In this document: positions 1 through 64,000 of the stretch, piece by piece
How positions within the stretch are numbered: the first letter of the stretch is position 1
Layout: the number at the start of each line of letters is the position of its first letter
NCBI GenBank assembly: GCA_965287045.1
Contig: OZ336885.1
Span: 62,682,001 to 62,746,000 of the forward strand
Direction: 5' to 3'
From: Carcharhinus amblyrhynchos
Lineage: Eukaryota
Length of the DNA: 64,000 nucleotides
Position numbers and translations under genes: made by a program
The notes under the pieces: model-generated
Told to the model about the DNA's origin: nothing
What the model saw: only the letters and a program-made list of their open reading frames with translations
The model's database searches: none

Positions 1-73
1 CACAGTGAAATAAATGTGTACTTTGGAACTTGTATTTCATTGCATTATTTATATATTGTTTGCCTCCTAATAG

Positions 74-100
74 AGGACAAGTTGGCCGACAAAGAAAAAG
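74..100 (+). CDS. Micro-exon class A, 27 nt (EDKLADKEK)
   Basis: cctcctaatag|AGGACAAGTTGGCCGACAAAGAAAAAG|gtaacc. Confidence 0.85.
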
Positions 101-3100
101 GTAACCTAAATATAAACTGCAATCCTACCGATAGCAACAACGTTGCAATCTTATGAAGGACCTATTGATATTCTTTGAGAGGAAGTTTATGCCTCATACA
201 CAACGAAGTAGTTTGGCCACTGGATTGACTTGGGCGATTTTGGATAAATATAATTCGATATGTGCAAAACAAGCGCAAAATTGGAGCACATTGTCTGACG
301 CTACTTTGTGATGGCCAAATATTAGGTAACATTTATGGATTAATCAATTGTCAACTTCGATAAACAAAGACTCTTCAATTATAAAATAAACAAATAATTC
401 TGCACTGCAGAACTATGGGAATGCAAAACATCGGTGCAACAATTAGGTGAGTATGGAACGTGACTGAAACACACATTTTTGCAAACTTTTTTAATGTCTA
501 ACTCTGTTTAGTTTCAGATAGAGTTTAACATGTCTGTAACTGTGCACATTTCATGCTTGCAATTGTACACACAAAATGCAATAAAATATCTGGCGGAAAT
601 TTACGAGATGTTGCCCCAGTCTCCAGTTAGCTTGAAAAAAAATAGAGTTGGTCCGTTTCTCCGGCGAGTTCTAATGCCCAACTTTATGAACTTACTTTGA
701 GAAAATAATAGCTAATCTGTGTCTAGACTGGAGAGACTGGGGGTATAGCCTAATGAGCCAGAGAGCGTGCAGATCATATCGCAGGAGCATGGAACTGCGC
801 ATGCATCGAGGCAGCACAAAAATGCAGCTTAGCTGCAAAAATAAACAACTGAGGGCCAAAAATATTCCACGCTCTCCTCCACAGACACCGGAGATCCGAA
901 CATTCCTGCCCCACGCAACTCCCATACAAGCCAACCCCAATGGCGCCCCCTAAACCCTCTGGCAGACGACCCCATCTTCACAGCCCCCTTCCGTACCCCG
1001 CCACCCCTCCCCGCCCAGGCTCTGATGGCTTATTGACATGCCCCCGACTCCCTTGCCACCAATTGCCACAGACGAAAAATACCCACCCCCCCCCCCCCCC
1101 CCCACCCGCCACCTCCATACTAAATCCATAAGCGCACCTGCAAATTACTGCTTGGCTTTTCTTTAATAACAACAACGCAAAATCATTTAACCCGCTGGAA
1201 TGCTCCAGCGGACGCTAAGCTCGATCAACGTTCTTTCAGATGATCTGCCCTGATAAGACAGGCCTGCAGTGTGGAAATAAATTGTCACCAGGAAGACAAA
1301 TCCTAATCTTCAGGAGGCAGACCTGACCAGGTTGCTGGAGGATGCACAAAAGTGATATTCTTCCCCGTAGCAGGACGCCGTCCAAGATGAAGGAATGGAA
1401 TAGTAGCTTGGGAGTCGGTGCAACATGGGGGTTACTGCCAGAGAACTGGACAGGTGAACCGGGAGGCAGTACCATAGAGCGGTCGTGATTTACGGCTTGG
1501 AAACTGGTCCTTCGGTCCACCTTGTACAGGCTGCGCCTTTGTTAACCCATACGTTAGACCCAAATATTTGTGTTTGCTGTACATCAGTCTACACCCACCT
1601 TGCCCATGTAACTGTCTGAACGCGTTTTTAAAGTAAAAATGCTACTGGCTCCGCTACTACCTCTCGCAGTTTGCTCCAGAAACACATTTCCCTCGATGTG
1701 AATCAATTGTCCTTCTGGACCATTTTGTTTCCCTCCTCTCTCACCTTAAAACCATGTGTTCTACTTTTAGTGTCCCCTACATTTGGGAAAATAGCTTGAC
1801 TACCTCATGATCTATATCGGTTATTATTTTGTAGCTCGCTATAAGATCATCTCTGAGCCTCATCAGCTCGAGAGAATATGTCCCAGTATATGCAGCCTCT
1901 CTTTTGAATAAAACCATCAAGTCCCGGTGCGCCCCAGTAAATATTTTCTGTGCTGTTTCTAGTTTGAAATATCCTTTCTATAATAGGGTGACCAGAACTG
2001 TACATTCCATTCCAAGTGTGGGCCTCACCAATGTCTCATACAACTTCAAGAAAACGTACCAACTCCTTTATTCAATGTTCTGACCAATGGATGTCTTCTT
2101 CACCATTCTGTTCAACTGTGACTCCATTTTCAAGGAGTTATGAATCTCTAACCCTAGATATCTTACTTCAATAACTCGTGCCAACGTCCTATTATCAACA
2201 AAGAAAGCCTTGCATTTGTCCAATCAAACAAATCACCTCGCATTTATCCAAGTGAAACTCCATCTGTCATTCTTCAGCCACTTGCCCAATTGGTTAAAAT
2301 CCTGTTGCAATCCTAAATAACGTCCTTCACTGTCCACAATGCCACTAATCTTGATGTCTTGTACAAACTTACGAACGGTACTTGCAAAATAGACATCCAA
2401 CTCATTAAGATAAATGCCAAATAAAAGTGGACGCAGCACCGACTCCTGAGGCACACTGGTGGTTACAGACCTCCGGTTTGAAAAATAACCCTCTACAACC
2501 GCCCTCTGTCTTCTGTCAACAAGCCAATTTGGTATTAATTTGGCTACGTCGCCATGATCACTTGAGATTTAATGCCATGCAACAAACTAACATGCGCCCC
2601 CTTGCCAAACGTCTTGCTAGAATCCATGTGCACACAATCAACTGCATTGCCCTCATCTACCTTCTTGGTTCCACCTGAAAAGAAACCTCAATCAAATTTG
2701 TGAGACATTATTTTCCAATCACAAATGCATGCTGGATTTGCCTAATCAGTCCTTGCATGTCTAAAAGTCTGTAGGTCCTCTCTATCAAACACTTTCAATC
2801 AACTTAATCAGAAAAGATGTGTGGATCATTGGCATGTAGTTCCTGGACTTTTCCTTGCAACCCTTAAACAAAGGCATCACATCTGCCATCTTCCAAAAGT
2901 CAGGTACTTCACCTCTGACTATTGAAGACACAATTATCTCTGTAGAGGACACGTAATTTCCTCCCTAACCTCCCACACTGCTGCACGAACTTGAGTAACA
3001 TCATCCCGGAAACAAGCGATTTTTTTTTTCCTTCAGCTCATATCTGTCTGCCAAATGACCTGTGATGTCCTCCACCATGAGGGCCTGAATGTCGTCAACA

Positions 3101-6100
3101 CCTGACGTCCAACAACCTAGTTTCTCCCATCCAAGACTTTCACAACCGGTGACAACTGAAGGCCACAATCTGAAACGCTGCACGTCTTATGCCACCAGAT
3201 TTACATGGTTCATGTTGTCCCCACAGGGGATGAATGGACATAATCGCGGGCTCAGTGCAAAGACACTGGGTGGTGCGCCTGGTATTCGTGTTCTAACTCC
3301 CTTCGAGCACAGGCACTGGAATTTTTGTAGAGGAGGGCATTGTGATCTTCAGTTACATGATGTGCAATGTAGAGCATAGCGCTGAGCAGATGTTAATCCA
3401 ACTCCTTTTGGAGGAACCTCAACTAAGTCGCATGCAGCTCAGATTCCTTCCCATGCTCTTCACTTAACCTCATGTGCTGTATTGCATTAAGGAACCACAA
3501 CAGGTCTGCGCCATCTGGCATGGTGGACTCCACGGCGCTCCACACTATTCTGCTCCAGGCAGATCACTGGATTCCGCAGAGGTTGTGGATGAAGGGACCT
3601 TCGAGCTGACACCATTTTTGTCTTAGCTTTCATTTTGAAACTCGCCATCACAGAGACCCACACATTGGTGGCTTACGTTCGTGATGATGAATCTGGGTTA
3701 TGCGCTGGTGTGCACAACAAATGTGCAAATGTATATCGGGCGGATGAGAGATCGTCCGAGGCCACAGGTTCACGGGGGCCTGCCCCGCAGCGGGCGCCAT
3801 GTTGCATGCTGTACCTTTGTGATGACTTATCCCGCAATTGCTGGAGGTAAAAGAAGTAGGAATTCGGGGGCCGGCGGGGTGTGTGTGTTGGGGGGGGGGG
3901 GGGGGGGGCATGTTACCAACACTGGACAAGAAGTTTGCAGATGTCCAAAAGTTTACAGGTGGGCCAGCTATTCCCTGCCTTGCGTGGTTCCGAAGCCAAC
4001 GCTCCAAGGTTGGCATCCACAGTGGAAAGCCTCCGGAAGGAGAGCCACACCATGAGTGGAAAGTTACAAGCGACAGCCGAGTCACAGCAGGCGTAGCATA
4101 TGCTAGAACCCAATTGCCCACTCAACACAGGTCAATTCTCATGACCTTAATAGACTTCTCGAGACTCTGCACTCCTTGAAAGGGCAATGCTGACACCCAT
4201 TGGGCTTTGGCTTTAGACTTTGCAAATGTGGCTCAGTTCCAATGGAGCAAGCCTGATTATTTTCATGAGTTGCCTTGTTTCAGAGCACGTTTGCTGCTGC
4301 CATTGTAGTTGATCCCGACTCAGGTGGTCGTCGCAAATGTTTCGTATATCCTGGCTAGAAAACGTGTCCGCAATACGTGCCACGAATGCTCGTGATGATA
4401 AATCTCCCTGCAATTAACGTGTGTCTGAATCTCCATCCTCCGTCTTACTCTCTTCATCCTCCTCTTCCTCATACTACTTCTACTTGGCGTCCCCCCTCCC
4501 CAGCGGTACCTCGCTGGTTCGTCTCCCTGTCGCCTTCCTTCCCAAGAAGGTCACCTGCCTTCTGTGCCAGGCTGTGAATAACACAGCCCGGCATCAAAAC
4601 ACCAGACAATATCAGGAAGCTATATTGGAGGGCCCTGCGGGAGTGGTTAACACTTGGCCTATCACGGGAGGAGGAGGAAGAAGTCATGGAGGCAGACCAA
4701 CATGGCGTTGCTGGAGGAGACCGCCCAGCAGGACGAGCAGGAAGAGAAGGAGGAAGAAAGGGGGGGACAACGCCGAGCAATACCACCAAGGTGGTTGAGT
4801 TCTGGCAGTTTAAATGAGGCATGTGAGGGAGGCCATGATCATCAGGCAGTTCTGCCGCTAGGAACTTGTTATAATGGGTTCTGTTAAGACTCCAACATCA
4901 CCAAGATCCTTCCAATTCCTGCAATGTCGTCACTCCAGAGTTGTGGGCCTGGATACTATGTGATAGCAAGTTCGTTTTGCAGGCAACAAAATGATGATAA
5001 TTCTCAAAGTGCAATTATGATAACGTACTGCTTCAATCTAGGCCGACTCCTACCACAGCTCTGCATGTGCTCTGGTACTAAGGCCCACAACCATAAAGTG
5101 GAACAGGGATCTGAAACACCCGTACAAAACTCTGGAGCCGTGGCTTCGGAGACGCGAGGGAATCGCTGTTGGACTCGGAGGAATCAATTGTTTCGTTTTT
5201 TTTTGAAGTGACATAGAATTGAGTGGGCTCGCCAACTGACATCAAGAGGAAGCATCCCTTCAGCCATAGTCAATGGAAGTGAATTATATTCGACACAAAC
5301 ATGAGACTAGGTACGATGGGTGATGAAAACAAATAATAATGGCAATAAAGGTGTTTTAATAATAAGTTTGATCATTAAAAACATGTGAACGGTAAATGTT
5401 AAGGTGCTAGAAGATCTGTCTAATTCGAAGAGCCCGTCATCTATGCCATCTTAGTGGAACCACTAATGTCTTACCTTATGTGGGCTCACACTGCGTCTCA
5501 GTGTTTGCACACAACTTTCATCGGAGGTGGAGGTGGCTTGCTGCCTATTTCGTCCCGTTGCCTGTACTGCAAGTGGCCCTGGAACTTAGGAGTCCTGGCT
5601 GGCTTCCATCTGCCTCGGACTTCTTCATGTCACACTTTTTCATCCCGAAGCCGCTGAGATGTCTGGTATCAGGAAGAGGGGAGTCATGATGTATAGCTGT
5701 AGCTACCATCTCTTGGGTGGACTGTCCTGGCATGCTCTCAAGCCCTTCCTTCTCCCTTGCAGGTGCAGAAGTCCCGTGGGTCTCTCCTTGGATCAGTGGT
5801 ACTTTTAAAGTGAGCTCCAGACGCTCGGATATAATCTGGCCTTGCCAGTCATGAAGGAACATTTGTGTTCTACTTCTGCTGGATGAGGGTTTTGCGATGG
5901 CAACCTCAGTCTGGAGGCACTTGTTAATGGCCGCAGCAAGTGAACTCTGAGACTGGGCCACACTCTCCTGCCCCACAGACATGAACCTCTGTGATTAGGA
6001 CACACTCTCAAAGGGTAGTGCTGTAGACCGCTAAGTCTCAGTACTATTCCCCGGGACTCCTACAAGCTCTTTAAACTCTGAGACATGGACAGCAGGACCT

Positions 6101-9100
6101 CCATGAGCATGATCAGCCCGTCAGCTGTGGACCTCTGTGACTCGGCCGCTGACCTCTGGAACTCTGCTATGGCCTGCTGTGACTGGTCATCTTTTGGATC
6201 TCATCACTCTTCATGAGGGTTCACTGCCCTTGCCTTTCCACTGCAGACTCCACCCTTGTAGTCCTGGCCAAGAAATCACGCAAGAGAGATAATTGCAGGT
6301 TTGGCTGAAATTTTTGGGACTCCTCCCATTAGCGTCACAGTTAGTCCAGTTTGGCTGTTAGCCTCTCTTACATTCCCTGTCTCTGTTGTTGTGTCTTCAA
6401 TAGCTGAGGGAGAAGTGACCACAAAGGTCCAGTATGCAGGCTGGACCTAGCTGAGACCCCACCACCGGCAGATTCCTGCATGCCAGAGACCTCAGATGTT
6501 CCCTGCCCCACCCGATGTAAACTATCAGACGTGCTCTGCTCTTCAGAGGGTGACCCAGAAGTCTCACCACTAACTGGAACCTCCAACGGATCAATATTTG
6601 GGATGGTCAAGAGCAAACTTAATGCTGACGCCAGAAATGTGCGTCCCAAAGGGGTCCCTTCTCCCGCTTCTACTGAAGGATTGCCTGAGTTGTCTGGAGC
6701 AGGATGGGTGGCAGCCAGTCAGGGTCGAAATGGAATATAGCCCCAGGGTGTTCTGATCTGTTCTTACGACACGGGACAAAAGTTAAAGTGCAAGGGGTTG
6801 AAATGTATCCACAATGCAAAAAAAGATAGTTGTCATTCACCAGCGAACATCAAGCAGAGCACCATGAAGATGACATCACAGCAACACGACCCTTTGTCCC
6901 CCAAGCCTACAGCAACCAGGCTGCCAAATTTAATTGTAACCCCTTAGTTCCCGGGGCCAGATGCCTCTAACCGCATCCCATTCACTTAGATGTAAAGACA
7001 CAGCTTTAAGGGCAAAACCATCTGTCGCTGCAACATCTCTGGCAGCAAGTTCGAGACAGACATCACCCTCACCGTGCAAATAAAAATGCCTCGTACATTT
7101 CCTTAAACTTTGCTCCTTGCCAAAATAAAAATGCCTGAAATTAAGGCGAAAATTGACAGATTCTCCATCTTGATCCCTGCTCAACCAATCCGCCTGTGAC
7201 AGTCCACATCTCTCGTTCCCTGGACAGCTCCAACGTCCACTTTTCAAAAGCAGTGAGAACCCGGAGGTTTGACTCAAAACCGCCTGTCTTCACCATCTGT
7301 CTGGTGCTATTGTTGGCCTTCTCCTGTGGAGCAGAAGGAGCGGTGAAATAAACGAAGTGAAAGGGCCATGGTACCTTTGGGTGAGATAAGAGGAAGGTGG
7401 TTGGAGTGTCAGGAGCTGGAAACATGCAGGGCACTGGGGATGGAAGGACCTGGGACAGACTTAGTGGAAGTTGCTAGATGGAGTTAAGCACTCACCCTTG
7501 CGGCCCGGTTGACGTCATTAACCGTGTGGCAAGTCTGTTTCCCTGTTCTGGTGGCCAGTGTCATAGCACTGAGAGAGGCGATGATTCCCAGGCCGCATCC
7601 CCATCAGTCCCACTGGCATCATCCCTGGGGACGATGATGTCCCAATTCCCCTCCGTCACATTCAGCACATCCCGAGATCACCCTCAGTAAATCGGGTAGC
7701 GTGATGGACTGGTTGTTTGGTCTTATTTTCTTCCACTGCCTGTCTGTCTGTTCTTCCTTTGGTTTGTTCGGGAGCTCCTCCTTGTTTGGGCCGATCAGCT
7801 GCAGGCAGTTTGGCAGAGCATTTCTGCAAGATACATGCAATTTGTTTGTAGGAGTTGAGGGGGAAGGAAGTGATTTCTTGAAGGTATTATACTGCGTGGA
7901 CGGTGCATCAGTCGCCCTGTTATTAGGGCAGGGCTGCCGTACAGTCATCAAAGTCAGAAGGAGATGAGGACCTTCTGCAGAAAGGACCGTGATCGGCGTG
8001 AGGAAAACAGGGTACTAGTTCTGGCTCAGTCAGTGAGGGAGAAGGGGCGGCGATCACTGGTCTTCTGATCAGTGGGCAGAGTTGTACATCTATCACTCTG
8101 CCTTAGATCGGTGGATGGGATTTGGGCTCTGCTGCCACTCTCTGGATGGGTGAGGGTCGGGGGTGGGCGGGAGGGGGGGGGGGGTTCGCTGCCACTCAGC
8201 CTGATATCGCTGGGGGAAGGGGGATGTGCCTGTGATCGGTCAGCATGTCGAGGAGATTGGGTATAAGGGGGTCAGTTCTATTATGGGAAAACGGATGCTG
8301 AGGCCAGACGGAGCATTATCCGAACTGGAATATAAGTGGCAAGCTCCGTGCTGAGAGTCTAAGTTTCGACTTCGTCATCAAAAACTGCAAACCACTCACC
8401 CAATCACCCGCACACTACCCCTCATCCATTGCCCCCCCCCCCCCCCAACCCAACACCACCAAGCCCCCACCCCCCAACACACACACACACACACACAAGT
8501 GAAGCACGGAGCAGCTTGAAGGCAAATAATTACATCATTTGCTAACATTTCTGATCAAGGGCCAGAATTCGACTTCGACGATTAGAAATATAGCTCGCTA
8601 ATATCTTCATAATAGTGAAAAAAAAACACAATAAACATGTGAATTGGCATTTCGTCCGTTTTGGGAGAGATCCCCATCACACGCATTTTCTTTTCGCGCT
8701 GGAGTGGGAATGGGATCGATATCAAGTGGTATTTCCGCTAGCAGTTTAACGCAATTTTATACAGCAATTTCCAGCCGTAAACCAGCCGCAACAAGGTCGT
8801 TAAATACAGCCTTACTATGACGTTTTGCAACAGCAGTGCCTTTTCGAAATTGAATAGAGATGCCGATCAAATGTCGATTTGTGATACAGATCAAGATATT
8901 GAAAAGTTGTGTAAAAGTATCAACCAAATAACATTATGCTACATTCTTGCTTTGCACGATAAACTAACCAACATTGCAGTAACCTGCATCAATTTACCAA
9001 ACGTTGGCAATACCATTACTTCCTAATAGAAGCGAGATTGGAAGAAACAAACGGAGGTAAACATATTCAATCATTGCAAACTTCTAAAAAATGTGAATGA

Positions 9101-12100
9101 TTAATCAAGACTGGTTTAATTTGCTTTGACGACCAACGAAATACAAAATACTGTGGAGCTTGGAAACCTCAAATAAAAGAAAATGTTGTATAAGGTCAGA
9201 AGGTTCGTCTGCAAATGTCGTATCATGTGTGGACATAAGCAATGCAAACATTTCGGATCTACATGGTCATTTCACAGTTTTGAAGAAAGTTGTGAATTTA
9301 CTGAATTATGTTGTTGGAATATTGACGGGGAGCACAGACAGAATAAGAAACCACTGTATGATTGGGGCAAACAATATTGATGAAATTATCATGGGTTTCA
9401 GAAGAATGGGAACATTAATAGACACTTTAGCAGATCGCAAAAATGAGAGAGCAGAATGAGCTTTTGCACCAATTTCCCAGAAATGGACACGTGGTAACGA
9501 TAAGAAAGGGAGGGATTGGCTTCCCGTAGAACAACGAACTGAATTAATCCTCGTTAAAATTCCCACATGTTAATTTTGACCCCGTTGTAGTGAGGGTGGC
9601 TGTTTGTATTGAAGGACAAAAAAAAGTTTATTGCTTAAAATTTTTGAACTCAATCAGCCCAGAACGCCTAAACGTGCCAAAAATAATGGCCTGAATCTGT
9701 TCCCTACGCCACCTTCCCCTCTTCCACAATTGGGGGTGGTCATCTCTGCAAGATTCCATCAGACCAAGGAGGCAAGTTTTGGCATGAGAGTCGATGTTGC
9801 GTGGCAATGGCATTCTACTGGCAAGGTAGACATAAACTTTTGGTTGACAAGACACGGATATTTGAAATACGTTCATTTGAGTCAAGTTGAAAAAATTAAA
9901 AAATGCTGAAGGATAGAGAACAAAAGTTGGAATACTCCTGTCCTCCACTTTTGTGCATGCCCAGATGGAAGTTGTGCACTCACAATTTCAGTATAAAGGA
10001 AGCTAACCGTATGACCACCTTGAGGGCATCGGTGGATACAACTGAATGTTTGCTCTTATAACATTTTCAGGCGAGAGGTACTGTTGAGGCAACATCATGA
10101 ACTGATGCATAAAAAAACATATGCTCAAAATTGCACCTGTCCCAAAATTATTTGTACGAGATTAGTGTTACGTTGCTAATCATTTCAGAACATAAATGAG
10201 CCATATGCTTCTCAGATGAGGTTCTGTTCGAATTTAAAACACATCCGACAGAATTGATGTAATTGAACTGAATAGATGGGGAGAGAAAATGTATAGTTAA
10301 TATAACGATTCTTAAGAATGTGAAGGTTTAGTGAGAAAAAGATTATTTTCCATCACTTCATCAAACGTATTTGGAGAATTCTCAGCAAATTCAAAATCAT
10401 CCATGGTTCCATTAAAACCAGGAATATCACAAGAAGTAGTACAAATAATACGTATGGAAGATTTTATTTTAGGCAAGGATGGAAGTATTGACACAAATTC
10501 TGGTCCAGGATTCCTGACCAGAACCCTGGTGCTCAAGCGGTATGGACAGATGGATTTTGAAGAGAAGTTTCATAATCAAAAAAAAGTATATATCTTTATG
10601 ATTAAGAAGTAAAGACAATTCAGGAGGAATGCGTTTTTGAGCAGAATATTTTGCTAAGTTCTAAGCTAGTAGATAAAGAAATGATTCTCAATTAGCAGAT
10701 AAGGAAAATAGAAACCAGAGTAGGTAGAAGTTTTCTGGTAAAAATAATAGCGTAGAAAGTTGGAAGAGTTATTTTACGCAATGTGGGAATTCGACGGAGG
10801 TGCCTGCAAATTCTGGTGCTGGAAGTGAATGCGATTAAAAACTTAAAACAACGTATGCATGCACACAGGAGCATCAACGATTGAGAGTCGTAGGTTTCGA
10901 AGAATAGGATTGTACAGCGTCACTTGGCCTAGAAAGCACTTGTATTCACTTGATGGAACAAATGCATTTTACATTGGTGATAACGAATAAAGGGCTCAAT
11001 TACACAGTCGGAGCTCCTAAATTAATTCAAGGACACATGTTTTGTTTTTCATTTTATTATGAATTATCCAGAATTATCCAAATGCCAAGAAGTTTCAAAG
11101 GAATTGGGTAAGCAGTGAGCAAAGTATCACTTTGAAACAGGTACAAAAGTTGAAGTTATCATTCTAGCTTTGCAACTTCACGTGCTATCAGATTTCAATA
11201 AGCATCGTCTCAAAGTATAGGAAACCATAAGAAATGTTGTTCCTGAATCAATATGTGTATTGGAAATCAGGTATAAGACACGTTTTGTACAAGTTCGTGA
11301 CGCAGCAGGCGAAAATACAAAGGCAATCATTCTTCTAGAAAAAAAATAAACACTATTGAATAATTCCTGCCGATATGTGATCGGCGCAAGATAGTTATTT
11401 AATATTAAATGTGAGATATCACGCATTTTTGCCAAGAACGTGCTCTAAACACAGAGGGAAAACGTGCTATCTAAAATTTCCACTTCCGTTGATTCGCAGT
11501 TGATTTTCAGCATCTTTCTTATGTATGCACGTACCAATGCAAATTAATCAATAAAACAAATAAACGAAATAGAGAAATTAATGCAATCTACTGGGACATT
11601 TTCTGTCAACAGCGGGACGTTGCCAGGGCCTTCACTATTAATTTACAATTAATTAACGTACGATTAACATTCACTTATTTCCACATGTTACCACAATGCG
11701 TATTCTACTTTCCAGGTTTTGCATTCTCGCTGCCAATGTAAGATCGCTTGCAGGCATTACCTGAGAATGAGTTCACGTATCTTCTCGTGAAACTTCATAC
11801 AGTGAGGAGATCACCAGAACAAAAAAAAATCCCAAAGTTTGTCAATGCGCATCATTATAGCAGTACTGGAATTCGTTCTTGCTGTCATCATATCTCTTAA
11901 CGATGTCCTGATTATTACATTAATTTCCACTTATTGCTTCGGGCATTTTCCACTCCTCCTTGCGAGTGTTATCCGACATAAACCGGCTGCCGATCAAATA
12001 GCTTCTTTAAATTTGGGATAGTTGTTTTCGCTTTTGGCCCACTGCATTCCTGACGCTATAATCCATTAGTCCTCAACTCGAATGACTACCGTAAATATTG

Positions 12101-15100
12101 GTCAACAACTGTACCATGTGTTTAATCACCAGCTTCGTGTTGGCGACATGCGCATTAAAACAAATATCCTGTTATGTAACTTATAAAAACTAATTTGTCC
12201 TCGTCCTAGTTAATGCTGCTCCAACCCAATTGGAAATCGTAGACCTTTTTTTTTCCATAACTGCTATATTTATAACGAGAAACTCAATTAGTTGTCTTTT
12301 TTTTTTCATTTGAGCACAATTTGGCTCACTTCAATTATATAGCAAATCGCCAGCGAAAGTGGCATTGAATCTGCTCAGAAATGTAAGTTGACTCAAGATT
12401 ATTCAAAGAACACTCTTGCTTATGCCTGTGCATAATGGATGGCATTTTCCAATCCAATGCAGGAATTTGAAACGCCCGCAAAGATGAGCTTCTTTGCAAA
12501 TGATATCCAAAATATTTTGCGTCTGAATTGACAGAAGTACGCGCGCGCTCGCGCGCACACACACACACATACACACACACACACACACACAACATTCACT
12601 CCCCCCCTTCAAAACCGCAAAATGACATAATTTTCAAGGACTTAAACTATCTGAAAACAAATGGTCAGCAAGACAAAGCAACATCCCGTTAAGAAGCTTC
12701 CCATCGTAGCAAAAGTTTACAGCATTTGTGGGACATACATTGGCAGATCTCTTATCTGTAATAAAAGGATTAAAATGAAGCATTGTTTGCTCCACAAAAA
12801 ATGATATATCTGATCCACCAGAAGTCAGCACGCAGCGCCTTCATTGGCCATGAAATATAGCTCCCACTGCTGACATGGACAATAAAACAGTTGTACAATG
12901 ACATGAATGACCTCGGAACATTTTTTTTTAATCTGGGAAATTCTGGCCCCTTCTTGCGTATTTAAAAACGATGGTAACAGATTAATCATTGTACTGTCCT
13001 TCGTTGTTCCGATTATATCAACGTCCATCACATTGTTGAATGCTTTCTCCAAATTAATTGGGCCAAAAAGCTTCATTTTTTGAGTTTCTCCATTACTTCT
13101 ATCGTTAAGTTTTTCTTTCGAAATCATTTTTCTGCACTTTCCAAGCACGATGAAACATACATGAATTGGAGTGTTGCTCTCCTGGCAGCGCCCCACATGG
13201 GTTTTGAGAAGCGAAATATATCTGACCAATTCCTACATTTCAGTTTTGCTTTGAAAAGTGTGTATCTGTTCAACCGAATTAATGTTCATTTTCAATTGTA
13301 GTTATTATCCATCCATAACAAAGTTCACGGAGTGGCACTGACGAATGGGCCTAGAAAAAAAATCATTGTTTTTGTTTCATAATAATAAAAACAAAATACT
13401 GTGAATAAAATTCTAATATATACCAGGAGAGTAAAGATTGGAAGGATTGCAAACTCCGAGCAGGTCAATCATCCAAAATATGTGCCTTTTTATGCAGAAG
13501 GAACTATAGAGTGCATACGCGATATGAATATTAACATTTACAGCGCACATATTCAATGTGGGCGGAGACAACATGCTTTGTTTGACAGACCTTTCAAGAA
13601 CGAAAGAACGAATCTTAACAGATTCCATTGAGACGAAACGAATGCATGGATATGTTTACTTCCTCAAGGGAGCAACTATGATCAAGGAAGCGTTGCTAAA
13701 ATGTGATCAGTGGACAATAGCCTTTCCAGGAGAAACATAATAAACTTTTAAAAAAATGTAAAGTTAAGTGGGTCCTATGACCGTATTGAGATTGTTTATC
13801 TTGTTCCTGCAGACAGCTAACAGAAACAGTGAGGGCATTTTCGTCACGAAATGTTTCACAAACCTTAATCAAAATATCACTCTCAGGCTGATACTTATGA
13901 GACTTGAGGACTTGCAGCGTTACGCTAATCAAGGAAGAAGATAAAACTGGAAATGATTTGATTCTAGGTGATTCATGACGTCCGGAAACATTGTGGCATT
14001 CATCAAGTTTGGGTGATTTGCTGTCAGCTCTGAAAAAAAAAATGTCCAGAATCGAACGTCTGCTCTATTACAGCGCCACTGGACCCCTGAGACCTGCTGA
14101 AGTTTTCCAACATTTTCTGTAGATTAATGTTATACATTTCTACGTTTCGGCAAACGTACGACATTTTAAAAATAATGTTTTATCACTCTTGGTATAATAC
14201 ATGTCGGCTCTCCGACAGATGCTGTAATCACCCAGAGCGCAGACCAAATCCCCATGGAATTCATTTAGTTTTGTTTTGCAGTATCTGATCACTGCAAATT
14301 TGACGTAATTTATTTTTTTCTTACAGATATAACTGTCCCACTTATCAGCATACTGTATCATGCAGTTGCTGAGATGACAACACTAACGCGCTCTGAAAAC
14401 ATTTGCTGGGTCGTACATCTCGTATAGCTTCTATAAAATCAACACTTGCTGATATAAGCCCAGTACGTGTTTCTGATATTCCTACCCTCACCCCTGCTCC
14501 TGTTTCTGGAATATGAGATCTATTTTACTTATTTATTAAGGATGCAGGTATGGCTGGATGCATGAGCAATAATTTCTCACCCGATATTGGCCCTGAGAAT
14601 GCGTCAGAGGAATACATTATTGAACCGCTGCCTTCATGCCGTGTATGAATACCCAGATGTGTTTTAACATTTCCCGGAGTTTGACTGACCACAAGTGAAG
14701 GATAGGAAAATCTAACTCAGATTTATGTGAGGACCTCGCGAGACAGTTACAAGTGACAATGTTTCACGGTTTCAGCTCCATTTGACCTTCTAATATATGA
14801 GTCTCGCGTTGCGACAATGTCGTTGAAGCAGACCTGATGCGCTATTGCAATCGAAATGATTTTTTTTCCTGCGGCAGAACATCAGCGAATGTGAAAGAAA
14901 ACAGCGTTATATCAATGATGAGAGAACGTAAATGGGCAGATTTCAGAAGTATCAGACTACACTTGAGTATGAGAGACAAATGTAGGTGTTCAGCACGGCG
15001 CTCAATTAGTACAGAGACCGTCCAAGTTTAGTCCTTATTTTTCCAGCTGCACACTGAATTCATTATATAAAGACAAGGGTTACAGTGGAGAAGAATGCCA

Positions 15101-18100
15101 TTAGTATTTCTGAGAATTTGTATTCACTAATGTGCATCCGCGTTACAATGATATGGTATCCTATTAAAAATACAGTAGGGCAGATGACAAAACGATGTGC
15201 AGCAGAGGCAGGGCAATTGTCCCTGAAGTCTGTTCCCCCATTCGGAGAGATAGTGATTCATCTGATATAATAATCCAGAACTCTTTTTTCTCAATGCTGC
15301 ATTAACCCTTGATTTCCTTGCTGATTAATATTCTGCTCCCTCTGCATTGAACACATTTAACGAGTAATGGTAGCCCTCTGCATTTCGAGATTCCACAGAC
15401 TCAGCACGATCCGAAAACTCTACTTATCTCTGTTTTAATGGACGACCACCTACTTTGAGATTATGCCCTCTGATCGTGGAATCCCAAGAAAATGGTACAC
15501 AACATCTCATGCTGTCAGGCGGCAAGAGAATCCCATCTGTGTCTAAATGATCGCCTCTCATTCGCAATCTGCCTGAGAGTCACAGAGATTTACAACACGG
15601 AAATAGGTTATTTGGCCCAACATGTCCATGCCGCTTTTATTTGTTAAATCCCCATGCCAATTTCCATGAACCCACGAATTTACCTCGCTAATTTAACAAA
15701 GTAGTGACATTGAGGGATTTATATGGTCCACACACAACATGCACATTGTTGGATTGTTGCAGGAAACAGGAGCACCCGGAATAAATTTAGGCAGATACTG
15801 ACAGAACATGCAGACTCCAAACAGAAAGTCGTCAGTGGCTGGAACCAAACGCTGGTCACTACAGAAATACTTAACTTTTAGTGCTCCGCATTCCTTTTGA
15901 AATTCAGGCAACATTCCCTCTGACTTTCATATTACATGCTGCACCTGCCTGCTAACTTATTGGGATTTCAGCGACGAGATCCATAAATCCCACAATGCTG
16001 CACATTATATTTTCTTTTTTCCATGGAAATACTTTTTAGGCCCTACATGAACCTAACAAAGGTACACAAATTCAACTTTCCTGACGCAAAATTGCATCTG
16101 CCGTTGTTTTTAAATCACTTGCTAAACACTCACATAACGGTCGGCAGACATTTGCGCTGGGAATTGATCAGATCGCCTGGCATTGAATCACAGCAGGCGT
16201 GGAGAGGACAAGGAAAATGTCGTTTAATCTCGGACCGGAATTTCAGTTGTTGCTCCACCAAAGCCGTGAACCCCCATGTGTCATCTTCTACACTTAAATT
16301 TAAAGCTTATTTCTTAATCACAAATAAGGTTTAGATGAACACTTTAATGGAACTATAGCAAATTCCTCTCGTCGCCGCACTTTGGCGCCTCCTTCCGTCA
16401 ATGCACCAAAGCAACGCGTTTTCTTTTTCGATTGTAGGAGGAAACCGAAGGGTTCGGAGGAAAACAACACAGACAAATGGGGAAGTTGCAAAACCTAGAC
16501 AGTGACCCGAGCCTGGAATTGACCCAGGGTCCCTGACACTGTAAAACAGCAGTGTTGTCAACTGTGCCGCTGTGGTTTCACATCTCACCTGTTTTTCTTT
16601 TGTGTCAGATGCAAAAATTGCAATGTTGCATTCACACCCTCGTCCAATGTATATTAACGCATGTTAGAAATAATGCAGGTCCTGTCACTGTTTCCTGTGA
16701 ATTCTTGTGGCACCCTGCAATACTGAGGCAGTGCCATCGTCAAAATGTCACTTTTTGTTTCATTCTACCAAGCTAGTACTTACTAACTTATTTGTCAGGG
16801 ATCAATCTCTTACAAAGTATTGACAGCAAAAATATGGGTTATCAAGTGTAGTTTTATTGGTGTCCTTCTAGAGTGTGTATTTTTTGATTCGGATTTCAAT
16901 TACGCTCCATTTACTGGTACCAACTGATTTTCTTTCCCTCTCTACATTTTTTTTCATTTGAGTTTTCTTCATAATAGCCGAAGTGCTTACTGCACATTTC
17001 TGTTGTGTGTTATTTAACACTCCAAGCTTATCTTCCCCCTCTTTTCTTGCTCATCAAACTTATTTAAAAAAAACGATTAGTCATCGGATTTACCATCAGC
17101 ATTTGCCACATTCTATATTTTTACTCTGTTGTATCATAATTGTAACATCCTTGGCTAATTATGAGTAATGTTCCCCATTTTTATTTCTCTAGGACATTTT
17201 TACTGTGAGTCTCGAAGATTTTCCAAAACGAAGTCAGCAATTGCATATTTTCTGCTGAACCTCATTTCCAGCCCATTCCAATCATAGCTGGAATCACTCT
17301 TCTTGTACGTACCTTTACATTAGTGTTTCGCACTTTTTTCTGACATTACTGTCACTGTGCAAAGGAATGATAAATTTTAACATGCAAGTTTCGTCACCTG
17401 TAAAGTGCCAAATGTGGCGCAGTAACACAAAGTATCCTGCTCTCTGATTTCGACTCACAGTACATTGCCCTGGGAAAGTGGCAACTAAGGTCAGAATGAA
17501 TTGTCTTCATGTTTAAGTTTGACCATTTTTTCCCTAATTCATATTATGAACACATTTACCCAGTATGTGTTTTTTTTTTAATTTCCTGACCTTCTTATTC
17601 TGTGATTGATTATCCACTTCATCGTTTAGCTATTCTTCCGTAACACATCTTCCACTCCCTCCCATCTCTTCGTCGCGTGTTATTTATTTCATCTCCCCAG
17701 ATAGTTTCCTCAGATAGTTACTCGCAACCTGACTTAATTATATTTCGCACCAACAAAGCTACGCAAAATCGATATATTCCTGTCTCTCCTTAGGAATGCG
17801 CACAATTCCGAAAACTGACAGTTGAGCTTCGATTTCCTTGTAACAATGTATTTGCAATGGTTGCACGATCATATCCATTAACCTCAACTTATGTCATTTA
17901 TTTCTATTTCATGTAATGAATATTTGTGCAAAGAGCCATTGATTTCATCATTTTTATCTTATTTTCTTTGGACTCTATTTAAGTAATAATGCACAGAGTT
18001 ACTGGAATGACAAACGCATTTGTCATGCCAATGCCTTTGTCATTCCAGTAACTCTGTTCATTATTACTTAAATATCAGTATTGTAATTGCCTCATAACAA

Positions 18101-21100
18101 TCGGTTTTGTAAACCTTTCTATCCCCTCTCCAGAACGATTTGCATTAAGTAGTTCTTCACTTATTTTTTAGTTTCTAGTTTTTGAAGAAAACTGGTCCAG
18201 GCATGAATCAGAATCAGATATACCCAAAGTTTAATAACCACGATCCTCCATTTCCCCCACTACTGACTTCCAATGAAACGAAACTCGGTACATACAATCA
18301 CGTCTCTGAGCCGCATATTCATCACACTGTTTGATACATCATTGGCAAGAGGATCATGTAACAAGCTAAAGATTACATTTGTGATTTTATTACTAATTTA
18401 GTTTCACACACGTCAAAACAACCATGCAACATCTTTGTTTTTCCTCGTTCGAAAAACGCTGTTTCTATAGATATGGAAGTCGTAACATATCAAAACAAAG
18501 CCATGAAAAAACATCTGATATCCAAAAATTCCCAGAAAATCCACAGGATACTCTTTTTTTTAATTATGAAACTTAACTCAGGCTTATGAAAGGGGAACAG
18601 GAAGCAACAGGACATATTGAATGACACACTCATCTGACGCTCTACTACTCATTCGAAGAAATTTGAAACAATGTACATTAAAACGGAAGAATGCTCATGG
18701 TAATTCAACATGGTATTGCAATAAGTAATGTGCGCAGCTGGAGTACGGTGTGCAGCTTTGGTCGCACAGCTGGAATACTGTGTGCAGTTTTGGTCGCCGC
18801 ACTTGCGGAAGGATATACCGGCCTTCGAGGGAGTGCAGACGAGGTTCACTAGTCTGATACCGGAGATGAGGGGGGTCGCCTATGAAGAGAGACTAAATAG
18901 ACTGGGTCTGTACTCGTTGCAGTTTAGAACGATGAGGGCGGGGGCATCTTATAGAGACGTATAAGGTAATGGCGGGGATGGATAGGGTAGAGGTAGAGAG
19001 ATACTTCCCGTTTAGAAAGGATAGCAGGATAAGAGGACACAGCATCAAGAAAAGGGGGGGGGGGGGCGGGGGAGTGCAGTTTAGATTAGAGTTGAGGAGG
19101 AAGTTCATCACTCAAAGGGTGGTGAATCTCTGGAATTCTCTGCACGTTGAAGTGGTGGAGGCTACCTCGCTAAACCTATTTAAGTCACGGGTAGATAGGA
19201 TTCTGATAGACAGGGGAATTAAGGTTTACGGGGAGAAAGAGGGAAAGTGGAACTGATCCACTTCAAATCAGCCATGATCTTGTTGAATAGAGGGGCAGGC
19301 TGGAAGGGCTAAATGGCCTACTCCTGCTCCTATTGCATATGTCCTTATATTCTTACATCAATATCAGAAGGTGTTTAGTTTCTTTTTATTATTCTAACTT
19401 GAGCTCATTTCTTAGCAAACAAATAAGCCTTTCGAACTGTCCGCATTCCTAAACTTTATCAATGCATCGGAAAATATTTAAAGAATATGTTAAAGAAAAT
19501 ATTGGAAGTAATAATAGTGTAACTAAACGATTAGCAAATGGATAGAAACCGTTTTGTTTTAACAAATATGAACTTCACAATCAGTTTGAATTCACAAACT
19601 ATCCGATTTTAGTCGCAGTTTTTGTTTCAAAATATTAGTTAGGCAAAATTCTCCGGCCTCCTAGCTGCGTGGTTCTTGCCCAGTGGCGAGTCGACCCACT
19701 TGCAAATGGTACGATTCAGTGGTCCTGCCGCTGTGAATGGGAACTTTCGTCGACGTGACCCCACGTCGGCGGGAAAGACGTGGGCGGGGTTTTCTTTGAG
19801 GTGCAACCGGATAACACGGATAAATGGCATGAGAATTCCCATCTTTTTTTTTCCTGTATGTAAACCACATTATTTAAGATCTCTCAACAGTGACCAATGC
19901 CGTTTTACTGAATGTATAATATGTCTCAGAATCTCGGCCTCCATTCGGTAGGAAAAAAAAACGAAAACATTATTACATTTTTTTTGTGCAACCAGAAACT
20001 TACAATCAAAGATCAGTTTTAAGTCATAATTTCTGAAAGGCAAAATGCAATGATAACGTATGTTTACTACGCAAATATTTATAACTTTCACGCATTGCAC
20101 GTGAACGCACAATGTAAACGTGCTGGAAAGCACAACTCTAAAACAAATGACAGCTCCGGCCAGGATAGTGGCTATGTGTTCTTATAATCCCAGTCAGGCT
20201 TCAGACACCTGCCCAACCACCCAAACTCCAGAAAACACTAACCGTTTCAGGAGGGATTACAATCTAAACCCTCGACGATCTAGGCATGGAACTTTCTCCA
20301 CAATTTTTCTAATTCGAAATGCATGGCCATTAATAAACCACGTGGTTATTGATTTGCGCTTTAAAAAAAATGCAGACTATATATTCGCAGGTGGAATTCC
20401 TGATCCCTGGCCACACCAGGAAGAAAACAACTTCTCCACAGGATATTGTTTTCTCAAAATTCCATCGAAAGGTGTAAGTACACTTGTAATGGATTCTTAA
20501 AAAAAAACTCGGTGCTCTGCTAAACACGTTTTTTTTTCTCTCTTTCCAGCTATGCTACGAGCAATTCATTCCACGTGTGGAATATTTGTTTTTTACGGAC
20601 CATCTAATATTGTCTGAAATGCGAACATTTCTTGGTCTAAGCCTCCTTCTTTACCTTATTTTGTAGGAGTTTCATTGGCTCTCTCCACCCTCCCCTTCAG
20701 CCCTCAACCTCCGCGCCCCTCAACGTTGCAACAAGTATCTGTGGCGAGACAATCCGATGCTGCTTTGCTCCCAGTGGTTTGGTGTCAATTTTAATACGGT
20801 TTTATTTTGATCAATCGCACGGAAAACAGAACATAACCCTGTCGATCTGAGTGTGCTGCCCATTCCGGCGTGCGCTTGAACGATAGCTCCAAGACTTAGC
20901 TGGATTTTAACACGGTCACCTCCAACAAGGAAAATTTGTTTTATATATCAAGATTAACATAAACTTTAAAACAGTGACAATAAAATGCATATTACGATTG
21001 CACCATTTTTTGACAGAACGATTAGCTTTTTACACGGAATGGCTCGCACAGTGTGTTTCGTTGTCTTTCCTTGGCTCAATTTATTAGATTCGAGTCTATG

Positions 21101-24100
21101 ACTAAAGGAATGCTGGCGTTTTAATCATATTTCTACATTCTATCCGTTAGTAATGTGAACGCAACGGTGCGTAATAGTGAAACACATCAAGTTGCATGAG
21201 ATCCTGTGACTGATGCAAAGATGTGCAAACTTTTTATCTTTACAGAAGAAAAGTTAACGGCAAAAGAAAGAGGTACCTGTTAACACTGTTTCCGAATTCG
21301 CATGTAAACGACAAGCTATATTTTTTTTCGCACGTAAACGATATCGCGAGGAATATCATATCATTCGGAATAGCTTCTTGGAGCAATGGACTAAACGATT
21401 GCTAGCATCTATTCTGTTCAATACTCAATAAAGCTGAAAACGATTTAATGATGCTTAATATCTGATCGCTTGAATCTGTTGTGCGGAATTTATATTTATG
21501 CAACTAATTATCTGATAGGTCGGAGTACAATGGTTAAAAAATGTTGCTTCTCAGCTTCAGGATGTCATGATAATATGCAGTCTCGCCTCTCTGTGATGAG
21601 TATTTACTCTGTCGACGTGTCTATGCGGTATTTCACCAGGTTGCAAGTCTCCCCCTGCTGTCATGAAACGAACATGAAAGATTGCCCATAGTTAATGGCC
21701 TGAGCGTGTGATTACATGATATCTGATGGGATGGTTGGATCCTCCTCACTGCCATTTTTTGCTCTCACTGCTCACGTTCCTGAATTGGAGTAAGCAATTA
21801 ATGAACATTTGCTGAACTGAAACTCTGACATATAATTACGGAAGTGCTCTTTTCAAAGTTTATGGATGTTAGTCTTCAGGATGTTCAAGTGTTGGAGACT
21901 AAGCTTAAACAACACAATCACGTATTCGAGAGGAAGTGTCGATTTATTTCTACTCATCATACTGTCATTTCCGGATATCAAAATGTGAGATGATGCCATA
22001 GCTTTGCCACTTATGCACGACAACAAGTCCAACGTTATAATGCGCAGTCTGAACTTTTCATTTAATTCACACACAGAGCTGGCTGAGTGCATCACCATGA
22101 GCGAAAGATTTGGTGAGAATGAACTCGAGTTATTTAGTGGCGCACATGCAAGAACCCATGCATTTTTGTTAATGGAACTATTTTCATCATACATAATTGA
22201 ATTGTTGGAAAAATATACAGTCCAAAATCTAATTTAAAACGTGGAAAACTTTTTTTTCATATTCTACCTACATTCGTTTATGCACTTTCAACGGTTTTAG
22301 CAGACTTGGCTTCATCCATTGCACTGATAGGAAAATGCAACCCGTATTGAAAAAATAAAGTCTTCGAATGTAAACATTTATTTAAGGGACATTATATACA
22401 ACTACATCTGAAGGGTTTGGAAAACAATGGGAATGCTGACAGTAATTTCCATTTAATCGGTAAGTAAGCATAATGATGCTAAAACATCAACCAGTATAAC
22501 CAAGTAATAATTTCCATTTCTGCCTTTCCTGTTATTCGGGGATTAGATCTGATTAAATTTCATCATTTCAAAATGCAGTTTTGGTGGACTATAAGACAAT
22601 ATTTAACATGTTTAACTCAAAACCAACAACATGCATTTGAAATAACTTAAATAAATCTGTTCCATTCGGCAAGGGCCACCCATTAACAACATTGGACTGT
22701 CACAGAAGCGAGGATGTCCAATAGTAAATGACGACTATATTGCAGGTGTATGGATTATGGGTGAATGTAACACAATGAGCATTTTTTTGAGATACTCAAG
22801 TAATTGATCTACCATTCCGCAAAATATCTTCAGAACTTGTTTGTTGTTTTCAGTACGATATAGCTGCGACCAATTGTGCCCTCTTTTCAGGATTGTTTTT
22901 GAATTTGCGGGTAAAGGCACGATATATCAATCACAATCTGCTGCACTGCAGCAACACTTCTGGATCTGTTGGGTTGCTCGTCAGTTCTTTGCCAAACTCA
23001 TTGTCTTCCCAAGGACTAGCAGCAGGCCTCAGAAACGGAAAAAAAAACACAATAGATTGCATTCTGTGATGTAATCTGTGCCTCCACTATAATGCATGCA
23101 ACATAATATATTGCTAATATTGTGTTACGTTTGTCAAGTTGCACTTACCTAATTTGATGTGTTTGATTCCACATTAAAAGACATAACCCACTTTCCAAAG
23201 CCACGGTTGATTGGCATATTTGTTATGAAGCAACTTTTGCATTGTTATCACATTTTCATACGATGCATGTTACATAATCCTGCCGAAATAGTTAGTTTTG
23301 AAAGGCTATTATTATCAACATATATTTTATTTAACCCTCGCTATATCAACAGACTAATATTCAACCTGTATGCTCGCTTGATGTTTTGGTCCGACACATT
23401 GGATCAACTCCCATATTTAATCATATATCGGTACAGTAACTGTGAACTCCAGTGTTACTTCCAATTTGCACATTTTGTTTTATTATTATTATTGCAATTT
23501 TTAAAGTGTTGCAAATATGTTTTTATTCCGAGTATATGCACTTGTTCCATTTCAATTTTCTCGACATGTCAACAAAACCAGAATGCTCTGATCGGTGTAT
23601 TTTCAAATGGTAATACTTATGTAACAATGTTTCAGCAGCCCATTCCCTCCCATCAAAGGTATCTTGCATTTAATGCTGAATATTACAAATGTTACCTGTT
23701 CCTCCAGAGCCACTTTTCCGAGATTGAAATGTAGTTTTTTTTTGGGGGAAATGTTCCATAATAGAATGAAACAGTCATTTCCCATCAGTGTCACTCTCCC
23801 CACCCCACCCACACCCCTCGCCCCAAACGCACCCCCCACTCCCTCAACTTGCCCATCCCCATTCTGTGTGCACAATTTCCTCAATTTGTACGTGACTGCT
23901 CAGGTGTCTTGCCTGTTCCTTGTTCTTGACTTTTTGAAGGCATTTGATTACTTTGGCCGCGCAATAACTCTACATTAACTTTTGTTTCAACAATAGATGT
24001 CACACGCGTCAGCTGGCTGCGGTCTCCTTACTTCAGCTTTGCCAGTGTCTGACATTGTGCCACACTTCATCACAACAAACAGATGTATATCCACTTGATA

Positions 24101-27100
24101 AAAATGATTATCTTTCCGACTTTGCTAATTCCATTTGAATTTACAGAGATATGGAACATTCATTTTGCCATTTAATTTCGGGACGTTTTCCACGACTGTA
24201 TTTCAAAACTAAACCTTCGCTGGACGCAGGAATTACAAGTTAGTAACAAGATTTGATGTATGTACTGCTGTGTAGCACGGACGCTGGGCGCTGAAGGCCC
24301 ACCCCAAGGCAAACACGTTATCTTCCCACCTCCAACCAACATCATCACAAGCTCTGCCATTTGTACGTTCTTCTCCAGTTCCGCCAATGATTCCCTCACT
24401 CGAATACTCGATGCGACGAAGAATATTCAATTTTCGTGGTGTCGATGGCATTTTATAAGTATGTTAATGGATGTGTGCAACACTAGCTAGTATAAAACTA
24501 ATGGGTTACCTGTAATTGTTCTGCAGATGGTACTGATCAAAGTGCATTCTTGCACGGCTGCAGTACCTGAGATGTAGGTTCAACCATAGTGCTGGTAAGG
24601 AGGGAATTCCAGGATTTTCTCACAGCGACATTGAAGGACCGACAACTTTTTCCCAAGTCAGCATGGTGAGATAATTGAGGGGAAACTACAAGTCGTGGTG
24701 TTCACAGGTACACTCTGCTGTTTCTCCTCTACATCGTAGTGGCCGTGGGAATGCAATTATGGAAGCTATGCAACATCAGCGAGTTCCTGCAGTACATCTT
24801 GCAGGTAGTACGCCTTATTTCCAATGTGCTCCAGCGTTAGATGAATAGAATGTTTCTCGGACTGGCAGAATAAAACAGATTCATTTGTCTGGGATGTTTT
24901 GAAAATTGTGCCTTGTAATTGTCGAAACAAATTTCTGAATCAGCAGTTCTGTTCATCTCCGCAACACTCCTAGTCTGTTCTCTGATCAGATCGCAATAAT
25001 ATTTACATCGTTGGTCCAGTTCAGTTTCGTGTCAATTGTATAAACAATAGCATAGATATCGTGGCCCTCAGTTATGACAATCGTGTTGAGTTTCAAGGGG
25101 AGATACTTAGAGTCTTAAGGCCACAGAAGTTTATAGCACCGAAATAGGCCTTTCAGCCCGACGTATCATTGCAGCCTTTTTTTAACTCTTCAGATAGACT
25201 CAATTGATCGCATTTAGCCCATGCTCCTCTGTAGTCATCTGATCTAAATGTGCTTTAAAATACAAAATTGTACCCGACTCTACTACTACATCTGGCAGCT
25301 TGATCCAGACATTCACTATTCTCCGAATGAAAAACAAACGCCCCTCTGGATCTTTCGTATCTCCCCCTTTCACCTTAAACTTATGCCGTCTAGTTTTAGA
25401 CTCCCGTAACTTTGGGGGAGATATTGACTTTCAAGCTGATCGATATCCCTCATTAATTTAGATATCTATAAGATCAACCTCTTACGCTCCAGAGAGAAAA
25501 AAAAAACAAAGTTCCAGCCAATGCAGCACCTCTATATGACTTCAACAATCAGGTCCCGGTAGCATCCTACCGGCAGGCTCTTCTGCACCCTTTCTAGTTT
25601 AGCAATATCATTTCTATAATCGTATGACGAGAACTGGACACTTTATTCCAAGCATGGTCTCACCAATGTCTTTTACAACTTCAACAACTGCTGTATTCAA
25701 GGATTTGACACATAGATGCAATTTTGTTTAAGATAACAATTGTTTGATAATTCTGTGTCACTTCTTCGCTCACCATTTCCCAGCCTATGCGGGATCTAGC
25801 TGCATTCGGAAATTGAATGTTTCATTTTTACTTGAATTGTCATATGTCTCCAAGCTTCATCGCAAACATTGACTCTCAGACAGCAGTGAGATGTAAGCAA
25901 AGTATTATTCACTGTTTCCCACTTCTGTGGCTCTGGAAAAAAAAAGTTATATGTTAAAAAAAAATCTTTTATTGGACTGGTATGTTCTACTTTCTACATT
26001 TTATCACATGTGCGAAATGCATCTCATCACTGGACATGGTTATGAATGTCGATAATTTCGTCTGAAGATGCAGAAAATGTGCTCAATTGTTTCCGAACAT
26101 CCAGTCTCTCTTTTGTTATCTGAATTTTCCACTGCAGAGTGAATGTTTTTTGAATAAACTATCAACATATTTACAATGTATACTTTGACAGAAAAATGGT
26201 AAAAAATGAATAATTAATTCGGAATAGCACATATAAAATGTGATAACCTATTGGGAAATAATGTGGTATTACACGAAATGTGGTTTTTTTTGTCGCTAAC
26301 AGAGGGGCAAATAAAAGATCTAAAAGAAGGTGAGTGGAGCAATCGATTGTCCTGTCCCTATTTGTGAATGGTTATCATATTGTACCATTAAAAAGTGCTT
26401 TCCAATCAGATCGTATACTAAGCGATTTGTTTTTGTTTTCAGACATGTTTTGAACTGAGTAAATCCTGCGAATGCAAGTCATCATTCATGCAAGATAGCT
26501 TTGCATGAATGAGATGTTGTAAAAGTTGGTCATACTGGGGGTTCACACGAACAATGGCCCTGTTTTTTTTTTCAGAAGAACGCCTTGCATTTGCTAATAA
26601 GATAGTTGATGCATCAGTTTTAATTTTCCGATTCCACTCGATTAATGAGAGATTCCGTAGATTGGAAGATAATAACAAAAAGTGAGACTTTTACTCCGAA
26701 AGACGGGGAGAGAAGGTCAAGAAAAAATATATATTTGCACGTTAGTCCAAAGCCTATCAGAGGGGAATTACAGGAATTATTTATTAGCATATGATAAGTG
26801 GGCAATTGATAAAATCCAGTGCCACGGGTAATGGTCATTTTTAAAGGGAAAACGCATCAGCCAATCTGTTGAAGTTATTTGAAGGTCGCTCGTGCTGTGG
26901 ATGCAGCAGAATCAAGGAGGTGTACTCTAATTGCATTTCCAGAACTTATTCAAAAATGTGCCACATCAAACGTTATTGCAGAAAATAAAAGATTAAGTTA
27001 GAGCTGGTAATGTAAAGACATGGCTTGAAGAAAAATTAGCTCGCAGGCAGCGGAAAATAGAGATAAATATGCATTTGTCCGGTGGACAGCCTATGCTGAA

Positions 27101-30100
27101 ATGTTTATCAACGGGACCAGTGGTGATGTCTCAAAATTAATCGATGACTTTAATGAAGGGACTAAAGATATCTACGTTTTATTGGTCTATGGCAGAAAGA
27201 CAACTAAGATATAAATTGTAAAGCTAAAGAGAGGGAATGCAAAAGGCAATCTCTTTACTTTTCTGTGAACAACAAACTGGCAAATGGAGTGCAGTGTTAG
27301 GAAATGTCAAATGTTTATTCTTTTTCAGGAATAATACTAAAATAGCTCATTATATTCAGAGTGCTGGATAACAGACTTCTGCGCTGTTCACAGGTCAAAC
27401 TGTCCTGATGTGTGGCTGTTATAATAGCAATGGTTTAATGGGAATACTGCTGGAAGTTATTGTTTACTGAATAGAAAATTGATTACTTAATTATCGGAAG
27501 CTATGTCTCAGATTTGAAAGGTCATGATGAGCCGCGACTTAGCATTGTATGGAGCTTAGAACTCATATTCAAATAGAAATGAAAATGCGTAAGCAGCAGT
27601 AATATATACTCAACTCACTCCAGAAATGGGTGGCTTTACTTGAGAGGTGAATCTGCAGAGGCCGCATTTGCATTTGATACAGTTTAAACGTGTAAGCAGT
27701 CTTTTCATCGAAAACAATCATTCATTGAAATGTTTTGTCGATGTAGATATCAGATAATGGACCTGGTTTTACCAAGAAATCGCGCCCGCTGTTGGGCGCG
27801 AAATGCAAGTAAATTAGGGCGTTGTACCAAAAAACGCGATCCACACGCGAAACCGAGCAGATCGCCCCTTTACCGGCACCCAATTTGGGCGTGCATTTGG
27901 TCCGCGCCCCAAGTGGGCAGCCCGGTGATTAAAATAAATTAGCATGCATTTTAATGTAATGAACCCCGCACCCAAATCTACTGCTAAACCCGACTTCACT
28001 GTCCTCGGATCCGTTTCGGATCCGCACTGTTAACAATCCGCAGAATAAAAATCTGAAGCGGATTCCGATTTTGCAGGGGAATCCCCGAAGCCCATGCTCC
28101 TCGATCACCCTTCCCAGATACCCCACTAATCACCCCGTCTGTGTCCCAACCCCGGTCTCCATCACCCTGGGAGACAGACCACCACACCCACCCCCCGGCA
28201 GACAACCACCGCCCGCCCCTCCCCCCCAATCCCCCACCTGCGGTCGGACCTTCCCTGGGAGGCAGGCCGCCTTCGGGAGACCAAGTCCTCCCCCGCGATT
28301 CATTCACCTCGGGATGAAGCCCCCCTACACCCCTCCCCAACAGTGATCCAACATCCGTCCCCCCCAACTCCTGCGATCCACCCACCCCGCGAAGCAGCCC
28401 TCCCTCCGCCATCAACCCTGCCCCCCACCCCCCGAGCCGTCCCCCTCCCCATCCTCCGCGATCCAACCCCCTGGGAGGCTGCCCCCACCCCCTCCGGAAG
28501 ATAGGCCGCTCTAGGCAAAGCACACCCTCAACCCACCTTGATTGCTTATCTCCCTTCTGAGCTGCACTCGTTGATATGGATATGACGGCGTTGAAGTGGG
28601 GTAAACACATTAAGACGTCTCACAACCCCAGGTTAAACGCCATCAGGAATTTGACCTGGTGTTGTGGGACTTCTTATTGTGCTTACCCCAGTCCAACGCC
28701 CGCATCACCTCATCAAGGAGTGCAAGTCCAAAGCATGGTGCAAGGACATTAGCAATCGTGGTTATTTGGGGGTGTTTTGTATCGAGGGAGGGGGTTGGGG
28801 GGAGGGGTGGTGTGGCTGCCTCCCGGGGGAGGGTGTCTGATCCCGGGGGCCTGCCTCCCGGGGAGTTCTGTCCGTGGCGTCAGCGAGGGGAGGCGGGGGA
28901 GGGCTGTCTTCCGGGGGGGTTGGATCGCGAGGGAGGGATTGGGTGGCTGCATCCCAACGGGGATAGATCGCGTGATGGTCTGCCTCCCAATGGGGATGGA
29001 TCGCGGGGAGTGTGGCCTGCCGAGGGGTGGTGTTGATGGCGGCGGTGGGGCGGGGGGGTGGGGGCTGCCTCCCAGGGGATCCGGTCGCGTCTGATCCTCC
29101 CCCTCCCCTGGCTTTCTGTTTTGTTTTGATGTCTTTCGTGCCCTGGCGCGCTGTTTCAGATTTTTTTTTTCCCGAACTGCGTATGCGCAGTTCAGAGCTC
29201 CGATCGTTGCGGCAACGCTGAGCGCCGCCCACAGAGAGGAGCTGATCGGAGCCGGCAAAAGCGGGTGGGCCCGGTGGAACGAGGATTCCGGGCTCGGATC
29301 CGTTTTACATCCGGATCCTGCACTTTGCCTTCGATTTGTACAGTCTAACGCAATATCTCAACTTGTTAGAGAATCAAAATGGAGTGACCACGGATGAACA
29401 AAAACTCATGTCACTTTTTTTTTAAGAAAAGACCAGATGTTATTTTTCATTCAAAAGGCTTGTGAGGTTCTGGTACTCTCCTGAACAATTTGACTTTGAC
29501 GCAGACTCTTATAGTATTTATAAGGAAAAGCTAAACAAAGTGTGCAGAATTTTCTGGAAAGGCAAAAATGTTTGTTGACAATGAAGGCAAATCATAATGG
29601 ACACTACAAGACAGTTATATCTGCTTGGGATTCTCATGTTTGCATATGGTCGGCGCAACATCGAGGGCCGAAGGGCCTGTACTGCGAAGTAATGTTCTAA
29701 AACTTCTATATCAAAGTAGCAATGGGATTAAATGTATGAACAGAGAATGAGATAGGGAACACGATAAGCAGCACATCGATTTTCAACATGTTACAGGCAT
29801 TAGTTAGAACACAGTTGATAACAATGCATAGCTATTTCCGTCACAGTTCATATTTGTATATTTTGGGTCCTGGAAAATTCAATGAGCATTGACATATTTC
29901 TACCAGAACTTCGGAATCATAAAAATCAGGATGATTAGTGACATCATGAGCTATCCAATGCCATTCTTTCTGCATTTTTTTCCTACAAAAATATAGAATA
30001 TAAATATACAATATATAAACTTCAACCTAATGTGGCTACTCAGACACAAACAAATGCAATTAGGAAATATTACATTTACGAGTTTCATTGCGTGAAAAAA

Positions 30101-33100
30101 AAACATAAGCAATGGATCTTATTCTGGTGATTGGAGATGTGGTGACCGGGGATTGAAAGTAAGCAGATGTGGGAAGAAAAACAGAAGAACGGGTATGGTA
30201 AATGTGGAACATGATTTAAATTTGAAAGAAATATACAGATCTACAATAGTCGTTTTCATTGATAGGATTAAATTATAAAGCTAACCTACTTTTCAATGTT
30301 TAAAACGGCAAGACGAAGTGTATCATGCTCAAAGCCAATTTTTCGTTCTGTTGTCTAGAGTTAGGAAATTGTCAGAATACTGTAAAGGATCTAGGTGAGT
30401 TGAGGTTTACTGTGTTGCTTAAAGCTCACCCAAAAATAGGTAATACATGACAATGACTCAAACTGACTTCTAATAACAAACAATCGATATATTTTGGACG
30501 CTGTTCTGTGGAATTTCATAACTTAATCTAAACAATAAATCGCATAGATTGTGTTAATCCTAATAAATTGCATGGCAAAAATGCCCATTTACTTATTTTG
30601 TATATTTTTGATGGTAAATTATAAGTGCAGTTTTAAAAATGAAGGTTTATTTACAGCTATAAATGTAATAATTTGTTAGTACTAGGATGCGATTTCTAAT
30701 AATTGACAAGACTCCCTCGTATCCCCAACTATTTCAAATAATATGTCATCTTTTCAAAATGGTTTGATTTCTATTAGAGCAAAGGCTGCGTGAACAAGAA
30801 AAAGGTAGACTGAAAAAGCATTAAAATGTTCCAGAATAAAGTAGAAATATGTATCAGCACGTATCATGTTGAGACGTGTTGATTCCATTTATTCATGAAT
30901 TACGCCATGCACGCTTTGGAAAATGTTTGAGTTTTGATCTGCAATTAATTGAAGTAAAGAACGCCTAGAGATAAAATATACACAACTTTGATAAACGGAA
31001 ATTTTCGTTCCTCTATTGCTGATCAAGTGTTGTGAGAAGGTATGGTATTATTAACGCAAGTAAAGCTAAGTTCGTGATTTTGATTATTCCGATGCAACTT
31101 GTCCCCTCAAATTATCAACATTACCATTTTTGTCTTCTTCACAGCGGCAGAGAAGTTGGCTAAAGAAAAAGGTACTTGCTGAAAATTTGCTTCATTGCTG
31201 GTGGAAACTGAAACACATTTCTCATTTGTAACGGTAGACGTTAAAGCTTTGGTGAATGCCATGCCAAATTTTGAACTTGTAACACGACTTATTGAGTGTT
31301 TTGTCATGCAACGTCAACGCTTTTGAACCCGGTCATGTTAATTTGCTCCTGGTTTGTACATTACCGGTACACTTACGGCGGATGACGACAAACTTTAGGC
31401 ATCTTTAAAAGTGGCTCAGCCCATCTTACCATTGGAACGTAGATAGGATGTTCACAGCCATCTTCAGTTTAAGCTGCTATGTTAACTCCCATTTAAAATA
31501 TTTCCTGTGATCACAGATGTAATAGAAGCTCGTGACTGATTTATTGTCGAGATATCCAACAGTAGCTGAAGGCATTGGCTGCAGAATTCGCTGACGGCTT
31601 ATTAATACTGTGGAAAACAATTGAACGTGTATGCTGCAGTGTGGAAGAATGGGGCTGTAATTAACACTGCTCTCTCAGAGCGGCATGGTTCATGCTTCAA
31701 ATTCTACCAAGTGTGATTGCGTGTACGGAGTTTTGCACTTTCCCCTTTGTTTACACCTTTCCTGGGGTGCAACGATTAACTCGCACAATGCAAATGTGTG
31801 CACGTTAGGTGGTTTCGTCATACACAATAGCCGTTTAGTCCTCTCCAGATGTTTGTCTCAGGCGGAATATTGAGGTATACATCAGCACAGAAGAATTGGG
31901 TCTGGATGGTTTGTTCTTTTGGAGAGGTAATACAGGCTCAATGGGCTCATTCAATCCACAATAACTTCTCTGATGTGGCGAAAAATGAAACAGAAAAAAA
32001 GCTGCTCATCAATGTTGTCGACTGTTCTATGACCTTACATGTACAAATCAATCACCTGCTCAACCATATAATTTAGCTTGCATCAAGGGTCCTTTACTTT
32101 TGACCGAAGTACGGAATTTATCCGACATGAACTCTAGTAAAAATCTAGTTTAATTATCAAAGGGGATTTAGCCTCTTGTGGTACTGAATATTAACCAAGT
32201 TTTTCAAAGATTGTGGGGGCAATTTCCCATAAATTTCCCTGTGCGAAAATGTGGTAAAATCGGGCGTGAGGCGAATAGTGTGAATTGCGTCCTGGGAGCA
32301 ACACAAGACAGCCAACAACTGCTCCCGACATTCTTGCAATTGTTCTAGTGTGACCGTCTCCCAATCCTACATTCCATGGCCCTGATACTGCATACCTAGC
32401 AGCTCAGAGGTATTGCATATAGAAGGTTGCCTACCGAGTTCTCGCCGCCAGCAAGCCACCCAAAGCACAGGTCTCCGATTTAGCCTCCCCCACCGATGTA
32501 CACCATCAAATATGTCATTGCTCACCAGAGAATGAACCATAAGCCTGAGCAATAACTGGGCCCATAGACATGCCATTATTTGACATGAGGAACTGCGAGT
32601 TGGAAGCTGATGCCGAAATGATGCCACCCTCGTAGTCGATTAACTGACATGCTCCCAGGACTCAATCCGAACTATCTGTGGAAGGATGGGTGCGAAACGC
32701 AGCAGGGGCCACCATTTCAAAAGATTTCAGGGCGTCCATAAAGTGATCCTATAACATAGGTTGTACTGTTAAGTGCAAGGGACGGAGAGGAATCCGAGAT
32801 ACGCAAGAATTGATTCATATTTCTCTGCTGCACTCAGGACAAAGCGCAAAGAAGATGAAGGGAGCGATTGTTTGGTCGTGACCTTCAACTTTTCTGTCAG
32901 GTCTCCTGTGGGAGATGCGTGTCACGGGCCTTGAACTGATATTTGCACATGCGTTGGGAATGCATACACATGTCTCAGAGCAGCAAACAGTCGCCGGTCA
33001 GGCCACACTAGAAACTGGAGGGAAGGCGGTTAATTTAAATATTTATATATCCAGTGCGATTATTAGTTCATTCTCGGGACGTTTCAGATCACTGAGATCA

Positions 33101-33279
33101 CCGAGAAAATTTAAGTGAACTCATTCGGACATCATCTAGTCATCGGCTCCCGTCGTGGGAATTTCCATTGTCCTCTCTCCCCTCTGAACTTGCGACCAGC
33201 GCCGGCTGCTGATCCAATGCCCTGATTTTTCTCCTGATATGTTGCTGCGAACCATATACAGAGGGTAAACTGGTGCAGA

Positions 33280-33314
<35 letters not shown>

Positions 33315-36300
33315 GCATAATTGCAACCACATCTCCCGAAGCCGGGGCCAGCTCACTTCATACTTCGAAGCCGCATGGCACGGGTAGGTTAGTCTGAGGC
33401 AGTACCCTCAGGGGGGTCTCTCTTCCGATTGTTTGACCGGCTTGTTCAGGGAACTAGCGGAAGACCTGACCAGAATGAAGTTCCGCAATGGGCGAACCGA
33501 GGAGGATCGCGCGGTGGGGGCGGCGGGGGCGTGGCGGGGGTGGGGGGGGGGGGGAGGTTGGTGGGGGGGGGGGTGCTGTACCCGACAGGGCATGGGCAAC
33601 CTGGTGGTGATAACTGGTGACCTCTGGTTCTACCAAAAGGGCATTCTACCCGTCCTCAGGGGGCATCTTGTCCCTGCGCATCAGGAATCGGGCAGTGGGG
33701 TCGAATGTGGGCGGGGCCAAAGTGTAATAGTTGCGGGTGGATGATCCGGTGCCACTCTGCGGACAAGATTGGTCTGCGATGGAAGCTGTGGTGGGCCAGG
33801 GGCTTGTCAACCGGATGGGATTGGACAGCGTCAGCGGGTGTATTAGTCAGTGGCCAGAGAGAAAAGGCGTGTGAGGTGTTGAGGGATCGCCACTGCCGGG
33901 GGCGTGGCGGGAGGGGGATTGAGGGGCCTATGCATCGCGGCTCTTCATTCGGGTGGCGTGGTCAGTGCTGGTCCAGGAATTGCTCTAGGGGCCGCGATCG
34001 GGCAGTGGGGGTGTAGTGTGGTGGAGGGATGGAGGGGCAGAATTGTGATGCTCTGGGGCTGGCCAGCGATTGAACTGGCGAGCAAAAGGAGAGTCTGGAA
34101 AATCGGGACTACTGCACCTCCTGAACTGTCCGACTCCGGAGCGAATAGGGCCCACCACCTGGGTTTGTCATAATTATCACGACTAGGACTTCATCAGTGC
34201 ACAGCGTGCAGGGATTCCGTTGAGAAGCTGAACTGACAAAACAGTCAGGATTTGGAACAATTTTCCTGCCATTTCAGCATTTTTGGCAGAACGCCCTCTG
34301 CATCTCAGGAATAGACTCGTTGGATCTCCAAGCCTGCAGCGTGCAGGCTATTCATTTGAATTGTAACCCCCTATTGTCCCAGGGACCATATTCCTTTCCC
34401 CCTCAAAGACGCTCCTTAATGTTAACTCTCCAGTCTGTCTTCACGACCTCGCATGACAGCGAGTTTCAGCACGCACCACACAACCTGTGTAAACAAACAT
34501 GTATTGAAAGTTTAATTTAATCTTTGCTCCTCGCAGCCAAGGCCCATGCTACTTAGAAAATGCCTCACATTGATTGGAGGTTGAAAAAGTGCAACATTTA
34601 TTGTCTTTAAACCAGGCGTGTTGCAGTCCCCCTTCATCAGGCAGCTCCAGCGCCCGTTCCTGAAATTTCTGAGGATTCATAGTTCTGGCTGGCCACCTGC
34701 AGTCTTCGCCCTCTCTCCGGTGTTATGCTTGGTCATTTGCTGAGTGTCGAAACAAGAATGGAAGGAATGCCGACCTGACACTGCGGATTATCAGGGGCTG
34801 AGCTCAAGGCGGAGCAGATTGTTACTTTTGGCGGAGAAGGAAAGGAATGAGGTGTTTGGGCTTCGGGGCTGAAAGCACGCAGAGTGCTGGGTGGGAGAAT
34901 AGGTGTCCTGCTGCGGCGAAACTAATGCTCCACCTTGCCTCCGCCCCACCCAGCAGGAAGCAGGGCCATCACCAGTGAAACTGGGTGCTGTATGTTGGGC
35001 GACTTTTTGCTGCACTTCGGCATGTCCATCTTTTTAAATTATTTTATAGTGCTGCCCCTTGATATAACAGATCAGCTGCAGACATTTTGGCAGAGCATTT
35101 CAGTAAGTAACATCAAATGTCCGTGTTAGCATTGTGAGGAAAGCAGTGGAGAATTTACTGATGTGCTGATAAATGACTGGATCAGTGTCTCTATGATAAT
35201 TAGGGAAGAGAGAGATAGAGGGAGTCGTCTTCCCGTCGTCAGAGTTCGCGGCACATGAGGGCTATGTGTAGGAATGCCCTTGGTGCGGCAGAGGGGGTGG
35301 GGGAATAACTTTGCCCAAGACAGGTGGGGGGAAGCGGAGGGGTCACTCTGCCTGAGATCGGTGGAGGCAATGCGGGTGTGGGGGGAATGGGTGGACAATG
35401 ACATTGCATGAGACTGATAGGGGGAGGGGGCCGGCGGGTGGTTGTTTGATTCGGGGCTGTCTACCATTTTTTCTGCGATTGGTGGTGGTGGTGGTAGTGG
35501 GGAGGGGGGGGGGGGTGGTGTTGGTGGTGGAGGGGGTGTTGGGAGTGTTGGTGGGATATGGAGGCCGCTGCTACTCTCCCTCGATCAGTCGGGGTAGGTT
35601 CACTGCTGCCACCTTTCCTGCGGTCGGTCACGGCTGTCACTCGGCCGGTGAACTGTGATCAGAGGGACAGTGCCATTTTGCCTGAGACCATTGAGGGGAA
35701 AGAGGCGCCGCTTCAATTCTTCCTCTGAAGGGTGAGGGGGGTGGGGGCCGCGATCTGTCTGAGTGGTGGAGCGGTGAGGGCATAAGGCGGCTATTAATGC
35801 TAGGGAGCCTGGAAGAATGTGTCTGCATTCCATCATTTGCATGCACGTACGGAACTTGTAGCTGCTACCGGAGCTGTATTGTTTCAGGCACGGTCAGCAG
35901 TGCACACAGGCTTCTGCATCGAAATTCGGAACCGCGGAATTTTATTTTGACAACCTCAATTTGGGATCATAAAATGGAAGTGAAACAGTGCCAGTTTCAT
36001 TACCGCCCAGCACTTAGTATGAAAATGGTGGAGTTTTTTAGTGTGTGAGAGTCTATGTGTCTGCCTGTGTGTTGTTAGTGTGCGTGTGTGCGTGTTTGTT
36101 TGTGCTTGTTCGTCCTGATATTGATTGGAGGGTATTTCTGGGTGGGAGGGTGCTGTTGTTGACCAGTAGTTTGCCCTTATACTGAGATGTAAGTAAAGCA
36201 CATGTCGATGTAATTCCGATTGTCAACGTCTACCAGACATAGAAATGTTTTGCACAACCACGTCGCTGTACACATATTCACAAGTAAAGTCGTTACCTTC

Positions 36301-39300
36301 CATCCATGAAATCGTTTCGGGGGCGAATTGTTGAATATGCGGTTTGGCATTCAGGGACTTGAAGTACAGGCATTGTTCTCCTGAATACGCAAAATTAACG
36401 TGCTGACCACTGAAGCGCCAAGCAAAGTGCATGCCCAACATGAAAACGCACTTCCATTTAATTTGGTTCAACAAAATCGTTACATCCATGAAGAAGGTGA
36501 GTAAATGTTCAGCATGTTACCATTGTCACAAAATTAGCTGGGATGGCTCTATATACTGCATAGATTTAAGAGCAGGTTAAAACTTGAAATTATTCCATAA
36601 ACAGGCGAATGTTTCTTCCAATAAGTCATGCAGGCCACTTAGAATGTGCAAGTCACCACTATGATGACATATGTTGCAGTTAATTAATGAGCAAAGATCA
36701 AAAATCATCAAGCAGAGTGAAACTATCAAGGAAAATCAAGTGCTCACAAGTGATAGAACTTACAGCATCTAAAACGTGAAGGATGCATCTGTGTTGGGAT
36801 AAATTCGTCAAATACCTGTTGCAGTAAGTCATGACACGAACGTTAAATTTGTTTTGCTCGTATCAGTTGCAGATCAAAATATGTTACCTCTATTTTGTCA
36901 GAAATCATTCATACACCCAACCCCTTATACTGAAATATGAAGTGAATTATCAAGTAGGCGGTTTGTGATACCAACCGATCGTAGTTTTAATTGACATGTG
37001 TTATTCTGGATATCTTGAATGTTTGAAAGATAAATGATTCGAAACATGGGACATGATTTCACGATTCCGACCTACATTTTTTTTTCCTGTGAGCTCGGGC
37101 CGGGAAATGCACGCGTTGGCCATTTCGCGAGTTCCCGGACAAGTTTTCCCGCACCCGCATCTCCCAAACGGAGAAAAATGTTGCCTCCGGACCCCGCTGA
37201 AAACCAGTGGGTCGCTGATTAGTATGAGTTTACATATCATTGCATGTAATTGTCTGAATCCACACGTCATTATCACCGCATGTCTGCGTCTCCAACATTT
37301 TTGGCGTGATGTAAGCTTGGCGCAAATCAGAACAGATATTTAAACGTTGCAACCTAGCTTGACAGACATAAAATTGGGTGCGGAAATAACCGTTCGTGCA
37401 GTGGGGGAATGTTGCAGGCAGATCCTGTAGACGCAGAGAGGGAAGTGGTGGTGGATAAGATTCTATTTCCTCACAACTCTCTGGGTGAGGTTCTATCTGA
37501 GAGTCCTACTCCTCACCTCCACCCTCGCACCCCGCGCAGTGCTGAAGTGCACTGTGAGAAGCAGCATCCTCCCCCTGCTCCAAGCAGCGCTGAAGCGCAT
37601 AGTGAAAGGCAGCATCGAGTCCTCCTGCGTTTCCCCCCAGCCTCCCAAGAAGCGCGGAAGCGCATTGTGCTAAGCATTCGGGAGTACTCCCGTTTCCCCT
37701 CCCACGTCCGCACCATTTTGTACTGAAATGATCTTGCTGCGGAATGTGATTACGGACTCTACAAAGTCCTGGCGGGATAAGAATGTACCACGTCCTCACT
37801 GAGGTCTAAACAGATGAAGCATGTGCTCCTCCAGGCCCAGGTTAACAGAATCAGCCATGGACTGCATGGAATCTGCTATCAATGAACTAGCATCTGATTC
37901 GGATTTGCACTCTTTCCATGTCCTGTGTCACGGACCAGTAACACATGACTGTAACAGATTTTACAGTTCCACGCACAACAATTCCTCAAGGGTGCTCATT
38001 ACCCGCGTCTGCACAACGATCTGCATATTCGGTACCAGCATTTGTCACGGTGGGAATCTCACACAACCCTAATCCGGCCAAGTATGGCACCACGGATTGT
38101 GTAGGTTTGCCACCTCCCCACACGTGGGGATGCTGGCCTTAGTGAGGAACTGTGGTCTTACTCTGTTTATGCAACCAATGTTAACAATATATCATTCAAT
38201 GCTCTTTCCAAGCTCCACTGTACAGATGTATCTCGATTTGCTCGATCTGGAGCAGGATATGTTGGTCCGTAGGAGGGGAAGTCGATTGGCTGTGGAGGTG
38301 GCAGAAGTGGTGAGACAACAGAAAGAGTTGCCACCACGAGACCTTCAGGAACGAGGGCATGGGGCTCCCGTTGCGTGTCAGGTTGCTTGAGGAAGCTTCC
38401 AAGAAGGTGTGCAGAAAGCAGCGGATGCTGAGGCCAAGGTTGCACAGGCCCCACATTTCCTTTGAGGCCCTCTCGGAGGAATTGTGCCAAAGCTGGCTGC
38501 GCCTGTCCATGACTATACTTCATCAAATTTGTGAGGTGCACTCACACCTTGTACTTCAGGGGAACGGCGGACACCCATTTCCTGTGGCCGTAAATTTGAC
38601 AGCAACTGTTCGTTTCTATGCTTCCAGGTCATTCCAGGCTGCCAGTGGCGATGGCTGGGACCTCCCAGTCTTCCATGCACCATTGTGTGTGGCAAGTCAC
38701 AGATGTGCTGTATGCCCGAGCAAGGCACTGAATTAATTTTGATGCGGGCGTGCACAGCTGGATACGCCAGCTTTCGGCTTTGCATCCGTCGCCGGGATCC
38801 TGAAAGTGCAGGACTCAGTGGAAGGCAAGCACATCACCTTGCCCCCTCCCATGCAGGGCAGGAGCAATTTTTGAACTGGAAGGGGTTCTACTGAACGTTC
38901 AAATAGTCTGTGACCATCGGCTCAAAATCATGCAGCTCAATGACGCCAACTAAGAAGTGTGCATGACAGTTTTGTAACCCGGGAGTCAGACATCCCTGGG
39001 CTCTTTGAAGACGAGACCAGGCCCTCGGGATGGCTACTGGGTGACAAGGGATTCCGACTAAGATCGTGGTTGATGACGCCTGTACGTCGCCACAGACCGA
39101 AGTAGCGACCCGGTACAACGACGTAATGCATCAAACTTGTTGGTCGTTGAGCAGTGCTTCGTCCTGCTCGGGATATGGTTCCAGTCCTCCTTGGGTCGCT
39201 CTGGGGAAGCCCTCCAGTATGACAGTGTGCAATCTTCAACATTGTTATTGTTTCCTGCGCCCTGCACAATAACGCCAAACGGCGGCAGCGGCGGGGGCGG

Positions 39301-42300
39301 TGGGGGGCGGGGGCGGGGGGTGGGGAGGGTTCGCTGCGGGGGGGCGGCGGGCGGGGGAGCGGGTTCCTGCTGGAATAGGGGGAGGAGGAGGAGCAGCAGC
39401 AAGGGGGCAAAGACGGCACCCCACCACATGCGGAGATGGAGGAAAGATGGTGGCTGGCAATGGCAAGAAAGGGCAGCGAGGAACGCGTTTCTTGCAGCCC
39501 GCTTCGCCGAGCTGGTGCTGTGCAGTTCGGGGGATGCAAGACATGCACATCTACCCCAAGCCAGGAACAAGTGCAAACACTATTCCCCCTCTGAACCAAC
39601 CTGAGCCCTCAAACCACCACATCACCCTTCCCCTGCTCCTGCCTTCCCACCACAACAACCGCCAGAAACATCGTACCAAATGAATGTGAATGGGCTGGCA
39701 ATGGTTGCGAGCCTTGGCTTAAGGCGCAAGGATGATGGCGGCACATTGCTGCGCACACTACGATCCTGCACCTGTTGCTATTCAAGTCTGACTCCAAACT
39801 CTACTCCCAATGCAAGCTGTCACATCTGGCCGACATAGTTGTGAGGGTTGGCAACACATTCTTCTTGGCCGACGGATGGGTGGGTTTTGGCGGTGCACTT
39901 GCACCAGTATCTGGTGAATGTTAGCGAGCATATGGCAGACACTCTAAAGCATGGGCTCAGTCTACAAAGCTCAACAGATAGCACTTCTGTGTTTGGAAGT
40001 TCGAAACAAATAGCATTTTTGTGGAGTGTGCACATGTGGGGTGAGGGCGAATCAGGGACAAATTAGTCACAGTTTGATGTGCAATTAACATTTTACTGTG
40101 TTCTTAACATAAATGAGTACCTAAACCTGATAATGCTCACCTTCACCTGTGCCTTCCAGTGAACCACAACTTTCCAACGTTTGTTTTCTATTCCTTTCTC
40201 TACGTTGAACTAAGAAAAAAAAGAGATAGATGGAAGAGGTGCCCACCTGCAATGTATGTCCCATTGCTTCTTATGGCCTTGGCTGACGTCCCCTAGGTTG
40301 CCAGGACCTGGAAGGCCTTGGCTGACTTGTGGATGGCACAGTTTGAGTGCCACATTGTTCATCACATTGGCCCTGACACACCCCGGGTGAGAAAGGGGGA
40401 GTTGGGAGATCTCTGGACTTCTTGGATTTCCCGGCTGAAAGACAGCGGCATGGCCTCAAGCACACCCCCTTGCCCACAAGCCCTAGTGGGACACCATGGG
40501 ATACCAGCGTAGGTGGACTGAGCTACAGATTATCTGGCGTTACCTGTCTCTACCAGTCCTGATGGCCAAGAACTGTTTGCCCTATGATCTGTGATCCTGC
40601 AACTCGAGCCCTCGGAGAGTCTGCCATTCTCTGCAACACTCAGCTGCAGCATTTTGTGAGAAAGCCAGGCTCTGGAGCCGACAACAGTAGCCCAATGGGC
40701 CTGGGCTTTGTTTTCCAAGCTCACAGCCGTGGCCTGCAGTGTCTCCAGGATACCAGCGAGAGTCCCAGCCATGGCCAGCTGGGTCTACATATAACCACGA
40801 CACCCATGGTCATGGAACGCTTTGTGTCTCCTGAATGACACGACCACACTCGCCCGTGGCCCGTCAACAGGATGGCTGGGACCCTCTCACACATGAAGAC
40901 AGACTCCTGAGCCAGAATTTCCATCGTGGTCGGCTGCCTTGCAGTGTTGGCCCAAATCTCACGCTGTTTTAGCACCACATGCTGCAAAACTAATATTTTT
41001 GACGACGCTAAAATGTCCCTGCAGTCACAACATGTTTGCTGACAGCCCGTCCTCAGCTCTCGAGTTTCCTTGATGGATCTGTGCCAGCTTTGGGAGAAGC
41101 AAACCCGGAAGCCCAGAAGTTGGCTTGAGGACAGCTATTTCCTGGTCTCCAGCGGATCACCGTATGCCCGAGCCCTCGGATGGGCCCGCCTCCACCCGAT
41201 GAGCATCAGCGGTAGGGATCTGTTCACCCGATCGTGACCCAGACGCCCCAACACGAAAGGTGCCCACATTGTGAATGAATCTATGTTGGTAAATTGCATG
41301 CGAGATGCAGATGACACTTAAGTGGTACTGCCCTCAAATGATTTATCAGTGCTTCCCTACGAGGTGTCACCAAGAGGACCGTCGGCAGTTAACACCAGAG
41401 TAGTGAGGGCGGCAGCAAATTCCGAATAGTCGGGCTCCTCTGGGTCCAGAGCTAAAAAAATAGAACGTGCATTTGGATGAGAGAGAGACAAACATTCTCT
41501 GCAGCACCGCACGTATTCAGAGTAGAGCGATAATTGAGGGTGAGCTTCTGTTCACTGCATGCTTTATGCTGACCTGGCTGTCATTGACCATTCGGTGTAG
41601 CACAACATCCCATGCCAGTTTCATGGCACACTCATCCATGCTACTCAGTTTCCAGATATTATACACACCCCTAAATCTCTCGGTCGTCTCCCGTGCTTTG
41701 CAGAAGCAAGCATTAACATATTACAGTGCATGGTGCACAATGCGGGCCTGCCTCATGGGTGTTGTGCTGAAATTTTCGGGGAAAACGCTCACCAAAGAAT
41801 GACACTCATTGAGGGATGAGGGAAGTTGTTAAATTCTGTTCACATTTTGCATGCAATTTACCTGTCCAAGTCGGTTAGGACATTCGTGCCAAGCATGTGT
41901 GCAATTTCAAGTTTAATGTTCACTCAGCCTTGCTGCTCGCAGACCATCATGCAGTTTATTTTTTGGGCACTTCCTGCCAGAGCATGGTGTCAGGCTCCTA
42001 GCATTCACCAAATCTGTCACGCTCCCACAATGCCATGGCAGATGCGCCCCTTGATTTAGGGCGCTGGCCAGTGAGCAGATGATCACATCTCTTCTCTACG
42101 CCATCTAGCAAATGCTACTGGCCTGCGTGCAAAACTTTGGAAGATGCTTTCTGTTTGTCGATCTTTTTTGGCGTGACTGAGCGTGCATCCATTTCTGCAG
42201 CTTATATAGAGTTCTGGCTTATTAAGTGATTTCAGGCACAGTGACTGTGGCCAGATTTAACACACACTTACGACAGAGTTTGAAGTTTTCATTCAGTTGA

Positions 42301-45300
42301 GTGTCATTCATCCCTTAGCATTTTGATTGACTGTCATTCAGTCGGCTGGTGTGCACGGGTTATGGTGTTGGCGGGGGAAGGGTTGCGGGGTGCATTTCAT
42401 AATCGATTGGCTGTTGCGTTCGTGGGTGGGTGGGGTGCAATACAAAGCCTCCCATTCGACAGAGGAATGATTACAACCTGGGGTTCAGTATATCACCACT
42501 GTCCTAGTTCTCTGAAGGGCAGCAGTGAGGCAATATGTTCAAGGGATGGAGAAATGGCGTACCCGCATTATGCGTATCCATGGGGGGGTGGGGGGGGGGG
42601 CATGATGTGAGCGGACGGCCACGTCTCTTGGTGGGGGACACGGTGTTGGGGGTGGGGGAGGGGCGGGAGGACAATGGGTCGAGCGGTATCACTGTGTGGG
42701 GTTGACGATGTTTTGGGTGCCATCAATAAGGCCAGCGATGAGATGTGTGTGTTGCGGGGCGGGGAGAAGTGAGGGCGCGGTAGTTGTGGGGGCCAGCGAT
42801 GAATTCGAGTGCTTTATGGCAGTGATCGACTATTTTCCGCGATCTACCACCATTACGCTCATATGCCAGTTCCCACTCATCCCACCGATTTCAGGGTCTT
42901 TGCCGCGAATGGGCGACAGATCCCCCCAAAGTTTAATGATATACACCACTGGGACCTCTCAGTGCACAGAGATTCGGGTGAAAAGCTGAAGTGGGAAATC
43001 ATTCGAGATTTGGAACAAATCTCCCATCAGTCCAGCACTTCTGTGAGACCGGCGGCTATGAGTTAACATTGTTGTTGCGCTCGTCTCAACACGTTAAATT
43101 AGTTTGCACTTCGTTCCCTTTTTGCATTCAGAGAATTGTTCGTACTCCGTTGCATATCGGGTTCAATTCATAAATGTTGTATTAATGTTTATGCCTCAAA
43201 CAGATGACAGAATATGTGAGCTAAACGCAGGTATGTGAGTGAAAGCAGAACGTCAATTGACACGCTTTCAAAACATACGTTTTCATGTTATTGTTTCCAT
43301 GGACTATTTAAAATCTATTTTTCAAATTATTGCATAATTATGCTAGTTTTTAAGAACGTCATTGAATGTCGATTCTGAAGAATTGGTAAAGGTCGTACTT
43401 AATATCCCGTCCTCATGCAAGAAAGAACGATGGGGCTGCTACAAACAGGAGCAGAATCATAAAACACACACACACACACACACACACACGCGCGCAGATA
43501 ATCATCATAGAAGGAGATAACTTTGGTTTAGAATGCACTTTTTGAGATAAATGAATGAACTCTACCTCAAATCGGAATAAACGCTGAAGTGAAAAAAAAA
43601 GAGGATTGCAATACACCTCAGAAGGGAAGTTGTTGTTTGAAACAGACACAAATAGAATTGAGGACAGTGGCGTTGGAACTGGGATTCACTGGAGCTGGAA
43701 CTGGAACTGGAGCTTCAAACAGTGCACGAAAGTAAATCGTGTTCAGTTTGACTTATTGTCTCAAACTCGGTCACAAAGTGATTGCCGTATTCAAGAAAGG
43801 GATGGGTAATTCTTGGGGGGTTTCTCTGTGCTGTGGCTGGGTTACGTTGGTTCGATTACTGGAATCACCGATCGTATATATTTTCAAAATTGTGTTTTTT
43901 CTGACCCTTGGAAAAGAAACAGATTTCATTCCAATTATTTAGAATGGCGACACTTAAGCAAATGTTTTGTGCGCGACTCAGTAAGAAACACATAGATGGT
44001 AAAATTTCCCACTCTGCGTATGAACACTAATTCCGATATTGACAAGAAAACGACGACAAGCAATAGCTTAAAACCAAACATAGATGTTTTGATTACTTTT
44101 CAGAATTGTCCAAGTGCCAAGAAAGTTTAAAGGATACAGGTAAACACTGAACTCCAGTGAACAATGGCTGTTCCATTGTTGCTTTTTTTTTCAGAAGTGC
44201 AGTCTCTCTGTAAATTTAGTTCGTGTTGCATGAAACTGTTGCATATTTAACGCATAAAAAATATAACGTTAACACATAAACCAAAGTGATTTCATATCAT
44301 CAAGCCAAAATTACGAATAGTCAAGAAGGAGCGGACATAATCTATTAGTCCAATATATCTGCTTATAAAAGTAATTACGTTTTCAAAACAAAGTAATCTC
44401 TAATTCGACCGTTGTACCCTCTCAAAAGGGAAGCTGATATGTCACAATCTGTGGTGCACGTGTTTGAATTTGACATCCCTGAGGAATGTGTCTGACTTTA
44501 AGGAGAAAATGATGTTGGAAAACAATTGAAAGATGCATTTCTGCCAAGACTAACCGGATCTTTCTGAATGTATGTTCGGATTGAGAATGTTGATGTTTGT
44601 GATTGATGTATGATCCCAACATTTGTCCAGAATAGTGTTTCCATTGCTTCGCCAAGGAAGGAGCTTGAGATTAAGTGTGTCCTTTCGGAAATTGTGTTTC
44701 ATGCCAATATGACATTCCAAATGTATTTGCAAAACATCACAGATAACACTTAACTCCAATTCCATGACGTTCAGCCTTGTCGCGGCTTATTCATTGCTGA
44801 AACAATGATTGATGCCCAACAACTTGTACAATTTCACTGTGGCTGGCGTCCAGACTCTTATACTATTTAACTTGCGATGAATTAATTATTAATTTATGTA
44901 CATGCAAGGCCAGTTATTCTACAGATATATATGAAAGCGCCCCCGCCCGACCCCCCCCCCCCCCACCTCCAGCTGTCCACTCATATGCACGTGGATAAAA
45001 AGAGATGCCACAGCACTTCCTGAAACTCCCACCAATAAGTACCGTTATCCCTGACACATGGTTCAAAAATAACTCGCGGCCAAGGAACATCATGGTTTAC
45101 AAAATGGCATATTTGTGTTCAAACTACTTTATAGTGACGTAGCTCCTTTCTCTGCATTATATTCCAGAGACCTTTCTCCAGCCAATCCTTGTGCATCCTT
45201 TTCATGGTTGAGTGAGAGTGATTTCACTTGTCATAGCCTCAGTTCTGATTTTCCCTTTTCAGCTCTCTCCGGAGATCTTTTTTTTTGTTGATAAACAATG

Positions 45301-47153
45301 ATGAACACGAGTGAACTGGTTGCAAATTTTGTCTGTAATGGAAAAATAAAATTGATAGGATTGTTTTCACATTATTAGTGTGATCTCTGCACTCCTGATG
45401 CATGTAAATATTGCCTTGAGGATAGAGTTGGTACATTATGAAATCATTTAGCAGTTGCTTTGATTCGGAGAGCATGACCTTATGGATTATACACTTCATT
45501 AAAAAAGATTTTGGAGTTTTGGAACATGTGCGATTAGTAAAATTGAAAACTACAACTGCAAATTTGGAAAGTAGCTGATTCTCATTTTTCTGCATATAAC
45601 TCAGGTGATGGAAAATTATAAGCGAATGGGAAGGATATATTTTCAACGAAAAACTCCCTAACGATTTTCCAGTATATACTATTTTCTGCAATGTGGAACA
45701 GTATATTATTTTTTTCACAGAGAAAACGGCAAATGTGTTTGCCCACGACAGCAAAATCTTTATAACTCACTATTATTCTGAAGAAAACACGGCCAAAAAA
45801 AACTGTTCCATAACAGGGCTCATTCAGCATTCATGTAAGAACCTCTGCTCACGTTCTTAACCATGATGTTCAACTGGAATAAATAATCCAAAAGCAAGCT
45901 ATCTTTCCAAAAAAAGAACAAAACAAGCTAGGATTTGTACCGCAGGTTCGGTTCTGATTTATCTGATTGGTATGCATCGATATTTACTGGTTCATTTCGC
46001 CGTTCATGAAATAAAATCCGCTCCTTGACATTCCAGCACTTTTTTTTATCAGATTATAGATTTCGTGCTCTCCACGAATCAGCATTCTTGTTCGGTAAAT
46101 TGCCAATGACTCCATTATCGGTTTGCATCTGTCGCGCCAGTATTCCAGCCCATACCATATTACATTTGCGAAGTCAGTTTACATTTTTTTTAATCGTACG
46201 TGCCTTTGCAGGAGTTGAATTTAGTAACTTACTGATATCCTGCTCTGGGTATTCTTTTCTTCCCCCTCTCTGTCTGATAATGGATTTATTTCAGAAATAT
46301 ACCTTATTAAAATACTTTTTTTTTTCTTCCCGTATTTACTTTAGTATCTGCAAATTGAATACTGATATTGCACATGGTGTTCTAAGTGTACAATAATACA
46401 AATGCATAGCTTTGTCAAAAATGATGCCACCATGTAACTCATGTTTCTCCCATGCAGAAAAAAAATTGAGAGGTAAAGAGAAAAGTTATTTTATGACAAT
46501 GAATGTGTGTTGATTTATTGAAAATGTACCTGGGAGTGGGGGCGAAACGTTTGATGTCCATGAATGTGTGATATGCAGCATTATATATTTGCTGCTATTT
46601 GTCTACGGTTAAGTTACAACACAGGATATAATATCATGTCAATCAACTGATCAGCACATCTGAAAGGGTTTTGTACACTTGCGCCAATGCCCAAGTGAAC
46701 CACTGCTAAAATTTAATGACCGTTCAGTTCCAGATAGCTCCTAATTATAGTGAAACTGCATGTGCAATCACCCACAGTATAGATTCATATTTGAGTTTTC
46801 ATTTGCATTTCCTCGCTTTGTTAGCATTTAAATCAATTCAAATCATCAAACAGTATGCAAATATTCTTGACAGGCATGCACTTAAAAGTAGTGAATTGGG
46901 GCTAGGGTGCTATTCAGGTAACTACTATAAAGACTTTCAGAGCATTTGAAAAAAAAGAGACTTCTGTGATCCCCAGCACTTACCCCACCCCCACCTCCCC
47001 CCCCCCCCCCCACCCCCAACCCCACCCCCAGTCGAGTTGAAATTCAACATGGCAAAACCATTGTCAGGTTGACGCCAAAGAACAGAAACAAGAAGTAATG
47101 CCATTCAAATAATATAAAAAAAAACACATTTTGGTCGTTCTCTTTCTGCACAC

Positions 47154-47190
<37 letters not shown>

Positions 47191-50100
47191 TCTGTATGTG
47201 TGTGCGTGTTTGTTTGTATGCTTACATAGCGACAGAAATAACGGTAAATGTTTTATGTACGGCAATGACTTTAATATTGCTCCCATACGTTAGGGACAAT
47301 TATCCCGACTAAACTGTAACAATTGACAGTCGTTACGAATGAATCTTGTTGCATTTCCATCATTATGTTTGAGTTCCCACAGAGAGAAGTTGTCGACTTC
47401 GTTTTCACGCAGACCCAGCAATTTTTTTAATGTCTTTTTTAACAAACTATGGGACATTTGCATTGATTGTTCACCATATACCCGGTTAACTATACTTTAC
47501 ACACAAAGACATTTCTCAGTCTTGCAAGTATCAGAAAGAACAGCTCTGTTTTATTTAGTTCCAGTCATTGCTAACCTGCCTCCTCACTTATATCACATCA
47601 TTTCTATCTTCATTTTGGTTTCAGCTTGCTGTGATAACTGTCAGTTGCTGTTTCGTCAAATGTCACGTGTTTCCTGCACAGCCTACTTGTGCAATTGTAA
47701 AGTTCCTTCAAATGTGTTATTTTAAAACACACATTGCCAAAACAAGCCATCGTCACATTCCGGATTGGGCACACACTGTGATTGCAGTAGTCATTGTCAA
47801 CACGAAGAAAATCTGCATGCGTTTGATTAACCACCTGGAAAATGTGCCAGCACTTCTTCATGAGTGTTCTTTTTTATATTGTATTTCACAGAGGCAATAT
47901 CCGAAGCTAAAGAGAAAGGTTCGTACATATACGGCTTCAGAGCTGGTACGGCCAAAAAAGCTCCTTAACGGCCACTCACAAATGACAGCTATTGCAACAT
48001 TTATCGATTCGACTTCAAGCTTTCAGCTATGAAGTGGCTCTAAACGCACTTTCGCAGACAATACCAAAACAGTCCCGTGCTTCTACGTCAATGAGCTTGT
48101 GACGGGTGGTCTGGTGATCAACAACAAACTAGAGTTGTTGCCCTATAAATATGAACATTCTAAATAAGAGTTGGATACAGAAAACCAGGATATGATCCGT
48201 AGAACGTTTGCGGGCAAAACATACTGAGCTATTTATCCATCTCCACAACTCCGGAAATCATGAGCATCAACAAATGCGGTGTCCTCTTCAATTTGCGAGA
48301 TACCTGATAATTCTGCACGCAGAATAAAGAATAACGGCTAAATGATTTGGTTTCATTGAGATATAGTGCTAAACGTGTGCACTCCAAAAAAATGCCGTAA
48401 GCCGAGACAGGTATGCACGAAAGTTTTTATGCTTGCCTTCGTATGAATATTAACTTAGAATAAATGCGATCTCTATTTCCCTACTCCGTCATCCTGCGCT
48501 CATTGAACACAAAAAAGCCGATCACATGCACATCTTCCCCTGCTCTAAAGTTATAGGGCCACAACATTCACCTTCTCACAGAAACAATTTGGATAAGAGC
48601 CTCACAAGTAAACCACTAATGTCATTATCAATATGTTCCAAAACTGTGTCGTGGCAAGAGGTGATGCAACTCTATCTGGTCCTTTATTCAATACACTTTT
48701 TGACCGAATGGCCTGCTGATAGAACTGGTGTCAATATCAGAAGGCTAATGTGTCTATTTGTGATGACGGCGAGAATGATGTCTTGCTCAGAGAGATGGGG
48801 GTTGGGGCGTGGAGGGTGGATTTCCACCGTGTGCCCACACATCATACAGAGAGGGAGATAGCTTTTGCTGTTCGAGTATTCCAATTCAATCATGTAAACA
48901 GGCACATGCCAGGATTTTTTTTTGTTGAACCTCCTGACCTAGTCTAAAACAATTTAACATGTTCATCAATGTTTCAGTCACTGAAACCTTCATATTACAG
49001 CTTCTTAATTATTACACCCTTTCTTTGCTTTCATGATTTCGAATATACCTAAACCGACATAGCCCAATGTTGCAAAATATAGACGACAGTTAGTTGTGGA
49101 TGACGAATATATAAGTAATGTTCAACTCATAGAGACGCGAGACAGTGACGGATCCCAATTGGTGAGAACCTCAGCATTTGCTTTTGACATTCAGAACGCA
49201 TTAAGTTGCGTGTATTAATACCAGCAATACTCTGGATAATAATAAGACTAAAGGTAACATTAGCTCAATTTGATATAAAATTAGTTTGTCTTTAATAGGA
49301 AACCAAGGATTGGGAATTCTGACAGATGCTTCTCACGTGTCTTTCGACTAATTCAGACAAAGCAGAACGTACAAAGCACACCATACAAAGAAAGTTTGCT
49401 GTTCGAATATTCCAGTTCAATCATTTATTCAGAGATATGCTACTGTCATTGAATATGTTAACGTGCCTGGATGACAGTACATTCAAATCTCTCAAGAAGA
49501 ATGGCATCACCGAGGATAATGCGCGCTGCTTGAAATAGAAAGCTATAAAAGACGCAAAGATCCATTCCCTAGGCACGTTAGTGAAGAACGCAGTCGACTA
49601 TGTATAATATTAACTGCAGAAACTCTACAAATCCCCTTCCACAGTTCATATCAGAATCAAAAAGTCTCCTCGCTAGAAGGAAAATAACAAAGATAAAGAC
49701 AATTTGCGTCAAACTGGGATTGGCCTGAAGACAAGGTGTTGAGTATGACAGAACAAATTGCTGTGATTAGTTTCAATCTGCGTCACAATTGATGAATTAT
49801 ATGTTGGAATTGTGAGTGACTAAATGCAAATTGTTTCCGTTCAAGGAGAAAGTATACTTTCCTTCTTCATAAGAGAAACATTTTTCAATGTGTTCAAATA
49901 ATTTGCAGTAAACAGCGAACACATTTTGCATTGATTTGAAATATGTATTTACCTTGGCTTTCACGGATCTTGACATTTAGCATAGCTGACAAGTGTATTA
50001 CAGTATTCTTTATAGTTACAATGTTTGCAATTTTCACTTTAGGGTGCACATTTAGGTGCATTTAAACTGTAACTTAATTACATCCGTTGTTTATAAGCTG

Positions 50101-50440
50101 TGTCTGCACATGTTTCTATTTTGCCTGGAACAGATGACATGATTTTCGAGCTAAAAGAAGGTATTTGATAGAATTAAAAAAAGTTCTAACGATTAGAAAA
50201 TGTAGTTGTATGATTTGTTTTTGTTCGTCATAGGAAATAAGTCTTTGCAAAATAAATAATCGTGTTTAAAACGTAGATAATATGTCGATTTTACAAAATG
50301 AAAAAAAAACTGGGGATATTATTAATTCCTACTCGTACAGAAATAGATCAAAATTGATTGCCCATACATTAATTCTAATTGAAATCCCAGAAACAGTCGC
50401 AAAACAAACAGACACACACACAGACAGACACATTCATGCA

Positions 50441-50476
<36 letters not shown>

Positions 50477-53400
50477 CACACAACAAGAAACCGGACAAAG
50501 CAAAACGAGTGAAAAAAAAAGTAGGCTGAAACAAAACGTATTGTTAAGAAGTGTTTTAACATGATTTCTTCTATACTTCCCACAGTATGCACAGAAGCAA
50601 GCCGTATTTCTTTTGTGATCATATTTTCAAAAATTTCTTCGGTGACTTTGCAGTTTATTTTTGCGCAACTCCTGTTTCCTCATTGTGATCGAATTGTCTG
50701 TAAACAGGCGGATATATTATGATGTTTTTGAACACTAGAAAGATGGAAACGATAAATGTGCATCAGCACATGTGTAATGTGTGTTTATATGTGTGCGTGT
50801 GGGTGTCAGTTTGTGTGTATGCGCAGTTGTGGAATTGCTAATTCGAGGAGAGAAAAAAAATGTGCAAGTCACAAGTGCCAGTGAGTCTGATCACGGATTT
50901 GAATTAATGAAGAGCTATCGCACAGAGCAAGTTCAACTAAAAAAGACTGACGTTAGAAAAATGTCAACCTCATTTAAACTAATAAAGATTTGGATAGAGA
51001 AATAAATGAAAGGATGATAACTGCAAAAAAAGAAATATTCAGAAAAAAAGAATAATGTGCTAAGCAAATTGCTAGACTGACAGACCATCATGGTTAAGGT
51101 AAAAACTTTATAATTCCAACATTATTTGAAAATAAACGATGCAATATGGTCCTCATTACAAGATACGTAAGACAGAGAACTTAGTCGTCCAAAAGAGCAG
51201 GTTGCAAGAAATAAATGTGATAATTTCTTCAAGCAAGAGCCAGTTCGCATCAAGTAACTTGAGACCGAAGTGAGATAGGGAGTGGTGAATGAAAAAAAAA
51301 CAACTATTGCTATACAATGTTATTATGCCAGAAATGTAAATTGATTACGTTGCAACGGCATTCAAGGATTACAGGGGAGTGAGTGGTTTTCTCTGGGGAA
51401 ATAAAATGAAATATGACGTGAGACATGGAATGAAGATCAGTGGAGGAGATGGATTCTCTTAACTTATCCTGGATTGTTAGATTGTGGAACCTGAATCTCA
51501 TCGTGCTCAACCAAGCAGTTGCAGATTTACATTGGGGGATTTCATTCAAGTAAAAAATAACACAGAGTAAAGCAAGGTACAGAACAAGAAGAGGTTCTTT
51601 GACCCTTCATGTCTGTGCCAATCATGATGACGTCATTAAGTAATAAAATGAAAACATTCTGTCCTCACTGTCTCCATATCCCTATATTCCATCTCTATCC
51701 ATGTACCCACATAGAAGACTCTTAAGTGTTGCTGATGTGTTTGTTCCCACCATCCTCTCTGGCAGCGCGTTACTACCATGAAAAAATGACATGAAAATAT
51801 TCCTCCCCATATTTCACTTAAACTTCCCCCTCACCTTGAAGCCGTGCCCCGTTCAAATTAAAAATTCAACCCTGAGAAAACGACTTTGGCTATCCATCCT
51901 GTCTGTGCCGCTCACAAATTTATGATCACGTTCCTCGGCCTCCGAATGTCCAGTGAAAAGATTTCTTGGTTATTCAACCTCCTGTCATAGTCAACAACCT
52001 CGAGAACAGTAGAAATCCTGTTTTTTTTTGCACTATCTCCAAAACTTCCCGTTCCGCTGGTGAAGTGGCGACCAGAACTGCACGCACTACTGGAAATGAT
52101 TCTTAACCATGTGTTTACATTGCTACAAAATGAATACCCAATTGCTGTACTAAATGCTTCTCTTGCAATCTTTCCACGTTCTCCAGGAAATTTCCTTACT
52201 CATGGAAGCCCGGAAATACATTTGTAGCACAGACGGTTCAGTCAGTAGAATTTCAACGATGGCTTTGCTTTGAGATTCTCTTCGCAGAGTAATAATCAAC
52301 CGTCACATACCAATGTGAATGTTAGTTAATGTGTCGTAACGGATTTTTCAAAAGGTAGATTTATTTTTCAGAATCCATGAACAGCATTTCATGGAAAGGA
52401 GGAAAAGAAAACGTGACAAACGATTGAGAAAATACGTTGAGATCATCAGATATCAGGATCAATTGGATACAAACAAAGTGAAATTGGCAACATGGGAGGA
52501 AAAGAAACTGCGATCGAAACAGGAAATTGTTTTGAGTGACGAGCTGAGCGTTCGTTAAAATTGGAACAGGAAAAGGGCTGATATCAAAAAGTCGCGATTA
52601 AGGGTGAATGCAGAAGCTGACTTGGGACACATTGGAGCAAAGTGGCATGCGTAGATGCGCAGAACTTTAGGGAGTAATGCAGAATGGAGACGACATAAGG
52701 CATTGGCTTATTATTGAGTATCTGTTCCAAAAACGTAAGGATTTACACAGCAAAAGTGGTGCGGTTGTATGGCACATACCGTTGCCGTCCTGCTTTGGTT
52801 GATTAAAGTCGGCACGGTATGGAAGTTCAAAATTGATTTTGAAAATAAAATAGACGCAACGAAAGCCAAACACTTTAGGGGCAATTCGAATACGTAGATT
52901 CTTACAATGTGCGAAGTTGGATACCTCACCCTCTGTCACAATGACCCTATAATTGAACGAACATAATGCAGATGTCAGTAAATGCTTCTCAACAAATGTT
53001 TCTGGTGTGTTCACCGATCCAGAATTAAGCCGGTGTCAAGCAAACCTAAAGGATTCACGTAAGCACCCTGTTGCCAGTCTGCATGAAACTTCTCAATGTA
53101 GTTTTGTCATTAATTACATTTCGAATGTGCAGTTTCACTTTCTGTACAAATGCAAACTATTTTTTTGTTGTTGTTACCTGTAAGTCCTGCATACTTACAG
53201 CATGAAAAAGTTATATCCTCCGGAAATGGCAAATAACAAAATTCTTAAGAATGGATGTTGATAACGAGCTGTATCCATTGTGAACGCTTCTAGTGGTAAT
53301 TACATTCGCAGAGTTAAATCCAAGCCATTCATTTATATGCAATACTGTACATACAGAAGAGAAGGAAACTATTACAAAGACAACTATTGCTTTGTTTTGA

Positions 53401-56400
53401 CATTTGTCACAACGTTGCTTGGAGTGTAGAGGTGTGGCGAACAGGCTAAATATTGTTCTTTCAAATAACTCAACATTCTTCTCGTCAGTTATAATTTATT
53501 TCCAACACTTGGCATATGAAAACGTACGTATTAGAATCCCTATTCATTGAAAGAGAAATTCTATCCTTTACCTATTATTCGACGCCGCAAGTGCCTACAA
53601 CCATTCTAGGACGGAGCACATTGCCCAGGGTTACTTTCTGGCCTATTCTCGTGCCCCTGCGAATTTTCTTCTTCCTTTGCTGTGTGACCTGTCCAACACA
53701 GGGTGTGATAATATAGCACGATAAATCCAACCACCCAGCGCAATTTTGTATTGAGGAAGGAATTCCAAAAACGTGGGAAACGCCAAGCAGTCGCGGAGGA
53801 AAGGAGCAAACATCACACATTCACGCAAGGCCAGTATCAGCCGTGGTTCTTCCGCACAACTGTGCAGAAGTAAAAAAAGAACAACGGATTACACTTTAGA
53901 AATGTAAGCATCCGCAATACAAATGGTAAAAACACATCAGTACATAGCAGGTGTTATAACCATTGTCATTCTTGGCGAAATGAATTATTTTCTTCGTGGA
54001 TATCATTGGCCCACTTGGCGATATGATAAAACTATGCCTGAAGGCAGTTTCTGTTGAACAGAAGGAACATCATCATGTCATAGATTTGAAATGCGTTGCA
54101 GCACCAAATAGATCATTCAGTTCATCATATGCTTGCCAGCCACCAGGCACCAAAATATTCCATCTCAATATTCCAGCACCCGGTCTGTGGTTCTCTGTTA
54201 TATTGAGATTTAACGTGTCACTAAAACGCTTTTGAAATATTTAAGGGTTCCGTTATGACCGATCCTTTAAGATGGCGAGGCGCAGGTCATTTTTGTAACA
54301 ATGCCATTTCCCCGAAAAAAAACAGTTTCTGTCCCATAACCTAAATTTCTGCTTTATGTTCGCTACCCTCAGTATTAAGGCCAAATGTGTCTTCATTTTT
54401 ACCCTACCCGAGGCCGTGATATCTTCGGGCCATTTAGCTTCCCACTTAGCCTACCTGCTCCAATGAAGCAACGTCCTCTAAAAAGAATCCTCTTCATATC
54501 TGAAACGCTCCAGAACTGGTAGTGTGGAAAGGGAAAGGCATTAGTTTTACTTTTAATGAGTGTTCTGACTGAGAGTGAAGCGTGCTGGGAGTTTTGGTCA
54601 ATTTACGGATAAAAACCAGAGTCAGGTCGGAAAGAGATTCTGATCTGTGAGCTGTAATCCAAAACTTCCTATGTTGGGCAGATCACGGAAGTGGTTGACA
54701 TCAACTGAGACAGCATGGCTCTGATTTACATGGATATGATGTATGGGACATGTAAAATGAACTAAGCATCATGGAGTCGTTCAAAAGTACTTTTAACTGG
54801 ATGTTCGAAGGACGTGACTGATTTATGGTTGCACAGTTAGTCCGATGACAGATAATCTTCCGGAAGCAAGCGGAGAATTGTGGATAAAAGGCATTTCAGT
54901 TCTTTGTTTGTCAGTGATAACTTCAAGGCAGCAACTATCACAACAAGACTTTGTTCCATGAAGAATGCTTCAGGGAGGAGAAAGTTGATTCTACTTGGAG
55001 GATATTCCCTGTTCAAGATTTCCTAACTCGTTAGTACCTACTTTCAGCTAAATATTAAGAGTTGATGCTCAGTTAGAGTTAGGTTTCAGTTAACAGTTAA
55101 TGAGTTACAACCGTTGATGTTTAGGTTGACACTAAAAGTGTTAAATGAAGAATGAACTGAATTACTACGATTTTTTACCTCTTAAAAATGGAACGCTTGG
55201 AACGTGTTTAGTTTAAAGATGTGGAACAGTGGATATTATGTTTTACCTCCTCAAGTGCGAACAAGTCGTTGTATAGTGTGCCGTGCAGAACTGCGCACAG
55301 CACACTATAAAGAGGCACGCTCTGAGAACACATTGGAACCCTTTACATCGTGGAGTTATTCTTTTCAATTTCAATAATATTGTCTTTTCTGTTACTGCAT
55401 CTTGCATGTTGACATTTTTCAGGCTTAAATGTTATTCATTTCGGCTCTGCCCGTCAACAGTTTTGTCGATGGCATTCTTTCGGGCTTTTTATCAAACGAA
55501 TAATATTCGGGCGATCTGTGCAAATCAGGTCAAGCCTTCTGAATTCACGTCAACTTCATGAACGTAAACTGCAAAAAGCACACAATTCAGTGCCAATTCC
55601 TACATTATATCTCTGAACAGGGACTTCTAGCCACAAAAACAAAAATAAACTGATCATCTTTGCCTTCTGCAACGAACCCAGTTCTGGATCCCCTTTGCGA
55701 CATGAATTCGGTCCAAAGATCTCTCAATATTTTGACCAGTAATAAATGCATTAAATATCAAGTGTGCTGGTAAAATCCATGTGGAAAACAAAACGTGCAC
55801 AGTCGTAATTTACAAAGTTCAGGCATCTTCTTGAATTAAGCAGTACAATTGGTTAGCTATGATTACTCCCTGATAAAGACACACTGCCTGCTCCTGACCA
55901 TTCATTGTCTCTCTCAGTAGAGAGTAATTATCAGAAACAAATCCAAATAATTTCCCGAACAGACATGTTCAATTGCCTGCAATTACTTGTTATATCACCA
56001 TATGCCGTCTTGAATAACGATGTCACATTATTTGCGCACAGTCACCAGGCACGTCTCCTGCGGCCAGGTATGACATGAAATTTATTGGCAGAGCGACAAC
56101 ATTTTCTCCCTTCTGTAAGGCAGCAGACTGTGATAAATCTGACCAAGGCTTAGTGATTCAGCAAAGTTTATTTCCCGTGAGACTAACATGACGTTCTCAA
56201 TCCCAATGTTACTTAGTTCAATTGATTGACACTTCCCTTCTGTTATTCATATTATCCATCTACGTAGTGAACACAGCCGCAAACATAAACAAAAAAAAAT
56301 TGAATAATCTGACTATGTCCTTCCTCTCCACATGCGCATTGGGACTTTGTTCACGAACAGTCCGTTCTCATTCACGGGTTGTCCTTTCCCTTTATTCTGT

Positions 56401-59400
56401 GTATAACAGATAGTGAGACTTTCTGTTATGCTGCACCACCATGATTATTTCTCACACCTCCATCAACTGCTTTAAATAATTTCCACATGCATTTCCTGCT
56501 TCTACTTTTTCAGCCTCTTGAATCAGTTTTTTTTTCCTGGTGCAATCATTTCTGAATCTTGTTATTCAGTCTTCTGTCGACATGCTTTACCGACCCTTTA
56601 TGTTTACAGAATCAAGTTTTCGTTCTACTCTCTTCATTTGTTTCTTCAACTTCGCCAACTGCTATCATGTGGAATTTCTTGAATTTGGCTGTACCTAGTC
56701 TTATTTACGCAAATATTGCCATAACAACTTAAAATCTGCATTGTCCCATTTTGGAACTTTTTTTTCTGAATCGATCCACAACTGTCTTAGCTGACTTGTA
56801 ACTTCACTGGCACAATATTTCTACGAGAAATTTCAACTAATCCGATATCTCAAACTCGTCATTAGAAATTTGTGTATAAATCATTGGTATTTCTATCATG
56901 CTGCTAAGGATATTAATACATATCATAGCTAACGATATTAACAGTTATTGAGTTGTCGTCACTATCAGCAATACACTCCTCATTGACATTTCTGTCACAA
57001 CGTTGTCTTTATTCAAGATAACTTGGTCCAGCACTTCCGCTGATAATGTGGAACATTTCTCTTTTGGTGAACTGATTCTCTTAAAGTAATGTGAGAAAAA
57101 AATTTATGCATTTCACAAAAAAAAACATTTTTTTTTTAGTTTCCAGATGTAACGAAAATGTATTTTAATCCATAAAAATACATTCGAGACAAATATAACA
57201 TACGGACGAGGGAAGCCTTCGAACGGACAAGAAGTTCGGAGTCAATGTGACGAACCCCACGACGAGCTGTGGCACAGGGTTGAAGTTCATTGCAATGGTA
57301 TCCTGCGGATATCTAAGTTCTTCCTTCTAACTTGCTTACACTGTATTAACTGTCTTGGCGACATGTCAGACCAGAACATGATTGTTGCCTCAGCTAATTG
57401 TGAAACACTGCACGACTGAATGATCTTAATTTGTGAACTCAATTTCAGGATTGCACCACCTGGCATTCTTCACTATCTCTCTGTTATGACACTGTAAGGA
57501 TGTTATCGACTGAATGCCTTTCCCAAAGACACTTTGCCAAGACAATCGGCTGTATCAGTCCAAGGCCATTTGACAGACGCACCCTTATGCCCATACAATA
57601 GGTCCTTTCAATTTGACATTTAACGTTTCATTCAGTGTTTCAAAATGTGTCATGGCTCGAATCTTCTTGATAATTTATGATGACTAAATTATTATCCATT
57701 TCGAGTGGTTGAATTTCAACCGTCTCAGCAATGTTTGTTAATTTGTTGTGGCGAATATGAGAAATTTATTGCATATTTTCACTCATCAATCAAAATATTG
57801 TTATGGATGAGTGAAAATATACAATGTTATATGATGTTATATGTTATATGATGTTATATGAAGAAATTATATTGGACATATCTACAATACTTGCATGCAT
57901 ATTGCCCTTCTTGCATTCTCACCGGAATCATTGTCCCTTCTTTGTTTTTAAATAACACAATGAAACCATAATGTATGAAATCATTGTCCCTTCTTTGTTT
58001 TTATATAACACAATGAAACCATAATGTATGACATTGCTCCGGGATGAGTAACATCTGAGGTCATGCAATTCTGAACGCGGCACAATTTGAAACACTGACC
58101 TCGAAATCGCGCAGACAGCTCCAGATCACAACGTTGAGGAGGAACTTGACAGTCATAGTCTGACAGGCTGGGCAGGAAATGAATACACATAAATAAAAGA
58201 AAACTGAGCAAATCTAGAGTTAAAAGCAGTTGTATAAATGGATGCTTAATGCACATTATCTGAATTCATAAAACATTTGCAGCAATATTTCTACTTTGAC
58301 AGTACAGATTACAACAATGTTGTATTTTCCACTACAGAAGAAAAGTTGCAACGTGATGAAGATTGCATTGTGTGGTCACTAATTCCTGTTTTAAAGTATA
58401 TGGAACGGAAAGGCCAAACTGGATATGAGATGAGGACTGTTCCTGTGGTGTACCTTCCCTTTTGCTTTGTTAAATGTTGTATTTGACATTATTTTTGCGA
58501 GTGGGCACAAACCAGAGTATGAGGGAATTCCTGATACAATTTGACAGTCAACATTTTGTTTCATGAACTTTGTGTGCAAATTTATTTAGGAAAATTCCAA
58601 ATTTGCATGGAAGCAGGAGTCACAGGAGCACTGAGTGATCCAGCCATGATACGGGTCAGTAGGATGTATTCAGACAGATGTTCGAAATGGAAAACAAATG
58701 TTTATCTTAAAAAAAAACAGCTTTTCCACCAGAAAGTGACAGCACCCATGGTTCACAAAAGACGTCAAGGATGACGTTAAATTGAAAAGCAGCATATACA
58801 TAGTGGAAAGGGATAATTGTAATGAGTGAGATTTCTTTCTTAGAATCCAACAACAAGTTGTTGACAACCTTATAACAAGGGAAGACAATAATATTCCGAG
58901 ACAACATACACGCGAAAATACTCAAATAATACAATGCGCAAAGAAAAAAATGAAATCACAGCGTAGGAACATATCATTCCGCCCTAAAAGGCTGTGCCGA
59001 TCATAATGTCCTAACTGGAAAAAAAAATCTGGTCTGAATCTGTTCCCAAACCTTTGTTTCCTCGCTATTCATAAGCGACCCAGTTGCTTGCTCAACGTAG
59101 CGAACGTTTCTGCTTCTACCACATTCTCCTGCAGTGGGTTCCAGACAGCCGCTACTTTCAGCGTGTAAAACATTCCCCAAAAATATAATTTTACGTTTTC
59201 CCCTTTCACCTTTAATTGTTTCCCTTTGGAACTGACACCCCCGCCCATGGAAAACACTACCGAATATGCACCCTTTCACTGGTTCTCATAATTATGTTCC
59301 CATCTGTCAGGGCTCACATCTGTCTACATGTTCTGAGTGAAAATAATCCCCGTTTACGTAACCGCTCCTCATGACGAAAACGTCGAAACCCGATAACATA

Positions 59401-61723
59401 CAGATGATCGCTCTTTGCACTGTCTTCAAAGTTTCCACGTTCTTATGGAATGATGATGACCAAGACTGAATGCAGTACTAAAATGCGACAAAGCGTTTTT
59501 TTTTGTACTGTTGCACTATATTTTCGCAACTCCCGTATTCAGTGCGTCGGCTGATGAAGGCAAAGATTCTATATGCCTTCGTAATCACATTGGTCTCCTG
59601 CGATGCCACTTTTAGGAACCCTGAATCTGTACTCTCAAATTCAACCGTAGGTTCGCCTTCCAAAGGGTTGAGTCAATTACAGCATAATTCACAACTAAAT
59701 TAGATAGTCTGAAATGCATTACCTCATATTCATCCAATCTGTCTTTCCTCCAGCCAAGTATGAAATCTGGTAATGTATTGTTGCGCTCTCTGACAATCCC
59801 CAGCACTGTCAACAACTCCGAAATATTCGTATCAACCCGGAAATTAATATTCCGACCGTTCACACCAATCGCACCAGTTCATTTACATGTACTCGAAATA
59901 ACTAAGGCCCCGGCGCTGATCACTGAGGAACAAAGTCATGTGTTTGTTTATCCAACTGTGCATGCATCCTGTCCCAGTATATTCTCCAAAAGTTCCCCCG
60001 GCACGATATCAGGCTCGTCGGCATAAATTTTATTGCATTATTCCTGGTTTATTTCTTAAACAAGGGAACAAGAATTGCTATTTTTCCGCCCCCTGGAAAA
60101 CCCGTGCGTTCAAAATGAAAGTGAGGCATCCACTACTTCCTCAGTTATCTCTACCTTTCCCTTCCGAAGCAGCCTGAAATAGACTCAATCTGAACCCCGG
60201 CACAAGTCGATATTAATGCAATTTAGGACACTCATCACTTCCTCCTTTGGTGATTTGACGTTCAACACAGCATTCAGACACTTTTCACTGACCTCACAAT
60301 CCGTCATTTCCTTCTCCTTGTTAAGTACTGATGCAACCACTTTTTAAGGATTTCACATAATTTCGGTGATTCCGCGCAAACTTCCGACCATTTTTATCGA
60401 GTGGGCCTAATATTTCTCTTCCAGCCTTCTTGCTGACTTTATTCCGAAACAACGTGAATCGAAGTTGTATTTTAATCATTGACGTTAGTTTGAGATCAGA
60501 AGTTGTACATGAAATATGTTTTTCTTTTGCTGTCTCTTTCACAGAGGATAAAATAAACGAACTAAAAGACGGTATGCAAAATAAAGAGGATTCATACCCA
60601 TGACAAAAAAAAACATGCTGTGTTTGCATTCGTACTCTACTGGAAATCTATAGGAAACTTGTGAAATTGATGACCTTGTTTGCAAGGGTTTGAAAGTATG
60701 TTGATTACGCTTAATGTGTAAGATGAAAACGTTAATAAGCTACCGCATGCAGAGAAGCATCAACGCTGATTCCTGCGAAAAGAACCATGCTCCACGTCCA
60801 GAAATCGACAAAAGAAAACACTTTTATTCAAGGCTGCCTCATGAAAGGAATTGAATCACACAAAAGTTCACGATTTTTTGAATAGAAAATGGCATGCTAT
60901 GCATGAAGTATGTTAGTTTATGCACTTGATAAGTCCTTCTTAAAAAAAGACAGTGAAGTATGTTCTTGATTTATTTAATAGTTCTCATGATGTTTGTATT
61001 TCTGCGCATGGTTAGGATTTCAGTGAAATCAAGAGGCAAGGTGTAGAATGACATTAGCAGTGTTAAAATAAATTATAAAAATCACGGAAAAAGCTTGATA
61101 TTTTAGAGAGAAAATTTTATGGAAATAATCTGTATCAGTGCGATCGTTATTTTGTGTGACTGCGCACTTTTACGCGCATGCGTGCATGTGTTTGTTGTGT
61201 CAGTGTGTGCCGTCTCGATTTGTGTATTTGCTTGTTTACATGTCTACAAGCGTTTATCGAACTGTCCGCCACGCAAAACACATTACGCTACTTGATTGAG
61301 GCACAAGTGATAGTGATCACGGAATTACTGATTGATTGAAATGCACAAAGTATTGTACGTATGCGCAATATCAACGATATTGGCTAATCTTACGCGGCAG
61401 AGAGCAGAACGTTTAATTTTTAACCCTAGGAAGGCATGGGAAACGTACGTAACATCGACACATATCGCAACTTTCTGTGTTGATTGTGTGTAATTTCAAA
61501 ATTTGATTCGATAGAAACCTGGAAAATATTGACTTCAGGGAATAGATAAGAAGGGATAGCAAAGATGAAGACAATGGATCGAATCAAGTCCCACTCTACC
61601 ATACTAATTGTATAATTCCATGAGTACAAATGATCAACCTGTAAATGCAGAATAATTAACTTAGTCGACTTTGCTGACCCAATCCAGACATTTCGAAGTG
61701 CAGAGGAGCTTTACATGATACAG
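74..61723 (+). CDS. Partial multi-exon host gene (both ends outside window): coiled-coil protein encoded by 27/36-nt phase-1 micro-exons
   Basis: 17 AG...GT-bounded exons (11 x 27 nt, 6 x 36 nt; 513 nt) splice to EDKLADKEK ELWECKTSVQQL EARLEETNG ELSKCQEVSKEL EEKLTAKER EGQIKDLKE ELGNCQNTVKDL EQRLREQEK AAEKLAKEK DDRICELNA ELSKCQESLKDT EKKLRGKEK KAISEAKEK DDMIFELKE ELSRCQANLKDS QDKINELKD DISKCRGALHDT. No stops, mutual similarity between exons, 3-4 hydrophobic spacing. First residue assumes an upstream exon ending in G. Confidence 0.85.
411..446 (+). CDS. Micro-exon class C, 36 nt (ELWECKTSVQQL)
   Basis: ctgcactgcag|AACTATGGGAATGCAAAACATCGGTGCAACAATTAG|gtgagt. Confidence 0.85.
   Translation, partial: NYGNAKHRCNN
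590..4645. mobile_element. Decayed Harbinger/PIF-like transposon, left half (Myb gene on +, transposase C-terminus on -), interrupted by a CR1 LINE
   Basis: TIR-like ggcggaaatttac at ~592. Frameshifted Myb/SANT-like remnant on + at ~1290-1510 (NLQEADLTRLLED..FFPVAGRRP..AWESV..TGRQ). HARBI1-like C-terminus on - at ~4385-4640 (RRALQYS..GCVIHSLAQKAG). Boundaries approximate. Confidence 0.5.
1560..2970 (-). mobile_element. CR1/HER1-like LINE fragment (RT domain to 3' end)
   Basis: ORF 2233..2454 (PQESVLRPLLFGIYLNELD..KFVQDIKISG..LQQDFNQLGKW) matches the CR1 RT motif PQGSVLGPLLF.IYINDLD..KFADDTK. ccagaactgtaca..ttccaagtgtgg is the reverse complement of the LEYCVQFW region. Confidence 0.9.
4646..8780. 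mobile_element. Decayed Harbinger/PIF-like transposon, right half (transposase tail on +, multi-exon Myb gene on -)
   Basis: Acidic tail and HVREAMIIRQFCR* on + at ~4650-4861. Myb/SANT exon on - at ~7496-7700. Low-complexity downstream ORFs 5545..5982 and 6368..6649 on -. TIR-like caatttccagccg followed by taa at ~8765-8780. Confidence 0.55.
7496..7700 (-). pseudogene. Harbinger Myb/SANT DNA-binding protein exon remnant
   Basis: Reverse-strand reading across a frameshift: ATRFTEG..VLNVTEGNWDIIVP..AAWE/IASLSAMTLATRTGKQTCHTVNDVNRAAR, ending at an AGG|gtgagt donor. Confidence 0.7.
9030..9056 (+). CDS. Micro-exon class A, 27 nt (EARLEETNG)
   Basis: cttcctaatag|AAGCGAGATTGGAAGAAACAAACGGAG|gtaaac; acceptor cctaatag is the same as at exon 74. 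Confidence 0.8.
10300..10950 (+). mobile_element. Old, heavily decayed CR1-like LINE fragment
   Basis: Degenerate similarity to the PVSLTS / QHGF..GRSCLTNL region (gattttattttaggcaaggatggaagtattgacacaaatt) followed by a 3'-tail-like segment. Confidence 0.4.
11072..11107 (+). CDS. Micro-exon class C, 36 nt (ELSKCQEVSKEL)
   Basis: gaattatccag|AATTATCCAAATGCCAAGAAGTTTCAAAGGAATTGG|gtaagc. Confidence 0.85.
12540..12591. repeat. (GC)n(CA)n microsatellite
   Basis: cgcgcgcgctcgcgcg followed by a CA run. Confidence 0.9.
14030..14120 (+). mobile_element. Short decayed Penelope-like terminal fragment
   Basis: tctgaa..ccagaatcgaacgtctgctct..gacctgctgaagttttccaacattttctgt resembles the common chondrichthyan repeat ..cgaaacgtt..agacctgctgag..tccagcattttctg. 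Family assignment from memory. Confidence 0.45.
14540..14860 (-). mobile_element. Decayed LINE 3' fragment (same family as 24540-25110)
   Basis: ggatgcaggtatggctgg..gccctgagaatg..ttgaaccgctgc pattern typical of a chondrichthyan LINE 3' region. Confidence 0.45.
15577..15890 (-). mobile_element. V-SINE/HE1-like SINE
   Basis: ggaaacaggagcacccgga..agaacatgcagactccaaacaga is the reverse complement of the V-domain core (tgtgtggagtttgca..tccgggtgctccggtttcc). LINE-derived tail at ~15580-15630. Confidence 0.75.
16300..16577 (-). mobile_element. HE1-like tRNA-derived V-SINE
   Basis: Reverse strand reads ..cggcacagttgacaacactgctg..cagtgtcagggaccctgggtcaattccaggctcgggtcactgtct..tttcctccgaaccttcggtttcctcc: A/B-box-like head plus V core. 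Confidence 0.85.
17976..18074. repeat. Near-perfect inverted repeat (hairpin, ~45-bp arms)
   Basis: tatttaagtaataatgcacagagttactggaatgacaaacgcatt pairs with aatgcctttgtcattccagtaactctgttcattattacttaaata with 2 mismatches; loop tgtcatgcc. Confidence 0.9.
18735..19356 (+). mobile_element. 5'-truncated CR1 LINE 3' end, relatively young
   Basis: QLEYCVQFWSPHLRKDI..LNRLGLYSL..FITQRVVNLWNSL..GIKVYGEKEGKW, then 3' UTR tcagccatgatct..gggctaaatggcctactcctgctcctat. Confidence 0.95.
19641..19842. mobile_element. Small non-autonomous Harbinger-like MITE remnant
   Basis: GC-rich island in AT-rich DNA, starting ggcaaaattctccgg and ending near gagaattccc (imperfect TIR-like ends). Confidence 0.5.
21246..21272 (+). 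CDS. Micro-exon class A, 27 nt (EEKLTAKER)
   Basis: tttttatctttacag|AAGAAAAGTTAACGGCAAAAGAAAGAG|gtacct. Confidence 0.85.
24540..25110 (-). mobile_element. Decayed LINE fragment
   Basis: ttcttgcacggctgcagt..agggaattccaggatttt..gcgagttcctgcagtacatcttgcagg..ttggtccagttcagtttc, typical chondrichthyan LINE antisense sequence. Confidence 0.6.
25120..25710 (-). mobile_element. CR1/HER1-like LINE 3' end
   Basis: Closely similar to 1600-2080 (caccttaaac..ctataagatca..gaactggacactttattccaagc..ctcaccaatgtc..acaacttcaac). Confidence 0.85.
26303..26329 (+). CDS. Micro-exon class B, 27 nt (EGQIKDLKE)
   Basis: ttttgtcgctaacag|AGGGGCAAATAAAAGATCTAAAAGAAG|gtgagt. Confidence 0.85.
26800..29540 (+). mobile_element. 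Decayed CR1 LINE RT region split by a GC-rich insertion
   Basis: NLLKLFE / FQ..FKNVPHQ.LLQKIK-like motifs at ~26860-26990. Similarity resumes after ~29350 with ttcattcaaaaggcttgtgaggttctggtactctcc (FTQRVV.LWNSLP-like). Confidence 0.7.
27757..29350. mobile_element. GC-rich foldback-like non-autonomous DNA element (probably Harbinger-derived)
   Basis: Abrupt GC/CpG-rich block. C-rich arm ~28080-28530 and G-rich arm ~28770-29090 carry complementary motifs (cgcgatccaacccc / ggggttggatcgcg; ccctgggaggc / gcctcccaggg). Confidence 0.65.
29644..29710 (+). mobile_element. Very short HER1/HE1-type 3' tail
   Basis: atggtcggcgcaacatcgagggccgaagggcctgtactgcg..taatgttcta. Confidence 0.75.
30359..30394 (+). 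CDS. Micro-exon class C, 36 nt (ELGNCQNTVKDL)
   Basis: ttcgttctgttgtctag|AGTTAGGAAATTGTCAGAATACTGTAAAGGATCTAG|gtgagt. Confidence 0.85.
30778..30804 (+). CDS. Micro-exon class A, 27 nt (EQRLREQEK)
   Basis: gatttctattag|AGCAAAGGCTGCGTGAACAAGAAAAAG|gtagac. Confidence 0.8.
31145..31171 (+). CDS. Micro-exon class A', 27 nt (AAEKLAKEK)
   Basis: tttgtcttcttcacag|CGGCAGAGAAGTTGGCTAAAGAAAAAG|gtactt. Confidence 0.85.
32214..34300. mobile_element. Decayed Harbinger-like DNA transposon remnant
   Basis: Starts gggggcaatttccc (TIR-like), GC-rich with G-tracts, weakly complementary right end near 34260-34298. No clear ORF. Confidence 0.45.
34790..36050. mobile_element. GC-rich Harbinger-like remnant
   Basis: G-tract and 'gcgatc/gatcg' motif composition like the subterminal regions of neighbouring Harbinger elements; no coding remnant recognised. 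Confidence 0.35.
38226..39520 (+). pseudogene. Harbinger (HARBI1-like) DDE transposase, frameshifted
   Basis: Motifs in order across frames: RPHISFEALSEELCQSWLRLS, GGHPFPVAVNLTATVRFYASRSFQ..GD, FLNWKGFY, NVQIVCDH, GWLLGDKGF..WLMTP, RYN, VVEQCFVLL..RSGEALQY, RNAFLAARF. Confidence 0.92.
41927..42170 (-). pseudogene. Harbinger Myb/SANT protein first exon remnant
   Basis: Reverse-strand fragments HLLDGVEKRCDHLL.. and VTDLVNARSLTPCSGRKCPKNKLHDGLRAAR. Same RAAR exon end as 7496-7700. Confidence 0.7.
43204..43230 (+). CDS. Micro-exon class B, 27 nt (DDRICELNA)
   Basis: tttatgcctcaaacag|ATGACAGAATATGTGAGCTAAACGCAG|gtatgt. Confidence 0.85.
44104..44139 (+). CDS. Micro-exon class C, 36 nt (ELSKCQESLKDT)
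   Basis: gattacttttcag|AATTGTCCAAGTGCCAAGAAAGTTTAAAGGATACAG|gtaaac. Confidence 0.88.
46458..46484 (+). CDS. Micro-exon class A, 27 nt (EKKLRGKEK), weak donor
   Basis: tttctcccatgcag|AAAAAAAATTGAGAGGTAAAGAGAAAA|gttatt; alternative internal donor GAG|gtaaag after 46472. Confidence 0.6.
47156..47220. repeat. (TG)n microsatellite
   Basis: Direct TG run with a degenerate tail. Confidence 0.9.
47892..47918 (+). CDS. Micro-exon class A', 27 nt ([K/E]AISEAKEK)
   Basis: tattgtatttcacag|AGGCAATATCCGAAGCTAAAGAGAAAG|gttcgt. Confidence 0.75.
50134..50160 (+). CDS. Micro-exon class B, 27 nt (DDMIFELKE)
   Basis: attttgcctggaacag|ATGACATGATTTTCGAGCTAAAAGAAG|gtattt. Confidence 0.85.
51575..52160 (-). mobile_element. 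CR1-like LINE 3' end
   Basis: Tail gtacagaacaagaagaggttctttgaccc..; ctctggcagcgcgtt; ggcgaccagaactgcacgcactac (reverse complement of YCVQFWSP). Confidence 0.85.
53023..53058 (+). CDS. Micro-exon class C, 36 nt (ELSRCQANLKDS)
   Basis: gttcaccgatccag|AATTAAGCCGGTGTCAAGCAAACCTAAAGGATTCAC|gtaagc. Confidence 0.85.
54050..54490 (-). mobile_element. Decayed CR1-like 3' fragment
   Basis: catcatcatgtcatagatttgaaatgc..ttccagcacccggtc..cttcccacttagcct..ctccaatgaagcaac. Confidence 0.5.
57926..58031. repeat. 53-bp tandem duplication (1 mismatch)
   Basis: aatcattgtcccttctttgttttta(a/t)ataacacaatgaaaccataatgtatga, two copies starting at 57926 and 57979. Confidence 0.95.
58960..60450 (-). mobile_element. 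Decayed CR1 LINE (RT to 3' end)
   Basis: ORF fragments FYTLKVAAVWNPL..VVEAETF and KAYRIFAFISRRTEY; gaccaagactgaatgcagtact is the reverse complement of EYC.QSWS. Confidence 0.85.
60545..60571 (+). CDS. Micro-exon class B, 27 nt ([Q/E]DKINELKD)
   Basis: gctgtctctttcacag|AGGATAAAATAAACGAACTAAAAGACG|gtatgc. Confidence 0.85.
61688..61723 (+). CDS. Micro-exon class C, 36 nt (DISKCRGALHDT)
   Basis: gacccaatccag|ACATTTCGAAGTGCAGAGGAGCTTTACATGATACAG|gtaagc. Confidence 0.85.
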
Positions 61724-63537
61724 GTAAGCATCATCATGTGAGTGTGGATCACACTGCACAACTGTTTTTGTAGATGCTATTTAAAGTGCAATTCGTCTGA
61801 AAATTGATTTTGTACTTTTTGTAAATCATGTGCAATTAACACGGCAAAGTTTTATTTAGCTATGTCATTGCTGAATTAATCGATAAAGTTATCATACATC
61901 AATAAATACGAGGTTGAAATGAATTAAATCATTTATTACCTCCATCAATCATCATTGCAGCTTGTTAAGTCTTACAAAATCGTACTTAAGTTGCAAATTT
62001 TGAGGACATAGAAGGGAAAAGAAGGCATTTGATAATACTGCCTCTATAGAAAGGGGGCGGCCGGGGTGGTGGGGGGTGGGGGGGGGGGGGTGGCGGCGGC
62101 GGGGGGCGGAACACGGAATGATAAGTTTGCATTGAGTTGATTGTCGTTAAAAAAATCTAGTCCTTTAACTGGCAATTTCATCATAACACGAACTAAGACA
62201 CGGAAAACTTGGCATTATTTTCAAGAACGCAACTTTCTTCTGAGCAGCTCTACTGAGTTACATTTAATTGAACAGATTATAATAGGATTTGTTATATATC
62301 CAGCGACCATTCTCGGTAAACCTTGTCATGTTTGTCCCATGCTATTGACACAAATCTTGTTCTTGGTAACAGCCTGGACTTAAGTTTGTCTGCGCTAATA
62401 TACTATCCTATTTGGGCCAGACATAACGTCGTCATCATATTACTTCAATATCAATCTCAAACACAAGAGCAGACATATACTCAACATTTTCATTGCCTAT
62501 TTTGCTGCGGAGACAGTAATTCATGCCCTCCTGTGATCTTGTCTGGCGTGCGTTATTCTATCTCCAATTCGTTTTCAAATAGGTTTGACTTTGTGTTCGG
62601 GACATGCCTTTAACTGTTCGATTTCTTTCTCCGAAATCGTCGACGCACCTTTCCAGTTCAAATTGTTTTTGAAGGCTATTCAAGAAACAGTGTCTTTTTT
62701 TTCCCCCTGATGAATCTTTTGATCCTCTGAATACTTGTTCATGTAGTGCTTCTGTGAGGAGCTGCACATTCTACCTTAATATTGTTCGATAATGTTGCCA
62801 ATGTCTACAACTGTGTTGATGGACTGAACAGGTGAATGATTTGGCGGCATACCATTACTTTTTTTTTGTACATTAAACAATTCCAGGGGTGAATATATTG
62901 GTTTGTGCTTTTCTTGTGAAATATAAAAGAACACGAATTATGTTTCATTCTTTCCTCATTGATGGCCGGAAACTGTGATCTGTGCGTTAAGCGATTTTGG
63001 TGCGAAGACAACATCGAAGTGCTATTGCTGTCATTTACACATCCGTGATGCGAATGGCAAACCTAAACCTCTCCATGGGATGATTCTTACAGCAGGAAAA
63101 AGAAAGTTGTAACGAGTGAAAAAAAGGAAACAGAATGGTGAACACAGGGAACACTGCTCAGTAAACCTGCCATGCAATAAAATCAGGGACAAATATATCT
63201 GGAGATTAGCTTCGTTCGTTTTTACGAAAAAAAACATGAGTCCACGTGTGTCCCACTTTAACGGTATCACGCTCGCGCAGAGATGTAGCAAGTTGCTGAA
63301 TTGAATAACGCAGAAAAGAAAAAGAAACTATGATCCATGAATAAGATAGAACAAATCAAATTGTTGAACATCAAGGAAATCCAAAATTTACATTCCGAAG
63401 AATTGATAACAAGAGGCGGGGTGGTGCAGGGCGTGTGTTTGTGTGTGTGTGTGTGTGTATGTGTGTTGGGGTGGGGGGGAGGTGGTGGTGTTGGAGTGGC
63501 TTCGGGGCGGGAGTGCAGAGTGACAGCCGGGAGAGCT

Positions 63538-63700
63538 AGATAGATCGATCGATCGATAGATAGATGGATGGATACGGAACGATGTAGATAGATAAAATAG
63601 AAAGGGAGAGAGTGGAATGGAGGATGGATGGACGGATGGATGGTTGGATGGATCGATGAAAGATACAATGATGGATGGATGGATGGATGATGGCTGAATG
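63538..63700. repeat. (GATA/GATG)n compound microsatellite
   Basis: Runs of gata, gatc and gatg tetramers. Confidence 0.85.
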
Positions 63701-63946
63701 AACTGCATTTCGGGGAAAAAAACCGTATCAATCATAGCTGTCTTCAGTCAGCACATGTCGTTGAATGTTATAAAGGGACAAGTGTTCAGCAAAATATCAG
63801 GAAATAATTTGTGAAGTTTCTGTTAAGTATTTCAGTCGAGAACCCCACCACTGGCCAGGCGTTTTCTTTTTTCTGAAATTTCCTCTGAGTCACTTGTTCC
63901 GTATCACAATCTGTGCCTTCTCATGACTAAACTCAATGAAATATAT

Positions 63947-63948
<2 letters not shown>

Positions 63949-63995
<47 letters not shown>

Positions 63996-64000
63996 CACAC
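63949..64000. repeat. (CA)n microsatellite running to the window edge
   Basis: Direct CA run. Further CA runs at ~8477, ~33282, ~43464 and ~50446. Confidence 0.95.

Follow-up and report, generated by a model that had tools for sequence, protein, structure and literature searches.

Introduction

The B30.2 domains of butyrophilins (BTN) and TRIM proteins are cytosolic, and butyrophilin exons have phase-1 borders. Enterophilins combine a long heptad rod with a B30.2 domain, BST2/tetherin is a disulfide-locked extracellular coiled coil, schistosome MEGs are made of symmetric micro-exons, and the stalk of the C-type lectin CD23 is encoded by a 63-nt repeat. According to the parts of the reports used here, small heptad exons in butyrophilin genes precede a B30.2 exon that ends the gene (PMC4046983), and the products form a coiled-coil dimer beneath the B30.2 domain (PMC4046983, PMC7348870). 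Chicken BG genes, as outlined in the first of these sources, encode a long coiled coil by many tiny exons, are alternatively spliced and vary in length; the exons code for 7 or 8 residues and lie behind IgV and TM exons, a 3′UTR exon comes last, and the gene plan given there has 21/24-nt exons and no B30.2 exon (PMC4046983). Vespryns and ohanin are described, in the excerpt used, as extracellular B30.2 proteins (PMC12730704).

In this study, we analyzed a stretch of 64,000 nucleotides (the window; C16:62,682,001-62,746,000 of a 2.92-Gb shark assembly), for which a preliminary description had proposed a gene made of micro-exons, together with 1.02 Mb of flanking DNA. Coordinates in the flanks are given relative to the window.

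Materials and methods

Candidate exons in the window were collected by a scan for AG-27/36-GT units with a pyrimidine tract and by weight matrices, for which upstream-of-window exons only (18 of 27 nt and 15 of 36 nt) served as training set. All splicing of this gene was done in silico, and all relatives used for comparison are predicted gene models. The features are collected in Table 1.

Table 1. Features of the micro-exon gene in the window and its flanks (window-relative positions)
Feature	Position	Strand	Source	Remarks
Putative signal-peptide exon	-513446..-513351	+		good acceptor and donor
27-nt phase 1-1 exon	74..100	+	scan, matrix	
36-nt phase 1-1 exon	411..446	+	matrix	Cys at codon 5
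27-nt exon	9030..9056	+	scan, matrix	
36-nt exon	11072..11107	+	scan, matrix	Cys at codon 5
27-nt exon	21246..21272	+	scan, matrix	
36-nt exon	22077..22112	+	scan, matrix	Cys at codon 5
Part of copy 1 of ~65-kb block	22315..64000	+	block comparison	
27-nt exon	26303..26329	+	scan, matrix, block comparison	
36-nt exon	30359..30394	+		Cys at codon 5; absent with 30778 from block copy 2
27-nt exon	30778..30804	+	matrix, block comparison	in run of three
27-nt exon	31145..31171	+	scan, matrix, block comparison	in run of three
27-nt exon	43204..43230	+	matrix, block comparison	in run of three
36-nt exon	44104..44139	+	scan, matrix, block comparison	Cys at codon 5
27-nt exon	46458..46484	+		weak donor GTTATT, retained in block copies
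27-nt exon	47892..47918	+		weak donor GTTCGT, retained in block copies
27-nt exon	50134..50160	+	scan, matrix, block comparison	
36-nt exon	53023..53058	+	matrix, block comparison	Cys at codon 5
Decayed 27-nt pseudo-exon	58338..58364	+	matrix, block comparison	no GT donor
27-nt exon	60545..60571	+	scan, matrix, block comparison	
36-nt exon	61688..61723	+	scan, matrix, block comparison	Cys at codon 5
Terminal B30.2 exon	+386075..+386595	+		172 codons, phase 1

Results

Micro-exons of the window

On the + strand between positions 74 and 61723, scan and weight matrices together identified 18 AG/exon/GT units, 11 of 27 nt and seven of 36 nt, all in phase 1-1. The scan returned a set of look-alike, stop-free and charged exons on the + strand only and none on the minus strand. 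The preliminary description had recognized this array of phase 1-1 micro-exons but counted 17 of them; its 513 nt equal 11 × 27 + 6 × 36, so that one 36-nt exon was probably overlooked. The coding sum of the 18 exons is 549 nt, or 0.89% of the 74..61723 span, in agreement with the share below 1% stated there. Joined in silico, they contain no stop in the phase-1 frame, against 17 and 11 stops in the other two frames.

At a matrix score of at least 10 bits, 12 of the 358 27-nt candidates and seven of the 360 36-nt candidates on the + strand of the window were retained, while the minus strand gave none among 387 and 370 candidates, respectively, and 60 dinucleotide shuffles yielded on average 0.23 (27-nt) and 0.08 (36-nt) matches per shuffle. 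The highest shuffled scores were 13.9 (27-nt) and 12.6 (36-nt), whereas the 18 window exons scored 19.0-38.3 bits; comparison with the minus strand and shuffled sequence, suggested at the outset as a check, therefore supports the array. The window micro-exons are real and lie far above chance expectation. A tandem-repeat or microsatellite artefact as their source was rejected, and an Rfam search of the window gave no match.

The twelfth 27-nt match, at 58338, has GC in place of its donor, and its copy in the next block lacks the AG and is frameshifted, which identifies it as a dead exon. Together with a second dead micro-exon at +239303 (in-frame stop), it documents exon turnover within the array.

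Extent of the gene

Outside the window the array continues in both directions, from about -483 kb to +382 kb, and 125 of 143 predicted small exons lie up- or downstream. By prediction from the DNA, the window is the middle of one ~900-kb shark gene on the + strand, about 15 times larger than the 62 kb first assigned to it. The predicted model (117 exons placed by matrix score, 26 added by hand) comprises 143 small exons, the putative signal-peptide exon included, and then a terminal B30.2 exon. The small exons measure 27 nt (79), 36 nt (52) or another length (12), so the earlier statement that all are exactly 27 or 36 nt holds inside the window but not for the whole gene (131/143); 141 donors are GT and two GC. 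The 4,983 coding bases, equal to 0.55% of the 900-kb span, give 1,660 aa with no internal stop, and the median intron is 3.2 kb. The model is least certain in its 5′ third, which is probably incomplete. Four sequencing runs aligned to the gene covered introns and exon alike and thus behave as DNA of related animals.

Several other features were seen along the locus. Between -422 and -351 kb, a Cys-free N-terminal unit recurs about three times, once every 17-18 kb; it contains near-identical 36-nt exons and Gly/Pro-containing exons of 42/45 nt that would break the coil. One intron, at about -28.5 to -21 kb, holds a retrovirus-like element on the minus strand. Its long open frames measure 575, 808, 648 and about 300 codons, and Pfam recognized in it protease, RT, RNase H and an integrase with an MLV-type C-terminal domain. 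Downstream of the gene, a short hydrophobic open stretch at +419354 looks like part of a helix from a class A GPCR.

Terminal B30.2 exon

Spliced in silico, the array reads in frame into the terminal B30.2/PRY-SPRY exon; a B30.2 exon had been among the flanking exons to look for, and it is the last exon of the gene. Pfam detected SPRY in it (E 1.1e-15) and no PRY. A phmmer search with the B30.2 domain matched 89 PDB sequences with TRIM21/BTN3A1 on top, and its AlphaFold model (pLDDT 83.6) is predicted to have the TRIM7/BTN3 PRY-SPRY fold, the best Foldseek match being TRIM7 PRYSPRY (E 4e-13, TM 0.77). The domain carries no conserved Cys pair. A C-type lectin/CD23-stalk idea, based on the 63-nt repeat, was abandoned after the B30.2 exon appeared.

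Gene family and relatives

The sole close database protein for the B30.2 query is catshark XP_038668997.1 (“TRIM39-like”), 76% identical over the domain, in accordance with the proposal of a chondrichthyan gene. Upstream of its B30.2 domain this protein has counterparts, in the same order, of the five last small exons (+355,621, +357,179, +359,883 (24 nt), +362,767 and +381,537), with 14 residues between them that have no firm match. The remainder is unlike the rod of this gene, which fits an annotation that lost the array; as had been anticipated, annotation misses the gene, the catshark model retaining only the last few micro-exons.

The genome contains seven paralogous B30.2 exons (29-44% identical); C16 carries five of them (60.4-66.4 Mb) and C9 the other two (104.0 and 106.4 Mb). 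A pattern from the first 28 bases of the Cys-free 36-nt exons gave 46 genome matches (control 16), of which eight belong to this gene, 12 lie on the right strand ahead of three paralogous B30.2 exons, and 26 are scattered. All 12 paralogue-linked matches are stop-free and have a GT, which is not part of the pattern, exactly 36 bases past the AG. In a matrix from these 12 exons alone, the 36-nt exons of this gene rank on top, and one further 36-nt exon was found on the minus strand at -536,913, which probably marks a head-to-head paralogue. Exon-like matches on the minus strand lie at -549103, -536913, -531909, -498807 and -488155; the B30.2 exon at C16:61.08 Mb, >1 Mb off, would be the last exon of the probable paralogue. 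On C9, one B30.2 paralogue is preceded by seven 36-nt family exons, which extend over ~2 Mb (103.96-105.91 Mb) between clusters of BTN-type and TRIM genes and possibly represent a still larger gene or several genes. At least eight B30.2 genes of the family thus occur in one shark genome; micro-exon arrays were traced next to four of them and are hinted at next to a fifth.

Family members in databases comprise skate XP_055510696.1, which has a signal-like start and a short rod, and Narcine, Cetorhinus, Chiloscyllium and chimaera proteins. In trees of rows picked by similarity and rooted only at midpoint, the chondrichthyan family B30.2 domains, those of the seven paralogues included, form one 100/100 clade (16 of 48 rows) apart from BTN and TRIM, and in a second tree 12 of 24 rows fall into a separate clade. 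Chimaera XP_042192744.1 (“nuclear-pore anchor-like”, 1,697 aa) shares the layout of this gene; together with XP_007898089.1 (1,722 aa) it shows a hydrophobic start, a Cys-bearing rod and a B30.2 domain of the same clade, and its xLxxC repeats are spaced mostly by 21 or 42 residues. When the two chimaera models were compared, eight of 13 one-sided gaps were 9 or 12 aa, indicating that the exon code predates the shark-chimaera split. Pfam found no domain besides SPRY in the long chimaera models, and a profile of the 21-aa module of this gene did not pick out the chimaera rod.

Word-limited searches recovered few relatives and no full-length elasmobranch model: the catshark fragment alone among 300 candidates in a B30.2 search for longer proteins, three family members among 45 matches of a family profile, and, with the chimaera protein as query, nothing besides its own pair of models among 7,999 candidates. 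Turtle, bowfin and lizard profile matches were rejected as double-B30.2 proteins of ordinary type. A search for the MHC II beta family gave no match anywhere, controls included. Annotation pipelines shred the family into “TRIM39-like”, “A33-like” or “myosin-like” fragments.

Block duplication and selection

Part of the array lies in a ~65-kb block (16 exons and 162 aa when complete), which is repeated ~3.4 times up to +243 kb, with copies mostly 74-88% identical over introns. A degenerate tetranucleotide repeat of ~6 kb occupies +244 to +250 kb, where the fourth block copy stops. Two multi-exon differences among the genomic copies are whole 27+36 pairs, and the copy of the 61688 exon at +128390 has a 6-nt in-frame deletion that breaks the heptad register. 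Divergence among copies is 15.7% in exons and 15.5% in introns, with dN/dS 0.68. AG, GT and frame are kept in 49 of 49 exon copies, listed from intact exons with the 30-nt copy and the dead 58338 pair left out, against a neutral mean of 28. The block copies are under selection on splice sites and frame, not on sequence.

These data bear on a reading in which the array represents several genes or a partly dead expansion and only its last exons are spliced to B30.2. Exon drift at intron rate, the dead exons 58338 and 239303 and the catshark model with just the last few small exons would suit it. We hold it to be very unlikely: no second B30.2 exon was found on the + strand between the gene ends, splice sites and frame are kept in the block copies far above neutral, and the chimaera has a model of matching length and layout.

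Exon code and heptad register

A 36+27-nt exon pair encodes 21 residues, i.e. three heptads. In this module Leu occupies the a positions and Cys the first d position (24 of 26 modules), while the other d positions hold Leu/Thr/Ser and Lys/Leu; over the whole gene, 33 of 52 36-nt exons have Cys at codon 5. Between core 36-nt exons, 27-nt exons occur as ones (25 times) or threes (eight times) and once not at all, so that with two runs holding a 30-nt exon left out, 33 of 34 runs are odd. With the 30-nt exons removed, the number is 34 of 36 against an expected 68% (p 1e-4), these counts not being independent: the 3.4-fold copying of the block leaves only about three runs of three that are separate. 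Extra 27-nt exons are thus paired, and 21 or 39 residues separate successive 36-nt exons.

Heptad power was 6.18 for the true exon order versus 2.44±0.35 in 500 exon-order shuffles, in support of the modular coiled coil claimed in the preliminary description. Local heptad power, 6.96 in the intact array, fell to 2.32 when one 27-nt exon was removed in silico and to 1.68 when one 36-nt exon was, whereas removal of pairs gave 6.56 (27+36) or 8.67 (27+27). Free single-exon skipping is therefore doubtful in the core, as the heptad phase is lost with a change of 9 or 12 residues and kept with pairs. The idea of a rod length tunable by skipping is correct in that any skip keeps the reading frame, but a single skip breaks the heptad phase. 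Outside the Cys core single skipping probably occurs, since single pieces of 6, 7 or 9 residues distinguish the predicted isoforms of short paralogues; the differences between the chimaera models are single modules, too, and may be skips or annotation drop-outs. Exons that are neutral to the frame are not neutral to the structure, which leads to a sharp prediction of the skips that are tolerated, and the array clearly exemplifies selection that acts on the register of a protein and not on its sequence.

Candidate first coding exon

The exon at -513446 has an ATG followed by a 24-residue signal-like peptide and ends in phase 1. From these features it is likely the first coding exon, encoding a signal peptide or short signal anchor, and thus a candidate for the signal-peptide exon that had been suggested for the flanks. 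It was the sole match in 2 × 1.02 Mb to a strict signal-exon filter that was defined after the candidate had been seen; a looser filter gave 14 matches in the same DNA. It is also open from the acceptor in phase 1 (phase 1-1). Its uncharged run is 15 residues, compared to 25 in the TM of a chimaera butyrophilin, and by hydrophobicity the run is 13 residues in skate and chimaera family members. Room for further 5′ exons is limited, as a 36-nt exon of a minus-strand paralogue lies 23 kb farther up. If the signal-like/exon-like minus-strand matches at -488155 and -498807 were real, the 5′ ends of the head-to-head genes would overlap.

Discussion

Proposed protein

The gene is real and of the coiled-coil/B30.2 kind, and striking in scale and exon code. 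We see a slightly better than even chance that this one giant gene yields an extracellular, disulfide-laddered rod dimer with paired B30.2 heads. The first coding exon would provide a signal peptide (or short signal anchor) through which the chain would enter the secretory pathway; spliced in silico, ~140 phase-1 micro-exons give ~1,460 residues of coiled coil ahead of the B30.2 domain. Two chains would form a parallel in-register coiled coil ~200 nm long; at the coiled-coil rise of 0.1485 nm per residue, a rod of 1,463 residues corresponds to about 217 nm. With Lys at many d positions the coil would be weak alone and would be locked by a ladder of interchain disulfides, to which Cys at d is suited in two-stranded coiled coils. 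The two B30.2 heads at the tip would bind a partner protein, and the rod would be a spacer or cross-linker selected for length and register, not sequence, its length shifting via genomic duplication or loss of exon pairs and possibly via pair skipping. Its most likely use, admittedly a guess, would be as scaffold or ligand-capturing component of a secretion (mucus, plasma, reproductive-tract gel).

Predicted structures of a homologue agree with the paired rod. Two copies of chimaera residues 390-500, a number imposed on the prediction, were modeled as a parallel in-register pair (0.53 vs 0.01 for the best control; pLDDT 86), with runs agreeing in >=98% of contacts, and Cys419, 461 and 482 face their twins as three of the five closest self-pairs. 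This geometry would suit interchain disulfides. In calibration of the complex score with eukaryotic proteins, 17 of 29 solved pairs and none of 30 single chains reached the mark, as did seven of 16 animal pairs and one of seven without an older relative; for animals this calibration is thin, and coiled coils may reach the mark through memorised structures. Against secretion speak the cytosolic location of the B30.2 domains of BTN and TRIM and the lack of a conserved Cys pair here.

The protein could instead be membrane-anchored with rod and B30.2 domain in the cytosol, like a butyrophilin/BG tail without Ig head, the rod spacing B30.2 from the membrane or touching the cytoskeleton, as is reported of the BG-tail “zipper protein”. 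The phase-compatible heptad exons of BTN and BG tails indeed encode cytosolic parts, according to the part of the source used (PMC4046983), the chimaera protein has a basic cluster after its hydrophobic start, and the -513446 exon is open in phase 1-1. Still, we regard an anchored form as unlikely, given that a membrane helix would call for more than the 13-15 hydrophobic residues seen (chimaera BTN has 25), that a Cys at d every 21 residues is more simply explained by disulfides, and that RxKR-type motifs, which we take to be possible convertase sites, follow the start of the chimaera and tarpon proteins.

Quite unlikely, in our judgement, is a soluble cytosolic RING-less coiled-coil/B30.2 protein of TRIM- or enterophilin-like type, whose Cys residues would bind metal or sense redox and whose signal-like exon would be a chance match. 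The 14 loose signal-like exons leave room for such a match, and the Narcine and short chimaera paralogue models start without a hydrophobic stretch. However, those models may be 5′-truncated like the catshark model, skate and long chimaera models start hydrophobic, and no RING/B-box was found, neither by tblastn with four TRIM heads in 1.02 Mb nor among the 150 of 487 B-box candidates scored on C16. With hydrophobic starts of only 13-15 uncharged residues in three members, the extracellular dimer is favoured over its rivals.

Novelty and implications

In the literature covered, which was mostly open-access and searched by title and abstract start, no description of the family was found, and four accession numbers and the term “enterophilin” were absent from the papers checked for them. 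Tentatively, and with somewhat less than even confidence, we propose an undescribed cartilaginous-fish family of megabase-scale genes, older than the shark-chimaera split, whose two-letter 27/36-nt exon code writes secreted, disulfide-laddered, B30.2-tipped rods of ~200 nm, serving in recognition or as scaffolds, with pair-wise length tuning by splicing or duplication and uncharacterised bony-fish counterparts. If secreted, these proteins would extend B30.2 biology, so far mostly one of cytosolic sensors, to large extracellular rods and would bear on the origin of butyrophilin/BG-type genes in early jawed vertebrates. The gene likely arose from a butyrophilin-type gene minus its Ig and membrane exons, which phase-1 borders would allow to be removed without frameshift; shared phase-1 borders and C9 paralogues among BTN-type and TRIM genes suggest this loss.

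Comparison with known systems

The analogy to BG and butyrophilins drawn in the preliminary description is borne out by the terminal B30.2 exon; the Ig-V and TM exons for which it had suggested inspecting the flanks were not found by profile searches and tblastn, the only possible membrane segment being the 15-residue uncharged run of the candidate first exon. Specifically, PF22705 and chimaera BTN IgV gave no match on C16 (87/87 and 96/96 candidates scored), tblastn revealed no Ig exons in 1.02 Mb around the gene, and a generic V-set search covered 150 of 1,793 candidates. The gene design is butyrophilin/BG-like, yet the gene is not a member, as no Ig exon was found and its B30.2 domain groups apart. 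With butyrophilins it shares heptad exons followed by a terminal B30.2 exon and the same B30.2 fold; it differs in that IgV/IgC and TM exons were not found, and in its ~140 exons where butyrophilins have a few, the 27/36-nt code, the Cys ladder and a B30.2 domain in a separate clade. Like chicken BG, it builds a long coiled coil from many tiny exons, but these encode 9/12 residues, no Ig was found, a B30.2 exon forms the end and the gene spans ~900 kb.

Coiled coil plus B30.2 is also the plan of TRIM-B30.2 proteins, and database labels of family members read TRIM39/58/69- or A33-like. The gene is nevertheless no TRIM, as RING/B-box was not found in the searches given above, and the shark rod is ~10 times longer and built from micro-exons. 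Vespryns and ohanin, compared by the partial literature description only, share the extracellular B30.2 domain proposed for the shark protein, but are rodless and about 107 residues long.

The order of signal, coiled coil and B30.2 without Ig/RING is shared by tarpon XP_036374758.1 (labelled TRIM39), in which a signal-like start and an RGKR motif precede a long coiled coil and PRY-SPRY. Unlike in the shark protein, its PRY-SPRY is of the standard kind and falls outside the chondrichthyan clade in both trees, and the xLxxC repeat is absent; a position of its B30.2 domain as sister of that clade is compatible with the data (p-AU 0.39). In the ESM Atlas, both queries returned the same clusters, of 55-137 long SPRY proteins. 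Tarpon-type proteins are possibly a widespread uncharacterised bony-fish class, and our literature search found no functional paper on bony-fish proteins composed of signal, coiled coil and B30.2. From the tarpon domain order and the common ESM Atlas clusters, the architecture is probably not confined to sharks, while the 27/36 code with its Cys may be.
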